Positions 1 to 32,000 of a stretch of DNA of 32,000 bases are shown here, in pieces (within the stretch, counting starts at the first letter, position 1; every line of letters starts with the position of its first letter). The stretch spans positions 60,001 to 92,000 of the forward strand of contig NC_017457.1 in NCBI RefSeq assembly GCF_000237865.1. The letters are read 5' to 3'. Source of the DNA: Haloquadratum walsbyi C23. Its GTDB lineage: Archaea > Halobacteriota > Halobacteria > Halobacteriales > Haloferacaceae. The notes below the pieces were generated by a model that worked only from the letters and a program-made list of their open reading frames with translations, was not told where the DNA came from and ran no database searches. Position numbers and translations under genes: made by a program.

Positions 1-360
1 ATTCCAAGACTTCGACCTCTTTGTTTGATTGACTCAACGCATTCATCCTCAAGTTGGGTGAGAAGTGTAGCCCGCTTCTCACGTTGATATTCTCCCGTCT
101 TTTTAACACAGGAAGATTGGTTTCTACGTCCCAACTTCCAACTTTCATCACGGTTATCTTTCGGGTTTCGCTTTGCCTCAACTTCAACGATGTCCCATCT
201 TTTGAACAATTTTTTCCTAGGTTTACACGGGTAAAGTCGAATAAAGCCACGGTGTTTTGACCACGCACCAGTACAGGTAGTGAGATCTCCACCACTGATC
301 TCTTCTGGAGCAGCTCTACCTAAAATAACGACATCTTCTAACGTTTGCGAGGGGGTCACA
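1..360 (-). CDS. hypothetical protein, N-terminal part only (ORF runs off the left edge)
   Basis: Minus-strand open frame from GTG at 360-358, preceded in frame by a TGA, to the window edge. It is absent from the ORF track because it has no stop inside the window. My translation starts VTPSQTLEDVVILGRAAPEEISGGDLTTCTGAWSKHRGFIRLYPCKPRKKLFKRWDIVEVEAKRNPKDNRDESWKLG. It lies on the same strand as, and downstream of, the wHTH gene. No family recognised. Confidence 0.4.
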
Positions 361-547
361 GGTCCACCTCATATTCACCGAGACTCACTAATGAGCTGGT
401 GATACAAGCCATGTCAATACATAACTATGTCAATCCATATAAATTTACGTCCACAAATAACTCAATTAATACAAACGACTAATATGATTATGTTTAACTT
501 ATAATAGGCAACACAAGTTAGATAGAGACATTGAATACGATTCCGCC

Positions 548-787
548 TTATTCCTCTCCTGCTTCTTGTGCTTCGATAGTCAATTCGCCCCGTTCAGTTA
601 GTGAATAGACCTTCCGACGCCCCTCTTGTTTTCCTTTAATATACCCAGCGTCCTCCAGCTGTTGCATATGCTCATATATCGTAGGGCCTTGCTTCCCGAG
701 TTCATCTGCTAGCGCATAGCCGTGTCGTGGCTCTTCACGGAGCTTTTCGAGAATCTGGCGTTTTGCGTCTGTCAGCGTAAGTCCCAT
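548..787 (-). CDS. small winged helix-turn-helix transcription regulator (PadR-like)
   Basis: 79 aa. The pattern HGYALADELGKQGPTIYEHMQQLEDAGYIKGKQEGRRKVYSLTERGE matches the PadR/ArsR-type wHTH layout (recognition helix, then beta wing). It is divergent from the methyltransferase module. Confidence 0.75.
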   Translation of the reverse strand: MGLTLTDAKRQILEKLREEPRHGYALADELGKQGPTIYEHMQQLEDAGYIKGKQEGRRKVYSLTERGELTIEAQEAGEE

Positions 788-870
788 TCAATCTTTGATT
801 AGGATAGATAGGTAATAAGATATACATATGCAAACACCTATGCATAGATGAAATACTATTTATAATCGCA

Positions 871-1608
871 ATGGTGGAACAGACAAGTAACTCTATGTCC
901 AAAAAGACTAGTAATCAAATGTATATCGTTGATCTCAGGGAAGCAGTTTCCAGTAATCAGACGCTTAGGGAGGCACTCACTGAGTCAAATAGCCTCTGGA
1001 AGCCTCTCTATAACCGCATGGGTTCTTCAGAAACTCTTTGGATCATCGTTTCAAATGAATATCGAGGCGGGAAAATGTGGCCTGCTGCGATGGCTGCAGC
1101 TGATTACATTAGAAATCAAGCGAGTTTTATTTTGAAAAATACTATTACCGTCCATAATATTTCTGATGATAATAATGTTGCGGATATGATTTCTGCGTAC
1201 AATGAAATTCTCTTTTTTGTTAAAGACAAACGTAATTATCAGTTTCACAAAGATGAAATTCGTGTCTCACATGTGTATGAAGGAAATGAGTGGGGAGGTG
1301 AGAGAGAGAAAGGAACTAGCGCATACCATGATACTGAAGTCCGTCGGTACAACCCAGACGGGAAGGATCCTGGTAATGTGTGGCTTGAGGAAGACCGATC
1401 ACAAACCCCAAATCAAGAACTTGACGAAACCAGACCGATTCCATTTGATGAAAGTATCCGCCGATGCATTCGGGTTGGGTCGCAGGAAAAAGAAAAAATC
1501 CACACCATTTGGGCCACTAATCTAGCAGATATCATAACGTGCGAAAATCGGGAATTCATTGAAGTTGATGTCGATGTCCTCCAATCTGAGTCCGAGAGAA
1601 AATCATGA
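871..1608 (+). CDS. degenerate beta-class DNA methyltransferase paralogue lacking motif IV (D/S)PPY and motif I FxGxG
   Basis: 245 aa. It aligns by eye with the downstream methyltransferase. LWKPLYNRMGSSETLWIIVSNEY..FILKNTITVH matches VWKECYDVLREDGTMWIVVDTVM..FVSQDLVTWY. AYNEILFFVKDKRNYQF matches KKEYIVYLSKNYDHKF. GKDPGNVW matches ERPLGNLW. RPIPFDESIRRCIRVGSQEKEKIHTIWATN matches HKAPYPQALVDRMVNISTEPDDTVLDPFLGSGTT. There is no PPY tetrapeptide and no glycine-rich SAM loop. The stop overlaps the next start (ATGA at 1605-1608). Confidence 0.7.
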   Translation: MVEQTSNSMSKKTSNQMYIVDLREAVSSNQTLREALTESNSLWKPLYNRMGSSETLWIIVSNEYRGGKMWPAAMAAADYIRNQASFILKNTITVHNISDDNNVADMISAYNEILFFVKDKRNYQFHKDEIRVSHVYEGNEWGGEREKGTSAYHDTEVRRYNPDGKDPGNVWLEEDRSQTPNQELDETRPIPFDESIRRCIRVGSQEKEKIHTIWATNLADIITCENREFIEVDVDVLQSESERKS

Positions 1609-2387
1609 ATACTGTCAATTCCATTGATGCACTGAGTGTCTATTGGCAATCAAGCGAGGACATGAGTATCGTTGAGCCTGAGAGTGTTCAAACCGTCATC
1701 ACCTCTCCACCATACTGGGATCTCAAGGATTACGGGCATGAAGACCAGATTGGGACTACTGATGAATCGTATGAACACTATCATGACCGCATGAAAACTG
1801 TCTGGAAGGAGTGCTATGATGTTCTTAGAGAAGATGGGACAATGTGGATTGTTGTGGACACAGTCATGGAACGAGGTGATCTCCAGTTGCTTCCATATCA
1901 TATCATTCAGAAGGCAGAAGAAGTCGGGTTTGTGTCTCAGGATTTAGTCACTTGGTACAAGCCAACTGCTATCGCAGGGATGACAGATCGAAATATTGTG
2001 AATAAGAAAGAATATATTGTATATCTGTCTAAGAACTACGATCATAAGTTTTGTAAAAGTAATATCGAGGACACTAAAGACGACCCGGCAATCTCAGGTG
2101 AGCGTCCATTGGGGAATCTCTGGCGATTTCCGGTAAAACGTGGAACCATTGGTCAGAATTCCTTACATAAAGCACCGTATCCACAAGCGCTCGTCGACAG
2201 AATGGTTAATATTTCGACAGAGCCCGACGATACTGTCCTCGATCCATTCCTTGGAAGCGGCACGACAGCATTATCAGCGCTTGAACATAATCGTTCATGC
2301 ATTGGCTTTGAAATAAATCAAGAATTTGAGGACACTATTTCTGACCGGCTGGACTCAGTTCAGCAGAGGGACCTGACTGAATTTTAA
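1605..2387 (+). CDS. beta-class amino DNA methyltransferase (SPPY motif, N4-cytosine or N6-adenine)
   Basis: 260 aa. Motif IV (VITSPPYWDLKDYG) is near the N-terminus and motif I (VLDPFLGSGTTALSA) near the C-terminus, which is the circularly permuted beta order. HKAPYPQALVDRMV is the usual motif X region. SPPY is more typical of N4-cytosine enzymes, but this is not decisive. Confidence 0.9.
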   Translation: MNTVNSIDALSVYWQSSEDMSIVEPESVQTVITSPPYWDLKDYGHEDQIGTTDESYEHYHDRMKTVWKECYDVLREDGTMWIVVDTVMERGDLQLLPYHIIQKAEEVGFVSQDLVTWYKPTAIAGMTDRNIVNKKEYIVYLSKNYDHKFCKSNIEDTKDDPAISGERPLGNLWRFPVKRGTIGQNSLHKAPYPQALVDRMVNISTEPDDTVLDPFLGSGTTALSALEHNRSCIGFEINQEFEDTISDRLDSVQQRDLTEF

Positions 2388-2474
2388 ATCATAAATTTGT
2401 TTTCCTAACTCATTCGAATAAATTTTTCTGTTCAATACATAGACAAAATCCTACGCAAAGGTGTTTGTGGATTC

Positions 2475-3386
2475 ATGGATTATGCTCCTTCGATTGCGGT
2501 ATATCATGTGCAACGTGACGACCCTTGGACGAATTATCTCGGATTTACTGATTTAGGAACCGAAGAGCGTGAAGAAAATATTGAAGAGATCAAGTCAGTC
2601 ATCAAATCACTCGGTAACAATCACCCCGATATCTTCAATAAATACGATATTGACGCCGGAGACTATCAGCGAGAGCTAAAGGACGCTATCTTTTCACTTG
2701 GTGGTACCTTCCGTCAATCTCACGGCGCCGATAACGAAGATATTGTCCGTGATATATTTTTAAACCCAGCTAGAGAAGCTGATTATCTTAGTTTTACTGA
2801 CCAGCGAGGGAGCGAACGAATTGACTTCAAAGGCGAAGTCACCAATTCTGGACAAGTGTTTGCCATGGACGTGAAAGGAGGAGAAGGGCAGAGTATCGGA
2901 CATCTACTCGTCCCAGCGAACACTGATTCATTGATCATATGGAGTGAGCGAAATGCTAGAAATACTAAATCACCAGCCTCACGACTCAACGAGGTAATCA
3001 ATAGAACTGTCCGCTGGGGGTTGAATCAATCCGAAGATCCGCAGTTTATGATTATCCGTGATCCACCTGCTGGAGCTCGGACAGATGACGGACGGGTTAT
3101 TCCAGATGTTGTTGTTTTTCCATCGGAGTATCCATCACCGACCGCTCCTACACCAGGGATGCCTTCTCTTAGTAATATGTGCTTTCCCAATATTTTGTTT
3201 GAAGTGACAGCTGGAATTGAGAGCATGTCCTCAGAATCAGCTAAGAAGCACATCTGGTGGCATGAAATGGAATATAGGGATGAGGAGGATCAAAAGATTC
3301 ATAAGAAAATATACAACGCCGCAGATAACTCGATACGCTTGAGAACGAAGCCCATCGATTACTCAAGAATATCTAACGTAGAGTAA
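2475..3386 (+). CDS. ORFan with a PD-(D/E)xK-like motif, candidate restriction endonuclease
   Basis: 303 aa, same strand, 87 nt downstream of the methyltransferase. SERIDFKGEVTNSGQVFAMDVKGGEG gives D...(15 aa)...D-V-K spacing typical of PD-(D/E)xK nucleases. No other recognisable family motif. Confidence 0.5.
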   Translation: MDYAPSIAVYHVQRDDPWTNYLGFTDLGTEEREENIEEIKSVIKSLGNNHPDIFNKYDIDAGDYQRELKDAIFSLGGTFRQSHGADNEDIVRDIFLNPAREADYLSFTDQRGSERIDFKGEVTNSGQVFAMDVKGGEGQSIGHLLVPANTDSLIIWSERNARNTKSPASRLNEVINRTVRWGLNQSEDPQFMIIRDPPAGARTDDGRVIPDVVVFPSEYPSPTAPTPGMPSLSNMCFPNILFEVTAGIESMSSESAKKHIWWHEMEYRDEEDQKIHKKIYNAADNSIRLRTKPIDYSRISNVE

Positions 3387-3730
3387 ACTGTTGTATGTGA
3401 CGTAATTCAGTTTGCTGTCACTCCGGTGTAGAGACATCTTCTGACCGACCAAGCCTTGTTTTCAGTCATCAGTATTTGGGTCACTCGTGACAGTACCATT
3501 AATAAACAAGTTATCATTTCACTCAAGAATACGATCCGATCTCATTCTTGATTGACATATTTGTGAGTCTCACGAAGCTCTTATTTCAATATTAGTCATT
3601 CAACGGTACCCTCACAATTGCGACGTATTCGCCGTGATATTAATGATATGATCCAGCCTTATTCGAAGTGCCCACTCGAATTTGCTCTCCTCTGGTTGTA
3701 TCTGCTATAGTGTGTGGGTAGTTTCTTCGG

Positions 3731-4096
3731 CTATCCTCGCTCGGCGATAGATAAGTAAAGTGCGTAATTATCGGTTAATTCTCCAGTATCTTTATCCTCA
3801 GTACGCTGAAGATTGATTTCAACACGAGTCGAATTGTCCTCAAAGTCAAGCAATGGTTTGAGGGAAGCTCCTACTGCCTCAATAAATTCGGGAGTGCCAG
3901 TAATTCGAACTGTAGAGATCTCCGTCGGATACTTGCTACCTGAAAAGCCAGATGGCTTCGGAATCACGGTATCTTTGAGCTCTCCCTCACTTGGTTCGTC
4001 CAGTCCCTCTATCCACTTCATTGCTTGTCGTTTTCTTATGTGCCCAGACTCGGTAGTGGGCAGTTGGTCTAGTTCAACCATATTTACATTTGGCAC
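3731..4096 (-). CDS. hypothetical acidic protein
   Basis: 121-aa ORF with haloarchaeal-style acidic composition. The overlapping plus-strand 128-aa ORF is Ser/Cys/Phe-rich and looks like a shadow frame. Confidence 0.6.
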   Translation of the reverse strand: MPNVNMVELDQLPTTESGHIRKRQAMKWIEGLDEPSEGELKDTVIPKPSGFSGSKYPTEISTVRITGTPEFIEAVGASLKPLLDFEDNSTRVEINLQRTEDKDTGELTDNYALYLSIAERG

Positions 4097-4359
4097 CTAC
4101 GGCAATTCAGATTTTATCATAATAAAATGTCGTTTCAATTTCCTCGCTCACTGTGTTTTCGACAGACACAATTATATATTATATCTTATACATCAATAAT
4201 TAATTCAGAGTTTCTTGGAGATACTATCTTGAGTGGTTCATGATTGCATTCAATATCTCAGACACAACTGAGTTGGTTAATATAGATGGGTGTCATTAGT
4301 CTTCTACCAAGTGTAAGTGCAATTTACTCGATAAGATTACTATCGACTGCATTCAGACG

Positions 4360-4425
4360 ATGTATTGAATTTTATTTTGCCTTATGTAACAGTCTGGCTC
4401 CGATCTATTCTGATGTTACATAAGG
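4360..4425 (+). repeat. copy 1 of the ~65-bp element: ATGTATTGAATTTTATTTTG, then CCTTATGTAACA, 22 nt, TGTTACATAAGG
   Basis: Perfect 12-bp inverted repeat with arms at 4380-4391 and 4414-4425 and a 22-nt spacer. It is preceded by a conserved AT-rich box. Intergenic. Confidence 0.9.
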
Positions 4426-5098
4426 GACTAATTGATAGATGTGACCACACCATAATTTAAAGATGGATATATCCAATCTAAGATAATAACAAAAGAAACA
4501 CCACTTGATGTAGCGAATCTCTATGATCAAGAGACGCACGGTGCAGACCACGCTATGCTACGAGACTATTCTCCTGCGTCAGCCCTGATGGCAGTATCGG
4601 AGAGCTGCAGGAGCGGACGACGAAACATCAGACGAGGCTCCTTCACGAGTGGGACGTATCCACAATGCCTGTGGCTATCGTCCAAGGTCGGCGTCCACGC
4701 CAGTATCATGACCACATTCACTAACTTGGGCAGGCAAAAGTTCTTGCCGATATCGACTAGACTGCGGTTGGTTCGTTAGTTGGTCGAAAGCTGATCAAGA
4801 AACCCCATATCGTGGCTACTGTAGCTAATGCTCTGCCTGATGACATCTGAATCCACACGGATTGTGCGCACGGGTATCCAATCTGCGTAGCCAACCAGAG
4901 CTGATGTCGCATCTCTCAACTGGTGATAGTAACGGGACTACACAACAGGCGGAACACGGCGGTAAAAAGCCCATGTGCATCTTAAGCGTCGGCAACAGCT
5001 TACGGAATTGTCGGTCGCTGATAATCAACGTCGTTTCCCGATATAGAGTAGCGACACTTATTCACAGCAACACTCAAAGATCTTGTACATAGTCGCTG

Positions 5099-5642
5099 AT
5101 GCTTGAGATAGTGAACATAGTCGGGTCGGGGGATATAGACCAGCGGTTAGATCTCCTCTCAGTATATACGGATGTTGAGCCACCACTAGCAAAGTACGAC
5201 CCCGAGATGTGCCACGGGATGTATCTGTTCGGTGACAACGAAGAGTCACCCTTAGTTACAATTTACACATCTGGAAAATACATAATTGTCGGTGCGGAAA
5301 GTGTAGACGAGCTTGAGGGGACAAGACAGGAAATGTTGCAAACGCTGTCTGAGTCTGATGAAATGAACGATATAGGAGACGCTCAAGTTGAAATAAGTAA
5401 TATTGTTGCGTCTTGAGATGTAGCTATGGAGCTTGACTTAGATCGAGTTTCTATCGAACTCGGGCTTGAAAATACTGAGTGCGACCCGAGAAATTTCCCC
5501 AGGGGTAGTCTACGATGATAGCAAGAACAACTGTACTGTGCTGATATTTAGAACAGGAAAGGTGACTATCACAGGTACAACTTCCCTCGTCGATATAGAA
5601 AACGCATATGAGCAGTTTTTGGAATTGCCTCCACAGCACTAA
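5099..5642 (+). pseudogene. TATA-box binding protein paralogue, disrupted (in-frame TGA plus 1-nt frameshift)
   Basis: The first TBP repeat is intact (MLEIVNIVGSGDIDQRLDL...TSGKYIIVGAESVDE...EISNIVAS). TGA follows at 5414-5416. The second repeat continues as DVAMELDLDRVSIELGLENTECDPRNFP. After an extra base near 5500-5501, the shifted frame reads GVVYDDSKNNCTVLIFRTGKVTITGTTSLVDIENAYEQFLELPPQH, ending at TAA 5640-5642. Confidence 0.8.
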
Positions 5643-5683
5643 TACTGTTCACAGAATTTCAGAGAGCTGGTCGGTTCAAGTAG

Positions 5684-6235
5684 TCAGACTTCACGAAGTC
5701 TATCTATCTCCTCCTGAATCTGCTGGAGAGCAGACTTTGCTTCCTCACATTCTGTCGTGCCTCCAATGATTGCCTTGTCGGTTGAAAAAATAAAAAGAGT
5801 TACTGCAAACTCTGGCGGTCGATACACAATCGCTGGGAACTGCTCTGGTTCATATTCAGTTTTCTCCAGTCCCAGAGCAATTGTCAAAGCTTCCAGATTT
5901 ACATCAACCTCTAACGTGCCGACGAAGACAGAAGTCACGTGACGAAACTCATACTCAGGCATCTTAACGCCAGCATCGGAAAGAAGCGTTCGTAACTGAG
6001 ACTCGGATTCTTCGAGATCGGCTTCAGTCTTCGCACCTCGAATCTGGAACGAGCCCATGCGGACAGGATTAATACAGGACTATCGTCCCCGCAATATATC
6101 CCCTCCTAGTCAAGTTAGTATCAATTGGAGTTTCGGCATTCTCAACCAAATCACCAACCAACAGACGAAGATCTAACCCTCACTCCAGCGACCTAATCCC
6201 ATCGCACTCGCAATCTCAAAGATACCTATTGGTGG
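5684..6235 (-). pseudogene. TATA-box binding protein paralogue, N-terminal repeat decayed by frameshifts and stops
   Basis: The 124-aa ORF (5684-6058) holds the end of repeat 1 and all of repeat 2 (GSFQIRGAKT..., LGLEKTEYEPEQFPAIVYRPPEFAVTLFIFSTDKAIIGG). Hand translation upstream on the minus strand gives broken TBP-like pieces in other frames: FEIASAMGLG from about 6220, then LDLRLLVGDLVENAE. The upper boundary is approximate. Confidence 0.65.
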
Positions 6236-6303
6236 CTCATCAGTTGATCTGGTTCTTCTGTTCGGTTACTGTTAATTCATCATAGACTACTTCAGGGGCG
6301 GAC

Positions 6304-7821
6304 ATGATTGTCTCAAACATGTCCGTGTCCTTGGACGAACTCGATTCACAACTCTTCAAATGTGCTGATATCATCCGTGATGCGGTTGATTCCACCGATT
6401 ATAAGGAGTATATCCTCCCGCTGGTCTACTATAAGGCTATCTCTGATGAGTTTGCGAAGCAGTATCAGAAGAATGTCACCGAGTACGGTGAGGAGTTTGC
6501 CCGCCGTGAGAATCTCTATGATGTTCCTGTCATCCCAGACGGATATATGTGGGATGACGTTCGAGCGGTCAGCGATAACGTGGATGAGGCACTCAACGAG
6601 AGTTTCGACGCACTCGTTGAGGCAAACCCCGAATTGAGAGGTGTTTTCCGAGCCGATTACATTGACGCCGATGCTCTCGGTGATGACCGTCTTGGACGCC
6701 TCGTAGAACATCTCTCGAAGTACGACTTAGACACGGATAGCGTTCCACCAGATATGCTCGGTGAGGCGTATATGGACTTGGTTCGCCACTTCGCAGAGGA
6801 GGAGGGCAAGTCTGGCGGGCAGTTCTTCACGCCACCACAGATTGTCAACCTCTGCGTTCGACTCGTTGATGAATTTGAGGATGGGCACACATTCCACGAT
6901 CCCACCGTTGGCTCAGGTGGAATGCTTATCGAAGCCGCTCGGTACTATCGTGAAGAGCAGAACGGCGACCCACAGAAATTCGAACTGACGGGGCAGGAAA
7001 TCAACCCTGATATCGCCGCTATCGCTAAAATGAACCTCTCCATTCACGGACTCAACGGGGAGATTGAACGAGAGGACTCACTCGCTTACCCGCAGTTTAC
7101 CGATGAGACAGATGACTCAGTTGCCCGCTTCAATAGAGTTCTCGCCAACTTTCCATTCTCCGCAGACTGGGCGAAAGACGAGCTTCAAGATGACCCCTAC
7201 GACCGTTTCGACTGGCACGAGAAACTCCCACGGGCAGATCGTGGTGACTACGCCTTCATTATGCACATCGCAAAGCAACTGAAGACACCTGAGCAGGATG
7301 GCGAGGGTGGGAAAGCGTCGATTGTGATTCCGCACGGCGTTCTCTTCCGCAAGCACGAGCAACGGTATCGTAAGCCAATGCTGGAGAACGATATGGTGGA
7401 AGCAATTGTTGGACTTCCCGAGAACCTTTTCCAGAACAACTCAATTCCATCTGCTGTGCTTGTGCTGAACACCGACAAACCAGAAGAACGAGAGGGGGAA
7501 GTACAATTCATCCACGCCGCAGATGAGGACTTCTACGACGAACTTTCCAATCAGAATCAGCTCACACATGAAGGGCTTGACCATATCATCGAAAACTTCC
7601 GAGGCTGGACAACCGAAGAGCGAGTGAGTCGAACGGTCGGAATGGATGAGATTCGAGAAAACGATTATAATCTAAATATCGCCCTGTACGTCGATACGAC
7701 CGAACCTGAGGAAGATATTGATGTTGAGGAGGAGCTGGCGAAGTTACGGGACTTACAGGCAGAACGAGACGATATTGAATCTCAAATGACTCAGCATATG
7801 GAGGCTCTGAAATATGAGTGA
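6304..7821 (+). CDS. hsdM: type I restriction-modification system, methyltransferase subunit
   Basis: 505 aa with an HsdM N-terminal region (LFKCADIIRDAVDSTDYKEYILPLVYYKAISDEF), SAM motif I (HDPTVGSGGMLIEA) and an NPPF-type motif IV variant (LANFPFS). An ATGAGTGA start/stop overlap links it to the next gene. Confidence 0.93.
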   Translation: MIVSNMSVSLDELDSQLFKCADIIRDAVDSTDYKEYILPLVYYKAISDEFAKQYQKNVTEYGEEFARRENLYDVPVIPDGYMWDDVRAVSDNVDEALNESFDALVEANPELRGVFRADYIDADALGDDRLGRLVEHLSKYDLDTDSVPPDMLGEAYMDLVRHFAEEEGKSGGQFFTPPQIVNLCVRLVDEFEDGHTFHDPTVGSGGMLIEAARYYREEQNGDPQKFELTGQEINPDIAAIAKMNLSIHGLNGEIEREDSLAYPQFTDETDDSVARFNRVLANFPFSADWAKDELQDDPYDRFDWHEKLPRADRGDYAFIMHIAKQLKTPEQDGEGGKASIVIPHGVLFRKHEQRYRKPMLENDMVEAIVGLPENLFQNNSIPSAVLVLNTDKPEEREGEVQFIHAADEDFYDELSNQNQLTHEGLDHIIENFRGWTTEERVSRTVGMDEIRENDYNLNIALYVDTTEPEEDIDVEEELAKLRDLQAERDDIESQMTQHMEALKYE

Positions 7822-9088
7822 CGACGCCGCACTGGACGAGTTTGGTGTAGGCTCAGAGGGTTCAAACAAGTCGGATACGGCTGTAAAAAGCAAGCAGAAA
7901 ACTGATGATTTACAAGCGCTGGAAGCATCACCAATTGAAGACTGGGAGTTGCTAAGGTTGGGTGATGTTCTGTCATTTGAGTATGGAGATAATCTGCCTG
8001 CGGATACACGAGAAGATGGTGAGATCCCTGTATACGGGTCTAACGGACAAGTAGATACCCACACAGAGGCAAATGTTGATACAGCAGGGATTATCATCGG
8101 GAGAAAGGGTTCTATCGGCAAAGGAGAATTCAGTATTAATCCGTTCTGGGCGATAGACACAACATATTATATAAGTGACAATGAAACAAGCGAAAATCTA
8201 CGATTCGTATATTACTTGTTACAGAATATGAAGCTTGAGAGGCTAAACGCCGCCTCAGCTATCCCTGGTCTAAATCGTAATGATGCTTATAATTTAAATA
8301 CGCTTATTCCACCGCTTTCAGAACAGCAGAAGATTGCTACCGTCCTCCGCACCGTTGACCAAGCGATTCAGAAGACTGAGGAGATCATAGAGCAAACTCG
8401 ACGAGCAAAAACAGGTATACAGCAAGAGTTGTTTACGCAAGGATACTATGACCACAGGTTTTTTGTGGAGACAAGAGTTGGCGAGTTACCAGAATCGTGG
8501 CGGTTAGAAAAAATAAAAAACCATACTGAACTTGTCTCTGGTGCTCACGTGAAATCGGAGTTAGTCTCTGATGATAGTTCTCTCACGCCGTATCTTACTG
8601 GGCCTGAAGACTTCGATGAACTTGGGTTTACAATGACCAAGTATACCGATGAGCCAACAAAATTCTGTAAAGAAGGAGACACACTTGTCACTGTCAAGGG
8701 TTCTGGGTGTGGAAAATCTACGTTCGCAGACCGACGTGCCTGTATTAGCAGACAACTCAAAGCACTACGACCGAATGGTAAACTGGAAGAACTCTACTTA
8801 TTTTACTTTGTTGAGACCAAGCAGAAACTTTTGAAAAGCCTTGCAGAGGGTTCTGCGATTCCAGGGTTGTCCAACTCCCATCTAACGGCTTTGGATATTC
8901 CGATTCCAAGTATAGAGGAGCAACGCAAAGTGGGTGAGGTCTTGAAAAAATACGACGACAGGATTGTCTATGAAAAAAAGTATAAGTCTCAACTCCAGCG
9001 TCTCAAACACGGTTTGATGCAAGACCTCCTCTCAGGCGACGTCCGAACAGCCGACGTTGATATAGAGATTCCACAGGAGGTCGCATAG
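7814..9088 (+). CDS. hsdS: type I R-M specificity subunit (first of two)
   Basis: 424 aa with two variable target-recognition regions separated by conserved helices (PPLSEQQKIATVLRTVDQAIQKTEEIIEQT and IPSIEEQRKVGEVLKKYDDRI...QLQRLKHGLMQDLLSG), the standard HsdS architecture. Confidence 0.9.
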   Translation: MSDDAALDEFGVGSEGSNKSDTAVKSKQKTDDLQALEASPIEDWELLRLGDVLSFEYGDNLPADTREDGEIPVYGSNGQVDTHTEANVDTAGIIIGRKGSIGKGEFSINPFWAIDTTYYISDNETSENLRFVYYLLQNMKLERLNAASAIPGLNRNDAYNLNTLIPPLSEQQKIATVLRTVDQAIQKTEEIIEQTRRAKTGIQQELFTQGYYDHRFFVETRVGELPESWRLEKIKNHTELVSGAHVKSELVSDDSSLTPYLTGPEDFDELGFTMTKYTDEPTKFCKEGDTLVTVKGSGCGKSTFADRRACISRQLKALRPNGKLEELYLFYFVETKQKLLKSLAEGSAIPGLSNSHLTALDIPIPSIEEQRKVGEVLKKYDDRIVYEKKYKSQLQRLKHGLMQDLLSGDVRTADVDIEIPQEVA

Positions 9089-9089
9089 T

Positions 9090-9362
9090 ATGGGTAGTGT
9101 CATATCTAAAGGCTGGGTCAATCATCTCACTATGAAGTGTTGGGAATGGACTGTAGTAGAGCGGGTAAGTCGGACAGTCAGGATGGAAGAGATCCGCGAA
9201 AACGACTACAATCTGAATATCGATTTATACGTCGATACGACCAAACCAGAGGAAGATATTGACGTACAGGAGGAACTGGCGGAACTACGCGAGTTGCAGG
9301 CAGAACGAGACGAGATTGAAGCGAAGATGACCCAGCATATGGAGGCTCTGAATTATGAGTGA
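9090..9362 (+). pseudogene. remnant of the 3' end of a second hsdM gene
   Basis: The last 71 aa of this 90-aa ORF (WTVVERVSRTVRMEEIRENDYNLNIDLYVDTTKPEEDIDV...MTQHMEALNYE) match the last 71 aa of HsdM (WTTEERVSRTVGMDEIRENDYNLNIALYVDTTEPEEDIDV...MTQHMEALKYE). By my hand count, 58 of 71 residues are identical. It carries no methyltransferase motifs. It ends in the same ATGAGTGA overlap with the following hsdS. Confidence 0.8.
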
Positions 9363-10710
9363 GGACATTACGCTGGATAAGTTCACAGAGGCTACCGCCT
9401 CTCAAGAGCGACAGGAGACACCAATAGGTGAGCTCCCAGTTGACTGGGACGTAGAGTGGTTGAAAGACGCAGTTGGGATTAATCCTGATGGTTTCTCTGA
9501 GGATGACTGGTCATCAGAGACATTTGAGTATATCTCGCTCTCAGAGGCATCTAATGGCGAAATAGAAAACAGTAAGACAATTCCTATCACGGACGCTCCA
9601 AGTCGGGCACAAAGAACAGTTCAGCAGGGTGATGTACTTGTGGGGACTGTCCGTCCAAAACAGAAAAGCCACGGGTTTGTCAGTGAGGAACACGCTGGGA
9701 AAATCTGTTCTTCTGGCTTTGGTGTCTTGCGAACTGAAACCCATTTTAACTCCCGCTATCTTCTTCAAGAAATCCTCTCAAACCGATTTTTTTCCCAGAT
9801 GGAGGCATATGTTGCAGGTTCAGGCTACCCTGCTGTCAAAATCAGTGACCTGAAGAAGCATCGAATTTCCATCCCACCTCTTGTGGAACAGAGGAAAATC
9901 GCAACCGTCCTCCACACCATCGACCAAGCGATTCAGAAGACCGAGGAAATTATCCAGGGGCTCCAAACGGCTCGTAAAGGACTTACTCAACAGTTATTGC
10001 GTTCTGGTTTTGAGGACGAAGCCAATTTAGTAAGCACCCGTTCTGGTCCTATCTCATTTGAGATCCCTTCTCATTGGAATGTTGTGACGATTGATAATAT
10101 TACTGACAATATATATCGGTATCCAACCTATCAAAATATTGATTACGTAGATGAAGGTGTTCCAGAGGTGAGAATTGGTATGTTAGACGGGGAGGGTTAT
10201 ATCGAACGAGGTGATGAAAAGTACATCTCTGAATCAACCTCAGAAGAATATCCCCGTACACAACTTGAACACGGTGATACGGTGATGGCTGTAAGGGGCG
10301 CTACGTTAGGAAAGACCGCCTCTGTTCCAGAGTGGTTAGATGGGGGCAATATTAATCCGAACCTAATTCGTATTTGCTCAAATGATGAGGTCTTAGATAG
10401 GTATCTCACGGAACTTTTCCTGAGTGGTCTGGTTCAAAGGCAAATAGAAGCTTTCTCTCAGCAAACAACGGTGAAAACAATCAAATCTGGAGACATTCGT
10501 AGAATTGCCGCCCCTATTCCGCCTGTAACTGAGCAAGAAAGAATAATGGATATACTATCTTCGTTTTCATCTCGTATTCAAAACGACGATTCGTATCTTT
10601 CCCGTCTCCAGCGTCTCAAGAGCGGTCTAATGCAAGACCTTCTCTCAGGTAAAGTCCGAACAACTAATACTAACATAGAAATTCCAGAAGAAGTCATCAC
10701 ATATGGTTAG
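9355..10710 (+). CDS. hsdS: type I R-M specificity subunit (second, different target-recognition domains)
   Basis: 451 aa. The conserved spacer helices are shared with the first HsdS (PPLVEQRKIATVLHTIDQAIQKTEEIIQG; RLQRLKSGLMQDLLSGKVRT), but both variable regions are unrelated to it. The stop overlaps the hsdR start. Confidence 0.9.
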   Translation: MSEDITLDKFTEATASQERQETPIGELPVDWDVEWLKDAVGINPDGFSEDDWSSETFEYISLSEASNGEIENSKTIPITDAPSRAQRTVQQGDVLVGTVRPKQKSHGFVSEEHAGKICSSGFGVLRTETHFNSRYLLQEILSNRFFSQMEAYVAGSGYPAVKISDLKKHRISIPPLVEQRKIATVLHTIDQAIQKTEEIIQGLQTARKGLTQQLLRSGFEDEANLVSTRSGPISFEIPSHWNVVTIDNITDNIYRYPTYQNIDYVDEGVPEVRIGMLDGEGYIERGDEKYISESTSEEYPRTQLEHGDTVMAVRGATLGKTASVPEWLDGGNINPNLIRICSNDEVLDRYLTELFLSGLVQRQIEAFSQQTTVKTIKSGDIRRIAAPIPPVTEQERIMDILSSFSSRIQNDDSYLSRLQRLKSGLMQDLLSGKVRTTNTNIEIPEEVITYG

Positions 10711-13675
10711 TATCCCATCCGAGCAGGGCGTTGAACGCTCGTATCTCTCGTGGCTTGACGGGTTAGGATGGGAAGTCCACGGACAAGATGGAAGTCGAGG
10801 AGCGAATGTCCTTGATGTAGAGTACGAACGTCGAAGCAATGAGGTTATTTACTGGAATTTACTGGCTGAACAGCTCATCGTGATCAATGACTCCCTCACA
10901 GAGGATAATGTCGAGAAGTTCGTTTCCTCGCTCAGACGTGATCTTGACGCTGAGAACTTGATGGACGGGAATGAAGCGTTCTATGAGTTACTGACCAAGG
11001 GAAAGACATTCTCAGTCAAGCAGAATGGGAGTGCCAGCAGGACGGTCTATATTGACCTGATTGACTACGAGAACCCAGAGAACAATCGCTTCCACGCTGT
11101 TAATCAGTTCTCTGTCTCCCGTGAAACGACGATCCGTCCCGACGTGAACCTCCTTGTCAACGGGATTCCGCTGGTGACGATGGAACTCAAGAGTGTCGCA
11201 CAGGACAACGACTGGCACAACGCTGTGAGCGACCTCCAAGCGTACGAAGATGATGTACCTCGACTGTTCGTCCCGACGCTATTCAACGTCGCCGCCGATA
11301 CGATGGAGTTCCGATACGGGGCAGTCGGAGCGTCCAAGGAGTTCTATGAGCCGTGGAATGATGCTCCCGAGCAGTACACAGATGACGGCGACGCAAAGCA
11401 GGCGATACAGGCACTCTGTAACCCGCAGACGATTCTCGATATTCTCAAGAACTTCGTGTTTTACGAGCGACGAGCAGGTGGGAATGCCAAAATTATTCCA
11501 CGGCATATGCAGTACTACGCTGTCAATCGGATGCTGGAGCGGGTTGACCGAGACGAACACGACCGAGGGCTCATCTGGCACACCCAAGGATCGGGCAAGT
11601 CATTCACGATGCTGTATGCGGCAGAGAATCTACTAGAGCGGGCTGTTGCTCGTAACCCGCAGGTGTTCATCATCGTCGATACGGACAAGCTGAATAGTCA
11701 AATGCGAGACCAACTGGCGAATCTCTCGCTGGGAGCGTGGACGGAAGCAGAGAGCATCGACCATCTACAGGAACTTATCGAACAGGGTCAGAGCGAGCTC
11801 ATTCTTACGACCATCCAGAAGTTCCAAGATGTTGACCCAGACAGTCAGGGGAACGACGAAGTCATCGTGATGTCCGATGAGGCTCACCGATTTATGGAAG
11901 CTGACCTTGGGAGTCGATTGGATGCCGCACTGCCAAGCTGCACTCACTTCGGCTTTACTGGTACGCCTGTCCGTGAGGGTGAACAGCACAAAGACCGCAA
12001 CACCTTCCGTGAGTTTTCACCAGAGGGCGAAGATTATATCCACCGCTATTCGGTCAAACAGGGGATTGACGACGAGCTGATTCTCCCTGTGTACTTCACG
12101 CTCCGCCACGAGATGGAGTGGCAGATTGATGAGTCGGGGCTTGATGAAGAGTTTGAACGGCAGTTCCGCGGACTGAGTTCGGATGAGAAGCGGGAACTCA
12201 TCCGTGACAACGTAACTGCGAGGATGTTGGCGGAGATTGAGCCACGAGTACAGAAAGCGGTTGAAGAAATCGACCAGCATTATGAGGAGTCTGTTTCTCC
12301 GAACAACTGGAAGGGAATGGTTGTCACCCCAAGCCGTCGGTCGGCAGCGATGTACGGTGAACGGCTCGTAGAACGGCGAGGTAAAGACGAGGTCGAGGTT
12401 CTATACACCTCGAACAAGGACGACCCAGACCTCATCCAGCAGTTCCATACGGACTCTGAGGAACGTGATTCGATAGTTAACGAGTTCAAAGACGAGGACA
12501 ATCCAAAACTATTGATTGTCCACAATATGCTTCTGACGGGATTTGACGCTCCGATTCTGAAGACGATCTATCTTGACCGTAACCTGAAGAATCATAATCT
12601 GATGCAGGCAATCGCTCGAACGAACCGCCCTGCAAGTGGGAAGGAAAATGGTGAGATTGTCGATTTCCAAGGCGTCTTTGAGAATATCGACGAGGCTCTC
12701 GATTACGATACGGAGACGCAGTCGTACGCCGCTCGTGACAAAGATGAGCTGTTTGACGACCTCGTTGACCAGTTGGAAACGGTGATAGATATTTTCGAGG
12801 GGATTCCGAAAACAGACACGCAGGAAGCCACATCGGACGCAGTTGAGCAAGTGCTGACACACCCGACTCGCCGTGAGTTCAAGCAGGGATTCCGTCGGCT
12901 TCAAGATCTGTATGAGGCGGTCGCACCTGACAGTCGACTCGTCGAGAAGGACATCGAGAGGCGGTACAAGTGGCTGAGTCGGATTCACGTTGCGTTCAGG
13001 CGGACAACTAGCGGTGAAGATGACCCTGAAGAAGATATGCGAGAGAAGACCCGAGAGATAGTCAGTGAAAACGTCGCAATTGACACTGTGAAACGAGACT
13101 TTCCAACGTACAAACTCGGTGAGGACGTCTTAGAAGAAGTGGATGAGATAGATAATCCGTCTGTGAAAGCCTCCCAAATCGCCCACGCAACCCAGGAGCA
13201 TCTCAACCCACGAGAAAACCAGAATCCTCGATATAAGCGACTTAGCGAGCGGGTGACTGATGTTGTTGAGCGATGGCAAGGTGGCGATATAGCCGACCCT
13301 GACGCAGTTGAGGCGTTACAATCAGTCGAAGAGGAGATTCTGGAGGTTGAGGAAGAAGCTGAAGAGCAGGGAATGACCGATAGTGAGTTTGCTATCTACA
13401 CGCACCTTACCGAGGAAACGCCAGAAGCAATTGAGTCAGACGAGCAGGCAGAAGCCGTCGCTAACGAGATTATTGAGCAGTTCTACGACCGTGTTGATCA
13501 CGGGTTTGCTGGGTGGCAAACGAACCAGCAGACGATTGCTGAGATTGAACGCATCTTACTGGACGTGCTTGTGGTGGAGTATGATCTTGGAGACCTGATC
13601 GATGATGAGTTTGTGGACACGGTTCGAGAGTATCTGATACAGAACCACGAAGCGACAGTTGACCACTATGAGTGA
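10703..13675 (+). CDS. hsdR: type I R-M restriction/translocase subunit
   Basis: 990 aa with an N-terminal PD-(D/E)xK nuclease (RPDVNLLVNGIPLVTMELKS), Walker A (HTQGSGKSFTM), a DEAH box (VMSDEAHR) and helicase motif VI (QAIARTNR). Confidence 0.95.
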   Translation: MVSIPSEQGVERSYLSWLDGLGWEVHGQDGSRGANVLDVEYERRSNEVIYWNLLAEQLIVINDSLTEDNVEKFVSSLRRDLDAENLMDGNEAFYELLTKGKTFSVKQNGSASRTVYIDLIDYENPENNRFHAVNQFSVSRETTIRPDVNLLVNGIPLVTMELKSVAQDNDWHNAVSDLQAYEDDVPRLFVPTLFNVAADTMEFRYGAVGASKEFYEPWNDAPEQYTDDGDAKQAIQALCNPQTILDILKNFVFYERRAGGNAKIIPRHMQYYAVNRMLERVDRDEHDRGLIWHTQGSGKSFTMLYAAENLLERAVARNPQVFIIVDTDKLNSQMRDQLANLSLGAWTEAESIDHLQELIEQGQSELILTTIQKFQDVDPDSQGNDEVIVMSDEAHRFMEADLGSRLDAALPSCTHFGFTGTPVREGEQHKDRNTFREFSPEGEDYIHRYSVKQGIDDELILPVYFTLRHEMEWQIDESGLDEEFERQFRGLSSDEKRELIRDNVTARMLAEIEPRVQKAVEEIDQHYEESVSPNNWKGMVVTPSRRSAAMYGERLVERRGKDEVEVLYTSNKDDPDLIQQFHTDSEERDSIVNEFKDEDNPKLLIVHNMLLTGFDAPILKTIYLDRNLKNHNLMQAIARTNRPASGKENGEIVDFQGVFENIDEALDYDTETQSYAARDKDELFDDLVDQLETVIDIFEGIPKTDTQEATSDAVEQVLTHPTRREFKQGFRRLQDLYEAVAPDSRLVEKDIERRYKWLSRIHVAFRRTTSGEDDPEEDMREKTREIVSENVAIDTVKRDFPTYKLGEDVLEEVDEIDNPSVKASQIAHATQEHLNPRENQNPRYKRLSERVTDVVERWQGGDIADPDAVEALQSVEEEILEVEEEAEEQGMTDSEFAIYTHLTEETPEAIESDEQAEAVANEIIEQFYDRVDHGFAGWQTNQQTIAEIERILLDVLVVEYDLGDLIDDEFVDTVREYLIQNHEATVDHYE

Positions 13676-14390
13676 GGTACGATTACACGAGCTAGAATTG
13701 CTGGGTGAGAGCGTCGAGTACGAACTACGGCGGAGTGCAGAGGCGTCAGAGCCACGGATTGACGTCGATATTCACGGGGTGAGGGTAGTCGTCCCAGAGA
13801 CTGCTGATTTTCAGCCAACAGAGCTACTGAAACAGAATGCATCGTGGGTGCTGGAGAAACAGCGAGTGTATCAGAAGTATCGTGAGGAAGCCCCTGAGCG
13901 GACGTTTGAGGCTGGCGAGAGATTTCCGTTCCTCGGAGAAGAACACAAGTTGGTGGTTGAATCTCGGCAGTCTCACGCTGTGTCAGACCGGACGATTCAT
14001 CTGCGAGAGAGCGCTGTCGCACAGTCGTCACTCAAACAAGCACTACGGAATTTCTACCGAAGTCGGGCACGCAAACACTTCGTTGATCGTGCCGACCAGT
14101 ATGCTTCTCAGATGGGTGTTGAGTATAAGCAGATTGAGATTCGGAATCAGCGGACAAGGTGGGGGAGTTGTTCAACGTCAGGAACACTCGGACTCAACTG
14201 GCGGTTGATGATGGCTTCGCCTAACGTTATCGACTACATCCTTGTCCACGAGTTAGCACATCTCCGTGAGCCGAATCACACGCAAGCGTTCTGGGATTTT
14301 GTCGCAGAGTACGATCCTGACTACGTGGAACACGCCGAATGGCTTGAGGAAAACAGTACGCAACTCATCTTTTCTCAAGCCGACCTATGA
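13668..14390 (+). CDS. DUF45/YgjP-like zinc metallopeptidase (HExxH)
   Basis: RNQRTRWGSCSTSGTLGLNWRLMMASPNVIDYILVHELAHLREPNHTQAFWDFV is the DUF45 signature with an HELAH zinc motif. The track starts at a TTG (13659). I prefer ATG 13668, which forms an ATGAGTGA overlap with the hsdR stop. Confidence 0.85.
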   Translation: MSEVRLHELELLGESVEYELRRSAEASEPRIDVDIHGVRVVVPETADFQPTELLKQNASWVLEKQRVYQKYREEAPERTFEAGERFPFLGEEHKLVVESRQSHAVSDRTIHLRESAVAQSSLKQALRNFYRSRARKHFVDRADQYASQMGVEYKQIEIRNQRTRWGSCSTSGTLGLNWRLMMASPNVIDYILVHELAHLREPNHTQAFWDFVAEYDPDYVEHAEWLEENSTQLIFSQADL

Positions 14391-14939
14391 AACTGCAAGT
14401 TGCTCTATTTCCGCCGTTATATCCTTGATAGACGACGAGATCTGGTTGAGGTCAGTAAGCCCAGTGCAGACAACCTTCCCGCTGGCGAAAATCAGGAGGA
14501 CAGCATCTTGACCACGGTAAATTAGAGCAGGAAATTGCTCGGGTTCGTACTCGGCTTGCTCCAGTCCGAGTCCGATAGCAATTGCTTCTAACGACAGAGT
14601 CGAATCAACTTCTGCTGTTGCGACGATGTTCTTGATTTCGGCAGTAGGTTCGTATTCAAAGTTCAGTAACTCACGCATCAGCGTATTCACCCGCCTGACC
14701 ACCTCCTCGAAATGTGCTGGTGATGTCGCTCCCACAATCGAGCATTTGCCACTTCGGTAAAACGGCACGTAGGTGTCATCGGGGGCAAAGCGAGCTTGCA
14801 ACCAGTGGTTTTCAGATGGTTCGTAGGTGACAGAATTGACTTCGGATCGTTGTTCAAAGGTCTCAGCCAACGCCGATAACTCAAGCTCCTGCTGGTAGGT
14901 CAACATCCCAACGACGTTCGCAATCTCAAACTCTGCCAC
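14385..14939 (-). CDS. tbp: TATA-box binding protein paralogue (intact, two repeats)
   Basis: 184 aa. Repeat 1 reads FEIANVVGML...YRSGKCSIVGATS. Repeat 2 reads IKNIVATAEVDSTLSLEAIAIGLGLEQAEYEPEQFPALIYRGQDAVLLIFASGKVVCTG. It is convergent with the DUF45 gene, with a 6-nt 3' overlap. Confidence 0.9.
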   Translation of the reverse strand: MAEFEIANVVGMLTYQQELELSALAETFEQRSEVNSVTYEPSENHWLQARFAPDDTYVPFYRSGKCSIVGATSPAHFEEVVRRVNTLMRELLNFEYEPTAEIKNIVATAEVDSTLSLEAIAIGLGLEQAEYEPEQFPALIYRGQDAVLLIFASGKVVCTGLTDLNQISSSIKDITAEIEQLAVS

Positions 14940-15122
14940 TATAGAGTATTTCCCAGGTGAGAGTAAAAAGCCACGAGTTCCGAGCGGACTACTCTGTGAC
15001 TGATTGGAGTCTCACCAGTGCTGTTCTCTACGCTAAGTATTATATTGACTCTGCCAGAATAACTACAAGATTACTCAAGCACAGATTATCTTGGATGCCG
15101 ATCCGCACTCTGTTTTCCCTGC

Positions 15123-16199
15123 TCAAATATCATCATTTTCTCTGATAGAGATTTCGACACCACAGGCTTCTGCCATCCGCCCCAGTTCACGTTGTTTCTG
15201 ATCCCAGCTTAAGTTGACTTCAAGATAGTATTCCTGTTCTAGTTCACGTGCTTGCTTCATCTCCTTGTCGTTGTATGTTGGTTCGTCATTGACGATAGCA
15301 CGATTCTTCGCAGGGATGTATGGGAGTGGCTCAATCGCAGAGATAAGGTCGTGATTTTGGATGAGGTAGTTCACTATCGACGCCATCAGGTCGCTCTGGA
15401 CAGAATCTGTAAAGGTCTCAGCGACATCACCACTCTGAGAGATTTCGCCAGAATATGGCTGTGTTATCCTGTCCTCAGAGTCAGTTGATGAATCTTCATT
15501 ATCCAATCGACGTGGAGTGTCCGTATCAATCTCGGACTCGATATCGTTGACGAGCCTGTCAATCATCTCTTTCGCTTGCGTTTGTGCTTCCGATTCGATA
15601 GCGTCAGAAACGGTGTCAGTGAGCAAATCCACAACCGCTGTGGCTAATTCTTCTTTGTCATCTGTCAGCGTATCCCGAGATTTTCGTAACTTCCTGATGT
15701 GTTCGATAATCGCTATTGATTCTTCATTGTGTATCGTGCTAACTTGATACGCCTCAATGATACCCTTCTTGTCTGGAAGTTTCCGAAGTGTCGTCCGTTC
15801 AACCGCCTCGACTTTGAATTGTGAATCACTGTCACCGAGATATCGGTAGTAGAACTCATACTCCTGTCCGTTGGTGAGAATACCCAATCTGACATTCTCA
15901 CTCTGGAGATATGCACTCAGTTGCTCTCGATGCTTGGAGGTGAGCGTTTTACCCAGTCCCTTTGCTTCGAGAAATGCCACGGGTTGTCCGCCGAGTATAA
16001 GAGCATAATCGACTTTGAATGTTTTACTGAATGCCTTCACCGAGTACTCTAGTTCGGTGTTAGCTGGGATCTCCCAGCCAAGAAGTTCGATGAAATCGTT
16101 TAGTATAGACGCTTTCGTAGTTGCTTCCTGCATCTGCGGTGAATCCTCGATGATGGGTTGAGCAGACTCAACGTAGTCCCGAATCGATGCTGTGTCCAT
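15123..16199 (-). CDS. orphan HsdR_N/Mrr-like PD-(D/E)xK domain protein with acidic coiled middle and unknown C-terminal domain
   Basis: ILNDFIELLGWEIPANTELEYSV...FKVDYALILGGQPVAFLEAKGLGKTL...REQLSAYLQSENVRLGILTNGQEYEFYY matches the N-terminal nuclease-like domain of type I HsdR (D...EAK core, then the TNG..Y.F strand). It has no helicase motifs. The track starts at 16271; I prefer the internal ATG at 16199 (MDTASIRDY). Confidence 0.7.
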   Translation of the reverse strand: MDTASIRDYVESAQPIIEDSPQMQEATTKASILNDFIELLGWEIPANTELEYSVKAFSKTFKVDYALILGGQPVAFLEAKGLGKTLTSKHREQLSAYLQSENVRLGILTNGQEYEFYYRYLGDSDSQFKVEAVERTTLRKLPDKKGIIEAYQVSTIHNEESIAIIEHIRKLRKSRDTLTDDKEELATAVVDLLTDTVSDAIESEAQTQAKEMIDRLVNDIESEIDTDTPRRLDNEDSSTDSEDRITQPYSGEISQSGDVAETFTDSVQSDLMASIVNYLIQNHDLISAIEPLPYIPAKNRAIVNDEPTYNDKEMKQARELEQEYYLEVNLSWDQKQRELGRMAEACGVEISIRENDDI

Positions 16200-16501
16200 T
16201 CTTACAAGTGATCTTCTCTCGTGTGATTCAAAGAAATGTGGGCAAAGACTCAGTAACCCTCCATTCGTCATTGGTCTCCTTGTCTGTAGTTACTCGTACT
16301 GACGCTCTTACTTCGTCTACGTGGGCGGTAGCTCACTCGCAGAACCTGTTTATTTCGCCCTGAGGTGATGTCAGTTCAGGGCGGAGGACTAGTTACCAAT
16401 GGGCTTCCACGGTGGTGGTATCACTTCGGTGATTCTTAAAATGATGATAAATATCGTCGACTCTTCTTGTAGATGAAAAAATCCTAATACAGACAAGAAT
16501 T

Positions 16502-16567
16502 ATGTATTAAATTTTATTCTACCTTATGTAACAATCTGATTCTGATATACTCTAATGTTACATAAGG
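16502..16567 (+). repeat. copy 2 of the ~65-bp element: ATGTATTAAATTTTATTCTA, then CCTTATGTAACA, 22 nt, TGTTACATAAGG
   Basis: Perfect 12-bp arms at 16522-16533 and 16556-16567 with a 22-nt spacer. It has the same orientation and the same upstream AT-rich box as copy 1. Confidence 0.9.
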
Positions 16568-17027
16568 CACAGCCGGTCGGTCTCGCAGAAACAGTGGTCT
16601 TCATAACGAGCGTGTTCCAACAAGACATCTATTCGACGGTTGCCAAGATTGTGATGCCACAGTCACAAACCAGACAGTTGACCCAAAGGGATCGAATCTG
16701 AATCAAAGCTCCTTCTGTGAAATAATGCAAGCGATGCTGGACTGATTAGCAGGCTTCAAGGAGGAGATTATGCTTGGTATTGGGACAGGTGATGCTCGTG
16801 GTGCGTATGAGAGCTAAAAAACGAACCGTGATTCGGATGATTGAGACTGACGAACTGGGGGAAATCGACACAGATATATCAGCGCTCAGCAGATACTCAT
16901 TCAGTCCTGTCTTGTTGAGGCTCCCAATTACAACAAAAGGGGCTGGTCCGAGGGTTTTCAGTATTCGCCCTCGAACAACTTCAATTCTCAATAGTGATAA
17001 CCACATCAATTTTTTGTCATTGACAAT

Positions 17028-17228
17028 ATGGTGATGAATATGGACTTACCTGTCAAATACGGCACAGCCGCTATTATTAGGGTGCTTGCCATACTCGGCG
17101 TGGCGATGTTTGATGATGTCGGTATCCCTCTTGATCCTGAATTGCTTATTGTAACCATCGGTGTCATTCCACTGTATATTTTATATCGGATCGGTCGCTG
17201 GGTAGTGGGTCTTATACAATCACCATGA
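17028..17228 (+). CDS. small predicted membrane protein (two hydrophobic helices)
   Basis: 66 aa. AAIIRVLAILGVAMF and LLIVTIGVIPLYILY are hydrophobic stretches separated by an acidic loop. The antisense 93-aa ORF looks less protein-like. The start is uncertain (ATGs at 17028, 17034, 17040). Confidence 0.45.
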   Translation: MVMNMDLPVKYGTAAIIRVLAILGVAMFDDVGIPLDPELLIVTIGVIPLYILYRIGRWVVGLIQSP

Positions 17229-17644
17229 GTGATAATCACATCTGCACAGGCGACGTCTCTGATTTTCTTATTCTTATTAACTGTCACGATCCCGGTTTAC
17301 ATCTCGAAAACGGGGTGTTCAATCTGATATGTCTATTATGGAAATAAAATAATAAACGCAGTCATGCGATTATTTATCAACTGAGTGACTACTGTCCTGA
17401 CACAACTAACTCACTGTAACTGTGTGCGTACGATCTTTGCTATGTATCCAGCGTATGATATTTTTTATCGAGATAGTATCAGTAAAGATGCCAATGTTCT
17501 CAGATCGGTATCTGCTGTTCTAATCAACTGCAGACAGACAGCGAAAGCGACAGCACTCGTAGTTTTTTATTCTCCCGACTAAATTTCAATTTGATACTTA
17601 CAACCGCTAGAAATATTCTTGTCTCTGTGTCAGAACAGGAGCGT

Positions 17645-17875
17645 ATGGGATTATTGGATAATTTCACTGGTGACGACACAGAGCTAATCGACGTGCAAAA
17701 ATACGATGTGTCAACGACAATGAATTTGATGCGCATTATCGACTGGGAAGCTCAAGTTATATTATATACAGATACAACACGGGAAGGTTATACGAGCGTC
17801 CCGTTTTCTGAGGCTAATATTAGTGCCGATGACGCTCCTGAGAATGTGAAACGAATTCTTGATTCACAGAAGTAA
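17645..17875 (+). CDS. hypothetical small acidic protein
   Basis: The track ORF begins at an alternative start (17591). The first ATG at 17645 gives MGLLDNFTGDDTELIDVQKYD..., which has an acidic, haloarchaeal-like composition. No family recognised. Confidence 0.45.
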   Translation: MGLLDNFTGDDTELIDVQKYDVSTTMNLMRIIDWEAQVILYTDTTREGYTSVPFSEANISADDAPENVKRILDSQK

Positions 17876-17984
17876 TATTCAAATTTACGTTTTAATTATC
17901 TGATCGTACACTTGCTCGGCGGTTTGAATCCAGCATGGTGAAGCGTCACTTTTCGATGAGAAACGTAACTGCCCCTCCAATAAC

Positions 17985-18458
17985 TTAATTGGGGATAATC
18001 ATCAGAGTAGTGAGTTTAATAAATTTCCACAGTTCAATCGGGGCACTATCGGGACTGCCTGAGCTTGCACCACCACTTCCGTCGATTATAAGCGAGAATC
18101 CAATCAAAAGGATTACACTAACGACAATTCCAAACACTGCAAACCCAATAGCATTAGCGGTACTACTATTGATACACCGTTGTCCAATACCGTAAGAGCC
18201 CCTTCCTGCAGTTGCATATCTAACAAAGGCTGCAATTAGTGGACCACTGAGCACTGCAAATGAGAGGATTATAATCGAAATAACGCCAGTAATTATTCCA
18301 CCGGATATGCCCTCCCCTCCGGCAAATTGTAATAGGAGGATGATGGCAAGAAGTCCAAACCCGACACCGATAACGAAATAAAATTGAATAGTTCGGATAA
18401 TCAGTGGAATGTCGATGCCAAGAGCATCGCCTCCTCTAAATTCGGTTTTAAAAGGCAT
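17985..18458 (-). CDS. multi-pass membrane protein, Gly-rich
   Basis: It has several long hydrophobic segments (FYFVIGVGFGLLAIILLLQF, GGIITGVISIIILSFAVLSGPLIAAF, AIGFAVFGIVVSVILLIGFSLII). The track start is 18521; the internal ATG at 18458 (MPFKTEF) is an alternative. It lies in tandem with the upstream minus-strand gene. Confidence 0.6.
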   Translation of the reverse strand: MPFKTEFRGGDALGIDIPLIIRTIQFYFVIGVGFGLLAIILLLQFAGGEGISGGIITGVISIIILSFAVLSGPLIAAFVRYATAGRGSYGIGQRCINSSTANAIGFAVFGIVVSVILLIGFSLIIDGSGGASSGSPDSAPIELWKFIKLTTLMIIPN

Positions 18459-18566
18459 ACCGAGTGATCTTATGTAAAATATTGTCTTGTTGAACCCCGG
18501 CTTTGTTACATAAGATAACATCGCTGAGAGAACGCTGCTAGTGTTGTATTTGCGTTTCTGGCGGGG

Positions 18567-19091
18567 TTAACTCCATTTGGGGTCTTCTTCATAGTCGTCT
18601 AAGCTAAAATATGACTCTTTACTTTTCTTAGATATTGTGCCATCCGAAGCGGATTTGTAGTTACTTTTAGAATCACCATCATTATGATCCCCATCCATTC
18701 CATTTTGCTCGTCAGGTTCTGCATTTATTTTCTGCTCCACCTGATTCACAATATCAGGCTCTACATCGGTTGCATCTTCGAGATATTGCATTAGTGAATC
18801 AGCCTCAGTTTCAGAGAGTTCTGGAAGAGAATCTGGTGAGAGTTCTGGGGCAGATTGGTCCTGTGGCTTGACTCCAGTTCCGTGAGTGTAGACTTCTCCT
18901 GCTGTCTTCAGCGGATTAATTAGCCCCCACGGAAGATCCTCGCTGTCGGAGTATCCGAGATCAGCAATGAACTCTTCAGTTTGAGAGGTCACTTGATATG
19001 TAACATGTCCAAGATTAGAGAGGCGTGCCTGGATATAATATCCACTGTTGTCATTATATCTATTGAGTGTTGGTGTCATATGATGAATCAC
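18567..19091 (-). CDS. hypothetical acidic protein
   Basis: 174 aa with a strongly acidic C-terminal half. It is on the same strand as, and 45 nt upstream of, the membrane protein gene (likely a two-gene operon). No motif recognised. Confidence 0.6.
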   Translation of the reverse strand: MIHHMTPTLNRYNDNSGYYIQARLSNLGHVTYQVTSQTEEFIADLGYSDSEDLPWGLINPLKTAGEVYTHGTGVKPQDQSAPELSPDSLPELSETEADSLMQYLEDATDVEPDIVNQVEQKINAEPDEQNGMDGDHNDGDSKSNYKSASDGTISKKSKESYFSLDDYEEDPKWS

Positions 19092-19260
19092 TCACATGCC
19101 TTGTGAGAAATTACCAAGGTTAATAGTAATTTCGCCCACTCTCGCCTGTCGCAACTATTCGGTAGCGTAATAATAACCGAAGTGCGTCAGTTTTTGCAGG
19201 ACTATTCAGTTTCACTCCGCCCACAGAAACAGTTAGTATTTACATATCGTTGTCATTTTT

Positions 19261-19449
19261 ATGCCAGGCTCGGTGAATCTTGGTGATCTACCAAGTTGGA
19301 TACTGGTGATACTGATAGGATTAGGTATTTCAGTGGCGATTTCTAACGGGATGCTCGTTGGATATGGTCGTATTGCTCGTTTGATGATTCTCGGTGGAGT
19401 CATCTTAGGTGCAGTTTATTTCGTTATAGACCTATCAAACAAGCTCTAA
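19261..19449 (+). CDS. small predicted membrane protein
   Basis: 62 aa with two hydrophobic helices (WILVILIGLGISVAI, LMILGGVILGAVYFVI). Confidence 0.5.
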   Translation: MPGSVNLGDLPSWILVILIGLGISVAISNGMLVGYGRIARLMILGGVILGAVYFVIDLSNKL

Positions 19450-19569
19450 ATTTCTGAGGCGTCAGACATCGACCCCTCATTTTATTTCCACGTTGACAGA
19501 TATAGTGTACACTCGTTGTATCAACGGCGAAAGGGACAGTGTTGCAAGCACTGCCCTAACTACATGAAA

Positions 19570-20238
19570 ATGTCAGTAAACATTGACGGAGATTCAATAT
19601 CTCCATCGTCAAGTTGTACCACCGACGTTATTAAACAATTGATTTCTAAGATTCATGAGCAACATCAAACCATAGACAGTCTTGAATCTGAAATATCTGA
19701 TATTCGTGATCAGTTAGCAACTCGTGCCAAGTCAGATGCAATCGATAAAAAACAGATCTCTGAACAAGAAGAACGGATATCAGAACTCGAGGACAAAACA
19801 GACGACTCAGAGACGTCTAAGGACCAGTCTTCCACCTCTGACTCCGAGGGTGAGGACACGAACACGCAATCAACGGCTCTCGAACAAGTCGTTGCTCTTC
19901 CAGACGACGTTGCTACTGAGAATCTTACTTCTAATCAGAAACGGGCGAGGTCAATCGCTCGTCGGATTGATGAGTATGGCAAGTCTGTGCCAGCAGGTAT
20001 CGCAATCACGTCAACTCGGATCCGAGACATTCTCTCAGGGCTGGAGGATAAGAGAATTCACAGGCAGACAGTCCAACGAGTCGCAGACTTCTTGAAACGA
20101 TTTGGAGACTGTGAGATTGACACGAAGGAGACACGTGGAGGCAAGGACGTGGTAGTGTTCTCTGAATCAGTTGTCGAAGATATCACGAGTGTTGTGACGG
20201 GCACCAAGGATCTCGGTGTGACTCCAGCAATCATATAG
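19570..20238 (+). CDS. coiled-coil protein with C-terminal wHTH-like domain
   Basis: The start is placed at the ATG (MSVNIDGDSISPSS) that aligns with the start of the truncated paralogue at 22950. The sequence upstream is conserved between the two copies at nucleotide level, but with a 2-nt length difference, so it is non-coding. The C-terminal region KRARSIARRIDEYGKSVPAGIAITSTRIRDILSGLEDKRIHRQTVQRVADFLKRFG looks like a DNA-binding wHTH. Confidence 0.65.
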   Translation: MSVNIDGDSISPSSSCTTDVIKQLISKIHEQHQTIDSLESEISDIRDQLATRAKSDAIDKKQISEQEERISELEDKTDDSETSKDQSSTSDSEGEDTNTQSTALEQVVALPDDVATENLTSNQKRARSIARRIDEYGKSVPAGIAITSTRIRDILSGLEDKRIHRQTVQRVADFLKRFGDCEIDTKETRGGKDVVVFSESVVEDITSVVTGTKDLGVTPAII

Positions 20239-20527
20239 TCATAGTCGCACTCACTGGCAAGGAATAGTATTACACAATCAACATGTCAGCCTTTGTCTAT
20301 ACTAGCAAGTGAAGGAAGAACCTCTTTTATTCAGTAGTGTTTTGACTGAATGAAACGAGTTTGCTGAACAGGTGGAAAATTCAGCCATCACAACGAGTGT
20401 GACGCTGTCTCGAGTATCGTGCTGCTTGATCTCGGTCATTGTGTGATGACGAGCTTTTATGATGTCTTCTAGAGGATTCATTTCTGCTGTGGCTCCATTC
20501 GCCTCATTCAAGAAAGTATCACGGAGT

Positions 20528-20566
20528 AATTGGCAATGAGATGCCAACTATATCATTTCCACGAGA
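20528..20566 (+). repeat. direct repeat, left copy (AATTGGCAATGAGATGCCAACTATATCATTTCCACGAGA)
   Basis: It matches 21602-21641 with one indel and one substitution. It lies about 55 nt upstream of the lipoprotein start codon. Confidence 0.9.
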
Positions 20567-20585
20567 CTGATACTCAGTGCATATG

Positions 20586-20608
20586 TTTATATAAATCAAT
20601 TTATATTA
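20586..20608 (+). promoter_or_regulatory. TATA-like boxes upstream of the lipoprotein gene
   Basis: TTTATATAAA at 20586-20595, centred about 30 nt upstream of ATG 20621, is consistent with a leaderless or short-leader archaeal promoter. A second box, TTTATATTA, follows. Position-based call only. Confidence 0.4.
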
Positions 20609-20620
20609 TGTGATTGTCAT

Positions 20621-21520
20621 ATGCCTTCACGTCGTAACCTGCTGAAGATTGGAGCATCAACGTGTACTGCAACAATTATTGCTGGATGTTTTGGTGGTGA
20701 TAGTGACTCTGAAGACACCAGTACAAATGTCCCTGAAGAAACGCCATCAGAGGAGGAGACACCAACAGAGACAGACACTCCTGAGGATGTTTCTTTATTT
20801 GCTGACTACGGGATCAATGAAACTGGCTTCACTGTGGAACTCACACAAAGTGCTTTGGGAGAGGTAGCACAGATTCAGCTTGAGACACCATCTGAGGAGA
20901 GAATAATTGAAATACAAGAAACTATCACAGAGTATACATTTGAAATAGTATCTGACAGAGCAGGTGTTTGGTCACTCACCGCTCTCACCAGCAATGATGA
21001 TGCTGTTGAAACAGTAGAAGTAGAGATTACATTTGAAGCATCCGTAGAGGAGATTGGAACCTTAGCTCAGCTTGGAATTACAGGAGAATCTCCCGAGTAC
21101 GAGCAAGTGCACATGCAAATGACGATTATAAATGATGGCGATGTTCCTCTCGAACCAGACCAAGACAAGATTGAGTTAGTCGTACCAGGTCTTAATATCG
21201 ACGTACCCACTTTTGATGCAGATACCTCATTCAGCGCAGAGGATGAGGACGATATTATCACATCTGGAAATGATGGTATATATACAACCGCCACTGACTC
21301 ACTGATCAGAGCACCATTTACTTTAGAAACGTATAATCTTCCAGATGGGGTCGACCGGGATGACCCCGTAGGTGAGTCATTTCAGGGTCAAATTAAGATT
21401 GTTTATGAGGCAGAAAGAGAGGACACTACGGTTCCAATAGATGTTATTATGGGTGATAATGTGATGGAATTTAATTCTACATCTGTATATTATGAAGGGA
21501 CAGAGGTAAAGAAAAGATAA
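20621..21520 (+). CDS. secreted Tat-type lipoprotein, acidic, function unknown
   Basis: The N-terminus MPSRRNLLKIGASTCTATIIAGCFGG carries a twin-arginine motif (SRRNLLK), a hydrophobic core and a lipobox cysteine (AGC). A Thr/Glu/Pro-rich linker follows, then an acidic body. Confidence 0.8.
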   Translation: MPSRRNLLKIGASTCTATIIAGCFGGDSDSEDTSTNVPEETPSEEETPTETDTPEDVSLFADYGINETGFTVELTQSALGEVAQIQLETPSEERIIEIQETITEYTFEIVSDRAGVWSLTALTSNDDAVETVEVEITFEASVEEIGTLAQLGITGESPEYEQVHMQMTIINDGDVPLEPDQDKIELVVPGLNIDVPTFDADTSFSAEDEDDIITSGNDGIYTTATDSLIRAPFTLETYNLPDGVDRDDPVGESFQGQIKIVYEAEREDTTVPIDVIMGDNVMEFNSTSVYYEGTEVKKR

Positions 21521-21601
21521 GATGCGGAACTGAGCCGACCTGCCATTTAGATTCATGTTATACTGTCCATGGGCAAGAAGAGAGGCTCGTGGAATCGCTC
21601 A

Positions 21602-21641
21602 AATTGGCAGATGAAATGCCAACTATATCATTTCCACGAGA
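21602..21641 (+). repeat. direct repeat, right copy (AATTGGCAGATGAAATGCCAACTATATCATTTCCACGAGA)
   Basis: See the left copy. It lies 81 nt downstream of the lipoprotein stop codon. Confidence 0.9.
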
Positions 21642-21943
21642 TAGATTAACGATCCATGTTAACGGTGATTCGACAGATTGGCGATATGTGAACAGTATGG
21701 AGTAACCCGCTGGAAGGGCGGTCTTAGCACAACTGCCGGGGATTGTGTGTAGAGAAAATACAAAGCCTGTTTTCGCACATCGGACGGTTGTTTGAATATG
21801 CAATTTTCAGAGATTGCCCCGTCACATCTCGTCATATCCCATCACGTTGACCCTGTGTTTAGAAACGATATTGAATACTGAACCGTTGAGTTACCTCACA
21901 GATACGGTAATCTCGGCACCATGTGCAAAAATTGAGACCAAAT

Positions 21944-22480
21944 CTATTCGCAGGATTTGACGGCAGTATCGGAACGCTTGGCTTGCTCTTGCCTGACTGC
22001 CGAAGCCATTTCTGTTGCATTTCGAGAGCTGAGTCTCACTTCTGTGCCATCGGTTCTCTCTATGTGTACCGTCCCCTCTATGTCTCCCCCAACGTACCGA
22101 TGTTTATCAACCAAGATATCATCCGATAAGTCGCTCAAAGTGAGTAGAAGCGGGATAGCGTATCGGTACATCGGGCTGACATACTCTTCCATCAAGTTCT
22201 GAGTAGGGTTCTCCTCCACAGACTCGATCTCGGCATAATCAACGAGCTTAGTTCTCACAATCCCGATCGGCAGTTGAACGATGTCTTTGTACACACCATC
22301 ATCTTCCACGGTAATTTGAAATGTGAGAGACTTCAGCATAATCACGCATAGGACACAGACGAGTAGCAAGGAGATGCCTAATCTCAATGAGAATAGAAAA
22401 GTAACCACAGTCGGGGCTACGAATATGGCGAGGAGCTTGTACGCCGTTCGATTTTGCATCCTGAACCGTTCAGAGTACAT
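21944..22480 (-). CDS. membrane-anchored hypothetical protein
   Basis: Two N-terminal hydrophobic helices (LLAIFVAPTVVTFLFSL, ISLLLVCVLCVIML) precede a soluble domain. The track start is a GTG at 22504; ATGs at 22480 and 22459 are alternatives. Confidence 0.6.
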   Translation of the reverse strand: MYSERFRMQNRTAYKLLAIFVAPTVVTFLFSLRLGISLLLVCVLCVIMLKSLTFQITVEDDGVYKDIVQLPIGIVRTKLVDYAEIESVEENPTQNLMEEYVSPMYRYAIPLLLTLSDLSDDILVDKHRYVGGDIEGTVHIERTDGTEVRLSSRNATEMASAVRQEQAKRSDTAVKSCE

Positions 22481-22584
22481 ATGTCCTGAGTAGCCTACTG
22501 ACACAATAGTGACGAGTCGTGGGTTGTCTGTTTGTGGTTGTTTAACTTGTGGTCAGTGTTGGTTCGTTGTTTTATTATACTAAC

Positions 22585-22776
22585 TCAGTACGGATTCCAG
22601 AAGTACACTAACCCACCATACAAGACTGCATTCACGCCTGCCAGTGAGAGTGCTGAAAGGAGGCTTCTGTCGGTGAACAGATACCCGCATACGAAAATGA
22701 TCACGAACCAGAGGAGACCCTGCACAATCGGACTCTGTCCGAGTGACTGAATATCTGTGTCGACGAAGGACATCAA
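22585..22776 (-). CDS. small predicted membrane protein
   Basis: 63 aa with two hydrophobic helices (GLLWFVIIFVCGYLF, LSLAGVNAVLYGGLVYF). I prefer it over the overlapping 104-aa minus-strand frame, which is Arg/Ser-rich and lacks structure-like patterning. Confidence 0.45.
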   Translation of the reverse strand: MMSFVDTDIQSLGQSPIVQGLLWFVIIFVCGYLFTDRSLLSALSLAGVNAVLYGGLVYFWNPY

Positions 22777-22949
22777 TTGTCGAGTTGGATTCGTCGAATA
22801 AAACGTCCGTTGAGACTCTCTCAGTCAGTAATTCATTTGTTATCATAGACGCAGGAATAACTTCAATTATGATGTTGAAAAGTAGTGTTGACACTCGCTG
22901 TTATCAAACGGCGATGGACAGTGTAAGCGCACTTTCCTCAAAAGATACC

Positions 22950-23129
22950 ATGATTGGAATTGAAGAGGATTCAATCTCCCCGTCGTCAGGTAGCGTAGAG
23001 AAGATAATTAATCAATTAGTCGAGACTATTCACGAGCTGCAAGACAGTCTGTCGGAAGTTCGTATCGGCTTAAAGAATCTGTTGAAGTCAAATTTGTGCG
23101 TTCTTAACCGAGTTTGGCGTCTAATATGA
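22950..23129 (+). pseudogene. truncated paralogue of the 19570-20238 gene (5' end only)
   Basis: MIGIEEDSISPSSGSVEKIINQLVETIHELQDSLSEV parallels MSVNIDGDSISPSSSCTTDVIKQLISKIHEQHQTIDSLESEI. It then diverges and stops after 59 codons. The upstream ~70 nt are also conserved with the 19.5-kb copy. Confidence 0.55.
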
Positions 23130-23420
23130 AATACTCAAAATTTAATCAGTATTCCTCTTGATCAGAGTTATCCGAGTCAGTATTGATTCTTCTATCTGAT
23201 TGATAACGCTCTGCCCTGCCTTTGTTGTGCTCGTCGATATTAATTAGATAGTCCGGAAATCAGTGTTCTCACAGCTGTATATCAGGTGAGGTATCGTCTG
23301 AGTGACCAATATTAATTCACCGGGGACAGGTGCTCCTGATCAACGAGACAATAATCACTCATATCGTCTTGTTTGCGGGCTGTCTGGACAGTCGTTTTTG
23401 AAGCCCACCCGATTATCTGG

Positions 23421-23483
23421 ATGTAATTTTGTTTTTACCTTATGTAACAATCTGCTTTCACCCCGTTCAATTATTACATAAGG
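23421..23483 (+). repeat. copy 3 of the ~65-bp element: ATGTAATTTTGTTTTTA, then CCTTATGTAACA, 22 nt, TATTACATAAGG
   Basis: Arms at 23438-23449 and 23472-23483 pair at 11 of 12 positions, with a 22-nt spacer. Same orientation as copies 1 and 2. Confidence 0.85.
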
Positions 23484-23840
23484 TTCAGATCAATTAGTTT
23501 TTTGAAATTGTGATTTTTGCATTCAGTACACCGTCCGTATTTAATCGTCGAGGACAAACTCCGTGCTGTTTTCTTCACTCCTCGCTCACTACTTTTTCGT
23601 GATAACATACGCTTGACAGACGGGAGGTGTGGAGAACAGGATAATTAAAAAATTTCACATACTGACGTTTGAATAACAGTGAGACCACGATAGTCTTTAA
23701 GAGGTTTTATTCAACATATCATATGTCTTATGAGAGTAGAAAAATCATATAATAAATGACTCACATACGGAGCACACTACGATTCGAATTGAGTCTGATA
23801 CCACAGCCACAACCGATGATACAGTCATATCAATACTGTC

Positions 23841-24373
23841 ATGATCAAGAAAGAATCCTCAACTCCAAACGGCAAATTATCGCCAGCTGATATCCAACCC
23901 AGCACTAACCTCCCCGATGTCGACCTCTCCGGCATTGATCTTGTCAGCACTGACTTCACGGATATTAATTTCTACGGTGCTGATCTCTCTGATACCAGTC
24001 TCGTGGATGCTAACCTCTCTGCGACCGACCTTTCAAACGCCAGCTTCGATGGTGCCGACCTCTCAGACGTTGACCTTTCAGGTGCCGAACTCTCCGGCGT
24101 GAATCTCACGAGTGCAGATCTTACCGAGGCTGACCTCACTGACGCCAACCTTAGAGAAGCCGAACTCACCGCCGCTGACCTCACGCATATCACTCTTACA
24201 CGTGCCAATCTCTCCTATGCCAAACTCGATAGAGCCAATCTCCGATACGCCTCTCATGGGCTCAGGTAAATAGTGCTGATATCACGGACGCCTGTCTCAT
24301 TGAAGCCGATTTCTGCCACGCTGACCTCTCTTACACCGATCTTGGAAGAACCGATGTTCGGAGCACAAAATGA
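23841..24373 (+). pseudogene. pentapeptide-repeat protein, apparently frameshifted near 24250-24262
   Basis: The 142-aa ORF is a continuous A(D/N)LXX pentapeptide array (ADLSDTSLVDANLSATDLSNASFDGADLSDVDLSGAELSGVNLTSADLTEADLTDANLREAELTAADL...). After its stop, another frame continues the same repeat (AQVNSADITDACLIEADFCHADLSYTDLGRTDVRSTK) to TGA at 24371-24373. Confidence 0.7.
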
Positions 24374-24891
24374 GTACAGTACGATTGTATCAAGTAAAGA
24401 TGGACGAGTGCGAAGAAGGGTATGTCACTGAATCGTATCTCTCTCTACTCGGTGCGTGTGTCCATAGTGACGGTCAGTGGTGAACGGATGACCTCTATGG
24501 AATATTGTCCGTTAGAGTGTATATATAATCTCTCGATGGTTATTGATGCATTCACAAGGAATACCGTGGTTTGATACTAATACTCAATGTTGGCAACAGA
24601 TGTTGATATGAATATCAGTACCTCAGACTTTCTGGAAGAGAGGCAGTGATTTCATCGATTGGCTCTGGTGTGACAGCACGACCTTACGTAACAATTCGTC
24701 TCTCATTTTATCCGATAATAGACAAGATGGTGACATACCAACCTCTCAGAATCTTGAGCCGTCACCTCTCTTTGTCACGTGGAAGAGTATTTACTGATTG
24801 TAGTTTTATTTGTTACTCGACAGGTGCTAGTGGGAAAGCGCTCTCCATCCATGTCGTACGAGATGCTGATAGAACGTAGTCTCAGATAATG

Positions 24892-26097
24892 TTAGTCTGC
24901 GTGTTGACCGATTATTTGTCCCACTCGACTTTCGGATTCAAGCACGTCGGCGATGATATCCTCATCAGCATTGAATTCGTATTTATAATAGCTCCCACCG
25001 TTCGATCCTTTATTCACCTCCATCAGATTGATGAATCCCTTCAGCGATAGCTGATTCAGACGCCGGTGTAATGTCCGTGTCGATACGGTATCACGTCCGA
25101 TCTGCTGTGCGATTGTCTTGTACTGGTCGTGGATCACTTTTCGTCTGACTGGTGTTCGTCCTTGTCGTGCCAGCGACAGTACTGTGTAGAGCACGACGTG
25201 ACTTTGTGTTGGTAACGCTTCGAGTTCGTCTTTAACGACGCCACTCTGGACTTGGTGGTATGCCTTTGTGACATGAGAGTCTGTAATCGTCGAATCATTG
25301 TTGTCTCGTGCGATGAAACCCGCATTCGAGAGGATATTGATCGCTTCACGAGCGCTTCCGGTGCGCTGTGCGACTTTTGCAGCTGTCAATGGGATTACTT
25401 CTTCGGACAGTGCGCCGTCCAAGAACGCTTCATCAGCACGTTGTGAGAGGATTTCCTGTAACTGATCAGCATCATACGGCTTGAAGTGGATCTCGTGTTC
25501 ACACAGCGTTGATTGGACACGGGCTGACAGTTCATCACGGAACTTGAAATTATTCGAAATGCCGATCAGTCCGATTTTTGTCTCGGTAATGTTCCCGTTC
25601 GTATGTGCACGTGGGATTTGATACAACAGTTCATCATCAGATCTGAAACTATCAATTTCATCAAGCACGAACAGGACATGTGTGGCGTCGGTATCCTCAA
25701 TATGTTCCCACAGTTTTCGATGTACTGTGGAACGGGGATAGCCTGTCGTGTGAATCTCCTGATTTCGGTCACGAAAATGATTCACGAGGTGACACGCAAC
25801 TTGATAACTCGTTGCATCTTTACAGTTCTGCCAGACAACCTCGACGGAGACGTTGTCGAATTCAACCTGGTCCTCGAGCAACTCATCAAGTATCATTTCT
25901 GTTGCGAGTGTTTTCCCAACGCCGGTATCACCGTAGACGAAGATGTTTCGGGGACTGGCTCCATTAGCCACGCTCTGAAGCACTTCCACGTATGTAGACA
26001 TCTCATCTTCTCGAGCAATGAGTGTGTCAGGCGTATATCCATCAGTAAGGACCTCCTCGTTATCGAACACGGCGTCAGTCTGTGTGAACCGTCCCAT
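24892..26097 (-). CDS. orc1: Orc1/Cdc6 replication initiator
   Basis: 401 aa with an AAA+ Walker A (VYGDTGVGKT), Walker B (VLFVLDEID) and a C-terminal winged helix (TRTLHRRLNQLSLKGFINLMEVNKG). It is adjacent to an origin-like inverted-repeat structure. Confidence 0.93.
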   Translation of the reverse strand: MGRFTQTDAVFDNEEVLTDGYTPDTLIAREDEMSTYVEVLQSVANGASPRNIFVYGDTGVGKTLATEMILDELLEDQVEFDNVSVEVVWQNCKDATSYQVACHLVNHFRDRNQEIHTTGYPRSTVHRKLWEHIEDTDATHVLFVLDEIDSFRSDDELLYQIPRAHTNGNITETKIGLIGISNNFKFRDELSARVQSTLCEHEIHFKPYDADQLQEILSQRADEAFLDGALSEEVIPLTAAKVAQRTGSAREAINILSNAGFIARDNNDSTITDSHVTKAYHQVQSGVVKDELEALPTQSHVVLYTVLSLARQGRTPVRRKVIHDQYKTIAQQIGRDTVSTRTLHRRLNQLSLKGFINLMEVNKGSNGGSYYKYEFNADEDIIADVLESESRVGQIIGQHAD

Positions 26098-26119
26098 ACT
26101 AGCCGTCTCTGACCCTACC

Positions 26120-26127
26120 TATAAATA
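26120..26127 (-). promoter_or_regulatory. TATA box of orc1
   Basis: The minus strand reads TATTTATA 23-30 nt upstream of the orc1 ATG (26097). This spacing is typical for leaderless archaeal transcripts. Confidence 0.5.
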
Positions 26128-26143
26128 ACCACTGTGTGAACTG

Positions 26144-26209
26144 TGTCAAGTGAGTCAAGTGTGTCAAGTGAGTCGTTGATTTATATAACACACACACACC
26201 GTTTTTCAC
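26144..26209 (+). repeat. origin inverted repeat, left arm, containing tandem GTCAAGTG(A/T) units, a (CA)6 run and CCGTTTTTCAC
   Basis: TGTCAAGTGAGTCAAGTGTGTCAAGTGAGTCGTTGATTTATATAACACACACACACCGTTTTTCAC. Its reverse-complement partner lies at 26501-26557. Confidence 0.85.
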
Positions 26210-26500
26210 GGACGTATGTCTTGAGAGAGTGGGTGGCTGTTGGGACGCCGTGATCGGAGCCGTATCCGTGCATGTGTGGGAGGCAGTGGTTGTAGGGGTT
26301 GGCGGGAAGGAGGCGTGTTCACGACACGCCTCATGTTGTTTGTTCGCTCAATTTACTCAGTACGGTTATTATTGTATTTATTATTATATAAAGTTTTTGT
26401 CATATATATTTTACATAATTATATCAATATGTTATTGAGATGATAATACCACCACTGACAGCGACTAACATCTGACCCCACTGTTTCAGCGAGAGTCTCA

Positions 26501-26557
26501 CTGAGAAACGGTGTGTGTGTGGTATATAAATGAACCACTCACTTGACACACTTGACA
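26501..26557 (-). repeat. origin inverted repeat, right arm
   Basis: The reverse complement reads TGTCAAGTGTGTCAAGTGAGTGGTTCATTTATATACCACACACACACCGTTTCTCAG. It matches the left arm apart from a few substitutions and one fewer GTCAAGTG unit. Confidence 0.85.
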
Positions 26558-26662
26558 GAATAAGATACGAATGACACACGTGACAAAATGTGTCTATAGC
26601 TAGTCATGATGTAACGTGATTTTCTCCGTATGCAACTTGATACCACCGTGTAAATCGGACAC

Positions 26663-26866
26663 TCAGTGAAGTTGAGCAGTCATCTGTTGAATTCCGTAAT
26701 ACAAAACTGGACCCAATACAGCACTGAGAATAACTGTTCCAACGAGAGGGAGAATTCCTGTCGGATCGGGACTGAGTGCAATCAAGATGCTGAATCCACT
26801 AACCACGGCAATAAAAATAGATATGCCTACAAGCGCAGTCTGTGCCATATCGGAGCGTACACTCAT
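26663..26866 (-). CDS. small predicted membrane protein
   Basis: It has two hydrophobic helices (ALVGISIFIAVVSGFSILIAL, LPLVGTVILSAVLGPVLYY). The track start is a TTG at 26917; ATG 26866 or 26848 is more likely. Confidence 0.5.
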   Translation of the reverse strand: MSVRSDMAQTALVGISIFIAVVSGFSILIALSPDPTGILPLVGTVILSAVLGPVLYYGIQQMTAQLH

Positions 26867-27244
26867 ATCCCTAATAAAACGGCATTTTCTATTTTCCCGC
26901 TGAGAAACTAATACCAATCGAACAATATCGTGTTTGTCACAGATGTCCCACAGTCTCAGAGTCGCTCAGAACACATTTCAGTATAGTAATACACATCATA
27001 TTGCAAGAAATATTAGCATGCATACGCATCAGTATAGTTCGGGGAAAATGTAATTTAGACTATTTAATACGGTGCTGTTTTTACTTCACTTTAGAAATAA
27101 AATCGCTCAGAGCTGTAATATGTATATATCTCATCACTACAGAAGCCTGGGCTGAGTAGCCCGTCAGTAAGTGGGATCAGGAGACTCCTGTGCAAGGCAC
27201 AAGTATCTACAGATTCCATACAATGATATCATAGCCTCCAACGA

Positions 27245-30118
27245 ATGAGTTCACAAACATCTCCAAGTATCCAGCCAGGTGCCGTAGTCAAGAATCGAAA
27301 CCGACTATGGAGAGTTGATTCCGTTGATGGAGACGTTGTCACAGCGACTCCCATAGACGGGAGCACTGCCGACAAGCATCGGTTTTATATTCCGGTCGAG
27401 GATATCAGAGAGGGCAGTCTGAATCCGCCAGATTCTGAGAAACTCGGGAATCCTGAGTTTCAGCGGCTACTAAATCGGTCATATCGGCTTTCGATGCTAC
27501 ACGGGACAGCTCCACTCGTAAGCCTCCAACGGTCACGGGTTATCCCAACCGAGTACCAGCTTACTCCAGTTGTAATGTCTTTGGATATGCCCCGTGTCCG
27601 AATGCTGCTGGCTGACGACGTCGGTCTAGGGAAAACCATTGAAGCAGGCCTCATCACCAGCGAACTGATGGCCCGCAACAAAGCGGATCGTATTCTCATA
27701 ATTACGCCTGCGAATCTCCGAGACCAGTGGCGTGAAGCGTTTACCTACTTCTTCCACATTGATGCGGATATTATCAGCCGCCGCCATCGAAAGGCGATGG
27801 AAAAGGAAATCCCACCAGGAACTAGTCCGTGGGAGCATTTTTCGAAACTCATTGTCAGTATCGACTACGCCAAACAAAATAGCGTTCGACACGAGATTCT
27901 GGATCAAGAGTGGGATCTCGTCATTATTGATGAGGCACACCAAGCGGCGAAACCGCATGAATCCGGGGCAAACGAAACCGTCGATATGCAACGCTGGGAC
28001 TTTGCGACCGATATCACCGACCACGCTGAACACTGTCTCCTCCTGACGGCTACGCCCCACAACGGCTACACGGATTCGTTTGCGAGCTTGATTCGGATGC
28101 TTGACGTCGACGCAGTATCTGGTCCTCGACATGACCCTACCGTTCACCGAGATATCGCCCGAAAGCATGTTGTCCAACGACGGCGGGACGATGTCAAGCG
28201 ATGGTTCTCTGACAGCGACGGTCAAAGTCCCTTCCCAAAGCGAGATCAAGACGAAGTACGGGTTACGCCGACAGCATACGAGGAAGAGACATACGATGCC
28301 GTCCGAGAGTATGGAGAGCTGTTGATGTCCTCCGCACAACGGTCAAGCTCCAAGAGCCAGACGCTGGCTCGTTGGTCAGTCATCCACTTCCTGAAGCGAG
28401 CATTAAGTAGCCCCGAAGCGCTCCGCCGATCGATAAAAAACCGTCAGGAAAAGCTCGAAGGTCGGCTGGATGAACTTGACGAGGAGGATACCCAGACTGT
28501 AATCGAAGAGACAGCAGGAGTCTCCGAGTCGATGGCTCAGGCGAATGCACTTGACGACGATCCTGGTGAAGAGTACAGTGAAGAGGAGGTCGGAGAACGG
28601 GTCGAGCGGGTCGTCACGGGTGATAAAGCCGCTATCGAACAGGAACTGGAGGTTCTCGAAGATGTTGCAGAAAAGGCGGAGCGGGTCACCAAAACCCGTG
28701 ATGCAAAGTTACAGCGGCTTCTCGACGAAACTCTACCCCAGCGGTTCCAATACCCTCGTGTCATCATATTTACAAAGTACGTGGATACGCTGGAGTATCT
28801 CGAAGAGCAGATCAAGGATTCGCAGGGTGATGAGACCGAAGTCTTCACTCTCCACGGGTCTCTAAATGAGGCACAACGGAAGGAGCGGTTCAAAGAGTTT
28901 GAAGAATCTACACGGGGCGTTCTCATCGCCACTGACGTCATCAGCGAAGGGATGAACCTCCAACACGCCGCAAACCAAATTATTCACTACGAGCTGCCGT
29001 GGAACCCGAACAGATTGGAACAGCGGAACGGTCGAATCGACCGATATGGGCAGGAGAACGACGAGGTCGTCATCCGGACGATGGTCGTCGAGGATCAGAT
29101 GGACGTGGCTATTCTCGAAAAACTCGTCCAGAAAGCGAACAACATCAGGCAGGAGTACGGGTTCTCACCACCGTACTTCGGCGACGACGAAGGGATCCTC
29201 GAACTGCTCAAAGACGAGGGAATCGACGCTGGCGTTCCACAGGCAACACTAGAAGAGTTCGGCGGCTCCGCACCAGCGGAGCGTGAGAGTGCGAGTGTCT
29301 TTGACGACCAGACACTTGACCGAATTAAATCCGAATCGTTCTACGGGCATACTGAAGTCGGCCTACAGGAGGTTCAAAAGCGTCAAGAAGAGACCCACCA
29401 GCGAATCGGCGGGCAGGGCACGTTAGAGCAGTTCGTCAAGAGTGGTCTGAACCTGTTCAATTGCTCGTACGAGATGAACGTCCAAGGGCACCTCAACATC
29501 GAGGTTACTGCTGATCGACTTCAATCACCGGACATCAAACGTGAGTACGAGGACGTGACGTTCGATCCCAACGAGGCGTCCCAGTCATCGGATGCGGAGA
29601 TGCTTGACATCGCCCATCCGCTCGTACAACGGCTCATCGAAGCCGTCAAAGAGACAGCGTTGACCGATGAGAACCGCTACGGGCGGACAGCAATACGGGG
29701 AACCGATGAGGTGAGGGAGCCGACAGCAGTGTATACAGCACTGGTTCGATACGTGGCAGACACCCAGCCCGATCCGACGATTATGGAGGAGTTGGTACAG
29801 GTCGGGTTGCCAATCTACGGGGACAAGCCACTTGAGCAAGATACCGTTGAGGCTTTAGAGGAGAGTGAAGCCAAACCGGTTCAGCGCACATCGATGGAGA
29901 AGGAAGACGAACTCAGAGCGGCACTCGGACACGGAGCGTTCGAACAGACGCTACAACGGCGAGCAGAACAGCGGCGGGACAAGATTGTCGAACAGCGGAC
30001 CGAGATGCGAGCGGAGCTTGAGAAATCCGGAAGTGGAAGCTGGCTGTCCGGGATTGATGACGTCGAGATTGCGAGCAAAGATCTGCTGACTGTCACCATC
30101 TATTATGGGAGCAACTAA
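27245..30118 (+). CDS. SNF2-family helicase/translocase
   Basis: 957 aa with motif I (LADDVGLGKTIEAG), motif II DEAH (VIIDEAHQ), motif III (LLLTATPHNG), motif V (VLIATDVISEGMNLQ) and motif VI (LPWNPNRLEQRNGRIDRYGQ). It also has a long C-terminal extension with no motif I can name. Confidence 0.92.
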   Translation: MSSQTSPSIQPGAVVKNRNRLWRVDSVDGDVVTATPIDGSTADKHRFYIPVEDIREGSLNPPDSEKLGNPEFQRLLNRSYRLSMLHGTAPLVSLQRSRVIPTEYQLTPVVMSLDMPRVRMLLADDVGLGKTIEAGLITSELMARNKADRILIITPANLRDQWREAFTYFFHIDADIISRRHRKAMEKEIPPGTSPWEHFSKLIVSIDYAKQNSVRHEILDQEWDLVIIDEAHQAAKPHESGANETVDMQRWDFATDITDHAEHCLLLTATPHNGYTDSFASLIRMLDVDAVSGPRHDPTVHRDIARKHVVQRRRDDVKRWFSDSDGQSPFPKRDQDEVRVTPTAYEEETYDAVREYGELLMSSAQRSSSKSQTLARWSVIHFLKRALSSPEALRRSIKNRQEKLEGRLDELDEEDTQTVIEETAGVSESMAQANALDDDPGEEYSEEEVGERVERVVTGDKAAIEQELEVLEDVAEKAERVTKTRDAKLQRLLDETLPQRFQYPRVIIFTKYVDTLEYLEEQIKDSQGDETEVFTLHGSLNEAQRKERFKEFEESTRGVLIATDVISEGMNLQHAANQIIHYELPWNPNRLEQRNGRIDRYGQENDEVVIRTMVVEDQMDVAILEKLVQKANNIRQEYGFSPPYFGDDEGILELLKDEGIDAGVPQATLEEFGGSAPAERESASVFDDQTLDRIKSESFYGHTEVGLQEVQKRQEETHQRIGGQGTLEQFVKSGLNLFNCSYEMNVQGHLNIEVTADRLQSPDIKREYEDVTFDPNEASQSSDAEMLDIAHPLVQRLIEAVKETALTDENRYGRTAIRGTDEVREPTAVYTALVRYVADTQPDPTIMEELVQVGLPIYGDKPLEQDTVEALEESEAKPVQRTSMEKEDELRAALGHGAFEQTLQRRAEQRRDKIVEQRTEMRAELEKSGSGSWLSGIDDVEIASKDLLTVTIYYGSN

Positions 30119-30120
30119 CG

Positions 30121-32000
30121 ATGAGTATCGATACACCCTCTACCGACGCTGAAATCGAATCGAGTTCCGATACGCCACGAACCGGATCAACGACATTCAT
30201 TAATACGAGCGGCGGTCTCCTCACCGAGGAACTGGTTGGCAAAGTCCGTCAACGTCAGTGCGGAGAGTCTGCCGTCCGACCGGAGACCTTTGCGTTACCG
30301 AACACGGAGCCGCCCGAAGAGGCGGACATCGAAGCAGAGATCGGGAATACGTGGAACACGCTTCGGGAGCGATGGGACGAGCTGACTATGGACGAGACAC
30401 TATTCCATATGGACGTCTCGGACGCTCGCAACAAGTGGATTCTCAAGCTATTCCGAAACCTTGGCTTCGAGCCGGTCTTCCAGCGTGAGAATCTCGAAGC
30501 GGGCGGCATCGAGGCGAACCTCTCTCATAAGGGATGGCCGGACGGCGAGATCGAAAACTATGGTGAACTGGAGGGGCGGACGGCTCCAATCATTCATACC
30601 GTTAAGCCGGAACAGAAGCTGGATCAAAAACCCGAAAATGCTCCTCGTGGAAGAAAAAGTCCACATGACACGCTCCAGGAGTTCCTAAATGCCAGCGACG
30701 AACATGACTGGGCTGTCGTAACAAACGGGCTGACGCTCCGAGTTCTTCGGGATTTCTATCACACGTACACCCGTGGATACGTGGAGTTCGATCTGGAGAA
30801 TATATTTACGACCCGGAATTACGGGGACTTCCGGGGACTCTACCGGCTCTGCCACGCTACACGGTTCATCGATCCGATCGTAGCCGATGAAGAGGAGGAT
30901 GATATTGAGACTCCTCTGGAGCAGCTCTACCAGGTCGCTCTGTCTACTGGGGTCAAGGTTGGTCAAGATCTCCAATCCAACGTCGTAAGCGCCATCGAGA
31001 CGCTGGGGACCGGGCTACTCAACCAGGAGATTCGGGAGTTCCTCAAAGAAGGTGGAGAAGAGGAAGCCAAAGAGTACTATCAGGAGGTCCTTCTCTTGGT
31101 ATATCGCCTGCTTTTCCTGATGTATGCAGAGCAGCGGGGGATGATGGCGTCACGTGATAGCCTGTACACCAACGAGTATAGCATCACGAACCTCCGTAGA
31201 AAAGCCGAAAACCGTCGAAGCGGGAGTGACCGAAATACTGATCTTTGGCACGGCTTACAGTCCACGTTCCGTCTCGTCGAGAAGGGTGACGACGAACTCG
31301 GCGTCCCTTGTTACAATGGAATGCTCTTCGACTCGAACCGGTTTGAATGGGTGTCCGAAGCCGAGTGTTTCAACGATGATCTCTTGGATGCAATTGAGGA
31401 TCTCACCCTCATTGAGCACGAGGGCACTCGCCAACGAATCTCGTACGCCGACCTCGGTGTTGAGGAGATTGGGTCTGTCTACGAGAGTCTGCTCGAGTTT
31501 ACACCGAGGCTTGCATCTGAAGTAATTGAATTGGAAGACAGAACGATTACTCGTGGTAAGTTCTATCTCGACGACCGGGGGACCGAGCGAAAAGAGACCG
31601 GGAGCTACTATACTGATCCGGGATTAGTTCAAGAACTTATTCAGAGCTCGCTGGAACCCGTCGTTGAAGATCGTATGGAAAACGCTGTCACGACTCCGGA
31701 ACAGGAAGAAGCCCTCCTCGACATCTCTGTCTGCGATCCAGCAAGCGGAAGTGGTGCGTTCCTGATCGCCGCCAACAATTTCTTAGCACAGCGACTCGCT
31801 CGCATTCGATCTGACAGTGACTATCCGCCTGGAGACAAGATTCGTGAGGCACGCAGAGATGTCCTCCAGCACTGTATCTATGCAGTCGACCTCAATCCAA
31901 TGGCCGTCGAATTGGCAAAGGTCAGTCTCTGGATAAACTCTGCTGTAGAAGACAAGCCGCTAAACTTTCTTGATCACCGTATCAAACAAGGAAATTCGCT
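30121..32000 (+). CDS. large N6-adenine-type DNA methyltransferase (Eco57I/type IIG/DrmMI-like), 5' part only
   Basis: It is not in the ORF track because it has no stop in the window. My hand translation from ATG 30121 stays open to the window end (626 codons). It includes SYYTDPGLVQELI, SAM motif I (ISVCDPASGSGAFLIAA), YAVDLNPMAVELAKVSLWIN and LDHRIKQGNS, the run that precedes NPPY in large gamma-class adenine methyltransferases. It starts 2 nt after the SNF2 stop. Confidence 0.8.
   Translation, partial: MSIDTPSTDAEIESSSDTPRTGSTTFINTSGGLLTEELVGKVRQRQCGESAVRPETFALPNTEPPEEADIEAEIGNTWNTLRERWDELTMDETLFHMDVSDARNKWILKLFRNLGFEPVFQRENLEAGGIEANLSHKGWPDGEIENYGELEGRTAPIIHTVKPEQKLDQKPENAPRGRKSPHDTLQEFLNASDEHDWAVVTNGLTLRVLRDFYHTYTRGYVEFDLENIFTTRNYGDFRGLYRLCHATRFIDPIVADEEEDDIETPLEQLYQVALSTGVKVGQDLQSNVVSAIETLGTGLLNQEIREFLKEGGEEEAKEYYQEVLLLVYRLLFLMYAEQRGMMASRDSLYTNEYSITNLRRKAENRRSGSDRNTDLWHGLQSTFRLVEKGDDELGVPCYNGMLFDSNRFEWVSEAECFNDDLLDAIEDLTLIEHEGTRQRISYADLGVEEIGSVYESLLEFTPRLASEVIELEDRTITRGKFYLDDRGTERKETGSYYTDPGLVQELIQSSLEPVVEDRMENAVTTPEQEEALLDISVCDPASGSGAFLIAANNFLAQRLARIRSDSDYPPGDKIREARRDVLQHCIYAVDLNPMAVELAKVSLWINSAVEDKPLNFLDHRIKQGNS

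Follow-up and report, generated by a model that had tools for sequence, protein, structure and literature searches.

Beta-class amino-methyltransferases act as dimers. In such dimers, for instance CcrM and the Mod dimer of EcoP15I, one subunit recognises the DNA and the other methylates it (PMC7544214). In the mammalian METTL3-METTL14 (m6A) and the ciliate MTA1-MTA9 (6mA), an active beta-class subunit works with a catalytically eroded paralogue on which substrate binding depends (PMC7544214). The dimer model rests on a few homodimer crystal structures and on these eukaryotic heterodimers. Both eukaryotic complexes belong to the MT-A70 clade and depend on additional RNA- or DNA-binding subunits; their partner subunit still has a degenerate motif IV (EPPL). 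A duplicated methyltransferase in which one copy has lost SAM binding and become a substrate-binding specialist is known from Trm6-Trm61. In RsmC the methyltransferase fold is likewise duplicated, one copy being devoid of SAM binding and specialised for the substrate (PMC1934991). Unlike the locus described here, RsmC and Trm6-Trm61 belong to another methyltransferase class, act on RNA and lie outside defence systems. To our knowledge, neither is found both split and fused in two domains of life.

Here we describe a locus from Haloquadratum walsbyi C23 in which these roles appear to be divided between two adjacent genes, an arrangement of dead and active methyltransferases of which we found no description in the literature, split or fused. 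The locus lies in the window, that is, the whole stretch of 32,000 nucleotides that was analysed, and is most likely part of plasmid PL100, which is readily lost in culture (PMC3119063). Three open reading frames on the plus strand, ORF245 (871..1608), ORF260 (1605..2387) and ORF303 (2475..3386), were found at the predicted coordinates. It is likely that the region 871-3386 and a divergent PadR-family gene form a four-gene Type II restriction-modification module, whose methyltransferase is made of two paralogous polypeptides derived from a duplicated homodimeric ancestor. As is usual for Type II systems, the homologues of ORF260 and ORF303 are separate, co-located and co-inherited genes; they lie next to each other wherever a haloarchaeal-type locus has room, and also in locus L024. 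Beyond this, we lean towards the broader reading that the pair represents a widespread, unrecognised class of Type II methyltransferases, split and fused, in archaea and bacteria. In such enzymes the active subunit would be unable to hold or position DNA, and hence would be inactive, on its own, and a pseudoenzyme would supply the DNA-contact module in trans, as an independent prokaryotic counterpart of METTL3-METTL14 and MTA1-MTA9.

The 260-aa product of ORF260 matches the family PF01555 over positions 1-219 of 221 (E=2.4e-48) and is 63-71% identical to its orthologues. It carries motif IV (SPPY, residues 34-37, nt 1704-1715; invariant in 13 orthologues) and motif I (LDPFLGSGTT, nt 2238-2267), and is thus motif-complete and looks like an active methyltransferase. 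PF01555 and the motif order seen in ORF260 are shared with CcrM, EcoP15I Mod, M.RsrI, M.MboIIA, TTHA0409 and M.BceJIV; however, homodimeric beta-class enzymes consist of two identical full subunits, whereas here the roles are split over two paralogues or two domains. The segment of ORF260 at the target-recognition position (residues 143-168) is short and poorly conserved, and the protein lacks most of the conserved middle segment found in ORF245. Beta-class enzymes as small as about 260 aa can function without a dead partner, and thus ORF260 alone might be active.

On profile evidence, ORF245 (245 aa as the longest reading frame) is a genuine beta-class methyltransferase homologue, as originally predicted: its PF01555 match scores 36.5 bits (E=6.3e-9) against a gathering score of 26.7 bits, hhalign links it to the ORF260 family, and the order of secondary-structure elements in a fused orthologue agrees. 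The Pfam match spans only profile positions 17-183 of 221 and leaves out both ends of the profile, where motif IV and motif I lie. The "block for block" alignment of the two proteins proposed in the original prediction holds at the profile level (hhalign probability 93%, E=3.4e-7, 156 columns, ORF245 31-211 against ORF260 53-212) but not in direct BLASTP, which gave a weak match (E=0.004 over 29 aa). The profile alignment stops at IHTIW opposite VLDPF; in the motif I region ORF245 has IHTIWATNLADI opposite VLDPFLGSGTTAL in ORF260, and its N-terminus reads MYIVDL in place of VITSPPY. The true start is likely ATG 919 (M17, the first residue of MYIVDL), which is preferred on the basis of homologue lengths and gives a protein of 229 aa.

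The original prediction also held that ORF245 has no catalytic (D/S)PPY tetrapeptide, with the worry that intact motifs might be hidden by the alignment. Both motifs proved to be truly absent: (D/N/S/H)PP(Y/F/W/H) is found neither in ORF245 nor in its 51 orthologues (0/18 dead orthologues from genome and metagenome loci and 0/33 further metagenomic ones), and motif I for SAM binding (DPFxGSGTT, following strand beta-1) is missing from ORF245 and from all 33 metagenomic dead proteins. Therefore, neither SAM binding nor catalysis is expected of ORF245 from its sequence. What it retains is a middle segment, K120-W171 (nt 1228-1383), of the form F-x-KD-x-IR-x-x-H-[VI]-[YW]-x-x-x-EWG-x-R...YN-x-x-GKDPGNVW, with invariant K127, D128, R131, H134, E140, W141, R145, Y160, K165, D166, N169 and W171. 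In the family, 53% of the columns are invariant in this segment, against 14% in the core and 5% in the C-terminal region after beta-1. The segment is indeed longer than that of ORF260, as had been noted, although the true excess is about 20-27 aa and not about 30 (K120-L172, 53 aa, against K143-P168, 26 aa). We consider it probably DNA-binding. However, it hardly varies between systems whose nucleases, and hence probably whose targets, differ, which argues against its being the main specificity determinant; a general DNA-contact or interface element is more likely than a sole specificity determinant.

Conservation of the gene pair in other genomes was looked for and found. As predicted, ORF260 starts inside the stop codon of ORF245 (ATGA at 1605-1608). 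An active PF01555 methyltransferase adjoins the stand-alone dead paralogue in all 63 loci with enough flanking sequence, and in 60 of them the stop of one gene overlaps or almost touches the start of the other (in L022 the gap is about 60 nt). The pair is kept in 12/12 intact genome loci, in 5/5 distant loci, some with 73-76% GC and a non-halophilic composition, and in 48/48 stand-alone cases from metagenomes that have room for a partner. In the 10 unfused genome loci the stop overlaps or abuts the start, and the junction ranges from -17 to +2 nt in 33 non-redundant pairs. Metagenomes yielded 50 stand-alone dead genes; 45 of them are directly followed by an ORF260-type methyltransferase, and two lie at a contig end. 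In the remaining three (L092-L094, one locus) a complete methyltransferase lies directly 5', and such a dead gene 3' of a motif-complete enzyme does not fit simple complementary loss. Pairwise identities of the dead and the active partners are correlated with r=0.96 over 153 pairs.

In 8 haloarchaeal and about 95-100 bacterial protein clusters the dead and active halves form one polypeptide. The bacterial fusions are about 445 aa long, with Herbinix and Ruminococcus among their sources; the loci L011 and L012 contain single fused ORFs of 504 and 499 aa, with the nuclease gene divergent. Each of five fused proteins scanned has at least two PF01555 stretches, and the triple-domain protein P0250 has three. 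Such fusions constitute Rosetta-stone evidence that points to a physical partnership. An AlphaFold2 model of the fusion P0241, built with 100 fused sequences (pLDDT 79), has its secondary-structure elements in the same order in the dead and active domains, and its pTM of 0.85 hints at a fixed arrangement of the two. The nearest solved relatives of the fused homologues P0263 and P0241 are TTHA0409, N4CMT, M.BceJIV, CcrM, M.RsrI and M.MboIIA. METTL3 ranks far lower than the bacterial beta-class enzymes, as no more than a remote fold match (E about 1e-5), and neither ORF245 nor ORF260 has an MT-A70 match in Pfam, even at E<=1. Thus the parallel originally drawn with METTL3-METTL14 and MTA1-MTA9 stands as a functional analogy but not as membership in MT-A70; in contrast to those complexes, the ORF245-ORF260 pair is prokaryotic, lies in a restriction-modification module, has wholly lost motifs IV and I in one partner, and would have evolved independently.

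By comparison of aligned columns, the losses in the two halves are complementary. Among 100 fusions, columns conserved at 90% or more make up 49% of the middle segment and 3% of the core in the dead domain, against 0% at the matching middle position and 33-39% of the core in the active domain. Similarly, in 33 pairs the GKDPGNVW-type motif is found in 33/33 dead and 0/33 active proteins, and SPPY in 0/33 dead and 33/33 active ones. Single-domain enzymes that combine SPPYW..K.Y, DPFLGSGTT and the middle segment also exist (P0384, P0348 and P0444; P0348 has no dead neighbour). In BLASTP against P0384, ORF245 gives E=1e-25 and ORF260 E=2e-57, far better than the two give against each other. Co-conservation, fusions and complementary losses are comparative evidence for the predicted dead-plus-active arrangement in a restriction-modification module, although a role of the dead subunit as the sole specificity determinant is disfavoured. 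Those refuting conditions of the original prediction that were examined all turned out in its favour.

We consider the following scenario the most likely. An ancestral homodimeric beta-class enzyme resembling the motif-complete P0384 would have been duplicated, and each copy would then have lost the half of the job kept by the other, that is, duplication and subfunctionalisation of an obligate homodimer. ORF260 would have kept catalysis and SAM binding and lost most of the middle segment; ORF245 would have kept the middle segment, binding DNA in trans, and lost motifs IV and I. Together they would make up an obligate pseudo-homodimer that has a single DNA-holding face and a single active site, its subunit ratio being kept near 1:1 by translational coupling at ATGA, and in other lineages both halves would have been joined in one chain. 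ORF303 would cleave as the cognate nuclease, and the PadR-type regulator would bind a 14-bp palindrome before the pair and before the nuclease gene, in a role like that of C-proteins.

The adjacency, coupling and fusion of the two genes would suit any close protein-protein partnership, and a segment that is nearly invariant across systems with different nucleases would suit a protein interface as well as a DNA role. ORF245 could then act on ORF260 without catalysis, as its regulator, assembly factor or inhibitor, for instance by delaying or tuning methylation or by stabilising the enzyme in high salt, and have no part in DNA binding or recognition. We consider this unlikely. The retained segment sits where beta-class enzymes contact DNA and recognise their target, its invariant residues include many Lys, Arg, His, Trp and Tyr, and it is the very segment that ORF260 has lost; for an inhibitor, permanent fusion to its own target in about 100 lineages would be unexpected.

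The third gene of the module encodes a putative restriction endonuclease, ORF303 (303 aa as the longest reading frame). The original prediction regarded it as an ORFan, which is contradicted by at least 139 homologous clusters, mostly of about 292 aa, one of them named 'Restriction endonuclease' in UniRef. The true start is likely GTG 2508 (V12), preferred on account of homologue lengths and the position of ATG 2475 inside a conserved non-coding element, and it gives 292 aa. The predicted D..DVK spacing was confirmed: D117 (nt 2823-2825) is separated by 14 residues from D132-V-K134 (nt 2868-2876), and E88, E114, R115, D117, D132 and K134 are invariant in 30 homologues. ORF303 has no sequence match in Pfam, NCBIfam, PADLOC or PDB. 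Its AlphaFold2 model (pLDDT 78.6, pTM 0.74) has an alpha-beta-beta-beta-alpha-beta core, and the best Foldseek matches in PDB are weak (E=0.018, probability 0.91, TM-scores up to about 0.4), the top-ranked ones being mostly PD-(D/E)xK nucleases (RecU/PrfA, Hjc, YaeQ, FokI, MunI, AvaII, HindIII). ORF303 is probably the cognate nuclease, of the PD-(D/E)xK type, as judged from these weak fold matches (E about 0.02), the motif and the context. A single active methyltransferase together with a PD-(D/E)xK-like nuclease of about 292 aa suggests a palindromic target.

In Type III systems, the Mod dimer gives Res its recognition. By that precedent ORF245 might serve the nuclease, as a dead methyltransferase fold that provides ORF303 with DNA recognition or bridging; all haloarchaeal-type loci have the three genes together, and EcoP15I (PDB 4zcf) is among the fold matches. 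We regard this as improbable, since the dead gene always adjoins, is coupled to or is fused with the methyltransferase, and the pair persists while the restriction partner differs by lineage (ORF303-type, HNH, DUF4928 or of unknown type) or lies on the opposite strand. In L011 and L012 it is the nuclease gene that is divergent, and the dead and active halves are one protein. By gene neighbourhood, the dead protein tracks the methyltransferase, not the nuclease. The HNH-type loci encode an HNH protein of 680-743 aa and a second methyltransferase, and the layout of the bacterial fused relatives (HNH protein, methyltransferase of 271-274 aa, fused enzyme) is that of Type IIS systems with two methyltransferases; the module in the window differs from these in its single active methyltransferase and its PD-(D/E)xK-like nuclease of about 292 aa.

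It is more doubtful still that ORF245 is an active methyltransferase with unorthodox motifs that modifies the second strand or another site. Its homology to PF01555 is real, and 5 of 18 orthologues contain an L/V-x-G-S-G string; but the alignment places this string at 'ISTEP', upstream of strand beta-1, and away from motif I, only 5% of the columns after beta-1 are invariant, no motif IV-like tetrapeptide occurs among the 51 orthologues, and those bacterial systems that need second-strand modification have a separate, complete methyltransferase of 271-279 aa. Finally, both functional motifs are missing and a clearly degraded copy exists in Halobiforma, but decay of ORF245 into a functionless remnant of a duplicated gene is ruled out by conservation: 46 columns are invariant across 29 sequences from many genera, bacterial and archaeal relatives keep the same residues, and the frames and the coupled junction are intact in more than 60 loci. 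ORF245 has at least 150 homologues with 47-80% identity, and an HMM search of 1.84 billion representative proteins recovered 118 relatives (62 at E<=1e-10); at the level of protein sequence, this conservation spans two domains of life and is far beyond chance.

If the pseudo-homodimer reading is true, the pair is a natural experiment that confirms the division-of-labour model for beta-class enzymes. Roles separated on two genes, rejoined elsewhere, and with complete intermediates extant would provide a simple two-protein prokaryotic test of the dimer model. The dead genes are routinely annotated as 'DNA methyltransferase', although they are predicted to be incapable of methylating, and such misannotation would affect the assignment of methylomes to genes and the counts of orphan methyltransferases in haloarchaea and gut Firmicutes. 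If specificity resides partly in a separable subunit, the pair could also be a scaffold for engineering methylation specificity.

The remaining gene of the module (548..787, minus strand, divergent from the methyltransferase pair) encodes a PadR-family winged-helix regulator of 79 aa (Pfam PadR, E=2.1e-11). Its homologues occupy the same divergent position in L001-L010 (59-79% identity) and likewise in L022, L024 and, where the contig allows, the haloarchaeal-type metagenome loci L030-L046. A putative operator, ACCTATGCATAGAT (836..849), lies in the divergent promoter region, 5' of the methyltransferase pair, with one mismatch to the 14-bp perfect palindrome ACCTATGCATAGGT. This palindrome is conserved at the aligned position in each of the 11 intergenic regions that were compared, and is absent in L011 and L012, both of which lack the PadR gene. 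A degenerate copy with three mismatches, TCCTACGCAAAGGT (2449..2462), stands just 5' of the nuclease gene and is followed by the conserved element GTGGATTCAT; taken alone, this second operator is not significant within the window. Of the 12 regions examined, 9 have a recognisable copy 5' of the nuclease gene, with 0-4 mismatches; the copy is perfect in L009, has two mismatches in L002, L003, L004, L008 and L010, and three or four in L001 and L005. In L001-L005 and L008-L010 it is followed by GCGGATTyAT.

By its arrangement, the PadR-type regulator with paired palindromes looks like a controller circuit. A small module-encoded regulator and palindromic operators at promoters recall the C-protein Type II systems of the PvuII, BamHI and Esp1396I type. 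However, C-proteins are Xre-type helix-turn-helix proteins, whereas the regulator in the window is a divergently transcribed winged-helix protein whose operator binding is predicted. These features suggest an archaeal restriction-modification controller circuit, of which we found no earlier description. Both operators in the window deviate from the consensus. In the degraded remnant from Halobiforma (L013), only fragments of the PadR gene are left.

The module studied here (548-3386) holds, next to a divergent regulator gene, three open reading frames that lie as originally described: the dead methyltransferase paralogue ORF245 (871-1608, plus strand), its active-looking partner ORF260 (1605-2387, plus strand), joined to it by an ATGA overlap at 1605-1608, and the putative nuclease ORF303 (2475-3386, plus strand). 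ORF260 is complete, matching PF01555 over positions 1-219 of 221 (E=2.4e-48), with the catalytic tetrapeptide SPPY (motif IV) and the SAM-binding LDPFLGSGTT (motif I) present. ORF245 is a PF01555 homologue over the curated threshold (E=6.3e-9) at profile positions 17-183 only; the match misses both profile ends, which are those bearing motif IV and motif I. Direct BLASTP comparison of the two proteins is marginal (E=0.004, 29 aa); the block-for-block alignment claimed for them holds in a profile-profile comparison of the orthologue families (probability 93%, E=3.4e-7, 156 columns), ending exactly at IHTIW of ORF245 opposite VLDPF of ORF260. Thus the PF01555 matches and the profile-profile alignment show the first reading of the pair to be right. 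The middle segment, at the target-recognition position, is indeed longer in ORF245, by 20-27 aa and not by about 30 aa.

Its homologues show ORF245 to be a conserved protein rather than a decaying one. They number at least 150, spread over many genera of haloarchaea at 47-80% identity, and 29 representatives share 46 invariant columns. A family HMM run against 1.84 billion representative proteins retrieved 118 relatives (62 at E<=1e-10), which fall into two groups: stand-alone proteins (about 205-240 aa) and N-terminal parts of longer ones (about 450-550 aa). A family profile search of PDB sequences gave nothing significant, and the dead family is absent from the viral contigs scanned. The true starts are probably ATG 919 for ORF245 and GTG 2508 for ORF303. 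In the stretch 871-918 and the aligned regions of ten homologous loci (L001-L010), the 16 codons before the MY(I/L)VDL start are kept at the DNA level (..CAGTCAAGT..), even in loci without a start codon there; this stretch may have a regulatory or leader role instead of encoding protein.

By its recurrence across loci, the conserved unit is the dead and active gene pair. Among 14 genome loci from at least nine haloarchaeal genera, ten preserve the order PadR (minus strand), dead, active, ORF303, with contig ends cutting off two of them; in two more the nuclease lies upstream on the opposite strand. One of the remaining two is a degraded remnant, and the other, on a bacterial (Actinomycetota) contig, matches marginally over 24 residues. 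In the remnant (Halobiforma nitratireducens contig_116, 5687-6587) the PadR gene is broken, the dead paralogue is frameshifted and the nuclease is reduced to its last 50 residues; an intact copy of the module (L010) is also present in this genome. Further carriers of the module include Natrinema longum, Natrarchaeobaculum sulfurireducens AArc-Mg, Haloarcula rara SHR3, Halopiger djelfimassiliensis and Herbinix hemicellulosilytica. All unfused genome loci have overlapping or abutting stop and start codons, as ATGA, TGATG, TAATG or TAGATG. Five distant stand-alone dead relatives from metagenomes are each followed immediately by an active methyltransferase of the ORF260 subfamily (5/5; A3 HMM E=1e-91 to 1e-100), most with a 1-4 nt overlap and one, L022, after a gap of about 60 nt. 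In two of these five loci the GC content is 73-76% and the proteins are not acidic, so that both are clearly not haloarchaeal; the taxonomy of the distant proteins is drawn from GC content and amino-acid composition only. A metagenome scan added 80 loci, with a stand-alone dead gene in 50, a fusion in 22 and a motif-complete enzyme in 8. The predicted co-conservation of the pair is seen here too, with an ORF260-type partner immediately downstream of 45 of the 50 stand-alone genes; two others lie at a contig edge, and three are copies of one locus with a complete methyltransferase immediately upstream instead. Identities between dead proteins closely track those between their active partners (r=0.96, 153 pairs). 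The sole exception to the usual order, this one locus in three samples (L092-L094; for instance L094, 3231-4596), has a motif-complete methyltransferase with its own middle segment, then a 184-aa stand-alone dead paralogue, and may show the arrangement soon after duplication.

The two proteins conserve opposite parts of a common architecture. In 100 fusions, 49% of the columns in the middle segment of the dead domain are at least 90% conserved, against 3% in its core; in the active domain the figures are 33-39% for the catalytic and SAM-binding parts and 0% for the matching middle position. The stand-alone haloarchaeal families repeat this pattern in their invariant columns (53% versus 14% in ORF245, 15% versus 45-47% in ORF260). 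The absence of a catalytic motif, noted for ORF245, extends to 33 non-redundant metagenomic pairs, where the dead proteins have neither motif IV nor motif I (0/33 each) and all carry a GKDPGNVW-type motif (33/33), whereas their active partners have SPPY in 33/33, motif I in 32/33 and the GKDPGNVW-type motif in 0/33. Both signatures occur in one chain in the single-domain enzymes P0384 (276 aa), P0348 and P0444, which share SPPYWN.K.Y and DPFLGSGTT with ORF260, and F-x-KD-R-IR...KDWGGR...NPKGKDPGNVW with ORF245. P0384 matches ORF245 with E=1e-25 and ORF260 with E=2e-57, both far better than ORF245 matches ORF260, and the alignment of P0384 with ORF260 shows a gap at the middle segment. No dead gene lies next to P0348. 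Such enzymes are the pattern expected under the history we propose, in which a complete, presumably homodimeric enzyme would have been duplicated and each copy would have shed a different half of its function.

Natural fusions join the two proteins directly. The dead and active parts form a single ORF, with an acidic linker between them, in Halomicrococcus (504 aa) and Haloarcula rara (499 aa). Searching with a fusion retrieved eight fused clusters from haloarchaea and about 95 from bacteria; the bacterial proteins are about 445 aa long, are 30-35% identical to the query across 79-96% of its length and include those of Herbinix hemicellulosilytica and Ruminococcus. Bacterial triple proteins of 715-736 aa (P0250, P0252, P0255) were found as well, in the order active, dead, active; they unite the whole two-methyltransferase set of HNH-type systems in one chain. 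Pfam recognizes two PF01555 stretches in 4/4 two-domain proteins scanned and three in P0250. An AlphaFold2 model of the Halomicrococcus fusion, built with 100 fused sequences as input, has a mean pLDDT of 79.2 and a pTM of 0.85, high for a two-domain chain, which suggests that the fused domains are fixed relative to each other; the N-terminal domain has its secondary-structure elements in the same order as the active domain. Confidence is low at 119-137, the conserved insert of the dead domain, and at 397-433, its counterpart in the active domain, as is typical of loops that become ordered on DNA. A fold search with this model returned matches of single-domain length (about 240-310 aligned columns for the bacterial beta-class enzymes) and thus says nothing separate on the dead domain or the interface.

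According to a review of beta-class enzymes, their motif order forces dimeric action, with the recognition part of one subunit facing the active site of the other, as in CcrM and EcoP15I Mod; the heterodimers it describes are from eukaryotes only (PMC7544214). The results above agree with an obligate heteromer, which would be a pseudo-dimer where fused, with one DNA-holding face given by ORF245 and one active site by ORF260. We do not claim ORF245 as a specificity subunit, since its conserved segment stays nearly the same between systems whose nucleases are unrelated; the residues that read the sequence are probably to be sought in the variable stretches of either protein. The tetrapeptide SPPY is found more typically in N4-cytosine enzymes, and N4-cytosine as well as N6-adenine enzymes are among the structures nearest to the fused homologues P0263 and P0241. 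The literature searched, which included broad reviews, describes no catalytically dead beta-class paralogue as a prokaryotic restriction-modification partner, a silence that is not proof of novelty, and REBASE curators may already know these proteins. The principle of pairing a dead with an active unit is already known from the eukaryotic METTL3-METTL14 and MTA1-MTA9 and from RNA enzymes such as RsmC.

The nuclease is the changing part of the system. Every haloarchaeal-type locus, and also L024, a metagenomic locus, has a member of the ORF303 family with the pair; in other loci its place is taken by a DUF4928 protein, by two unknown proteins (591 and 693 aa) or by a small HNH protein, and in bacterial loci by a large HNH protein together with another, complete methyltransferase (271-274 aa). 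Thus the dead paralogue belongs with the methyltransferase rather than with the nuclease. ORF303 is no ORFan: its homologues form at least 139 clusters, with invariant E88, E114-R-I-D117 and D132-x-K134-GGEGQS. Its AlphaFold2 model (pLDDT 78.6) places an alpha-beta-beta-beta-alpha-beta core around these residues, and its best PDB fold matches are weak, the top-ranked being mostly PD-(D/E)xK nucleases. Given the invariant residues, model, fold matches and gene context, ORF303 is best read as a putative Type IIP-like endonuclease. A family profile search of PDB sequences yielded nothing significant, and ORF303 had no match in PADLOC or NCBIfam. In the Halomicrococcus locus (L011, 3813-5761, minus strand) two tandem paralogues, 60% and 35% identical to ORF303, precede the fused methyltransferase, which hints at a heterodimeric nuclease there.

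The divergent 79-aa gene (548-787, minus strand) encodes a PadR-family winged-helix protein. The intergenic region contains a 14-bp perfect palindrome, ACCTATGCATAGGT, kept in 11 of the 11 loci compared; the window copy (836-849) has one mismatch. Most loci have a second copy just before the nuclease gene, with a conserved GCGGATTyAT element behind it; this copy is perfect in L009 and has three mismatches in the window (2449-2462). Both copies are missing in the two loci without the regulator. The logic looks like that of bacterial Type II controller proteins, but with a different DNA-binding fold. The promoter palindrome, which contains ATGCAT, was rejected as the system's own target, because its central hexamer varies (ATGCGT, ATGTAT) and because it is missing from loci without the regulator. 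Sigma-70 promoter and terminator scans of the region were set aside as uninformative for an archaeon.

The module most likely resides on PL100, a published plasmid of H. walsbyi strain C23 whose easy loss from laboratory cultures was reported (PMC3119063). Such loss would be unexpected for a plasmid with two restriction-modification systems if either caused post-segregational killing. Megablast of the region against a plasmid collection gave no match. The window is rich in defence genes. Adjoining the module is a complete Type I restriction-modification system (6304-13675), with hsdM (6304-7821), two specificity genes (hsdS, 7814-9088 and 9355-10710), an unusual number for one operon, and hsdR (10703-13675); a YgjP-like metallopeptidase gene is at 13659-14390, and a Cdc6 gene and a SNF2 helicase also lie within the window. 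Three short TBP-like ORFs (5099-5416 and 5466-5642, plus strand; 5684-6058, minus strand) hold one TBP repeat apiece (Pfam TBP E=2e-13 and 2e-15), and the two plus-strand pieces look like a single TBP gene split in two. At another locus, L026, a TBP gene stands directly upstream of the dead and active pair. Finally, a 382-aa ORF (15123-16271, minus strand), weakly matching the Type I R subunit N-terminal nuclease domain and the MmeI N-terminal domain, may be a further stand-alone restriction-type nuclease.

Follow-up and report, generated by a model that had tools for sequence, protein, structure and literature searches.

The 32,000-nt stretch of Haloquadratum walsbyi C23 analysed here (contig NC_017457.1, positions 60,001 to 92,000; hereafter the window, in whose coordinates all positions are given) is a defence and plasmid-like island with a type I R-M system, methylases, a DrmD-like SNF2 helicase, and an orc1 gene with an origin-like repeat upstream of it (26154-26208 / 26502-26556). 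The only PLSDB match of the window is a 400-bp stretch shared with a Halorussus plasmid. Distributed through the window are copies of a short palindromic element made of two inverted arms around a spacer, preceded in three copies by an A+T-rich box (ATGTATTGAATTTTATTTTG and variants; Table 1). Copies 1 and 2 form the left and right boundaries of an island that encodes TBP fragments, the type I R-M genes (hsdM, hsdS, hsdS, hsdR), a YgjP-like peptidase, a TBP, and a 382-aa HSDR_N/PD-(D/E)XK protein, and that has a G+C content of 0.484 compared with 0.42-0.44 in its flanks. The ORFs to the right of copy 2 showed few substitutions in a codon-position comparison. Copy 3 is located 1.4 kb past the 3' end of orc1 and copy 5 ~165 nt past the orc1 stop codon, while the left arm of copy 4 ends 9 nt ahead of an internal ATG in a minus-strand ORF (17985-18521).

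Table 1. Palindromic elements of the window and the segment bounded by copies 1 and 2.
Feature	Coordinates	Strand	Description
Copy 1	4360..4425	+	A+T-rich box 4360-4379; left arm CCTTATGTAACA 4380-4391; spacer 4392-4413 (22 nt); right arm TGTTACATAAGG 4414-4425
Copy 2	16502..16567	+	A+T-rich box 16502-16521; left arm 16522-16533; spacer 16534-16555 (22 nt); right arm 16556-16567
Copy 3	23421..23483	+	shorter box; left arm 23438-23449; spacer 23450-23471 (22 nt); right arm TATTACATAAGG 23472-23483, 11/12 complementary
Copy 4	18468..18515		degenerate, without box; TCTTATGTAAAA-N24-TGTTACATAAGA
Copy 5	24682..24727		decayed; CCTTACGTAACA-N22-TAATAGACAAGA; right arm 7/12
Segment between copies 1 and 2	4426..16501		12.1 kb, type I R-M island

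A sequence-only reading of this DNA had described three same-orientation, intergenic copies with arms complementary at 12/12, 12/12, and 11/12 positions, each with an A+T-rich box ahead of the left arm, and all of this was reproduced, with the single mismatch falling in the right arm of copy 3 and the ORF listing placing all three copies between genes. Two supposedly solitary arms, a right arm at 18504 and a left arm at 24682, turned out to belong to full palindromes, the degenerate copy 4 and the decayed copy 5, and the ortholog of copy 5 in metagenome contig L216 is less decayed (CTTACGTAACA-N22-TAATACATAAG). The arm 12-mer with up to two mismatches was matched nine times in the window against 1.98 expected (nine or more in 0 of 100 shuffles), six perfect inverted repeats of 11 nt with spacers of 15-30 nt were present against 0.06 in 100 Markov shuffles, and a repeat search of the window recovered the three-copy family (labelled D2); a chance origin of the window repeats is excluded. 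The spacers of copies 1 and 2 agree at 15 of 22 positions and that of copy 3 agrees with either at 10 of 22, a pattern that does not bear out the earlier statement that only the first five nucleotides are conserved. In nhmmer searches the A+T-rich box was confined to copies 1-3 and their direct orthologs. Judging from the sequence and the ORF list, no start codon adjoins an arm at any of the three intact copies. No Rfam match at E<=1 overlapped the elements of the window, a tRNA scan likewise reported none there, and no match to the palindrome was found in viral contigs.

The arms are not specific to Haloquadratum or to any one lineage. The motif CTTATGTAACA-N(22-25)-TGTTACATAAG recurs in public sequences of haloarchaea, methanogens, Acidobacteria, Bacteroidota, and other groups, and genome and metagenome scans gave 237 palindrome sites distributed over 221 loci; the window's own copies were not returned by the genome scan. 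The scans demanded exact arms, which inflates the apparent invariance of the arms across these sites. Copies 1 and 2 match the canonical core exactly and copy 3 has one mismatch. The proposal of an invariant 22-nt spacer holds for the three window copies but not for the family, in which the 11-nt arms are commonly separated by 22 (53 sites), 23 (58), 24 (39), or 25 nt (27); the window spacers fall within this range, at about two helical turns. At eight ardC-like loci the arms were 100% conserved amid unalignable intergenic DNA, with spacers of 22 to 24 nt. Orthologs of copy 3 were found in contigs L138 (99% identity) and L216 (91%, with a perfect right arm), and in L068/L147 of Haloquadratum J07HQW2 the arms were kept while the spacer agreed at 15 of 22 positions. 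The J07HQW2 ortholog is syntenic, beside an orc1 that is 73% identical, and its intact arms between diverged flanks indicate purifying selection on the arms. A literature search with the arm sequence found no archaeal or otherwise relevant paper. The TCTG motif adjoining one arm was considered as a guide to orientation and dropped, since it gave contradictory gene sides.

The palindrome is linked to a gene for a small protein of ~112 aa, assigned to Pfam family DUF6788 (PF20586) at E 1e-8. At 48 of the 237 sites it lies directly upstream of a DUF6788 ORF reading away from it, and in 66 of the 221 loci a DUF6788 ORF is present within 3 kb. The association also holds from the side of the gene: when 16 unique DUF6788 loci were gathered by protein similarity, with the motif playing no part in their selection, 14 had, immediately ahead of the DUF6788 gene or its operon, an inverted repeat whose spacer measures 16-28 nt, seven of them with the canonical arms. 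In at least 11 loci the gene is flanked by a pair of sites spaced 386-442 bp from each other, and in L106 the order is site-DUF6788-site-DUF6573-site-DUF6573, with every site 23-68 nt ahead of an ATG; bacterial DUF6788 modules have a single site each. The protein had no PDB sequence match, no fold match below E=1, and no match in PADLOC or NCBIfam, PHROGs offered only a family of unknown function, and a literature search found no mention of DUF6788 or PF20586. An AlphaFold2 model (pLDDT 81) starts with a pair of N-terminal helices, continues through a long acidic linker, and ends in a C-terminal sheet that carries a CCCH knuckle together with a conserved GPYxYRY strand; this predicted architecture would fit a tethered two-headed binder tolerating spacers of 22-25 nt.

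No DUF6788 homolog was detected in the window by tblastn and hmmsearch over six frames, which makes its copies orphan sites; the possibility of a DUF6788 gene remnant beside them was rejected because the matches were stop-filled and insignificant. Orphan sites also make up about three quarters of the sites outside the window, and in Haloquadratum J07HQW1 and J07HQW2 the scans found palindromes with no adjacent DUF6788. Among 36 orphan haloarchaeal sites an ORF start within 10 nt was present in five, the same as at random positions and thus no enrichment.

At the DUF6788 genes themselves, the palindrome brackets promoter elements. In haloarchaeal loci the gene starts with an ATG 2-8 nt past the proximal arm, and TATA-like sequences (CCTTATGTA or CTTTATGG) occur inside the spacers. 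In 21 aligned bacterial modules the conserved block begins at the distal arm, a TTGACA is conserved in the spacer, and the right arm contains an imperfect -10 candidate, CATAAG, whose missing final T explains why a sigma-70 consensus scan of a bacterial module reported no promoter. Divergent DUF6788 paralogs are accompanied by variant arms altered symmetrically (CTTGTGCAACA, CTTATCAAACA, CTTACCTAACA, CTTACCAACA, and CCTAAACAACA), and such lineage-specific variants are shared within a replicon: in pNMAG03 the replicon's own variant recurs 71 nt ahead of the parA operon, in a Haladaptatus plasmid ~325 nt ahead of orc1, and in a Halococcus dombrowskii plasmid right after the stop codon of the DUF6788 gene. 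Mirrored changes in the two arms are expected from a hairpin or cruciform as well.

Based on these data, we consider it probable that the window copies are orphan bipartite operators of a DUF6788-type repressor encoded outside the window, and that the repeats double as recombination substrates. Among the options raised in the sequence-only reading, a protein-binding site or operator is favoured by the two-way link to DUF6788, the bracketing of promoters, and the co-variation of arm and protein between lineages. The proposed operator would consist of two inverted half-sites of 11-12 bp placed about two helical turns apart, and the proposed binder, a small dimeric zinc-ribbon protein of the DUF6788 family, would read the half-site sequence. 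Where it accompanies the DUF6788 gene, the palindrome would clamp that gene's own core promoter between its arms, with the TATA-like element in the spacer and the ATG just past the proximal arm in Archaea and with TTGACA as the -35 element in Bacteria, so that the bound protein would shut off its own promoter. Further copies before or beside plasmid backbone and establishment genes (parA, orc1, ardC-like, and DUF6573) would together constitute a small regulon of mobile replicons and defence islands. Given that the cognate gene is absent from the window, a DUF6788 protein produced from another part of the genome would bind the window sites in trans. The A+T-rich box, which precedes the left arm by 1-2 nt, is a TATA box candidate; the left arm would then fall between this box and the start of transcription, with the right arm a short way beyond, a geometry of repression. 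Being near-identical and dispersed, the sites would also act as recombination substrates, which may account for the 12.1-kb R-M island bounded by copies 1 and 2. Binding by Orc1 (ORB identity) was rejected, as the palindromes lie across orc1 from the origin-like repeat or kilobases off; it is that repeat which fills the ORB role in the window.

The involvement of the element in recombination is seen most directly in metagenome contig L211, from which the 12.1-kb segment is absent and in which one chimeric element stands at the empty junction, with the left flank and box of copy 1 joined to the spacer and right flank of copy 2 (96% identity) by a crossover inside the left arm. The indel is thus bounded by direct copies, and the single chimeric element points to the repeats also acting as recombination junctions. 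Homology breakpoints were also observed at the outer edges of arms, in copy 3 compared with J07HQW2 (right flank z=5-6, left z=1.5), in L053 versus L027 (3 nt), and in L045 versus L051 (1 nt), and L217 has two copies where L009 has one. From such observations it could be argued that the palindrome is primarily a site-specific recombination site, att-like or a cassette junction, and that the segments between copies are excised and inserted as modules in the manner of integron cassettes or pdif modules, the DUF6788 gene being one such module or else encoding the site-recognition factor. The deviating G+C content of the R-M island, the DUF6788 genes flanked by two copies, and the ATGTAAC/GTTACAT contained in the arms, each one mismatch from integron core sites, would agree with this. 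We nevertheless regard it as unlikely. Among the window ORFs tested, Pfam searches, relaxed to E<=10 for those without an assignment, detected no integrase or recombinase domain, and no recombinase family appeared among the recurrent neighbour clusters listed. The recombination-site option of the sequence-only reading has some support in the indel with its empty-site contig and in the breakpoints at arm edges. The non-conserved spacer of 22-25 bp is unlike the cores of tyrosine or small serine recombinases, the perfect stems have none of the extrahelical bases by which attC is defined, the segments contain several genes and reach 12 kb, and bacterial modules have a single site. Each site in L106 lies about as far from the following gene as a promoter would, and this accounts for the flanking arrangement without recombination; one L053/L027 length difference falls mid-segment, away from any site. 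Deletions mediated by repeats are moreover frequent in Haloquadratum, involving direct repeats of up to 734 bp and cores of up to 34 kb, and need no dedicated site (Dyall-Smith et al. 2011, PMC3119063).

A broader version, in which the palindrome is the crossover or synapsis site of an unrecognised module-exchange system of bacterial and archaeal mobile elements, seems to us less likely still. Under it whatever DNA stands between two copies would move as a unit, from the 0.4-kb DUF6788 gene to the 12-kb R-M island, and DUF6788 would be the site-specific factor pairing the sites, whether a host recombinase or repeat-mediated exchange without any recombinase then followed. If true, part of the precisely positioned indels and 'deletion-coupled insertions' that have been reported from Haloquadratum would have a sequence basis.

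It is also conceivable, if decidedly improbable, that the window copies are a functionless, lineage-specific dispersed repeat or relic (SMR- or MITE-like) of a Haloquadratum-like genome, with arms descended from a DUF6788 operator. Haloquadratum-type contigs contain several 60-110-bp repeat subfamilies around the palindrome, each with its own conserved flanks, two of the window copies are decaying, the intact ones adjoin no gene start, and short mobile repeats of 80-120 bp with inverted termini are abundant in the genus (Dyall-Smith et al. 2011, PMC3119063). Against this, copies 1-3 have neither a target-site duplication nor terminal repeats outside the palindrome, the arms have stayed complementary while the spacers diverged to 45-68% identity, and copy 3 has kept its syntenic place by orc1 with intact arms between diverged flanks. 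The earlier judgement that the element is not a simple MITE stands on the missing duplication and on that syntenic palindrome; in addition, orthologous loci all retain the palindrome, and the sole empty-site contig lacks 12.1 kb, not 65 bp. The short mobile repeats, PATEs, and MITEs described in Haloquadratum (HqIRS; PMC3119063) resemble the element in being short, multi-copy, intergenic, and palindrome-containing, in occurring in the same genus, and in taking part in repeat-mediated deletions. The window element differs from them in its ends and in having arms that belong to a cross-domain family tied to one gene, and the arm sequence was absent from the available part of the supplementary text of PMC3119063. 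No consistent linkage of the palindrome to TnpB or IS605 was found among 67 genome loci, only four of which had TnpB-like ORFs within 2.5-3 kb (the exact position relative to the ORF was measured in the L068/L147 pair), and the window has none. Identity with an IS605/TnpB subterminal hairpin was rejected for inconsistent position or too few loci, as were explanations by pentapeptide proteins and by Orc1 binding.

That the element acts as a nucleic-acid hairpin, whether a small RNA or 5'-leader stem-loop, a terminator, or an ssDNA replication or transfer signal, is very improbable: the window stems do fold as perfect 12-bp duplexes (-9 to -14 kcal/mol, z -3.4 to -4.7), the arm variants are compensatory, and in some Haloquadratum-type relatives the stem runs on through the spacer with strand asymmetry (-18.1 vs -11.5 kcal/mol), reaching -25 kcal/mol in L132, but the A+T-rich window stems close unpaired and unstructured 22-nt loops with no T-run after them as an intrinsic terminator would have, Rfam offers no match, the arms are invariant and do not covary within a lineage, a transcript driven by the -35 TTGACA inside the bacterial spacer would begin no earlier than the right arm and could not include the two arms together, and an ATG 2-8 nt after the archaeal arm fits leaderless transcripts without the distal arm.

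The proposed DUF6788 operator has its closest parallels among plasmid global repressors, which include KorA/KorB of IncP, omega of Inc18, and the ArdK/KorA-controlled CUP repeats of the IncN leading region. As in those systems, a small plasmid-borne protein would use the same inverted-repeat site at its own promoter and at partition, replication, and anti-restriction-type genes, and repeated promoter/operator units can double as recombination points. DUF6788 differs in being an uncharacterised zinc-ribbon family rather than an RHH, HTH, or ParB protein, with binding and repression proposed from the pattern of its sites, in having half-sites of 11-12 bp that lie 22-25 bp apart and bracket the core promoter, and in having one half-site sequence that serves both Bacteria and Archaea. 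AspA of the archaeal plasmid pNOB8 is a winged-helix protein that spreads from a single 23-bp site; it is similar in that a small DNA-binding protein is encoded beside parA on archaeal plasmids with a palindrome at the operon promoter, whereas DUF6788 usually diverges from the parA operon or stands apart from it, that operon having a second gene of its own. The C-boxes of R-M controller (C) proteins are likewise palindromic operators on the promoter of a small autoregulatory gene in an R-M or defence neighbourhood. There the protein fold and the motif are different, two adjacent dimer sites are contained within ~35 bp instead of half-sites 22-25 bp apart, and DUF6788 is not consistently beside an R-M gene.

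The integron attC site, with its core-site consensus RYYYAAC/GTTRRRY, shares with the window element the inverted cores around a variable centre, the same-orientation copies between gene segments, the AAC...GTT at the inner arm ends, and an indel that has a copy at either end and its crossover inside an arm. The single mismatch in each arm places the window cores outside that consensus, the stems have no L''/L' boxes, and neither intI nor another recombinase was found in the window ORFs tested. In the palindrome it is also the arm sequence that is conserved, not structure alone, and the sites are found at promoters.

If the operator reading is correct, it would provide the first concrete, testable function for DUF6788, a family whose members, numbering in the hundreds, are found on plasmids of haloarchaea, methanogens, and cyanobacteria as well as in defence islands of bacteria, and would define its DNA site and specificity variants together with likely targets in parA, orc1, ardC-like, and DUF6573 genes. 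It is unusual for the half-site of a regulator, here 11 bp, to be identical in groups as distant as Acidobacteria, Bacteroidota, and Halobacteria, and this points to horizontal movement of protein and site as a pair. For Haloquadratum, the five intergenic palindromes of the window would have one explanation, and operator repeats would be the places at which a 12-kb R-M island was gained or lost, which would bear on how haloarchaeal defence islands are assembled.

The recurrent palindromic element of the window is real. Direct reading bore out the three same-strand copies of a ~65-bp unit described in the sequence-only reading, with the same arm complementarities on re-reading (Table), and gave CCTTATGTAACA (12 bp) as the left arm and TGTTACATAAGG as the right arm. 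The 12-mer had nine matches at no more than two mismatches in the window against 1.98 expected, a number reached in 0 of 100 shuffles, and perfect 11-nt inverted repeats with a gap of 15-30 nt occurred six times against 0.06 in shuffles. The spacer of exactly 22 nt holds for all three window copies but not elsewhere, where lengths concentrate at 22-25 nt among the matches listed, and its conservation is not confined to the first 5 nt as had been claimed, since copies 1 and 2 agree at 15/22 positions. Two sites previously taken for a solo right arm and a solo left arm are in fact a complete degenerate palindrome and a decayed palindrome, respectively. The window ORF listing placed no ORF start next to any of the three intact copies.

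Table. Positions of the palindromic elements and of other features of the window.
Feature	Position	Strand	Description
Element copy 1	4360-4425	+	A+T-rich box, 12-bp left arm, 22-nt spacer, right arm; arms 12/12 complementary
TBP gene or fragment	5099-5416	+
TBP gene or fragment	5684-6058	-
Type I R-M locus	6304-13675		internal tandem duplication
Duplicated segment	7606-9106
hsdM C-terminal fragment	9090-9362		duplicates part of 7606-9106
Second hsdS	9355-10710		duplicates part of 7606-9106
TBP gene or fragment	14385-14939	-
Element copy 2	16502-16567	+	A+T-rich box, 12-bp left arm, 22-nt spacer, right arm; arms 12/12 complementary
Degenerate palindrome	18468-18515		24-nt spacer
Direct repeat, first copy	20536-20571		36 nt
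ORF	20621-21520		299 aa
Direct repeat, second copy	21611-21646		36 nt
Element copy 3	23421-23483	+	A+T-rich box, 12-bp left arm, 22-nt spacer, right arm; arms 11/12 complementary
Segment deleted in contig L216	23928-24274		347 bp
Decayed palindrome	24682-24727		22-nt spacer
orc1/cdc6	24892-26097	-
Origin-like structure	26135-26557		upstream of orc1/cdc6
Inverted repeats of origin-like structure	26154-26208 / 26502-26556		55 nt each
SNF2 helicase	27245-30118	+	957 aa

The window is haloarchaeal in character (G+C 0.40-0.56) and looks like a defence or plasmid-type island, with two N6/N4 methylases, a PadR regulator, a type I R-M locus with a YgjP peptidase, an HSDR_N/PD-(D/E)XK protein and a pentapeptide-repeat protein. 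A tRNA scan found no tRNA in the window, Rfam gave no match there, and a Pfam search of the window ORFs tested revealed no integrase or transposase. The duplication in the R-M locus (identity 71-81%) may be an hsdS-shuffling arrangement, and the three TBP ORFs of the island bounded by copies 1 and 2 comprise one full-length gene and two fragments of a single repeat each. The structure adjoining orc1/cdc6 is probably a replication origin; its inverted repeats are 93% complementary, both contain tandem 9-mers (TGTGTCAAG), and the ~293 bp between them include a very A+T-rich stretch. The SNF2 helicase matches the DISARM component DrmD (PADLOC E 1.5e-133), so that a DISARM- or BREX-like defence gene adjoins this putative origin. 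The direct repeats (92% identical) bracket an ORF with a weak, sub-threshold TAT-signal match (E 0.097), and the deletion in the related contig L216 affects the pentapeptide-repeat gene to the right of copy 3.

We scanned one genome per prokaryotic species, plus metagenomes and IMG/VR, with the query CTTATGTAAYA-N(10-40)-TRTTACATAAG, which yielded 101 palindrome loci in genomes, at least 120 in metagenomes and zero matches in IMG/VR. Approximately half of the genome matches were haloarchaeal (Halosimplex, Halococcus, Halovenus, Halocatena, Halorubrum, Haladaptatus and Haloquadratum J07HQW1/2), and the remainder included Acidobacteria, Chloroflexota, Cyanobacteria and methanogens. When flanking ORFs were clustered, one family stood out, Pfam DUF6788 (~112 aa), whose gene, among the matches listed, was adjacent and read away from the palindrome at 48/237 sites and lay within 3 kb in 66 loci. 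In the reverse test, DUF6788 genes collected by protein similarity alone gave 16 unique loci; in 14, the gene or its operon is immediately preceded by an inverted repeat whose arms are 16-28 nt apart. The arms were canonical in seven of these 14, including those of a Bacteroidota plasmid (TCTTATGTAACT-N22-AGTTACATAAGA) and a Methanothermobacter plasmid. The palindrome family thus spans both domains and is linked to a single gene, DUF6788. Tyrosine recombinase genes lay 1-3 kb from the DUF6788 gene in three of eight haloarchaeal plasmids inspected, and pHBOR05 has three; none was among the recurrent neighbour clusters listed for the larger locus set.

At haloarchaeal DUF6788 loci, the proximal arm ends 2-8 nt before the ATG and a TATA-like CCTTATGTA or CTTTATGG sits in the spacer ~30 nt ahead of the ATG, a spacing that is the layout expected of leaderless haloarchaeal transcripts. 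Across 21 aligned bacterial modules with unrelated flanks, the conserved block starts sharply ~12 nt outside the distal arm and stops at the stop codon, with TTGACA conserved in the spacer; the best candidate for a -10 box is CATAAG, an imperfect match within the right arm that a consensus promoter scanner run on a bacterial module did not call. The arms therefore enclose the DUF6788 core promoter in both domains, as is classical for an autorepressor. The bacterial modules (L128, L121, L227 and 18 others) have, in addition, another inverted repeat outside the first: GAGTCCGATAAT lies just beyond the distal arm, and TTATCGGAC comes ~40 nt past the proximal arm or, at locus L229, directly abuts it. 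Their neighbours are of defence type (TIR-like, SIR2, PNP_UDP, MORC-like ATPases and a methylase).

The strongest argument here for DUF6788 as the putative binder, and for the sites as its candidate regulon, is the co-variation of arm and protein. Divergent haloarchaeal paralogs (33-50% identity) have non-canonical arms in the same place, with the identical change in both: CTTGTGCAACA in Halalkalicoccus, CTTATCAAACA in Natrialba pNMAG03, CTTACCTAACA in Halorhabdus, CTTACCAAACA in Haladaptatus, CTTACCAACA in Halococcus dombrowskii and CCTAAACAACA in Halogeometricum. The replicon's own variant is found again elsewhere on it: ahead of the parA operon by 71 nt in pNMAG03, ahead of orc1 by ~325 nt in Haladaptatus, and immediately behind the DUF6788 stop codon in H. 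dombrowskii. Each replicon thus combines a protein-site pair of its own with several sites.

When 34 homologs were aligned, an acidic, variable linker joined an invariant N-terminal LPxYxxxGxxKQ segment to a C-terminal block (CGD-x4-C ... HGPYxYRY). In the AlphaFold2 model (pLDDT 81) the N-terminal part forms two helices, and the C-terminal part is a sheet bearing a zinc knuckle. Searches of the PDB gave zero sequence matches and no fold below E=1, PADLOC and NCBIfam had no matching family, PHROGs had one of unknown function, and our literature search found no paper mentioning DUF6788. A dimer held together through its N-termini, in which each subunit carried a DNA-binding head on a flexible linker, would account for half-sites that are long and whose spacing can vary.

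At sites without an adjacent DUF6788 gene, the recurring neighbours among the matches listed were Orc1/Cdc6 (25 loci), an ArdC-N-domain protein (~11), ParA (10), DUF6573 and winged-helix regulators. At eight ardC-like loci the arms are fully conserved amid otherwise unalignable intergenic DNA (spacer 22-24 nt), and therefore arm sequence appears constrained beyond mere pairing. In at least 11 loci a site stands on either side of the DUF6788 gene, the two being separated by 386-442 bp. The non-halophile contig L106 reads site-DUF6788-site-DUF6573-site-DUF6573, and each of its sites is followed after 23-68 nt by the next ATG; a downstream site is therefore most readily taken as the operator of the unit that follows. 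Taken as a class, however, haloarchaeal orphan sites were not enriched for nearby ORF starts: 5/36 had one at a distance of up to 10 nt, the same as random positions. Seven Haloquadratum-type contigs carry a subfamily with a conserved spacer, TCTGCCTCTCTCACAAGACAATT and relatives, which pairs internally and lengthens the hairpin (to -25 kcal/mol, stronger on one strand); some copies lie within a 90-110-bp repeat beside GGGAGTC heptamer runs. Seven other loci (one Planctomycetia MAG and metagenomes) carry a REP-like multi-copy element in which these arms enclose 19 nt of self-complementary spacer, TTTCAGTTGACAACTGAAA, and a Paludibacteraceae group has a palindromic 16-nt spacer; the one trace of a link to DUF6788 here is a weak ORF match 177 nt away.

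A 1563-bp metagenome contig (L211) fuses window 4219-4425 (93%) to 16502-17426 (96%) via a single element, so copies 1 and 2 are direct repeats at the ends of a 12.1-kb indel. The element is chimeric, with a box like copy 1 and a spacer and right side like copy 2, which places the crossover in or at the left arm. The G+C of this island (0.484 versus 0.42-0.44 in the flanks) suggests acquired DNA, and further homology breakpoints lie within a few nt of an arm. The palindromes are documented also as junctions of this 12-kb defence-island indel, and indel and breakpoints fit a model in which scattered, nearly identical operator repeats recombine with each other, given that Haloquadratum often undergoes repeat-mediated deletion (PMC3119063). 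A dedicated site-specific recombination mechanism at the palindromes would fit the junction and the arm-edge breakpoints too, but is ranked as the novel minority case, as no recombinase was found in the window or among the neighbour clusters listed, the bacterial modules have single sites, and the spacers are unlike any known recombinase core site. An attC site, a MITE, an IS605 hairpin, a terminator or Rfam RNA, and an ORB were each rejected because the defining features tested were absent.

The window copies have the canonical arms and typical spacer of the DUF6788-linked family, and they are orphan sites because six-frame tblastn and hmmsearch found no DUF6788 gene in the window. The A+T-rich box was confined, by nhmmer, to these copies and their direct orthologs (L211, L216 and L138); as TTTTATTTT, 1-2 nt before the left arm, it is plausible as a candidate TATA element. 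The left arm would then lie between TATA and start site and the right arm just downstream, a geometry that would differ from the home-operator layout yet be equally repressive. Copy 3 is kept at a syntenic position beside orc1 (73% identical) in Haloquadratum J07HQW2, with arms intact, spacer 15/22, an alignable right flank (z 5-6) and an unalignable left flank (z 1.3-1.8), which argues for selection on the arms and against recent mobile insertion. The best explanation, and one we consider moderately probable, is that the window elements are orphan operator sites of the uncharacterised DUF6788 family. Functionally closest are the operators of plasmid global repressors (KorA/KorB, omega) and the repeated promoter/operator units of plasmid leading regions (CUP/ArdK); the DUF6788-linked palindromes are new as a family, yet of a kind already known.

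Follow-up and report, generated by a model that had tools for sequence, protein, structure and literature searches.

Which property of the palindromic elements in Haloquadratum walsbyi C23 places them at the joints between functionally unrelated gene blocks? The window analysed here, a stretch of 32,000 nucleotides, is part of plasmid PL100, and the copy number of five given below covers this window. A previous sequence-only reading had described blocks bounded by imperfect palindromes with variable centres and had proposed that they resemble site-specific recombination cassettes. The explanation that we favour, and to which we give an even chance on the basis of sequence comparisons, is that the elements are orphan promoter-operator sites, which also act as recombination hotspots.

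Five copies of the palindrome in the window

The three full copies reported previously were found as units of 69 nt on the plus strand, at positions 4360-4428, 16502-16570 and 23418-23486. Each contains a palindrome of 46 bp (4380-4425, 16522-16567 and 23438-23483, respectively) with a 22-nt centre and arms of 12 nt that are a perfect or near-perfect inverted match. Copy 1 consists of the T-rich flank ATGTATTGAATTTTATTTTG followed by CCTTATGTAACA-N22-TGTTACATAAGG; copy 2 likewise reads CCTTATGTAACA-N22-TGTTACATAAGG, and the right arm of copy 3 is TATTACATAAGG. The "solo arm" at 24682-24693 is in fact the left arm CCTTACGTAACA of a decayed full palindrome (24682-24727, plus strand), whose right arm TAATAGACAAGA follows after a 22-nt centre. 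This right arm matches in 7 of 12 positions in the window and is better preserved in the relatives L048, L071 and L075. A degenerate fifth copy, TCTTATGTAAAA-N24-TGTTACATAAGA, had been overlooked at 18468-18515 and is probably on the minus strand. The common orientation claimed for all copies therefore holds for four of the five, which are direct repeats; that of copies 1-3 was judged from the T-rich 5' flank and the similarity of the centres.

Each copy faces the next co-directional gene. The copy at 18468, read on the minus strand, stops 9 nt short of 18458, where a membrane-protein gene (ORF 17985-18521) probably has its ATG; copy 3 is located 358 nt 5' of the pentapeptide-repeat gene, and the decayed copy sits 165 nt 3' of orc1. 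Exact arms occur five times in the window, where 0.002 are expected per strand. Arms with at most two mismatches occur nine times compared to 2.0 expected, and none of 100 shuffled sequences reached nine. Chance is thus no explanation for the elements.

The copies are spaced by 12.1, 1.9, 5.0 and 1.2 kb, with multi-gene blocks between them. The partition into four blocks was incomplete, because the fifth copy falls inside the supposed 6.9-kb block; the gene content, from the methylases through to orc1, was as described. The 12.1-kb block (4429-16501) comprises TBP pseudogenes, hsdM, two hsdS genes, hsdR, a YgjP/DUF45 gene, a TBP gene and an HSDR_N-like gene; N6/N4 methylases, ORFans, the pentapeptide gene and orc1 are further genes of the window. 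The G+C content of the 12.1-kb block is 48.4% versus 42-43.5% on either side, and the block between copies 2 and 3 is indeed AT-richer (43.5% G+C).

The palindromes belong to a family linked to DUF6788

The window elements belong by sequence to a family of sites with a wide distribution, which lie at the start of the small gene DUF6788 (zinc ribbon). Across Halobacteria, the dyad has 12-nt arms and a variable centre of 19-25 nt, with the consensus YCTTRYNNAACA-N19-25-TGTTNNRYAAGR. The same arms with variable centres were found at 25 genome and 31 metagenome loci from Haloquadratum, Halococcus, Halocatena, Halovenus and Haladaptatus, and the dyad is present in Halorubrum with one or two arm mismatches. 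At more than 20 independent loci from at least ten genera and two viruses, the palindrome ends 0-8 nt 5' of the DUF6788 ATG. A second palindrome often follows 3-38 nt 3' of the stop codon. DUF6788 is the only gene common to the palindrome loci; the PL100 protein (CCC41894.1) is encoded outside the window. In plasmid backbones, DUF6788 genes adjoin orc1, ParA or TRAM genes.

DUF6788 corresponds to PF20586 and has a CCCH zinc motif. It contains neither HUH nor DDE motifs, and sequence searches against the PDB and NCBIfam gave no match. Likewise, a Foldseek comparison of its AlphaFold model (pLDDT 89) with the PDB matched no known DNA-binding fold. The domain extends to at least 596 haloarchaeal cluster representatives, the viral family phrog_22659 and bacterial relatives. 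The pair of protein and site also exists in Bacteria, namely in Planctomycetia and Leptolyngbya. In a MAG of Planctomycetia, a REP-like hairpin with the same arms is located between housekeeping genes, and one copy lies beside a DUF6788 gene. Scanning IMG/VR for the palindrome and comparing the window with PLSDB and phage records by megablast yielded no matches. In the literature searched, neither the motif and its variants nor DUF6788 was mentioned, and the motif is absent from the published tables of Haloquadratum mobile elements (PATE/SMR supplements).

Arm co-variation and action at the DNA level

Five arm variants, in which both arms are changed symmetrically, track the DUF6788 lineages: CCTTATCAAACA in phiH/phiCh1, TCTTACCAAACA in Haloplanus/Natrinema, CCTTGTGTAACA in Halanaeroarchaeum, CCTTGTACAACA in Halalkalicoccus and TTCTTATGTACA in Leptolyngbya. 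Within copies, mismatches in a single arm are mostly uncompensated. In phiH, the centre of the dyad holds TTTAATA, and the mapped start of transcript T8 (31672, annotated in MK002701.1) falls, in this one case, within the right arm (31667-31679). The left arm is thus missing from the transcript, which argues that the symmetry acts at the level of DNA. With a dyad at a fixed distance from the DUF6788 start, its overlap with the mapped phiH start and the co-variation with lineages, the sites look foremost like promoter-operator elements.

Junctions and breakpoints in relatives

The sequence-only reading had suggested comparing relatives for loss or exchange of blocks at the palindromes. In L046, a Lake Tyrrell-type environmental contig, the left flank of copy 1 is fused to the centre and right flank of copy 2; the 12.1-kb block is wholly missing, one hybrid element is left, and the crossover occurred within the left arm. 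In contig L073, another left flank and a centre resembling that of copy 3 precede the right flank of copy 2; here the right arm holds the crossover. The right flank of copy 2 (16568-16720) consequently has three left partners, in the window, L046 and L073. At a second junction of L073, homology stops 2 nt from the right arm of the decayed copy; in L069, L070 and L072, it stops 37 nt past the left arm of this copy. Further junctions at arms were found between the Halococcus loci L010 and L005 and at both ends of an inversion in phiH/phiCh1. This published "inversion 2", which is beside Int2, affects a segment bracketed by two homologous palindromes, and its right boundary (34,126) is the end of palB.

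Most other breakpoints were off the elements. At least 12 breakpoints in relatives miss the sites, among them those at window positions 3544, 4150, about 16800, 23686, 24129, 24288/24312 and 24643; those at 3544 and 4150 are module borders that emerged on anchoring with the copy-1 flank gene. Copy 3 is kept with both flanks in L033 and L048. A comparison of paralogous regions of Halococcus plasmids placed the palindromes in a conserved backbone, where indels miss them. Breakpoints elsewhere and elements in invariant core regions had both been named in advance as arguments against cassettes, and each was encountered in part, next to the junctions at arms. Halococcus L005 has three sites, at distances of 441 and 654 nt, and a single small ORF in each interval.

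Proposed promoter-operator sites as recombination hotspots

The home of the site would be the core promoter of the DUF6788 gene in haloarchaeal plasmids and myohaloviruses, where the two 12-bp arms would frame both the TATA box and the start of transcription. A dimeric protein encoded by the plasmid most likely binds the arms, and the first candidate for it is the DUF6788 protein, which PL100 also encodes. The orphan copies of PL100, with their T-rich, TATA-like 5' flank, would head transcription units, whose genes may be regulated by the same protein. Heading transcription units would bring the orphan copies to the joints between unrelated blocks, so that a promoter-linked position alone could account for elements between gene blocks. 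Two features of the window count against this promoter-operator reading: the next start codon is 200-670 nt away from the orphan copies 1-3 compared to 0-8 nt at DUF6788, and their centres contain no clear TATA box. The DUF6788 model without a match to a DNA-binding fold and the linkage of DUF6788 to tyrosine recombinase genes, described below, weigh against it as well.

Being dispersed repeats, palindromic and probably protein-bound, the copies could become preferred crossover points, and at their arms, whole blocks of transcription units would be removed, exchanged or inverted. A precedent is the repeat-mediated deletion described for Haloquadratum (PMC3119063). What counts against hotspots is that ordinary homologous recombination would have a very short identity, of 12 nt, at its disposal. 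Besides the elements, 111 exact direct 12-mer pairs exist in the window, yet five or six junctions fall on these sites, which argues for an active process. The crossovers may have arisen by homologous or palindrome-stimulated recombination or by means of a neighbouring tyrosine recombinase.

Among known systems, the sites resemble the KorA/KorB operators of IncP plasmids and the operators of autoregulated repressors: a short palindrome heads several backbone operons, the regulator gene itself is preceded by an operator, the core promoter is overlapped, and the operator sequence co-varies with the regulator lineage. Unlike in the KorA/KorB case, the promoter is archaeal (TATA/TFB-type), the half-sites lie 31-37 bp from each other (measured between centres) around a TATA box instead of forming a compact palindrome of 12-16 bp, and no DNA-binding fold is recognised in DUF6788, the zinc-ribbon protein that is the candidate for binding.

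Tyrosine recombinases linked to the sites

A dedicated recombinase system for the sites is possible. The sequence-only reading had advised a search for a recombinase outside the window. Contigs encoding the exact PL100 DUF6788 protein carry the gene of a 378-aa tyrosine recombinase; it precedes the DUF6788 gene by about 870 nt, and a perfect palindrome is 161 nt away from it. In L077, L043 and L069, the order of the module is integrase, perfect palindrome (161 nt past the stop codon), AT-rich spacer, palindrome and DUF6788. Besides the PL100-type contigs, DUF6788 and a tyrosine recombinase gene are also linked in phiH, phiCh1, ChaoS9, Halorubrum L057 and Halobacterium pKBTZ03_58. In phiH and phiCh1, int2 adjoins DUF6788 and the palindromes; ChaoS9 has a third gene order, and the 220-aa integrase gene of L057 stops 34 nt before a palindrome. 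Six further DUF6788 loci from PLSDB were inspected with 3-kb flanks, and a tyrosine recombinase gene was present in one of them. At the Halococcus loci, the conserved ORFs have no recombinase Pfam match, and two recombinase queries found no homologue. The recombinases of L077 and L057 resemble generic Xer recombinases, far below equivalog cut-offs. The IntI-specific additional domain (TIGR02249) gave no match for the 378-aa L077 protein and 16.8 bits for the 220-aa L057 protein, compared to a cut-off of 265. A description of the sites and function of Int2 was not found in the phiH/phiCh1 literature searched.

These genes bear on the proposal that the palindromes are true site-specific recombination sites of a linked Xer-like tyrosine recombinase, which would be the 378-aa PL100-type integrase or, in myohaloviruses, the Int2 family. 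DUF6788 would then be an accessory or directionality factor. Blocks between sites of the same orientation would leave as circles and could enter again wherever another site is present, and a segment between sites of opposite orientation would be inverted. The sites may primarily serve to resolve plasmid multimers, as in Cre/lox of P1. We regard this model, which is the cassette idea of the sequence-only reading, as a real but minor possibility. In its favour are the conserved module of the three contigs, the gene arrangements in phiH/phiCh1, ChaoS9 and L057, the bracketed inversion ending at palB, the exact "empty site" of L046, the swapped flanks of L073, the direct repetition of four of the five window copies and the foreign composition of the excised 12.1-kb block. 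Moreover, use of the sites far exceeds that of the other direct 12-mer pairs in the window. On the other hand, a non-homologous centre of 19-25 nt misfits the core of tyrosine recombinases with its 6-8 bp overlap region, the crossover was once in the left arm and once in the right arm, and recombinase genes are missing from most sampled PLSDB loci and were not found at the Halococcus loci. The breakpoints off the sites and the stable palindromes of the Halococcus backbone also disagree with this model, and circular intermediates are unobserved.

Comparison with attC/IntI integrons, including archaeal ones (PMC9668308), yields a similar balance. Shared are imperfectly conserved palindromes with variable centres, often right after a stop codon, one orientation in arrays, a missing block with one remaining hybrid site, and a tyrosine recombinase gene adjoining a "first" site. 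However, the stem is a perfect 12 bp without extrahelical bases, bulges or R/L boxes, and the ATGTAAC/GTTACAT cores are each one base off RYYYAAC/GTTRRRY. Furthermore, the linked recombinases have no IntI signature, and the blocks of PL100 are operon-sized (1-12 kb) with their own promoters and crossovers in either arm. In common with lox/FRT/dif sites and multimer-resolution systems (Cre/loxP of P1, XerCD/cer), the sites have inverted arms (12 nt compared to 12-13 bp, within the expected 11-13 bp), adjoin a recombinase gene within the ParA-containing maintenance region of a plasmid or prophage, and are associated with deletion between direct and inversion between inverted copies. They differ in their spacer, which is 19-25 nt long and not the same in recombined partners, in contrast to an identity of 6-8 bp, and in being many and dispersed per replicon. 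The Int1 tail-fibre inversion operates in the same viruses, phiCh1 and phiH, by means of a tyrosine recombinase that inverts a repeat-flanked segment. Int1 uses clusters of short repeats inside tail-fibre genes, whereas the palindromes flank the DUF6788-to-ParA segment beside Int2.

An undescribed system of haloarchaeal plasmids and myohaloviruses, in which a Xer-like tyrosine recombinase (Int2 family or PL100 integrase) and DUF6788 act at palindromes that are at the same time promoter-operators, appears rather doubtful. If it existed, transcription units would be excisable, insertable and invertible cassettes with their own regulated promoter, that is, an operon-scale analogue of integrons. 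Whether or not such a system exists, DUF6788 gains a concrete, testable partner in the dyad of 12-bp arms that its own promoter contains. For Int2, an uncharacterised recombinase of two model haloviruses, phiH and phiCh1, candidate sites can be named, and an explanation can be offered for inversion 2. The comparison also shows how a defence module, for example the type I R-M block of PL100, is gained or lost as a unit in natural Haloquadratum populations. Enzyme-directed recombination would represent a new mechanism of cassette exchange in Archaea.

Mobile repeats, RNA hairpins and other readings

In another reading, which we consider very unlikely, the 69-nt units would be small mobile repeats of a non-autonomous kind, either MITE-, SMR- or PATE-like, or REP-like and mobilised by the DUF6788 protein; they would insert into intergenic DNA, and the blocks would have formed incidentally. 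The unit common to copies 1-3 does exceed the palindrome in length, Haloquadratum is rich in PATEs and SMRs and shows repeat-mediated deletions at such palindromes (PMC3119063), and the REP-like hairpins of the Planctomycetia MAG fit as well. Like REPs around RAYT genes, dispersed extragenic palindromes lie on both sides of a small gene. In contrast to MITEs, no target duplication was seen flanking the units, and no relatives differ by the unit alone as an insertion/empty-site pair. No HUH/Y1 transposase or TnpB of the REP/RAYT or PATE/IS200-IS605 type is linked to the palindromes, DUF6788 has no HUH or DDE motifs, the motif is missing from the PATE/SMR tables, and PL100 was reported to be free of SMRs. 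The fixed distance of 0-8 nt from the ATG and the start mapped within the arm speak for a promoter element and against random insertion.

That the palindromes are RNA hairpins (terminators, stability elements or 5'-UTR structures) is hardly probable at all: they often lie 2-66 nt past a stop codon, they fold significantly as single strands (dG -7.6 to -9.6 kcal/mol, z -2.6 to -5.0) and pairing is preserved through the arm changes between lineages, but the phiH T8 RNA is unable to form the hairpin, the arm sequence itself is conserved beyond pairing from Haloquadratum to Halococcus, mismatches within copies are uncompensated, Rfam gave no match for the elements, and the T-run is located 5' and not 3' of the stem.

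Three further candidates were rejected. TATA boxes specific for TBP within the arms are incompatible with the arm positions, which misfit a start at the ATG. For a parS-like centromere, the order of the half-sites is opposite, and ParB or ParA is found at some loci only. With respect to ORB/origin elements, the true origin repeats of the window form a 55-nt inverted repeat at 26154-26556.

Palindromic elements in the window

The window is a portion of plasmid PL100 (100,258 bp; FR746100) of H. walsbyi C23. A minus-strand ORF (3731-4081) matches Hqrw_5063 with 100% identity, and the orc1 gene at 24892-26097 falls into the same 90%-identity cluster as the PL100 Cdc6 protein CCC41954.1; it is presumably Hqrw_5083, which PMC3119063 names as one of two cdc6 genes on PL100. 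A repeat search located three 69-nt units at 4360-4428 (copy 1), 16502-16570 (copy 2) and 23418-23486 (copy 3), in each of which CCTTATGTAACA-N22-TGTTACATAAGG is preceded by a T-rich flank, AATTTTRTTYT. Exact arms occur five times in the window (0.002 expected per strand) and arm matches with at most two mismatches nine times (2.0 expected); chance therefore does not explain the elements. The sequence-only reading had listed a solo arm at 24682, which in fact belongs, as its left arm, to a full copy that has decayed (24682-24727). A degenerate fifth copy (18468-18515) is probably inverted and ends 9 nt before the point where a membrane-protein gene on the minus strand probably starts.

The same reading had placed the palindromes at the joints between functionally unrelated gene blocks. 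The gene content of the blocks is as it had described, and the block between copies 2 and 3 is AT-richer (G+C 43.5% vs 48.4%). The observation is real but incomplete; the copy at 18468-18515 sits inside the third block. Each copy is directed at the next co-directional gene: copy 1 at the plus-strand TBP pseudogene, copy 2 at coupled small ORFs (16774-17228), copy 3 at the pentapeptide gene, and the inverted 18468 copy at the membrane-protein gene. Any element at the head of a transcription unit would by construction end up between functionally unrelated blocks, and such a promoter-type position explains the location of the copies without any recombination.

The palindromes are linked to DUF6788 genes

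An exact-arm scan detected the dyad, with unrelated centres of 19-25 nt, at 25 mostly plasmid-borne genome loci (Haloquadratum J07HQW2, Halococcus, Halocatena, Halovenus, Haladaptatus, and also a Planctomycetia MAG) and at 31 further loci in metagenomes. When all ORFs around the sites were clustered, one gene was common to them; it codes for a protein of 110-120 aa from the DUF6788 family (PF20586), in which the motif C-x4-C-x-C...H is invariant. The gap between the end of the palindrome and the DUF6788 ATG is 0-8 nt in all lineages sampled, namely Halococcus, Halorubrum, Halovenus, Halocatena, Haladaptatus, Halobacterium, PL100-type contigs, Halanaeroarchaeum, Halalkalicoccus, Haloplanus, Natrinema and phage phiCh1. 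The phiH genome has a short gene, PhiH1_245, between the palindrome and its DUF6788 gene, PhiH1_250. A second palindrome often follows 3-38 nt past the DUF6788 stop. The family, which is viral phrog_22659, is represented in the protein collection by at least 596 members; the PL100-encoded protein (CCC41894.1) maps outside the window. On plasmids, the DUF6788 genes belong to the maintenance backbone and adjoin orc1, ParA or TRAM genes. No mention of DUF6788 or of the arm motif was found in the literature searched.

In the Planctomycetia MAG and its metagenome (L011, L012, L015, L024, L027, L049, L050, L056), identical 12-nt arms form the outer part of a hairpin with a 21-bp stem (dG -19 kcal/mol) between housekeeping genes, a placement resembling that of REP elements. 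A distant DUF6788 homologue is encoded 176 nt downstream of one copy; arms and homologue together suggest a protein-site pair conserved across domains. On plasmid3 of Leptolyngbya sp. NIES-3755 (L082), TTCTTATGTACA-N22-TGTACATAAGAA occurs at 3379-3424, 37 nt past the stop of a DUF6788 homologue (30% identity), with extra half-sites close by. An SNF2 helicase gene is located downstream, as on PL100-type contigs.

Recombination junctions and the cassette hypothesis

It had further been proposed that blocks bounded by same-orientation palindromes act as recombination cassettes, which would be precisely present or absent in relatives. This pattern was found in contig L046 (KB651265.1), which lacks the 12.1-kb R-M block and has window positions 4219-4425 fused to 16502-17426 via one element. 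The element combines the left flank of copy 1 with the centre and right side of copy 2, so the crossover occurred within the 12-nt left arm. As the G+C content of the block exceeds that of its surroundings, insertion is favoured over ancestral presence. In contig L073, a different left flank and a centre resembling that of copy 3 precede the right flank of copy 2, and the crossover lies in the right arm; a further joint lies 2 nt from the decayed copy. The right flank of copy 2 has three different left partners, and the joint is at the element every time. Between the Halococcus sequences L010 and L005, homology begins 2 nt before an arm. The viruses phiH1 and phiCh1 differ by 'inversion 2' (31,932-34,126), located 'nearby Int2' (PMC6210493). 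Palindromes of the DUF6788-linked family stand at both ends of this segment in both viruses, and its right boundary is the end of one of them, palB. ChaoS9 displays a third order of the genes in this region.

A search for a recombinase outside the window had been suggested. Contigs with the exact PL100 DUF6788 protein contain a gene for a 378-aa Xer-like tyrosine recombinase. A perfect palindrome stands 161 nt past this gene, and then come an AT-rich spacer, another palindrome and the DUF6788 gene. A recombinase gene is likewise linked to DUF6788 in phiH, phiCh1, ChaoS9, Halorubrum L057 and a Halobacterium plasmid; in most sampled DUF6788 loci, no recombinase gene was found within 3-4 kb.

Breakpoints elsewhere and elements in conserved regions, which would speak against cassettes, were also found. 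Sequences related to the orc1-proximal region have breakpoints at 24643, 24312/24288, 24129, 23686 and about 16800, the borders of the Hqrw_5063 module, at 3544 and 4150, are sharp, and contig L048 has a deletion within the pentapeptide gene. In Halococcus, the palindromes lie in conserved backbone, where indels miss them. The poor fit to attC noted from the sequence was borne out, as the cores are off by one base and the stem has no bulge. Unlike in integrons, the linked recombinases lack the IntI signature, and the palindromes lack the 6-8 bp overlap expected of lox/dif-type sites. The cassette interpretation is partly supported: the joints in L046, L073 and phiH/phiCh1 speak for it, the many other breakpoints and the lack of integron hallmarks against it. 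A dedicated recombinase/cassette system at the palindromes ranks second among the readings and is less likely than not.

Roughly 6 of about 20 junctions fall on palindromes, whose sites make up about 1% of the compared DNA, and 111 other exact direct 12-mer pairs in the window were not used as junctions. This marks the palindromes as genuine hotspots of recombination. Crossovers might be due to the linked recombinase, to a break or pause where a protein is bound to a palindrome, or to the repeat-mediated deletion known from Haloquadratum (PMC3119063). Neither the pairing of palindrome and DUF6788 nor a connection of this pair with Int2-type recombinases and with published but unexplained rearrangements was found in the literature searched; both are directly testable. 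The arm motif was not found in published Haloquadratum mobile-element supplements, and that the palindromes are mobile repeats is improbable.

Arm variation and proposed promoter role

Arm changes between lineages are symmetric in both arms without exception. The main type is CCTTATGTAACA; the variants are CCTTATCAAACA in phiH and phiCh1, TCTTACCAAACA in Haloplanus, Natrinema and Haladaptatus YSMS36, CCTTGTGTAACA in Halanaeroarchaeum, CCTTGTACAACA in Halalkalicoccus and TTCTTATGTACA on the Leptolyngbya plasmid. Single-arm mismatches inside individual copies are mostly uncompensated. The palindrome is most naturally read as an operator for a dimeric protein with co-evolving specificity. DUF6788 is the obvious candidate for the binder; its predicted model (pLDDT 89) had no match among solved folds.

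According to the annotated phiH record, the constitutive transcript T8 starts at 31672, inside the right arm (31667-31679). The centre of this palindrome contains TTTAATA, and the first ATG is 1 nt past the right arm. The phiH RNA consequently cannot contain the hairpin, and an RNA-hairpin function, for all the symmetry of the arms, is unlikely. The dyad acts at the DNA level and brackets the core promoter. That the palindromes are promoter-operator sites of a DUF6788 regulon, doubling as crossover points, is the reading we rank first, with about as much reason for belief as for doubt.

Other features of the window

Just upstream of orc1, a 55-nt inverted repeat (26154-26208 / 26502-26556; 93% complementary, 293-nt spacer) with extra GTCAAGTG repeats matches OriP2, the ORB-type origin that has been described on PL100. 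In the type I R-M locus, direct repeats of 71-81% identity are common to both hsdS genes (7606-7842 / 9147-9383, 8306-8388 / 9871-9953, 8980-9106 / 10593-10719) and could allow specificity-domain shuffling. TBP genes or pseudogenes (14385-14939, 5099-6061) adjoin restriction-modification genes on PL100; in Halorubrum L057 (10199-10336), TBP follows an Eco57I-type R-M system on a contig that also has an integrase, the palindrome and DUF6788.

The Hqrw_5063 gene resides on a 607-nt module (3544-4150) that is sharply delimited by its homology to several metagenome contigs (L068, L090-L093). In L068, 53 nt matching window 4098-4150 are present twice, 3.1 kb apart, an arrangement reminiscent of att-type direct repeats flanking an insertion with a palindrome of its own. 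The pentapeptide-repeat gene (23841-24370) has a frameshifted tail in the window and is hypervariable in environmental PL100 relatives (L048, L066, L071, L074-L076), with internal deletions and N-terminal replacement; in L077, a 554-aa pentapeptide protein comes after DUF6788. A 154-nt piece (window 19951-20104) of the ORFan gene 19516-20238 recurs with 89% identity at 3119-3272 of L069, another PL100-type arrangement, where it directly adjoins the orc1 3' region; this adds to the evidence of mosaicism.

Follow-up and report, generated by a model that had tools for sequence, protein, structure and literature searches.

A putative tandem doubling of the specificity module, marked by an hsdR-hsdM junction ORF, in a type I restriction-modification operon of Haloquadratum walsbyi plasmid PL100

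Type I restriction-modification (R-M) systems diversify their specificity by hsdS shuffling, and surveys have focused on inverted, phase-variable copies in bacteria. On plasmid PL100 of Haloquadratum walsbyi C23, a single operon holds two hsdS genes with an hsdM-like fragment between them, which raises the question of how such a layout arose and whether both specificity subunits could serve the same methylase and restriction subunits. We analyzed a window of 32,000 nucleotides from this plasmid (positions below are counted from its first letter), in which the operon order is hsdM, hsdS1, a 90-aa ORF, hsdS2, hsdR and a gene for a YgjP-like metallopeptidase (Table 1). Taking the explanation developed here as a whole, we consider it probable that this locus is a type I R-M operon whose specificity module was doubled in tandem. 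According to Pfam, the type I gene content is complete, with an HsdM combining HsdM_N and methylase domains, two-domain HsdS proteins and an HsdR with nuclease, SF2 motor and C-terminal domains. An earlier note on this DNA had proposed one M and one R subunit with two alternative S subunits that differ in their recognition domains, and the gene arrangement agrees, with one hsdM and one hsdR flanking two intact hsdS genes whose recognition domains are unrelated; hsdM, hsdS1, hsdS2, hsdR and the YgjP-like gene are each intact and full length.

The hsdM ORF opens at 6304, while the deposited protein (CCC41939.1) starts at 6319 and matches PF12161 (E = 1.3e-21) and the N6-adenine methylase family PF02384 (E = 1e-79). 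For the 500-aa hsdM product, an exact record exists, labelled as an H. walsbyi type I subunit M, and the hsdS2 product is matched at 100% by a protein encoded on a 100,258-bp contig of H. walsbyi. An assembly artefact was set aside, as both S proteins are deposited on this 100,258-bp contig and independent metagenome assemblies show the same layout. Operons of this family conserve the YgjP-like gene at their end: it follows hsdR in nearly every related locus whose sequence extends far enough. Megablast of positions 6000-14500 against a plasmid collection returned zero matches. A TBP gene neighbouring the operon is broken.

Table 1. Coordinates of the operon genes, repeats and junction elements in the window
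Feature	Position	Strand	Description or evidence
hsdM	6319..7821	+	Pfam HsdM_N and N6_Mtase
M-tail repeat, copy 1	7606..7821	+	Trp TGG codon to hsdM stop, including the ATGAGTGA overlap; direct repeat D1 and codon comparison
hsdS1 (424 aa; CCC41940.1)	7814..9088	+	two Methylase_S stretches
hsdS1 central conserved region	8306..8388	+	direct repeat D3 with 9871-9953
hsdS1 C-terminal conserved region, hsdS/hsdR overlap and hsdR-start stub	8980..9106	+	direct repeat D2 with 10593-10719
hsdR-head stub ATGGGTAGTGTCATATC (first ~6 codons of hsdR)	9090..9106	+	match to resident hsdR start
Junction ORF, 90 aa (hsdR head :: hsdM tail)	9090..9362	+	ORF calling, alignments
40-nt stretch within junction ORF	9107..9146	+	either decayed hsdM or leftover of a longer hsdR head
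M-tail repeat, copy 2	9147..9362	+	D1, dN/dS, Pfam N6_Mtase positions 274-310, predicted helix
hsdS2 (451 aa; CCC41942.1)	9355..10710	+	two Methylase_S stretches
hsdR (990 aa; CCC41943.1)	10703..13675	+	HSDR_N, SWI2_SNF2, ResIII, T1R_D3-like and T1RH-like_C domains
YgjP-like metallopeptidase gene	13659..14390	+	PF01863, E = 7e-59

The 90-aa ORF starts 1 nt past the hsdS1 stop, and its C-terminus resembles that of HsdM as the earlier note had counted by hand: the alignment is gap-free over the last 70 codons, with 57 of 70 residues identical (58 of 71 when the preceding Trp is included). At an offset of 1541 nt, 170 of 205 nt (83%) are identical between the two tails, and the 70 codons comprise 38 identical ones, 19 with synonymous and 13 with non-synonymous differences. 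A repeat search paired the same tails independently (D1, 7606-7842 versus 9147-9383, 237 nt, 80%), with its left edge falling exactly on TGG at 9147, and Pfam aligns the ORF to N6_Mtase over the final 37 positions of that family (E = 1.3e-5). The hsdM/hsdS1 and ORF/hsdS2 junctions carry the identical 8-nt ATGAGTGA, also in agreement with the note. What the note overlooked is the head of the ORF, which derives from the start of hsdR and not from hsdM (ATGGGTAGTGTCATATC vs. ATGGTTAGTATCCCATC). Of the 17 nt of this stub, 13 agree with the beginning of the resident hsdR at 10703, in register with the end of hsdS, and relatives have ATGGTTAG or ATGGGTAG at this position. The direct repeat D2 (127 nt, 71% identity) extends 18 nt beyond the hsdS1 stop. 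This stop, a TAG in place of the CAG of relatives, lies three codons ahead of the canonical overlapping stop (20 relatives compared). Because the ORF starts as hsdR does and keeps the register of the canonical hsdS/hsdR overlap, these alignments identify it as an hsdR-head::hsdM-tail junction ORF and the marker of a tandem unit made of M-tail, S and R-head.

Codons 7-19 (9108-9146), between the two parts, had no demonstrable similarity to anything. Local alignment scores for 9107-9146 were 11 against hsdM and 8 against hsdR, both inside the spread of the respective shuffled sequences (9.0 +/- 1.3 and 9.2 +/- 1.1); ungapped nucleotide identity to hsdM was about 47% (hand count), and the Trp/His spacing (GW..H.....W) is like that of hsdR heads. 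The other two frames of the junction ORF region hold 7 and 5 stops. A metagenome scan for the junction peptide specific to PL100 (KGWVNHLTMKCWEW), with a pattern allowing wobble, gave no match. In the structural model of the ORF product (overall mean pLDDT 64), the helix at residues 59-89 alone was confident, with block-mean pLDDT values of 73-92.

The second hsdS is full length, as proposed earlier, and the two genes share conserved helices while their recognition domains are unrelated: the central regions are 81% and the C-terminal regions 71% identical in DNA. BLASTP aligned the two proteins only from about residue 134 on (32% identity), with no match within the N-terminal recognition domain. 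The central repeat D3 spans 83 nt at 81% identity, including a 20-nt exact run. The earlier suggestion that the conserved helices offer homology for further shuffling is borne out in that these regions repeat in direct orientation and share exact stretches as long as 20 nt. Within 6000-14500, no inverted repeats joining the conserved regions of hsdS1 and hsdS2 were found and only direct repeats connect the genes; the sole inverted pair with arms in both hsdS genes (19 nt, 84%) lies outside the conserved regions. No recombinase domain was detected among the operon ORFs or the scanned flanking ORFs. Recombination between the PL100 direct repeats would delete rather than invert.

To place the second M tail, we compared the last 68 codons of the ORF and of hsdM with the Nei-Gojobori method and obtained a dS of ~1.07 and a dN of 0.078, values of the same order as those between HsdM genes across haloarchaeal genera (median dS 1.54, dN 0.10). 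With a tail dS of about 1, on the order of inter-genus hsdM divergence, the note was right that this is not a recent tandem duplication. Its description of a foreign hsdM-3' segment stands in part: the tail does come from a different hsdM lineage (dS ~1), but the word foreign is too strong, because the third-position identity of the ORF tail to Haloquadratum-group hsdM (62-68%) equals that of the resident tail (62-65%) and because the plasmid HsdM and an HsdM encoded on the C23 chromosome (CCC40457.1) share one protein cluster at 90% identity. Identity matrices of M tails showed near-equidistance with saturated synonymous sites, and no cluster of chimeric tails or specific donor stood out.

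All of the ~40 related haloarchaeal loci are organized as M-S-R-YgjP with one S gene and 8-nt overlaps, which is apparently the ancestral layout. Two S genes were present in 0 of these ~40 genome loci, and none has the two complete hsdM-hsdS pairs that the note had named as a sign of in-place decay. One single-S relative (L059) is syntenic with the window on both sides. Relatives in decay also exist (L054 and L057). Two metagenomic lineages, represented by 8 contigs (L046-L051 and L052-L053), have the order M-Sa-chimera(121 aa)-Sb-R with the same overlaps as PL100. In these chimeras, hsdR codon 51 (..YW) is fused to the hsdM W codon at position -71, and this joint at the Trp TGG codon is the exact start of the PL100 M-tail homology. 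The architecture is rare, with 3 lineages within very large databases. Since the same joint recurs in uncultured haloarchaea, the arrangement appears to be a maintained one and no one-off accident. As 9107-9146 aligns to hsdM and hsdR no better than shuffled sequences do, the PL100 joint may either share ancestry with the metagenomic joint or have a separate origin. Short matches annotated as type I M protein (61-186 aa) were considered as further M-tail ORFs and rejected: the sequences read start at a conserved internal Met, Val or Leu, and the contexts checked showed either a gene call at a contig edge or pseudogenes with frameshifts, leaving P0141 and P0170 as the only true chimeras.

Compared with the resident genes, the flanks of the metagenomic arrays form an identity mosaic. 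The chimera head of L052 is ~90% identical to the resident hsdR head, and that of L047 has only 54% protein identity to the resident HsdR. The L047 chimera tail begins with 53/60 nt in common with the resident M, after which the identity drops, a mosaic which suggests that crossovers occur inside M tails; in L047, Sa and Sb are identical at 59/60 nt in the final conserved stretch of their 3' ends. The similarity of the L052 head and the 59/60-nt match in L047 are as expected of either duplication or ongoing gene conversion.

The three chimeras are alike in what they keep and what they lose. In each, the frame is open and the start/stop overlaps are retained, the methylase-domain remnant decays, and the HsdS-docking C-terminal helix is canonical. 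The three chimeras have 3, 2 and 7 residues, respectively, that occur in none of 107 genuine HsdM tails, compared with a mean of 0.84; 10 of these novel residues lie in the methylase remnant and 2 (background) in the helix region, where the PL100 ORF has none. The L047 and L052 chimeras differ at 72 of 363 nt without an indel or a stop (dN/dS ~0.15), and in a simulation of 72 random substitutions the frame stayed open in just 4.7%. Repeated recombination with functional hsdM and hsdR genes could, however, bring in both the low dN/dS and the open frame, without selection on the ORF.

The second M tail consists of what is left of the methylase domain end, followed by the C-terminal helix, and the helix predicted at ORF residues 59-89 agrees with the proposal that the retained peptide is the part of HsdM that contacts HsdS. 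In solved type I methyltransferases, the HsdM C-terminal helix joins HsdS in a four-helix bundle (PMC9613975), and the closest solved structures to the window HsdM are the PacII M subunits (E ~1e-82). The junction ORF retains the helix equivalent to that of PacII M1M2S (PDB 7VRU/7VS4; PMC9613975). Unlike PacII, where the tail belongs to a full methylase subunit, the PL100 tail stands apart from the catalytic domain, in a fusion with a few hsdR codons.

How could this junction have formed? In the route given by the note, a foreign hsdM-3'/hsdS segment came in by homologous recombination at the conserved hsdM tail. The tail is indeed highly conserved (~75-86% nucleotide identity between operons) and would make a plausible homology arm, and the mosaic L047 tail suggests crossovers at such places. 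Such an event would, however, swap hsdS and leave a single tail, whereas the extra tail follows hsdS1 and is fused to an hsdR-start stub; moreover, the second tail looks as native to the group as the resident tail does. We regard this route as very unlikely. The left boundary is an illegitimate joint, from the hsdR stub (9090-9106) to the M tail (TGG, 9147). It would have brought together the first hsdR codons, normally located after hsdS, and the last ~71 codons of an hsdM whose operon is a sister within the same Haloquadratum-associated clade, with the conserved Trp codon (TGG) as the joining point on the M side. Unequal crossing-over between two operon copies could have produced it; equally, a deletion in a tandem operon, from early hsdR of the first copy into the hsdM tail of the second, would yield the same topology.

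A tandem duplication in place of M-tail, hsdS and R-head, followed by long divergence and piecemeal replacement of the recognition domains by other alleles, would generate exactly this topology, and the ~90% identity of the L052 head to the resident hsdR and the nearly identical hsdS 3' ends of L047 are in line with it. We nevertheless find it rather unlikely: the PL100 tails stand at a dS of ~1, the C-terminal conserved regions are just 71% identical and the L047 head shares only 54% protein identity with the resident HsdR, and the array would have to be very old, whereas the joining of diverged sister operons is one step. It is also unlikely that the junction ORF is an inert pseudogene remnant, with only one hsdS in use or the whole plasmid system decaying. 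The methylase remnants hold residues never found in the 107 genuine HsdM tails, the hsdS1 stop is premature relative to the family, the adjoining TBP gene is broken and decaying relatives exist. Yet all five genes are intact, the ORF has stayed open and free of indels in three diverged lineages, and the position of hsdR downstream of hsdS2 makes restriction dependent on read-through of the junction region.

The junction ORF might instead encode a functional small protein, whose HsdM helix would dock on the HsdS coiled coil and modulate assembly of the methylase/restriction complex. In PacII, deletion of the tail abolishes M-S assembly (PMC9613975), the helix is the only confidently predicted element of the ORF product, and most of the novel residues fall in the methylase remnant (10), with the helix at background level (2). 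The same pattern would arise if the part of the tail nearest to hsdS is regularly replaced along with the cassette, and pairwise identity does not cluster the chimeric tails together. We hold this role to be quite unlikely, and it is just as doubtful that a maintained small protein tunes the choice of S subunit for HsdM or damps restriction. If true, the ORF would be an operon-encoded assembly regulator born of a recombination joint and conserved in at least three haloarchaeal lineages.

The explanation we favour, a sister-operon joint that left two S subunits sharing one M and one R, with the junction ORF relaying coupled translation into hsdS2 and hsdR, seems probable. Because both HsdS proteins keep the HsdM-binding conserved helices (81% DNA identity in the central ones), either could pair with the single HsdM and HsdR, and expression of both S genes would give two recognition specificities, and two methylation motifs, from one operon. 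PL100 is reportedly unstable in culture (PMC3119063), so a comparison of methylomes with and without the plasmid should be feasible. The repeated conserved flanks would act as homology arms for the exchange of either S cassette.

Ribosomes could pass from hsdS1 to the ORF, hsdS2 and hsdR by termination-reinitiation, since the ORF stays open with its native overlaps (+1 nt after hsdS1, -8 nt into hsdS2); its absence would leave a gap of ~270 nt and uncouple hsdS2 and hsdR. In Haloferax, reinitiation requires that two genes overlap or lie very close together and is abolished at a spacing of ~20 nt; -8 nt is among the commonest overlaps (PMC10666635, PMC6728339). Every PL100 junction has an overlap or a few-nt spacer (M/S1 -8 nt, S1/ORF +1 nt, ORF/S2 -8 nt, and S2/R -8 nt, ATGGTTAG), as do those of L047 and L052. 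The relay is apparently no longer in its ancestral form, as hsdS1 stops 1 nt before the ORF start without overlap. A putative internal TATA box (TTTATA, 9224-9229) could possibly free hsdS2 from coupling.

The PL100 layout recurs, but it departs only modestly from multi-specificity systems already known. Lactococcal plasmid-borne hsdS genes supply alternative S subunits that combine with HsdM and HsdR encoded elsewhere, and Sau1 of Staphylococcus aureus has one hsdR and two hsdMS pairs. As in these systems, several specificities would come from different S subunits and common catalytic subunits; unlike their S genes, which occupy separate loci or replicons, those of PL100 are adjacent and linked by a chimeric ORF. 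Inverting multi-hsdS loci (S. pneumoniae SpnD39III/ivr, S. suis; PMC7394358, PMC7672463) likewise have one hsdM and hsdR with more than one hsdS, and their repeated hsdS conserved regions permit exchange of recognition domains. Their extra hsdS is inverted and often partial or silent, switching is reversible and a recombinase usually lies beside them. In contrast, both PL100 hsdS genes are complete and in direct orientation within one chain of overlapping ORFs, with no linking inverted repeat and no recombinase in the operon. BlihIA of Bacillus licheniformis is another type I operon with redundant hsdS, a trait of ~4% of type I operons according to the figure cited in PMC12429846; its extra copy is, unlike in PL100, a half gene with one recognition domain, and no hsdR::hsdM junction ORF is described for it (PMC12429846). 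The -8 nt overlaps and ~1-nt spacer also resemble those of haloarchaeal termination-reinitiation pairs encoding subunits of one complex (PMC6728339, PMC10666635), although a chimeric, non-catalytic ORF serving as a pure relay, as we infer for PL100, goes beyond those cases.

Direct tandem doubling of the specificity module would thus be an archaeal route to two specificities, and with the chain of overlapping frames preserved by the junction ORF, one operon could express both at once and not switch between them. Tandem-S arrays are likely under-counted. Because annotation pipelines call the hsdR::hsdM chimera a methylase fragment or skip it, the chimera itself offers a simple sequence signature for finding them.

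Restriction and methylase genes of plasmid PL100 of Haloquadratum walsbyi C23 have been mentioned in the literature without discussion of the hsdM-hsdS1-hsdS2-hsdR locus (PMC3119063), the genes of which are listed below. A scan for HsdM in one genome per species provided 45 haloarchaeal loci, approximately 40 of which could be read through, and each of the latter had only one hsdS, in the order hsdM-hsdS-hsdR-YgjP, and showed 8-nt overlaps. A single-hsdS relative was also found on a metagenomic contig (L059) that is syntenic with the window on both flanks, sharing a TATA-binding protein (TBP) gene and hsdM upstream as well as hsdR, YgjP and beyond downstream (83.5% nucleotide identity along 4 kb that start at window position 10606). 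Since these haloarchaeal loci and the syntenic contig have only one hsdS, the doubled layout of PL100 is derived.

Genes of the PL100 type I operon (window positions)
Feature	Position	Strand	Protein
hsdM	6319-7821	+	
hsdS1	7814-9088	+	CCC41940.1
90-aa junction ORF	9090-9362	+	
hsdS2	9355-10710	+	CCC41942.1; 100% identical to Haloquadratum walsbyi protein
hsdR	10703-13675	+	CCC41943.1
YgjP-like peptidase gene	13659-14390	+	

The earlier note described two hsdS genes with like conserved regions and unlike recognition domains, separated by an ORF resembling the HsdM C-terminus, and these observations were confirmed, while its interpretation was partly supported. The conserved regions are the only parts common to hsdS1 and hsdS2 (81% DNA identity in the central region, 71% in the C-terminal one), and no similarity was detectable between their N-terminal recognition domains. 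The last 70 codons of the junction ORF give a gap-free alignment with the hsdM 3' end (57/70 amino acids, 170/205 nt); of the codon differences, 19 are synonymous and 13 non-synonymous. This pair was also recovered by an independent repeat search (7606-7842 and 9147-9383), and the Pfam match of the ORF covers the final 37 positions of N6_Mtase. Both M tails end with ATGAGTGA, overlapping whichever hsdS comes next, as had been noted. Over the last 68 codons, the two tails diverge by a dS of ~1.07 and a dN of 0.078, which is indistinguishable from HsdM comparisons across different genera, so the earlier statement that the copy is not a recent duplication was correct.

The start of the ORF has another origin, which the earlier note missed. 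The end of hsdS1 and its downstream DNA were aligned with the end of hsdS2 and the start of hsdR, and with 20 related operons. The first codons of the ORF (ATGGGTAGTGTCATATC) are the counterpart of the beginning of hsdR, which is ATGGTTAGTATCCCATC in the PL100 operon and ATGGGTAGCATCCCATCC in Halorubrum salsamenti. In this family, hsdS ends with ...CAG TAT GGT TAG, the stop lying inside the hsdR start. The end of hsdS1 is ...GCA TAG TAT GGG TAG, and because this CAG-to-TAG change places the stop three codons early, the direct repeat formed by the two hsdS C-terminal conserved regions extends 18 nt beyond the hsdS1 stop. Given this extension and the alignment of the two starts, the 90-aa ORF is chimeric: its head comes from hsdR (9090-9106) and its tail from hsdM (solid from TGG at 9147), with 40 nt separating the two.

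Searching protein collections with the ORF revealed two further true chimeras (P0141 and P0170). Their eight contigs (L046-L051, L052-L053) read hsdM-hsdSa-chimera-hsdSb-hsdR, with a chimera of 121 codons and the same overlaps. In both metagenomic chimeras, the hsdR part comprises codons 1-51 (...V-L-Y-W) and the hsdM part begins at a conserved Trp codon, 71 residues from the HsdM end, and the M-tail homology in PL100 starts at exactly the same TGG. All three chimeras may descend from one ancestral joint, the hsdR head of PL100 having later been shortened in frame, a reading for which we noted that the GW..H.....W spacing of the PL100 ORF fits hsdR residues 22-32. On the other reading, this Trp codon would be a preferred or selected breakpoint. 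Two of the three chimeras have changes at the same two positions, both of them invariant in genuine HsdM tails (window 9165-9188, ORF codons 26 and 33; L052:2077-2442), from Ala to Asp or Gly and from Glu to Lys in both; these matching changes could reflect shared ancestry, convergence or chance (~7%, a rough estimate).

Such an hsdR-head/hsdM-tail joint is the signature of a tandem unit of M tail, hsdS and R head, which can arise through unequal crossing-over of two operon copies or, where two operons stand in tandem, through a deletion from one into the other. The earlier note had proposed that a foreign hsdM-3'/hsdS segment recombined in through the conserved hsdM tail, but a homologous crossover inside the M tail is ruled out as the origin, because it would merely swap hsdS without creating the joint. 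The PL100 tail is not exotic: its third codon positions agree with those of Haloquadratum-group hsdM tails at 62-68%, a level no different from that of the resident hsdM tail (62-65%). It also has in common with the C23 chromosomal HsdM (CCC40457.1) an unusual Arg-Met motif (SRTVRM). The latter protein and the plasmid HsdM belong to one 90%-identity protein cluster, along with several metagenomic variants, indicating that two sister type I operons coexist in the C23 cell. Taken together, the third-position identity, the motif and the cluster make a sister operon of the same cell a plausible partner in the joint.

Identity between the repeated flanks is mosaic, as gene conversion or cassette replacement via conserved flanks would produce. 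The L047 chimera tail matches its resident hsdM at 53/60 nt at the 5' end and less afterwards, and across the final conserved stretch the 3' ends of the two hsdS genes of this contig agree at 59/60 nt. The head of the L052 chimera shares ~90% identity with that of the resident hsdR. Divergence is greater between the PL100 flanks, where no exact run exceeds 20 nt.

Between the L047 and L052 chimeras there are 72 differences in 363 nt, with neither indels nor stops and a dN/dS of ~0.15. When 72 random substitutions were simulated, the frame was still open in only 4.7% of the runs. The three chimeras contain 3, 2, and 7 residues absent from 107 distinct genuine HsdM tails, for which the mean is 0.84. 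Ten of these 12 novel residues are in the methylase-domain remnant and two, a background level, in the C-terminal helix region; a helix at residues 59-89 is the only confidently predicted structural element of the ORF product. This pattern fits selection on the frame, perhaps also on the helix, and it also fits recurrent replacement of the tail section nearest hsdS by copies from functional operons. At window 9224-9229, ORF-specific substitutions (GCC CTG to GAT TTA) change to Asp an Ala that is invariant in the 107 tails. The resulting TTTATA, which precedes the start of hsdS2 by 126 nt, is possibly an archaeal TATA box or a chance occurrence.

Overlapping co-directed genes of haloarchaea are translated by termination-reinitiation, which fails at a gap of ~20 nt (PMC10666635, PMC6728339). 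The junction ORF is most likely a translational relay, since a non-coding spacer of ~270 nt after doubling would uncouple hsdS2 and hsdR, whereas an in-frame chimera from the old hsdR start to the old hsdM stop would keep every junction native. HsdM tails form a four-helix bundle with conserved HsdS helices (PMC9613975), and because both HsdS1 and HsdS2 keep these helices, a single HsdM and a single HsdR should work with either of them, which would give two specificities.

Redundant hsdS copies have been cited at ~4% of type I operons (PMC12429846), and systematic surveys aim at bacterial inverted hsdS copies that switch by inversion (PMC7394358, PMC7672463). The PL100 locus differs from these inverting loci, as inverted repeats between the hsdS copies, a recombinase and silent partial copies are all absent. 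It is a direct tandem array, presumably co-expressed, with a chimeric junction ORF, and our literature search found no description of such an arrangement.

Relatives present other arrangements at the hsdS/hsdR junction, which apparently accommodates accessory genes. A conserved gene for a ~110-aa predicted membrane protein (MVSDxGLNYAxGNLLAGPSQW...) lies there in the haloarchaeal operons L001 (12848-13176), L004, L017, L029, L037, and L035, beginning at the same ATGGTTAG overlapping the hsdS stop and ending with TAATG at hsdR. In Halorussus marinus (L036:12739-14253), the operon reads hsdM-hsdS-hsdM2-hsdR-YgjP; hsdM2, at the place of the tail fragment, is full-length (504 aa, 43% identical to the window HsdM), and this type I system possibly has two methylases (PacII-like M1M2S). 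Another rearrangement at this boundary is that of Halomicrobium katesii (L025:12817-14266), where hsdS is directly followed by a 56-nt hsdR-head stub that matches the true hsdR head at 52/56 positions, then by ~1.45 kb of inserted DNA and an intact hsdR. In this family, read-through of the 8-nt M/S overlap sometimes yields one continuous polypeptide, HsdM or its tail being fused to HsdS in three metagenomic proteins (P0064, P0086, and P0223; 771, 731, and 387 aa).

Upstream of hsdM in the window are two partial TBP ORFs, 5099-5416 (+) and 5684-6058 (-), of 105 and 124 aa. The PL100 TBP copy looks disrupted, as the syntenic metagenomic relatives L059 and L060 carry one intact 186-aa TBP gene at that place. 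Two adjoining, overlapping ORFs (+) match the N6_N4 DNA methylase family, with a weak, partial match for 871-1608 (E = 6e-9) and a full one for 1605-2387 (E = 2e-48). Just past the operon, on the opposite strand, a 382-aa ORF (15123-16271, -) has weak HSDR_N, MmeI_N and PD-(D/E)XK nuclease matches and is possibly a stand-alone nuclease or a nuclease fragment.

What the first reader, a model, noticed from the sequence alone, without database searches (positions are those of the whole stretch)
27245..32000. SNF2 helicase immediately followed (2-nt gap) by a very large adenine-methyltransferase: class 1 DISARM-like or novel helicase-coupled type IIG system, cut by the window edge
Seen in sequence: a 957-aa SNF2 ATPase with all core motifs is followed by an ORF that is still open after 626 codons. 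That ORF has only just reached SAM motif I (CDPASGSGAFL), the DLNPMAVELAKVSLW helix and LDHRIKQGNS. The full protein is therefore likely well over 1000 aa, with a ~550-aa N-terminal region I cannot assign.

Established knowledge: class 1 DISARM combines an SNF2-like helicase (DrmD) and an N6-adenine methylase (DrmMI) with DrmA and DrmB (DUF1998) and optionally a PLD nuclease. Type IIG, type ISP and BREX PglX enzymes share the same methylase core.

Inference: the pair is the 5' end of a DISARM-like operon or of an uncharacterised helicase-plus-methylase defence system. Which one depends on genes beyond 32000.
Basis: partly seen in the sequence, partly recalled or inferred. Interest (0 to 1): 0.62.

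Follow-up and report, generated by a model that had tools for sequence, protein, structure and literature searches.

The report
ARMADA type I defence operon start
The helicase and the giant methylase are the first two genes of an ARMADA type I antiviral system on a Haloquadratum walsbyi plasmid, a three-gene kind of system named in 2025, so this is a further archaeal member and not a new system.

Summary
A 957-aa SNF2 ATPase (27245-30118) is followed after 2 nt by an adenine-methylase ORF still open at 32000.

The window comes from Haloquadratum walsbyi C23 plasmid PL100. All 21 related genome loci, and 24 of 26 informative archaeal-order metagenome contigs, carry the same pair plus a third gene. 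That gene is a ~1700-1770-aa YprA/DruE-like DEAD-box helicase with a DUF1998 zinc domain and a Vsr-like C-terminus.

Bell et al. 2025 (PMC12458937) named this triad ARMADA type I. They note that many archaea have the order armA-armB-armC, and two of my related contigs are in their table.

The third gene also exists intact on PL100: CCC41959.1, 1768 aa, three accession numbers after the SNF2 protein.

The system is DISARM-related but not DISARM: there is no split DrmA/DrmB and no PLD nuclease. It is not an autonomous type IIG enzyme either. The methylase N-terminus has a nuclease-like fold but no conserved catalytic triad.

Verdict: new member of a known kind, moderate-to-low interest.

Side observation: diverse TBP paralogs recur between armB and armC in about half of the haloarchaeal loci.

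The parts
27245..30118 (+). armA: BrxHII/RapA-like Swi2/Snf2 ATPase, 957 aa (GenBank CCC41956.1 / WP_014554942.1)
   Evidence: Pfam SNF2-rel_dom, ResIII, Helicase_C and a weak RapA_C hit. PADLOC DrmD 1.5e-133 and BrxHII 4.5e-93. Best solved structure is RapA, 3e-34. NCBIfam DrmD scores 470 bits, below its 610-bit cut-off. Core motifs found. Exact-sequence identification.
30121..32000 (+). armB, 5' part: first 626 codons of a ~1350-aa PglX/MmeI-like N6-adenine methyltransferase, cut by the window edge
   Evidence: Pfam MmeI_Mtase, N6_Mtase, Eco57I and MmeI_hel. PADLOC DrmMI 4.9e-80, then type IIG models. A profile search of solved structures hits CamA, MmeI and PglX/BrxX. The AlphaFold model (pLDDT 81) matches MmeI, DrdV, BpuSI and BrxX/PglX.
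30409..30870 (+). ArmB residues ~97-250: PD-(D/E)xK nuclease-like domain without a conserved catalytic triad, predicted inactive
   Evidence: The domain model has pLDDT 88. Its best Foldseek matches are the DrdV nuclease domain (probability 0.95, E 0.02), then HsdR and BpuSI. Conserved residues are S135, H136, H159, Q186, N190, R207, R210 and D224, with no D...(D/E)xK.
30913..31500 (+). ArmB residues ~265-460: helical spacer domain
   Evidence: Pfam MmeI_hel at residues 325-403, E 4.5e-4. The model shows long helices at 265-388.
31573..32000 (+). ArmB residues ~485-626: start of the gamma-class adenine methyltransferase domain (TGSYYT, SAM motif CDPASGSGAF). The NPPW catalytic motif and the variable target-recognition half lie beyond 32000.
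   Evidence: Motif positions. NPPW is at residue 807 in the L001 homologue. The C-terminal half is variable among homologues.

Best explanation
The two ORFs are armA and the 5' half of armB of an ARMADA type I antiviral system on plasmid PL100 of Haloquadratum walsbyi C23. The third gene, armC, lies just beyond the window. ArmA is a RapA-like Swi2/Snf2 ATPase. ArmB is a PglX/MmeI-like N6-adenine methyltransferase. ArmC is a 1768-aa YprA/DruE-like DEAD-box helicase with zinc modules, a DUF1998 domain and a C-terminal Vsr-like nuclease.

Proposed mechanism (inferred). ArmB reads a short DNA motif through its rapidly varying C-terminal half and methylates the host's own copies. Its own N-terminal nuclease-like domain is probably inactive. 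Unmethylated motifs on incoming viral or plasmid DNA license the two motors. ArmA translocates on double-stranded DNA. ArmC loads on single-stranded replication intermediates and cuts with its Vsr-like domain. Virus replication stops without killing the cell.

What is shown here: the domain content, the conserved triad and the intact armC on PL100. What is shown elsewhere, and only for E. coli ARMADA type II: every gene, the ATPase motifs and the NPPW motif are required, and defence is non-abortive. Methylation-based self/non-self discrimination and the ArmC nuclease as effector are inferences.
For: Triad conservation: SNF2 + methylase + a ~1700-1770-aa helicase occur in 21 of 21 genome loci, from haloarchaea to Bacteroidota and Chloroflexota. 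In metagenome contigs with the archaeal gene order, 24 of 26 that extend far enough have the third gene. One exception carries an IS66-like insertion.

Third gene: Pfam DEAD + Helicase_C + MZB/DUF1998; PADLOC DruE 1e-129 against DrmA 1e-14.

Source: the window's proteins are exact matches to H. walsbyi C23 proteins on a 100,258-bp contig, which is PL100 (PMC3119063).

armC on PL100: CCC41959.1, 1768 aa, on the same 100,258-bp contig, 91% identical to the L001 ArmC, PADLOC DruE 4e-124. Its accession is three after ArmA (CCC41956.1).

Literature: Bell et al. define ARMADA as a YprA-like helicase + a BrxHII/RapA-like helicase + a PglX-like methylase, with the order reversed in many archaea. Their Table S1 lists the contigs of my L005 and L008, and H. 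walsbyi DSM 16790 HQ_3274A, as ARMADA type I helicases.

Components: ArmA's best solved structure is RapA. The ArmB fold matches MmeI, DrdV and BrxX.

ArmC C-terminus: conserved motif E..PD..Q..PDF..F(V/C)DG..H..D..KR, with sub-threshold DUF559 and MTES_1575 hits.

ArmB variability: the C-terminal half is hypervariable while ArmA and ArmC are 94-98% identical. The same pattern is reported for E. coli armB.

Function: genetics of E. coli ARMADA type II.
Against: The DNA beyond 32000 could not be read, so adjacency of armC and integrity of the armB 3' half on PL100 rest on accession order and on relatives. No ARMADA type I system, and no archaeal one, has been tested experimentally. Host methylation by ArmB has not been reported even for type II. 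The Vsr-like assignment of the ArmC C-terminus is sub-threshold with my tools. PL100 is not in the readable part of Bell et al.'s Table S1. ArmA scores highest against DISARM DrmD models, so the boundary with DISARM is one of operon architecture, not of this protein alone.
Confidence: 0.87

Rival explanations
1. It is a class 1 DISARM system (DrmD + DrmMI + DrmA + DrmB, with or without DrmC).
For: The top PADLOC hits are DrmD (1.5e-133) and DrmMI (4.9e-80). The top NCBIfam hit for the SNF2 protein is DISARM_DrmD.
Against: The DrmD score of 470 bits is below the curated 610-bit cut-off. In all relatives, and on PL100, the helicase and DUF1998 are fused in one ~1770-aa protein. That protein matches DruE models at 1e-124 to 1e-129 and DrmA models only at 1e-14. 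No PLD (DrmC) gene and no separate DrmB is conserved nearby.
Confidence: 0.04
2. It is an autonomous type IIG/IIL restriction-modification enzyme with a coincidental SNF2 neighbour.
For: The fold and Pfam domains are those of MmeI/DrdV/BpuSI-type enzymes, including a nuclease-like N-terminal domain. PADLOC type IIG models also hit.
Against: The SNF2-methylase pair is conserved, mostly directly adjacent (0-40 nt), together with the YprA helicase in 21 of 21 loci across phyla. No D...(D/E)xK triad is conserved in the N-terminal domain. In E. coli ARMADA type II all genes are needed for defence.
Confidence: 0.04
3. It is part of another helicase/methylase system that shares these components: BREX type 3 (BrxHII + PglXI), Hma, Dpd or haloarchaeal BRIGADE.
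For: The SNF2 protein also hits BrxHII (4.5e-93), HmaA (1.3e-92) and DpdE (3.3e-82). BRIGADE occurs only in haloarchaea.
Against: No PglZ/BrxC, no HmaC-like ATPase, no 7-deazaguanine genes and no second YprA helicase appear among conserved neighbours in 21 loci or in the window. ArmB is far below all NCBIfam PglX cut-offs. The relatives' contigs are listed as ARMADA type I.
Confidence: 0.03

Closest known systems
ARMADA type I (Bell et al. 2025, bioRxiv / PMC12458937)
   Same: Same three components: a RapA/BrxHII-like SNF2 ATPase, a PglX-like adenine methylase, and a YprA-like helicase with DUF1998 and a Vsr-like C-terminus. Same archaeal gene order armA-armB-armC. Close relatives (L005, L008) and the sister strain H. 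walsbyi DSM 16790 are listed in their table.
   Different: This copy is on an unstable 100-kb plasmid next to a predicted replication origin. Many haloarchaeal relatives have a TBP paralog inserted between armB and armC, which the paper does not describe for ARMADA.
ARMADA type II (E. coli NCTC 12900 and EDL933 armABCD)
   Same: ArmA, ArmB and ArmC are homologous, and armB is the variable gene. It is the only experimentally validated relative: non-abortive defence in which all genes and the ATPase and NPPW motifs are needed.
   Different: Type II has a fourth gene, ArmD (RelE fused to a GajB-like helicase), and extra inactive nuclease domains on ArmC. It is absent from archaea.
DISARM class 1 (DrmD, DrmMI, DrmA, DrmB, DrmC)
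   Same: The SNF2 helicase and the adenine methylase are homologous and give the best PADLOC hits.
   Different: In DISARM the YprA-type helicase is split into DrmA + DrmB and is accompanied by a PLD nuclease. Here it is one DruE-like protein with a Vsr-like end. ArmA falls below the NCBIfam DrmD cut-off.
Druantia (DruE)
   Same: ArmC is closest to DruE models. DruE of Druantia type III is reported to be a helicase-nuclease acting on ssDNA replication intermediates (abstract of PMC13192584).
   Different: There are no DruH, DruA-D or DruM/F/G partners. The partners here are the SNF2 ATPase and the methylase.
BREX PglX/BrxX and type IIL MmeI
   Same: ArmB shares the helical spacer + gamma-class methyltransferase + variable recognition architecture, and these are among its top structural matches.
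   Different: There are no PglZ/BrxC partners. Unlike MmeI, the N-terminal nuclease-like domain lacks the catalytic triad.

Membership tests
ARMADA type I | BrxHII/RapA-like Swi2/Snf2 helicase (ArmA) | tested here: met
   PADLOC BrxHII 4.5e-93 and DrmD 1.5e-133. Best solved structure is RapA, 3e-34. Weak Pfam RapA_C hit. All ATPase motifs are intact.
ARMADA type I | PglX-like N6-adenine methyltransferase (ArmB) next to ArmA | tested here: met
   2-nt gap. Pfam MmeI_Mtase, Eco57I and N6_Mtase. Profile hits to CamA, MmeI and PglX. Fold matches to MmeI, DrdV and BrxX. Only the first 626 codons are visible; NPPW lies beyond the window.
ARMADA type I | YprA-like helicase (ArmC) of the ARMADA clade in the same operon | tested here: met
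   It is not in the window. An intact 1768-aa ArmC (CCC41959.1) is on the same 100,258-bp plasmid and is 91% identical to the L001 ArmC. Adjacency is inferred from accession order (CCC41956 to CCC41959), from 21 of 21 genome loci and from 24 of 26 metagenome loci. The contigs of L005 and L008 are listed as ARMADA type I helicases.
ARMADA type I | C-terminal Vsr-type PD-(D/E)xK nuclease on ArmC | tested here: inconclusive
   Recurrent sub-threshold DUF559 (E about 0.05) and MTES_1575 (1.6e-4) hits. Invariant residues E, D, Q, D, D, H and D in the last ~100 aa. The best solved-structure hit for the C-terminal profile is 3R3P, 'Mobile intron protein', E 0.21; that it is a Vsr-like homing endonuclease is my recollection, not a tool result.
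ARMADA type I | No ArmD (RelE-GajB-like helicase), which marks type II | tested here: met
   No fourth gene is conserved in the 21 relatives. The gene after armC is an HNH protein in L001, L002 and L004. This cannot be tested for PL100 itself.
ARMADA type I | Confers protection against viruses | not testable with these tools
   Only type II has been tested, in E. coli.
DISARM class 1 | DrmD equivalog | tested here: not met
   NCBIfam NF038317 scores 470 bits against a curated cut-off of 610. The protein is homologous but outside the curated family.
DISARM class 1 | Separate DrmA helicase and DrmB (DUF1998) genes | tested here: not met
   A single fused protein in all relatives and on PL100. 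DruE models score 1e-124 to 1e-129, DrmA models 1e-14.
DISARM class 1 | PLD nuclease DrmC (optional) | tested here: not met
   No PLD gene was seen among the neighbouring genes scanned (HNH in L001, a PD-(D/E)xK protein in L005) or among conserved neighbours of the 21 loci.
Type IIG/IIL restriction-modification enzyme | Active N-terminal PD-(D/E)xK nuclease in the same polypeptide | tested here: not met
   A nuclease-like fold is present, but no conserved acidic/Lys triad was found across 50 homologues.
Type IIG/IIL restriction-modification enzyme | Acts alone, with no obligatory partner genes | tested here: not met
   The SNF2 and YprA partners are conserved in every locus.
BREX type 3 | PglZ phosphatase and BrxC ATPase with BrxHII and PglXI | tested here: not met
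   No such conserved neighbours. All NCBIfam PglX models score far below their cut-offs, at most 29 bits against 400-900.
Druantia | DruE together with DruH (type III), DruA-D (type I) or DruM/F/G (type II) | tested here: not met
   Only the DruE-like helicase is present. Its partners are the SNF2 ATPase and the methylase.

The most novel reading that the evidence does not exclude
Haloarchaeal ARMADA type I forms a distinct sub-variant in which a TATA-binding-protein paralog is a recurrent fourth component. It would serve, for example, as a DNA-binding sensor, as a decoy, or as a dedicated transcription factor for armC. This would link ARMADA to the TBP-containing TOTE and TALON conflict systems. 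Diverse TBP genes (32-78% identical to the L001 TBP), in either orientation, occupy the armB-armC gap in about half of the loci. On PL100 exactly one unidentified gene (CCC41958.1) lies between armB and armC.
Probability: 0.2. Interest if true: 0.55.

Novelty: new member of a known kind. Interest (0 to 1): 0.3.

Why it matters
The result gives an unannotated plasmid locus, labelled only 'helicase-related protein' and 'DEAD/DEAH box helicase', a precise defence-system identity.

It also points to a convenient natural test bed. PL100 is spontaneously lost in culture (PMC3119063). Isogenic plasmid-plus and plasmid-minus H. walsbyi could therefore show whether an ARMADA type I system methylates its host and blocks haloviruses, which has not been shown for any type I or archaeal ARMADA.

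The hypervariable recognition half of ArmB beside near-identical ArmA and ArmC suggests specificity swapping like that of type I and BREX systems. Otherwise the finding is ordinary.

Tried and rejected
Attempts to read the DNA beyond base 32000 all failed:
- Exact-protein contig look-ups for ArmA, Orc1 and PL100 ArmC found nothing on record.
- Megablast against the plasmid collection found only a 287-bp, 77% match in Natribaculum.
- My guessed accession for PL100 is not in any of the collections.
- An exact 49-mer scan of the metagenomes found nothing.
- No metagenome or genome locus is closer than about 91%.

Searches that gave little:
- A single-sequence search of solved structures with ArmB gave nothing useful; a profile and a structure model were needed.
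- The supplementary files of the H. walsbyi genome paper hold no PL100 gene list.
- A search for a Haloquadratum methylome gave nothing specific.
- TBP cluster look-ups did not reveal the identity of CCC41958.1.

Interpretations considered and rejected: DISARM class 1, autonomous type IIG, BREX type 3, Hma, Dpd/BRIGADE and Druantia. The reasons are given under the rival explanations and the membership test.
Full report
OBSERVATION. The finding is accurate.
- ORF 27245-30118 (+) encodes a 957-aa protein. It has an intact Swi2/Snf2 motor: GLGKT at 127-131, DEAH at 229-232, TATP at 268 and QRNGRIDRYGQ at 593-603. Pfam finds SNF2-rel_dom, ResIII and Helicase_C.
- The stop codon is TAA at 30116-30118. 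After the two bases CG, an ATG at 30121 opens an ORF that is still open at base 32000, 626 codons later.
- That ORF contains TGSYYT (residue 493), the SAM motif CDPASGSGAF (538), DLNPMAVELAKVSLW (590) and LDHRIKQGNS (617). It hits Pfam MmeI_Mtase, N6_Mtase, Eco57I and MmeI_hel.

SOURCE.
- Exact-sequence look-up identifies the SNF2 protein as CCC41956.1/WP_014554942.1, the divergent Orc1/Cdc6 (24892-26097, minus strand) as CCC41954.1, and HsdR (10703-13675) as CCC41943.1. All are from Haloquadratum walsbyi C23, on a contig of 100,258 bp.
- That length is the published size of plasmid PL100. PL100 is an unstable, low-copy plasmid with 43.9% G+C, said to carry 'restriction endonucleases, methylases and helicases' (PMC3119063).
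- The ARMADA region is richer in G+C (0.48-0.56) than the rest of the window, and both proteins are acidic, as expected for a haloarchaeon. This fits acquisition from other haloarchaea, whose copies are about 90-93% identical.
- The window also holds a type I R-M operon (6304-13675), a YgjP peptidase, two N6/N4 methylases and TBP genes. The pair therefore sits in a plasmid-borne defence island.

WHAT THE PAIR BELONGS TO.
- The best PADLOC models are DrmD (1.5e-133) for the helicase and DrmMI (4.9e-80) for the methylase. BrxHII, HmaA, DpdE and type IIG models also score strongly. The two proteins alone therefore do not settle the system.
- I fetched 21 related genome loci and 57 metagenome loci.
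- Clustering all ORFs shows exactly three genes conserved across the 21 genome loci: the SNF2 protein, the ~1350-aa methylase, and a 1697-1768-aa protein present in 21 of 21 loci.
- In haloarchaea and a Dehalococcoidia genome the order is SNF2-methylase-big helicase. In Bacteroidota and others the big helicase comes first.
- Among metagenome contigs with the archaeal order that extend beyond the methylase, 24 of 26 show the third gene. One of the two exceptions has an IS66-like transposase inserted there.
- The third protein has DEAD, Helicase_C and MZB/DUF1998 domains. It matches PADLOC DruE models at 1e-129 but DrmA models only at 1e-14. It has nine CxxC motifs, GTGSGKS and DEIH.
- Its C-terminus is conserved, with the motif E..PD..Q..PDF..F(V/C)DG..H..D..KR..L..GY. 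It gives recurrent sub-threshold DUF559 and MTES_1575 hits. The best solved-structure hit for the C-terminal profile is weak: 3R3P, 'Mobile intron protein', E 0.21. I recall 3R3P as a Vsr-like homing endonuclease, but no tool result confirms that.

LITERATURE.
- Bell et al. 2025 (PMC12458937) describe exactly this triad as ARMADA. It consists of a YprA-like helicase (ArmC, with a C-terminal Vsr-type nuclease), a BrxHII/RapA-like helicase (ArmA) and a PglX-like methyltransferase (ArmB).
- Their Table S1 lists as ARMADA type I helicases the contig of my L005 (Halorubrum sp. 48-1-W, QMIM01000003.1), the contig of my L008 (Saprospiraceae, JANWXM010000003.1) and H. walsbyi DSM 16790 HQ_3274A.

THE MISSING THIRD GENE ON THIS PLASMID.
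- The DNA past base 32000 could not be obtained.
- However, the 90%-identity cluster that holds the ArmC proteins of L001, L002, L003 and L006 also holds CCC41959.1/WP_014554944.1. This is a 1768-aa 'DEAD/DEAH box helicase [Haloquadratum walsbyi]' of strain C23, on a 100,258-bp contig.
- It is 91% identical to the L001 ArmC and matches DruE models at 4e-124 against DrmA at 4e-14.
- Its accession number is three after ArmA's. This implies armA (CCC41956), armB (CCC41957), one intervening gene (CCC41958) and armC (CCC41959). That arrangement is an inference from numbering and from relatives.

COMPONENT ANATOMY.
- ArmA. Its closest solved structure is RapA (3e-34). Against NCBIfam's DrmD equivalog it scores 470 bits, below the 610-bit cut-off.
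- ArmB overall. An AlphaFold model of the 626 residues (pLDDT 81) matches MmeI, DrdV, BpuSI and BrxX/PglX best.
- ArmB N-terminal ~550 aa. This region resolves into three parts. First, residues ~97-250 form a nuclease-like alpha/beta domain. The separate domain model has pLDDT 88, and its best matches are the DrdV nuclease domain (probability 0.95, E 0.02), then HsdR and BpuSI. Second, residues ~265-460 form a helical spacer (MmeI_hel). Third, the methyltransferase domain starts at about residue 485.
- ArmB nuclease-like domain. Across 50 homologues it conserves S135, H136, H159, Q186, N190, R207, R210 and D224, but no D...(D/E)xK triad. I predict it is not an active nuclease.
- ArmB C-terminal half. 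NPPW lies at about residue 807 in homologues, beyond the window. Among haloarchaeal loci whose ArmA and ArmC are 94-98% identical, the ArmB N-terminal 640 aa are 70-93% identical pairwise, whereas residues ~740-1357 drop to 20-50%. This is the signature of a swapped target-recognition region. The same has been noted for armB in 426 E. coli genomes.

MECHANISM.
- Shown elsewhere, for E. coli type II only: all genes, the ATPase motifs of ArmA and ArmC, and the ArmB NPPW motif are required, and protection is direct rather than abortive.
- By analogy, DruE of Druantia type III is a helicase-nuclease acting on ssDNA-containing replication intermediates (abstract of PMC13192584). YprA/MrfA helicases translocate on ssDNA under an OB-CON-DUF1998 canopy.
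- My best model is inferred. ArmB recognises a short motif, methylates self DNA and detects unmethylated motifs on invaders. ArmA, a dsDNA translocase, and ArmC, an ssDNA helicase with a Vsr-like nuclease, then disable the invader's replication.

RIVALS.
- Class 1 DISARM fails on the split DrmA/DrmB, the PLD nuclease and the DrmD cut-off.
- An autonomous type IIG enzyme fails on the missing catalytic triad and the invariant partners.
- BREX type 3, Hma, Dpd/BRIGADE and Druantia fail for lack of their signature partners among conserved neighbours.

NOVELTY AND SCORE.
- This is a further member of a kind described in 2025, and the sister strain's chromosomal copy is already listed. It is neither surprising nor new in architecture.
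- Its modest value is practical. It is a naturally curable plasmid copy in an archaeon, for a system type never tested experimentally.
- The most novel thing seen lies outside the window. TBP paralogs (Pfam TBP, 1e-21 to 1e-43) occupy the armB-armC gap in about half of the haloarchaeal loci. They occur in both orientations and are only 32-78% identical to the L001 TBP. Bell et al. mention TBP only for TALON.
- Interest: 0.3.

Noticed in passing
window 26098-27244: The intergenic region between orc1/cdc6 (24892-26097, minus strand) and armA has 55-nt inverted repeat arms at 26154-26208 and 26502-26556, 93% complementary. The arms contain tandem 9-nt TGTGTCAAG-like units and flank an AT-rich spacer of about 290 bp. 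This looks like an archaeal origin with ORB elements. It is probably the OriP1 that Dyall-Smith et al. 2011 predicted upstream of Hqrw_5030.
   Followed up: partly
L001 14516-15079; L002/L004 14515-15078; L003 14064-14651 (minus strand); L027, L028, L029, L030, L031, L034, L040, L043, L044, L045 and L071, in the armB-armC gap: A TATA-binding-protein paralog sits between armB and armC in about half of the haloarchaeal ARMADA loci. It occurs on either strand and is only 32-78% identical to the L001 TBP, which suggests repeated recruitment. This is not described for ARMADA in Bell et al.. PL100 has one unidentified gene (CCC41958.1) at this position.
   Followed up: partly
window 14385-14939 (minus strand) and 5684-6058 (minus strand): A full TBP paralog (45% identical to the ARMADA-embedded TBP of L001) lies convergent with the end of the type I R-M/YgjP cassette and overlaps it. 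A TBP fragment lies just upstream of hsdM, so TBP genes bracket the R-M cassette.
   Followed up: no
window 6304-14390: A type I R-M operon has hsdM (6304-7821), two hsdS genes (7814-9088 and 9355-10710) separated by a 90-aa hsdM C-terminal fragment (9090-9362), hsdR (10703-13675) and a YgjP-like metallopeptidase (13659-14390). This suggests a duplicated or recombined specificity module. G+C is raised to 0.51-0.54 over about 11000-15000.
   Followed up: no
L001-L006 and L022-L045, ArmB residues ~740-1357: The C-terminal half of ArmB is hypervariable (20-50% pairwise identity), while its N-terminal 640 aa and the flanking ArmA and ArmC are highly conserved. This is consistent with exchange of the recognition domain.
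   Followed up: yes
window 15123-16271 (minus strand): A 382-aa ORF has an HSDR_N/MmeI_N-type nuclease domain and no recognisable partner domains. It may be a stand-alone restriction-like nuclease.
   Followed up: no
window 871-2387: Two adjacent N6_N4_Mtase ORFs lie at 871-1608 (weak Pfam match) and 1605-2387 (strong match), followed by a 303-aa ORF with no Pfam match. This may be a small type II R-M system or orphan methylases.
   Followed up: no
L009, L011, L012, L016, L019 (between armC and armA); L014, L018, L020 (between armA and armB): Bacteroidota ARMADA loci carry small inserted genes. One is a ~131-aa ORF that I judge Doc/Fic-like from its sequence alone; I did not scan it against any family library. 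The other is a ~330-aa ORF of unknown function.
   Followed up: no
L002 and L004: Halobacterium yunchengense has two copies of the whole ARMADA locus, with flanks, on two different scaffolds. ORF positions and lengths are the same in both loci.
   Followed up: no
L036 7651-9129 (minus strand): An IS66-like transposase is inserted immediately after armB in one saltern metagenome contig.
   Followed up: no
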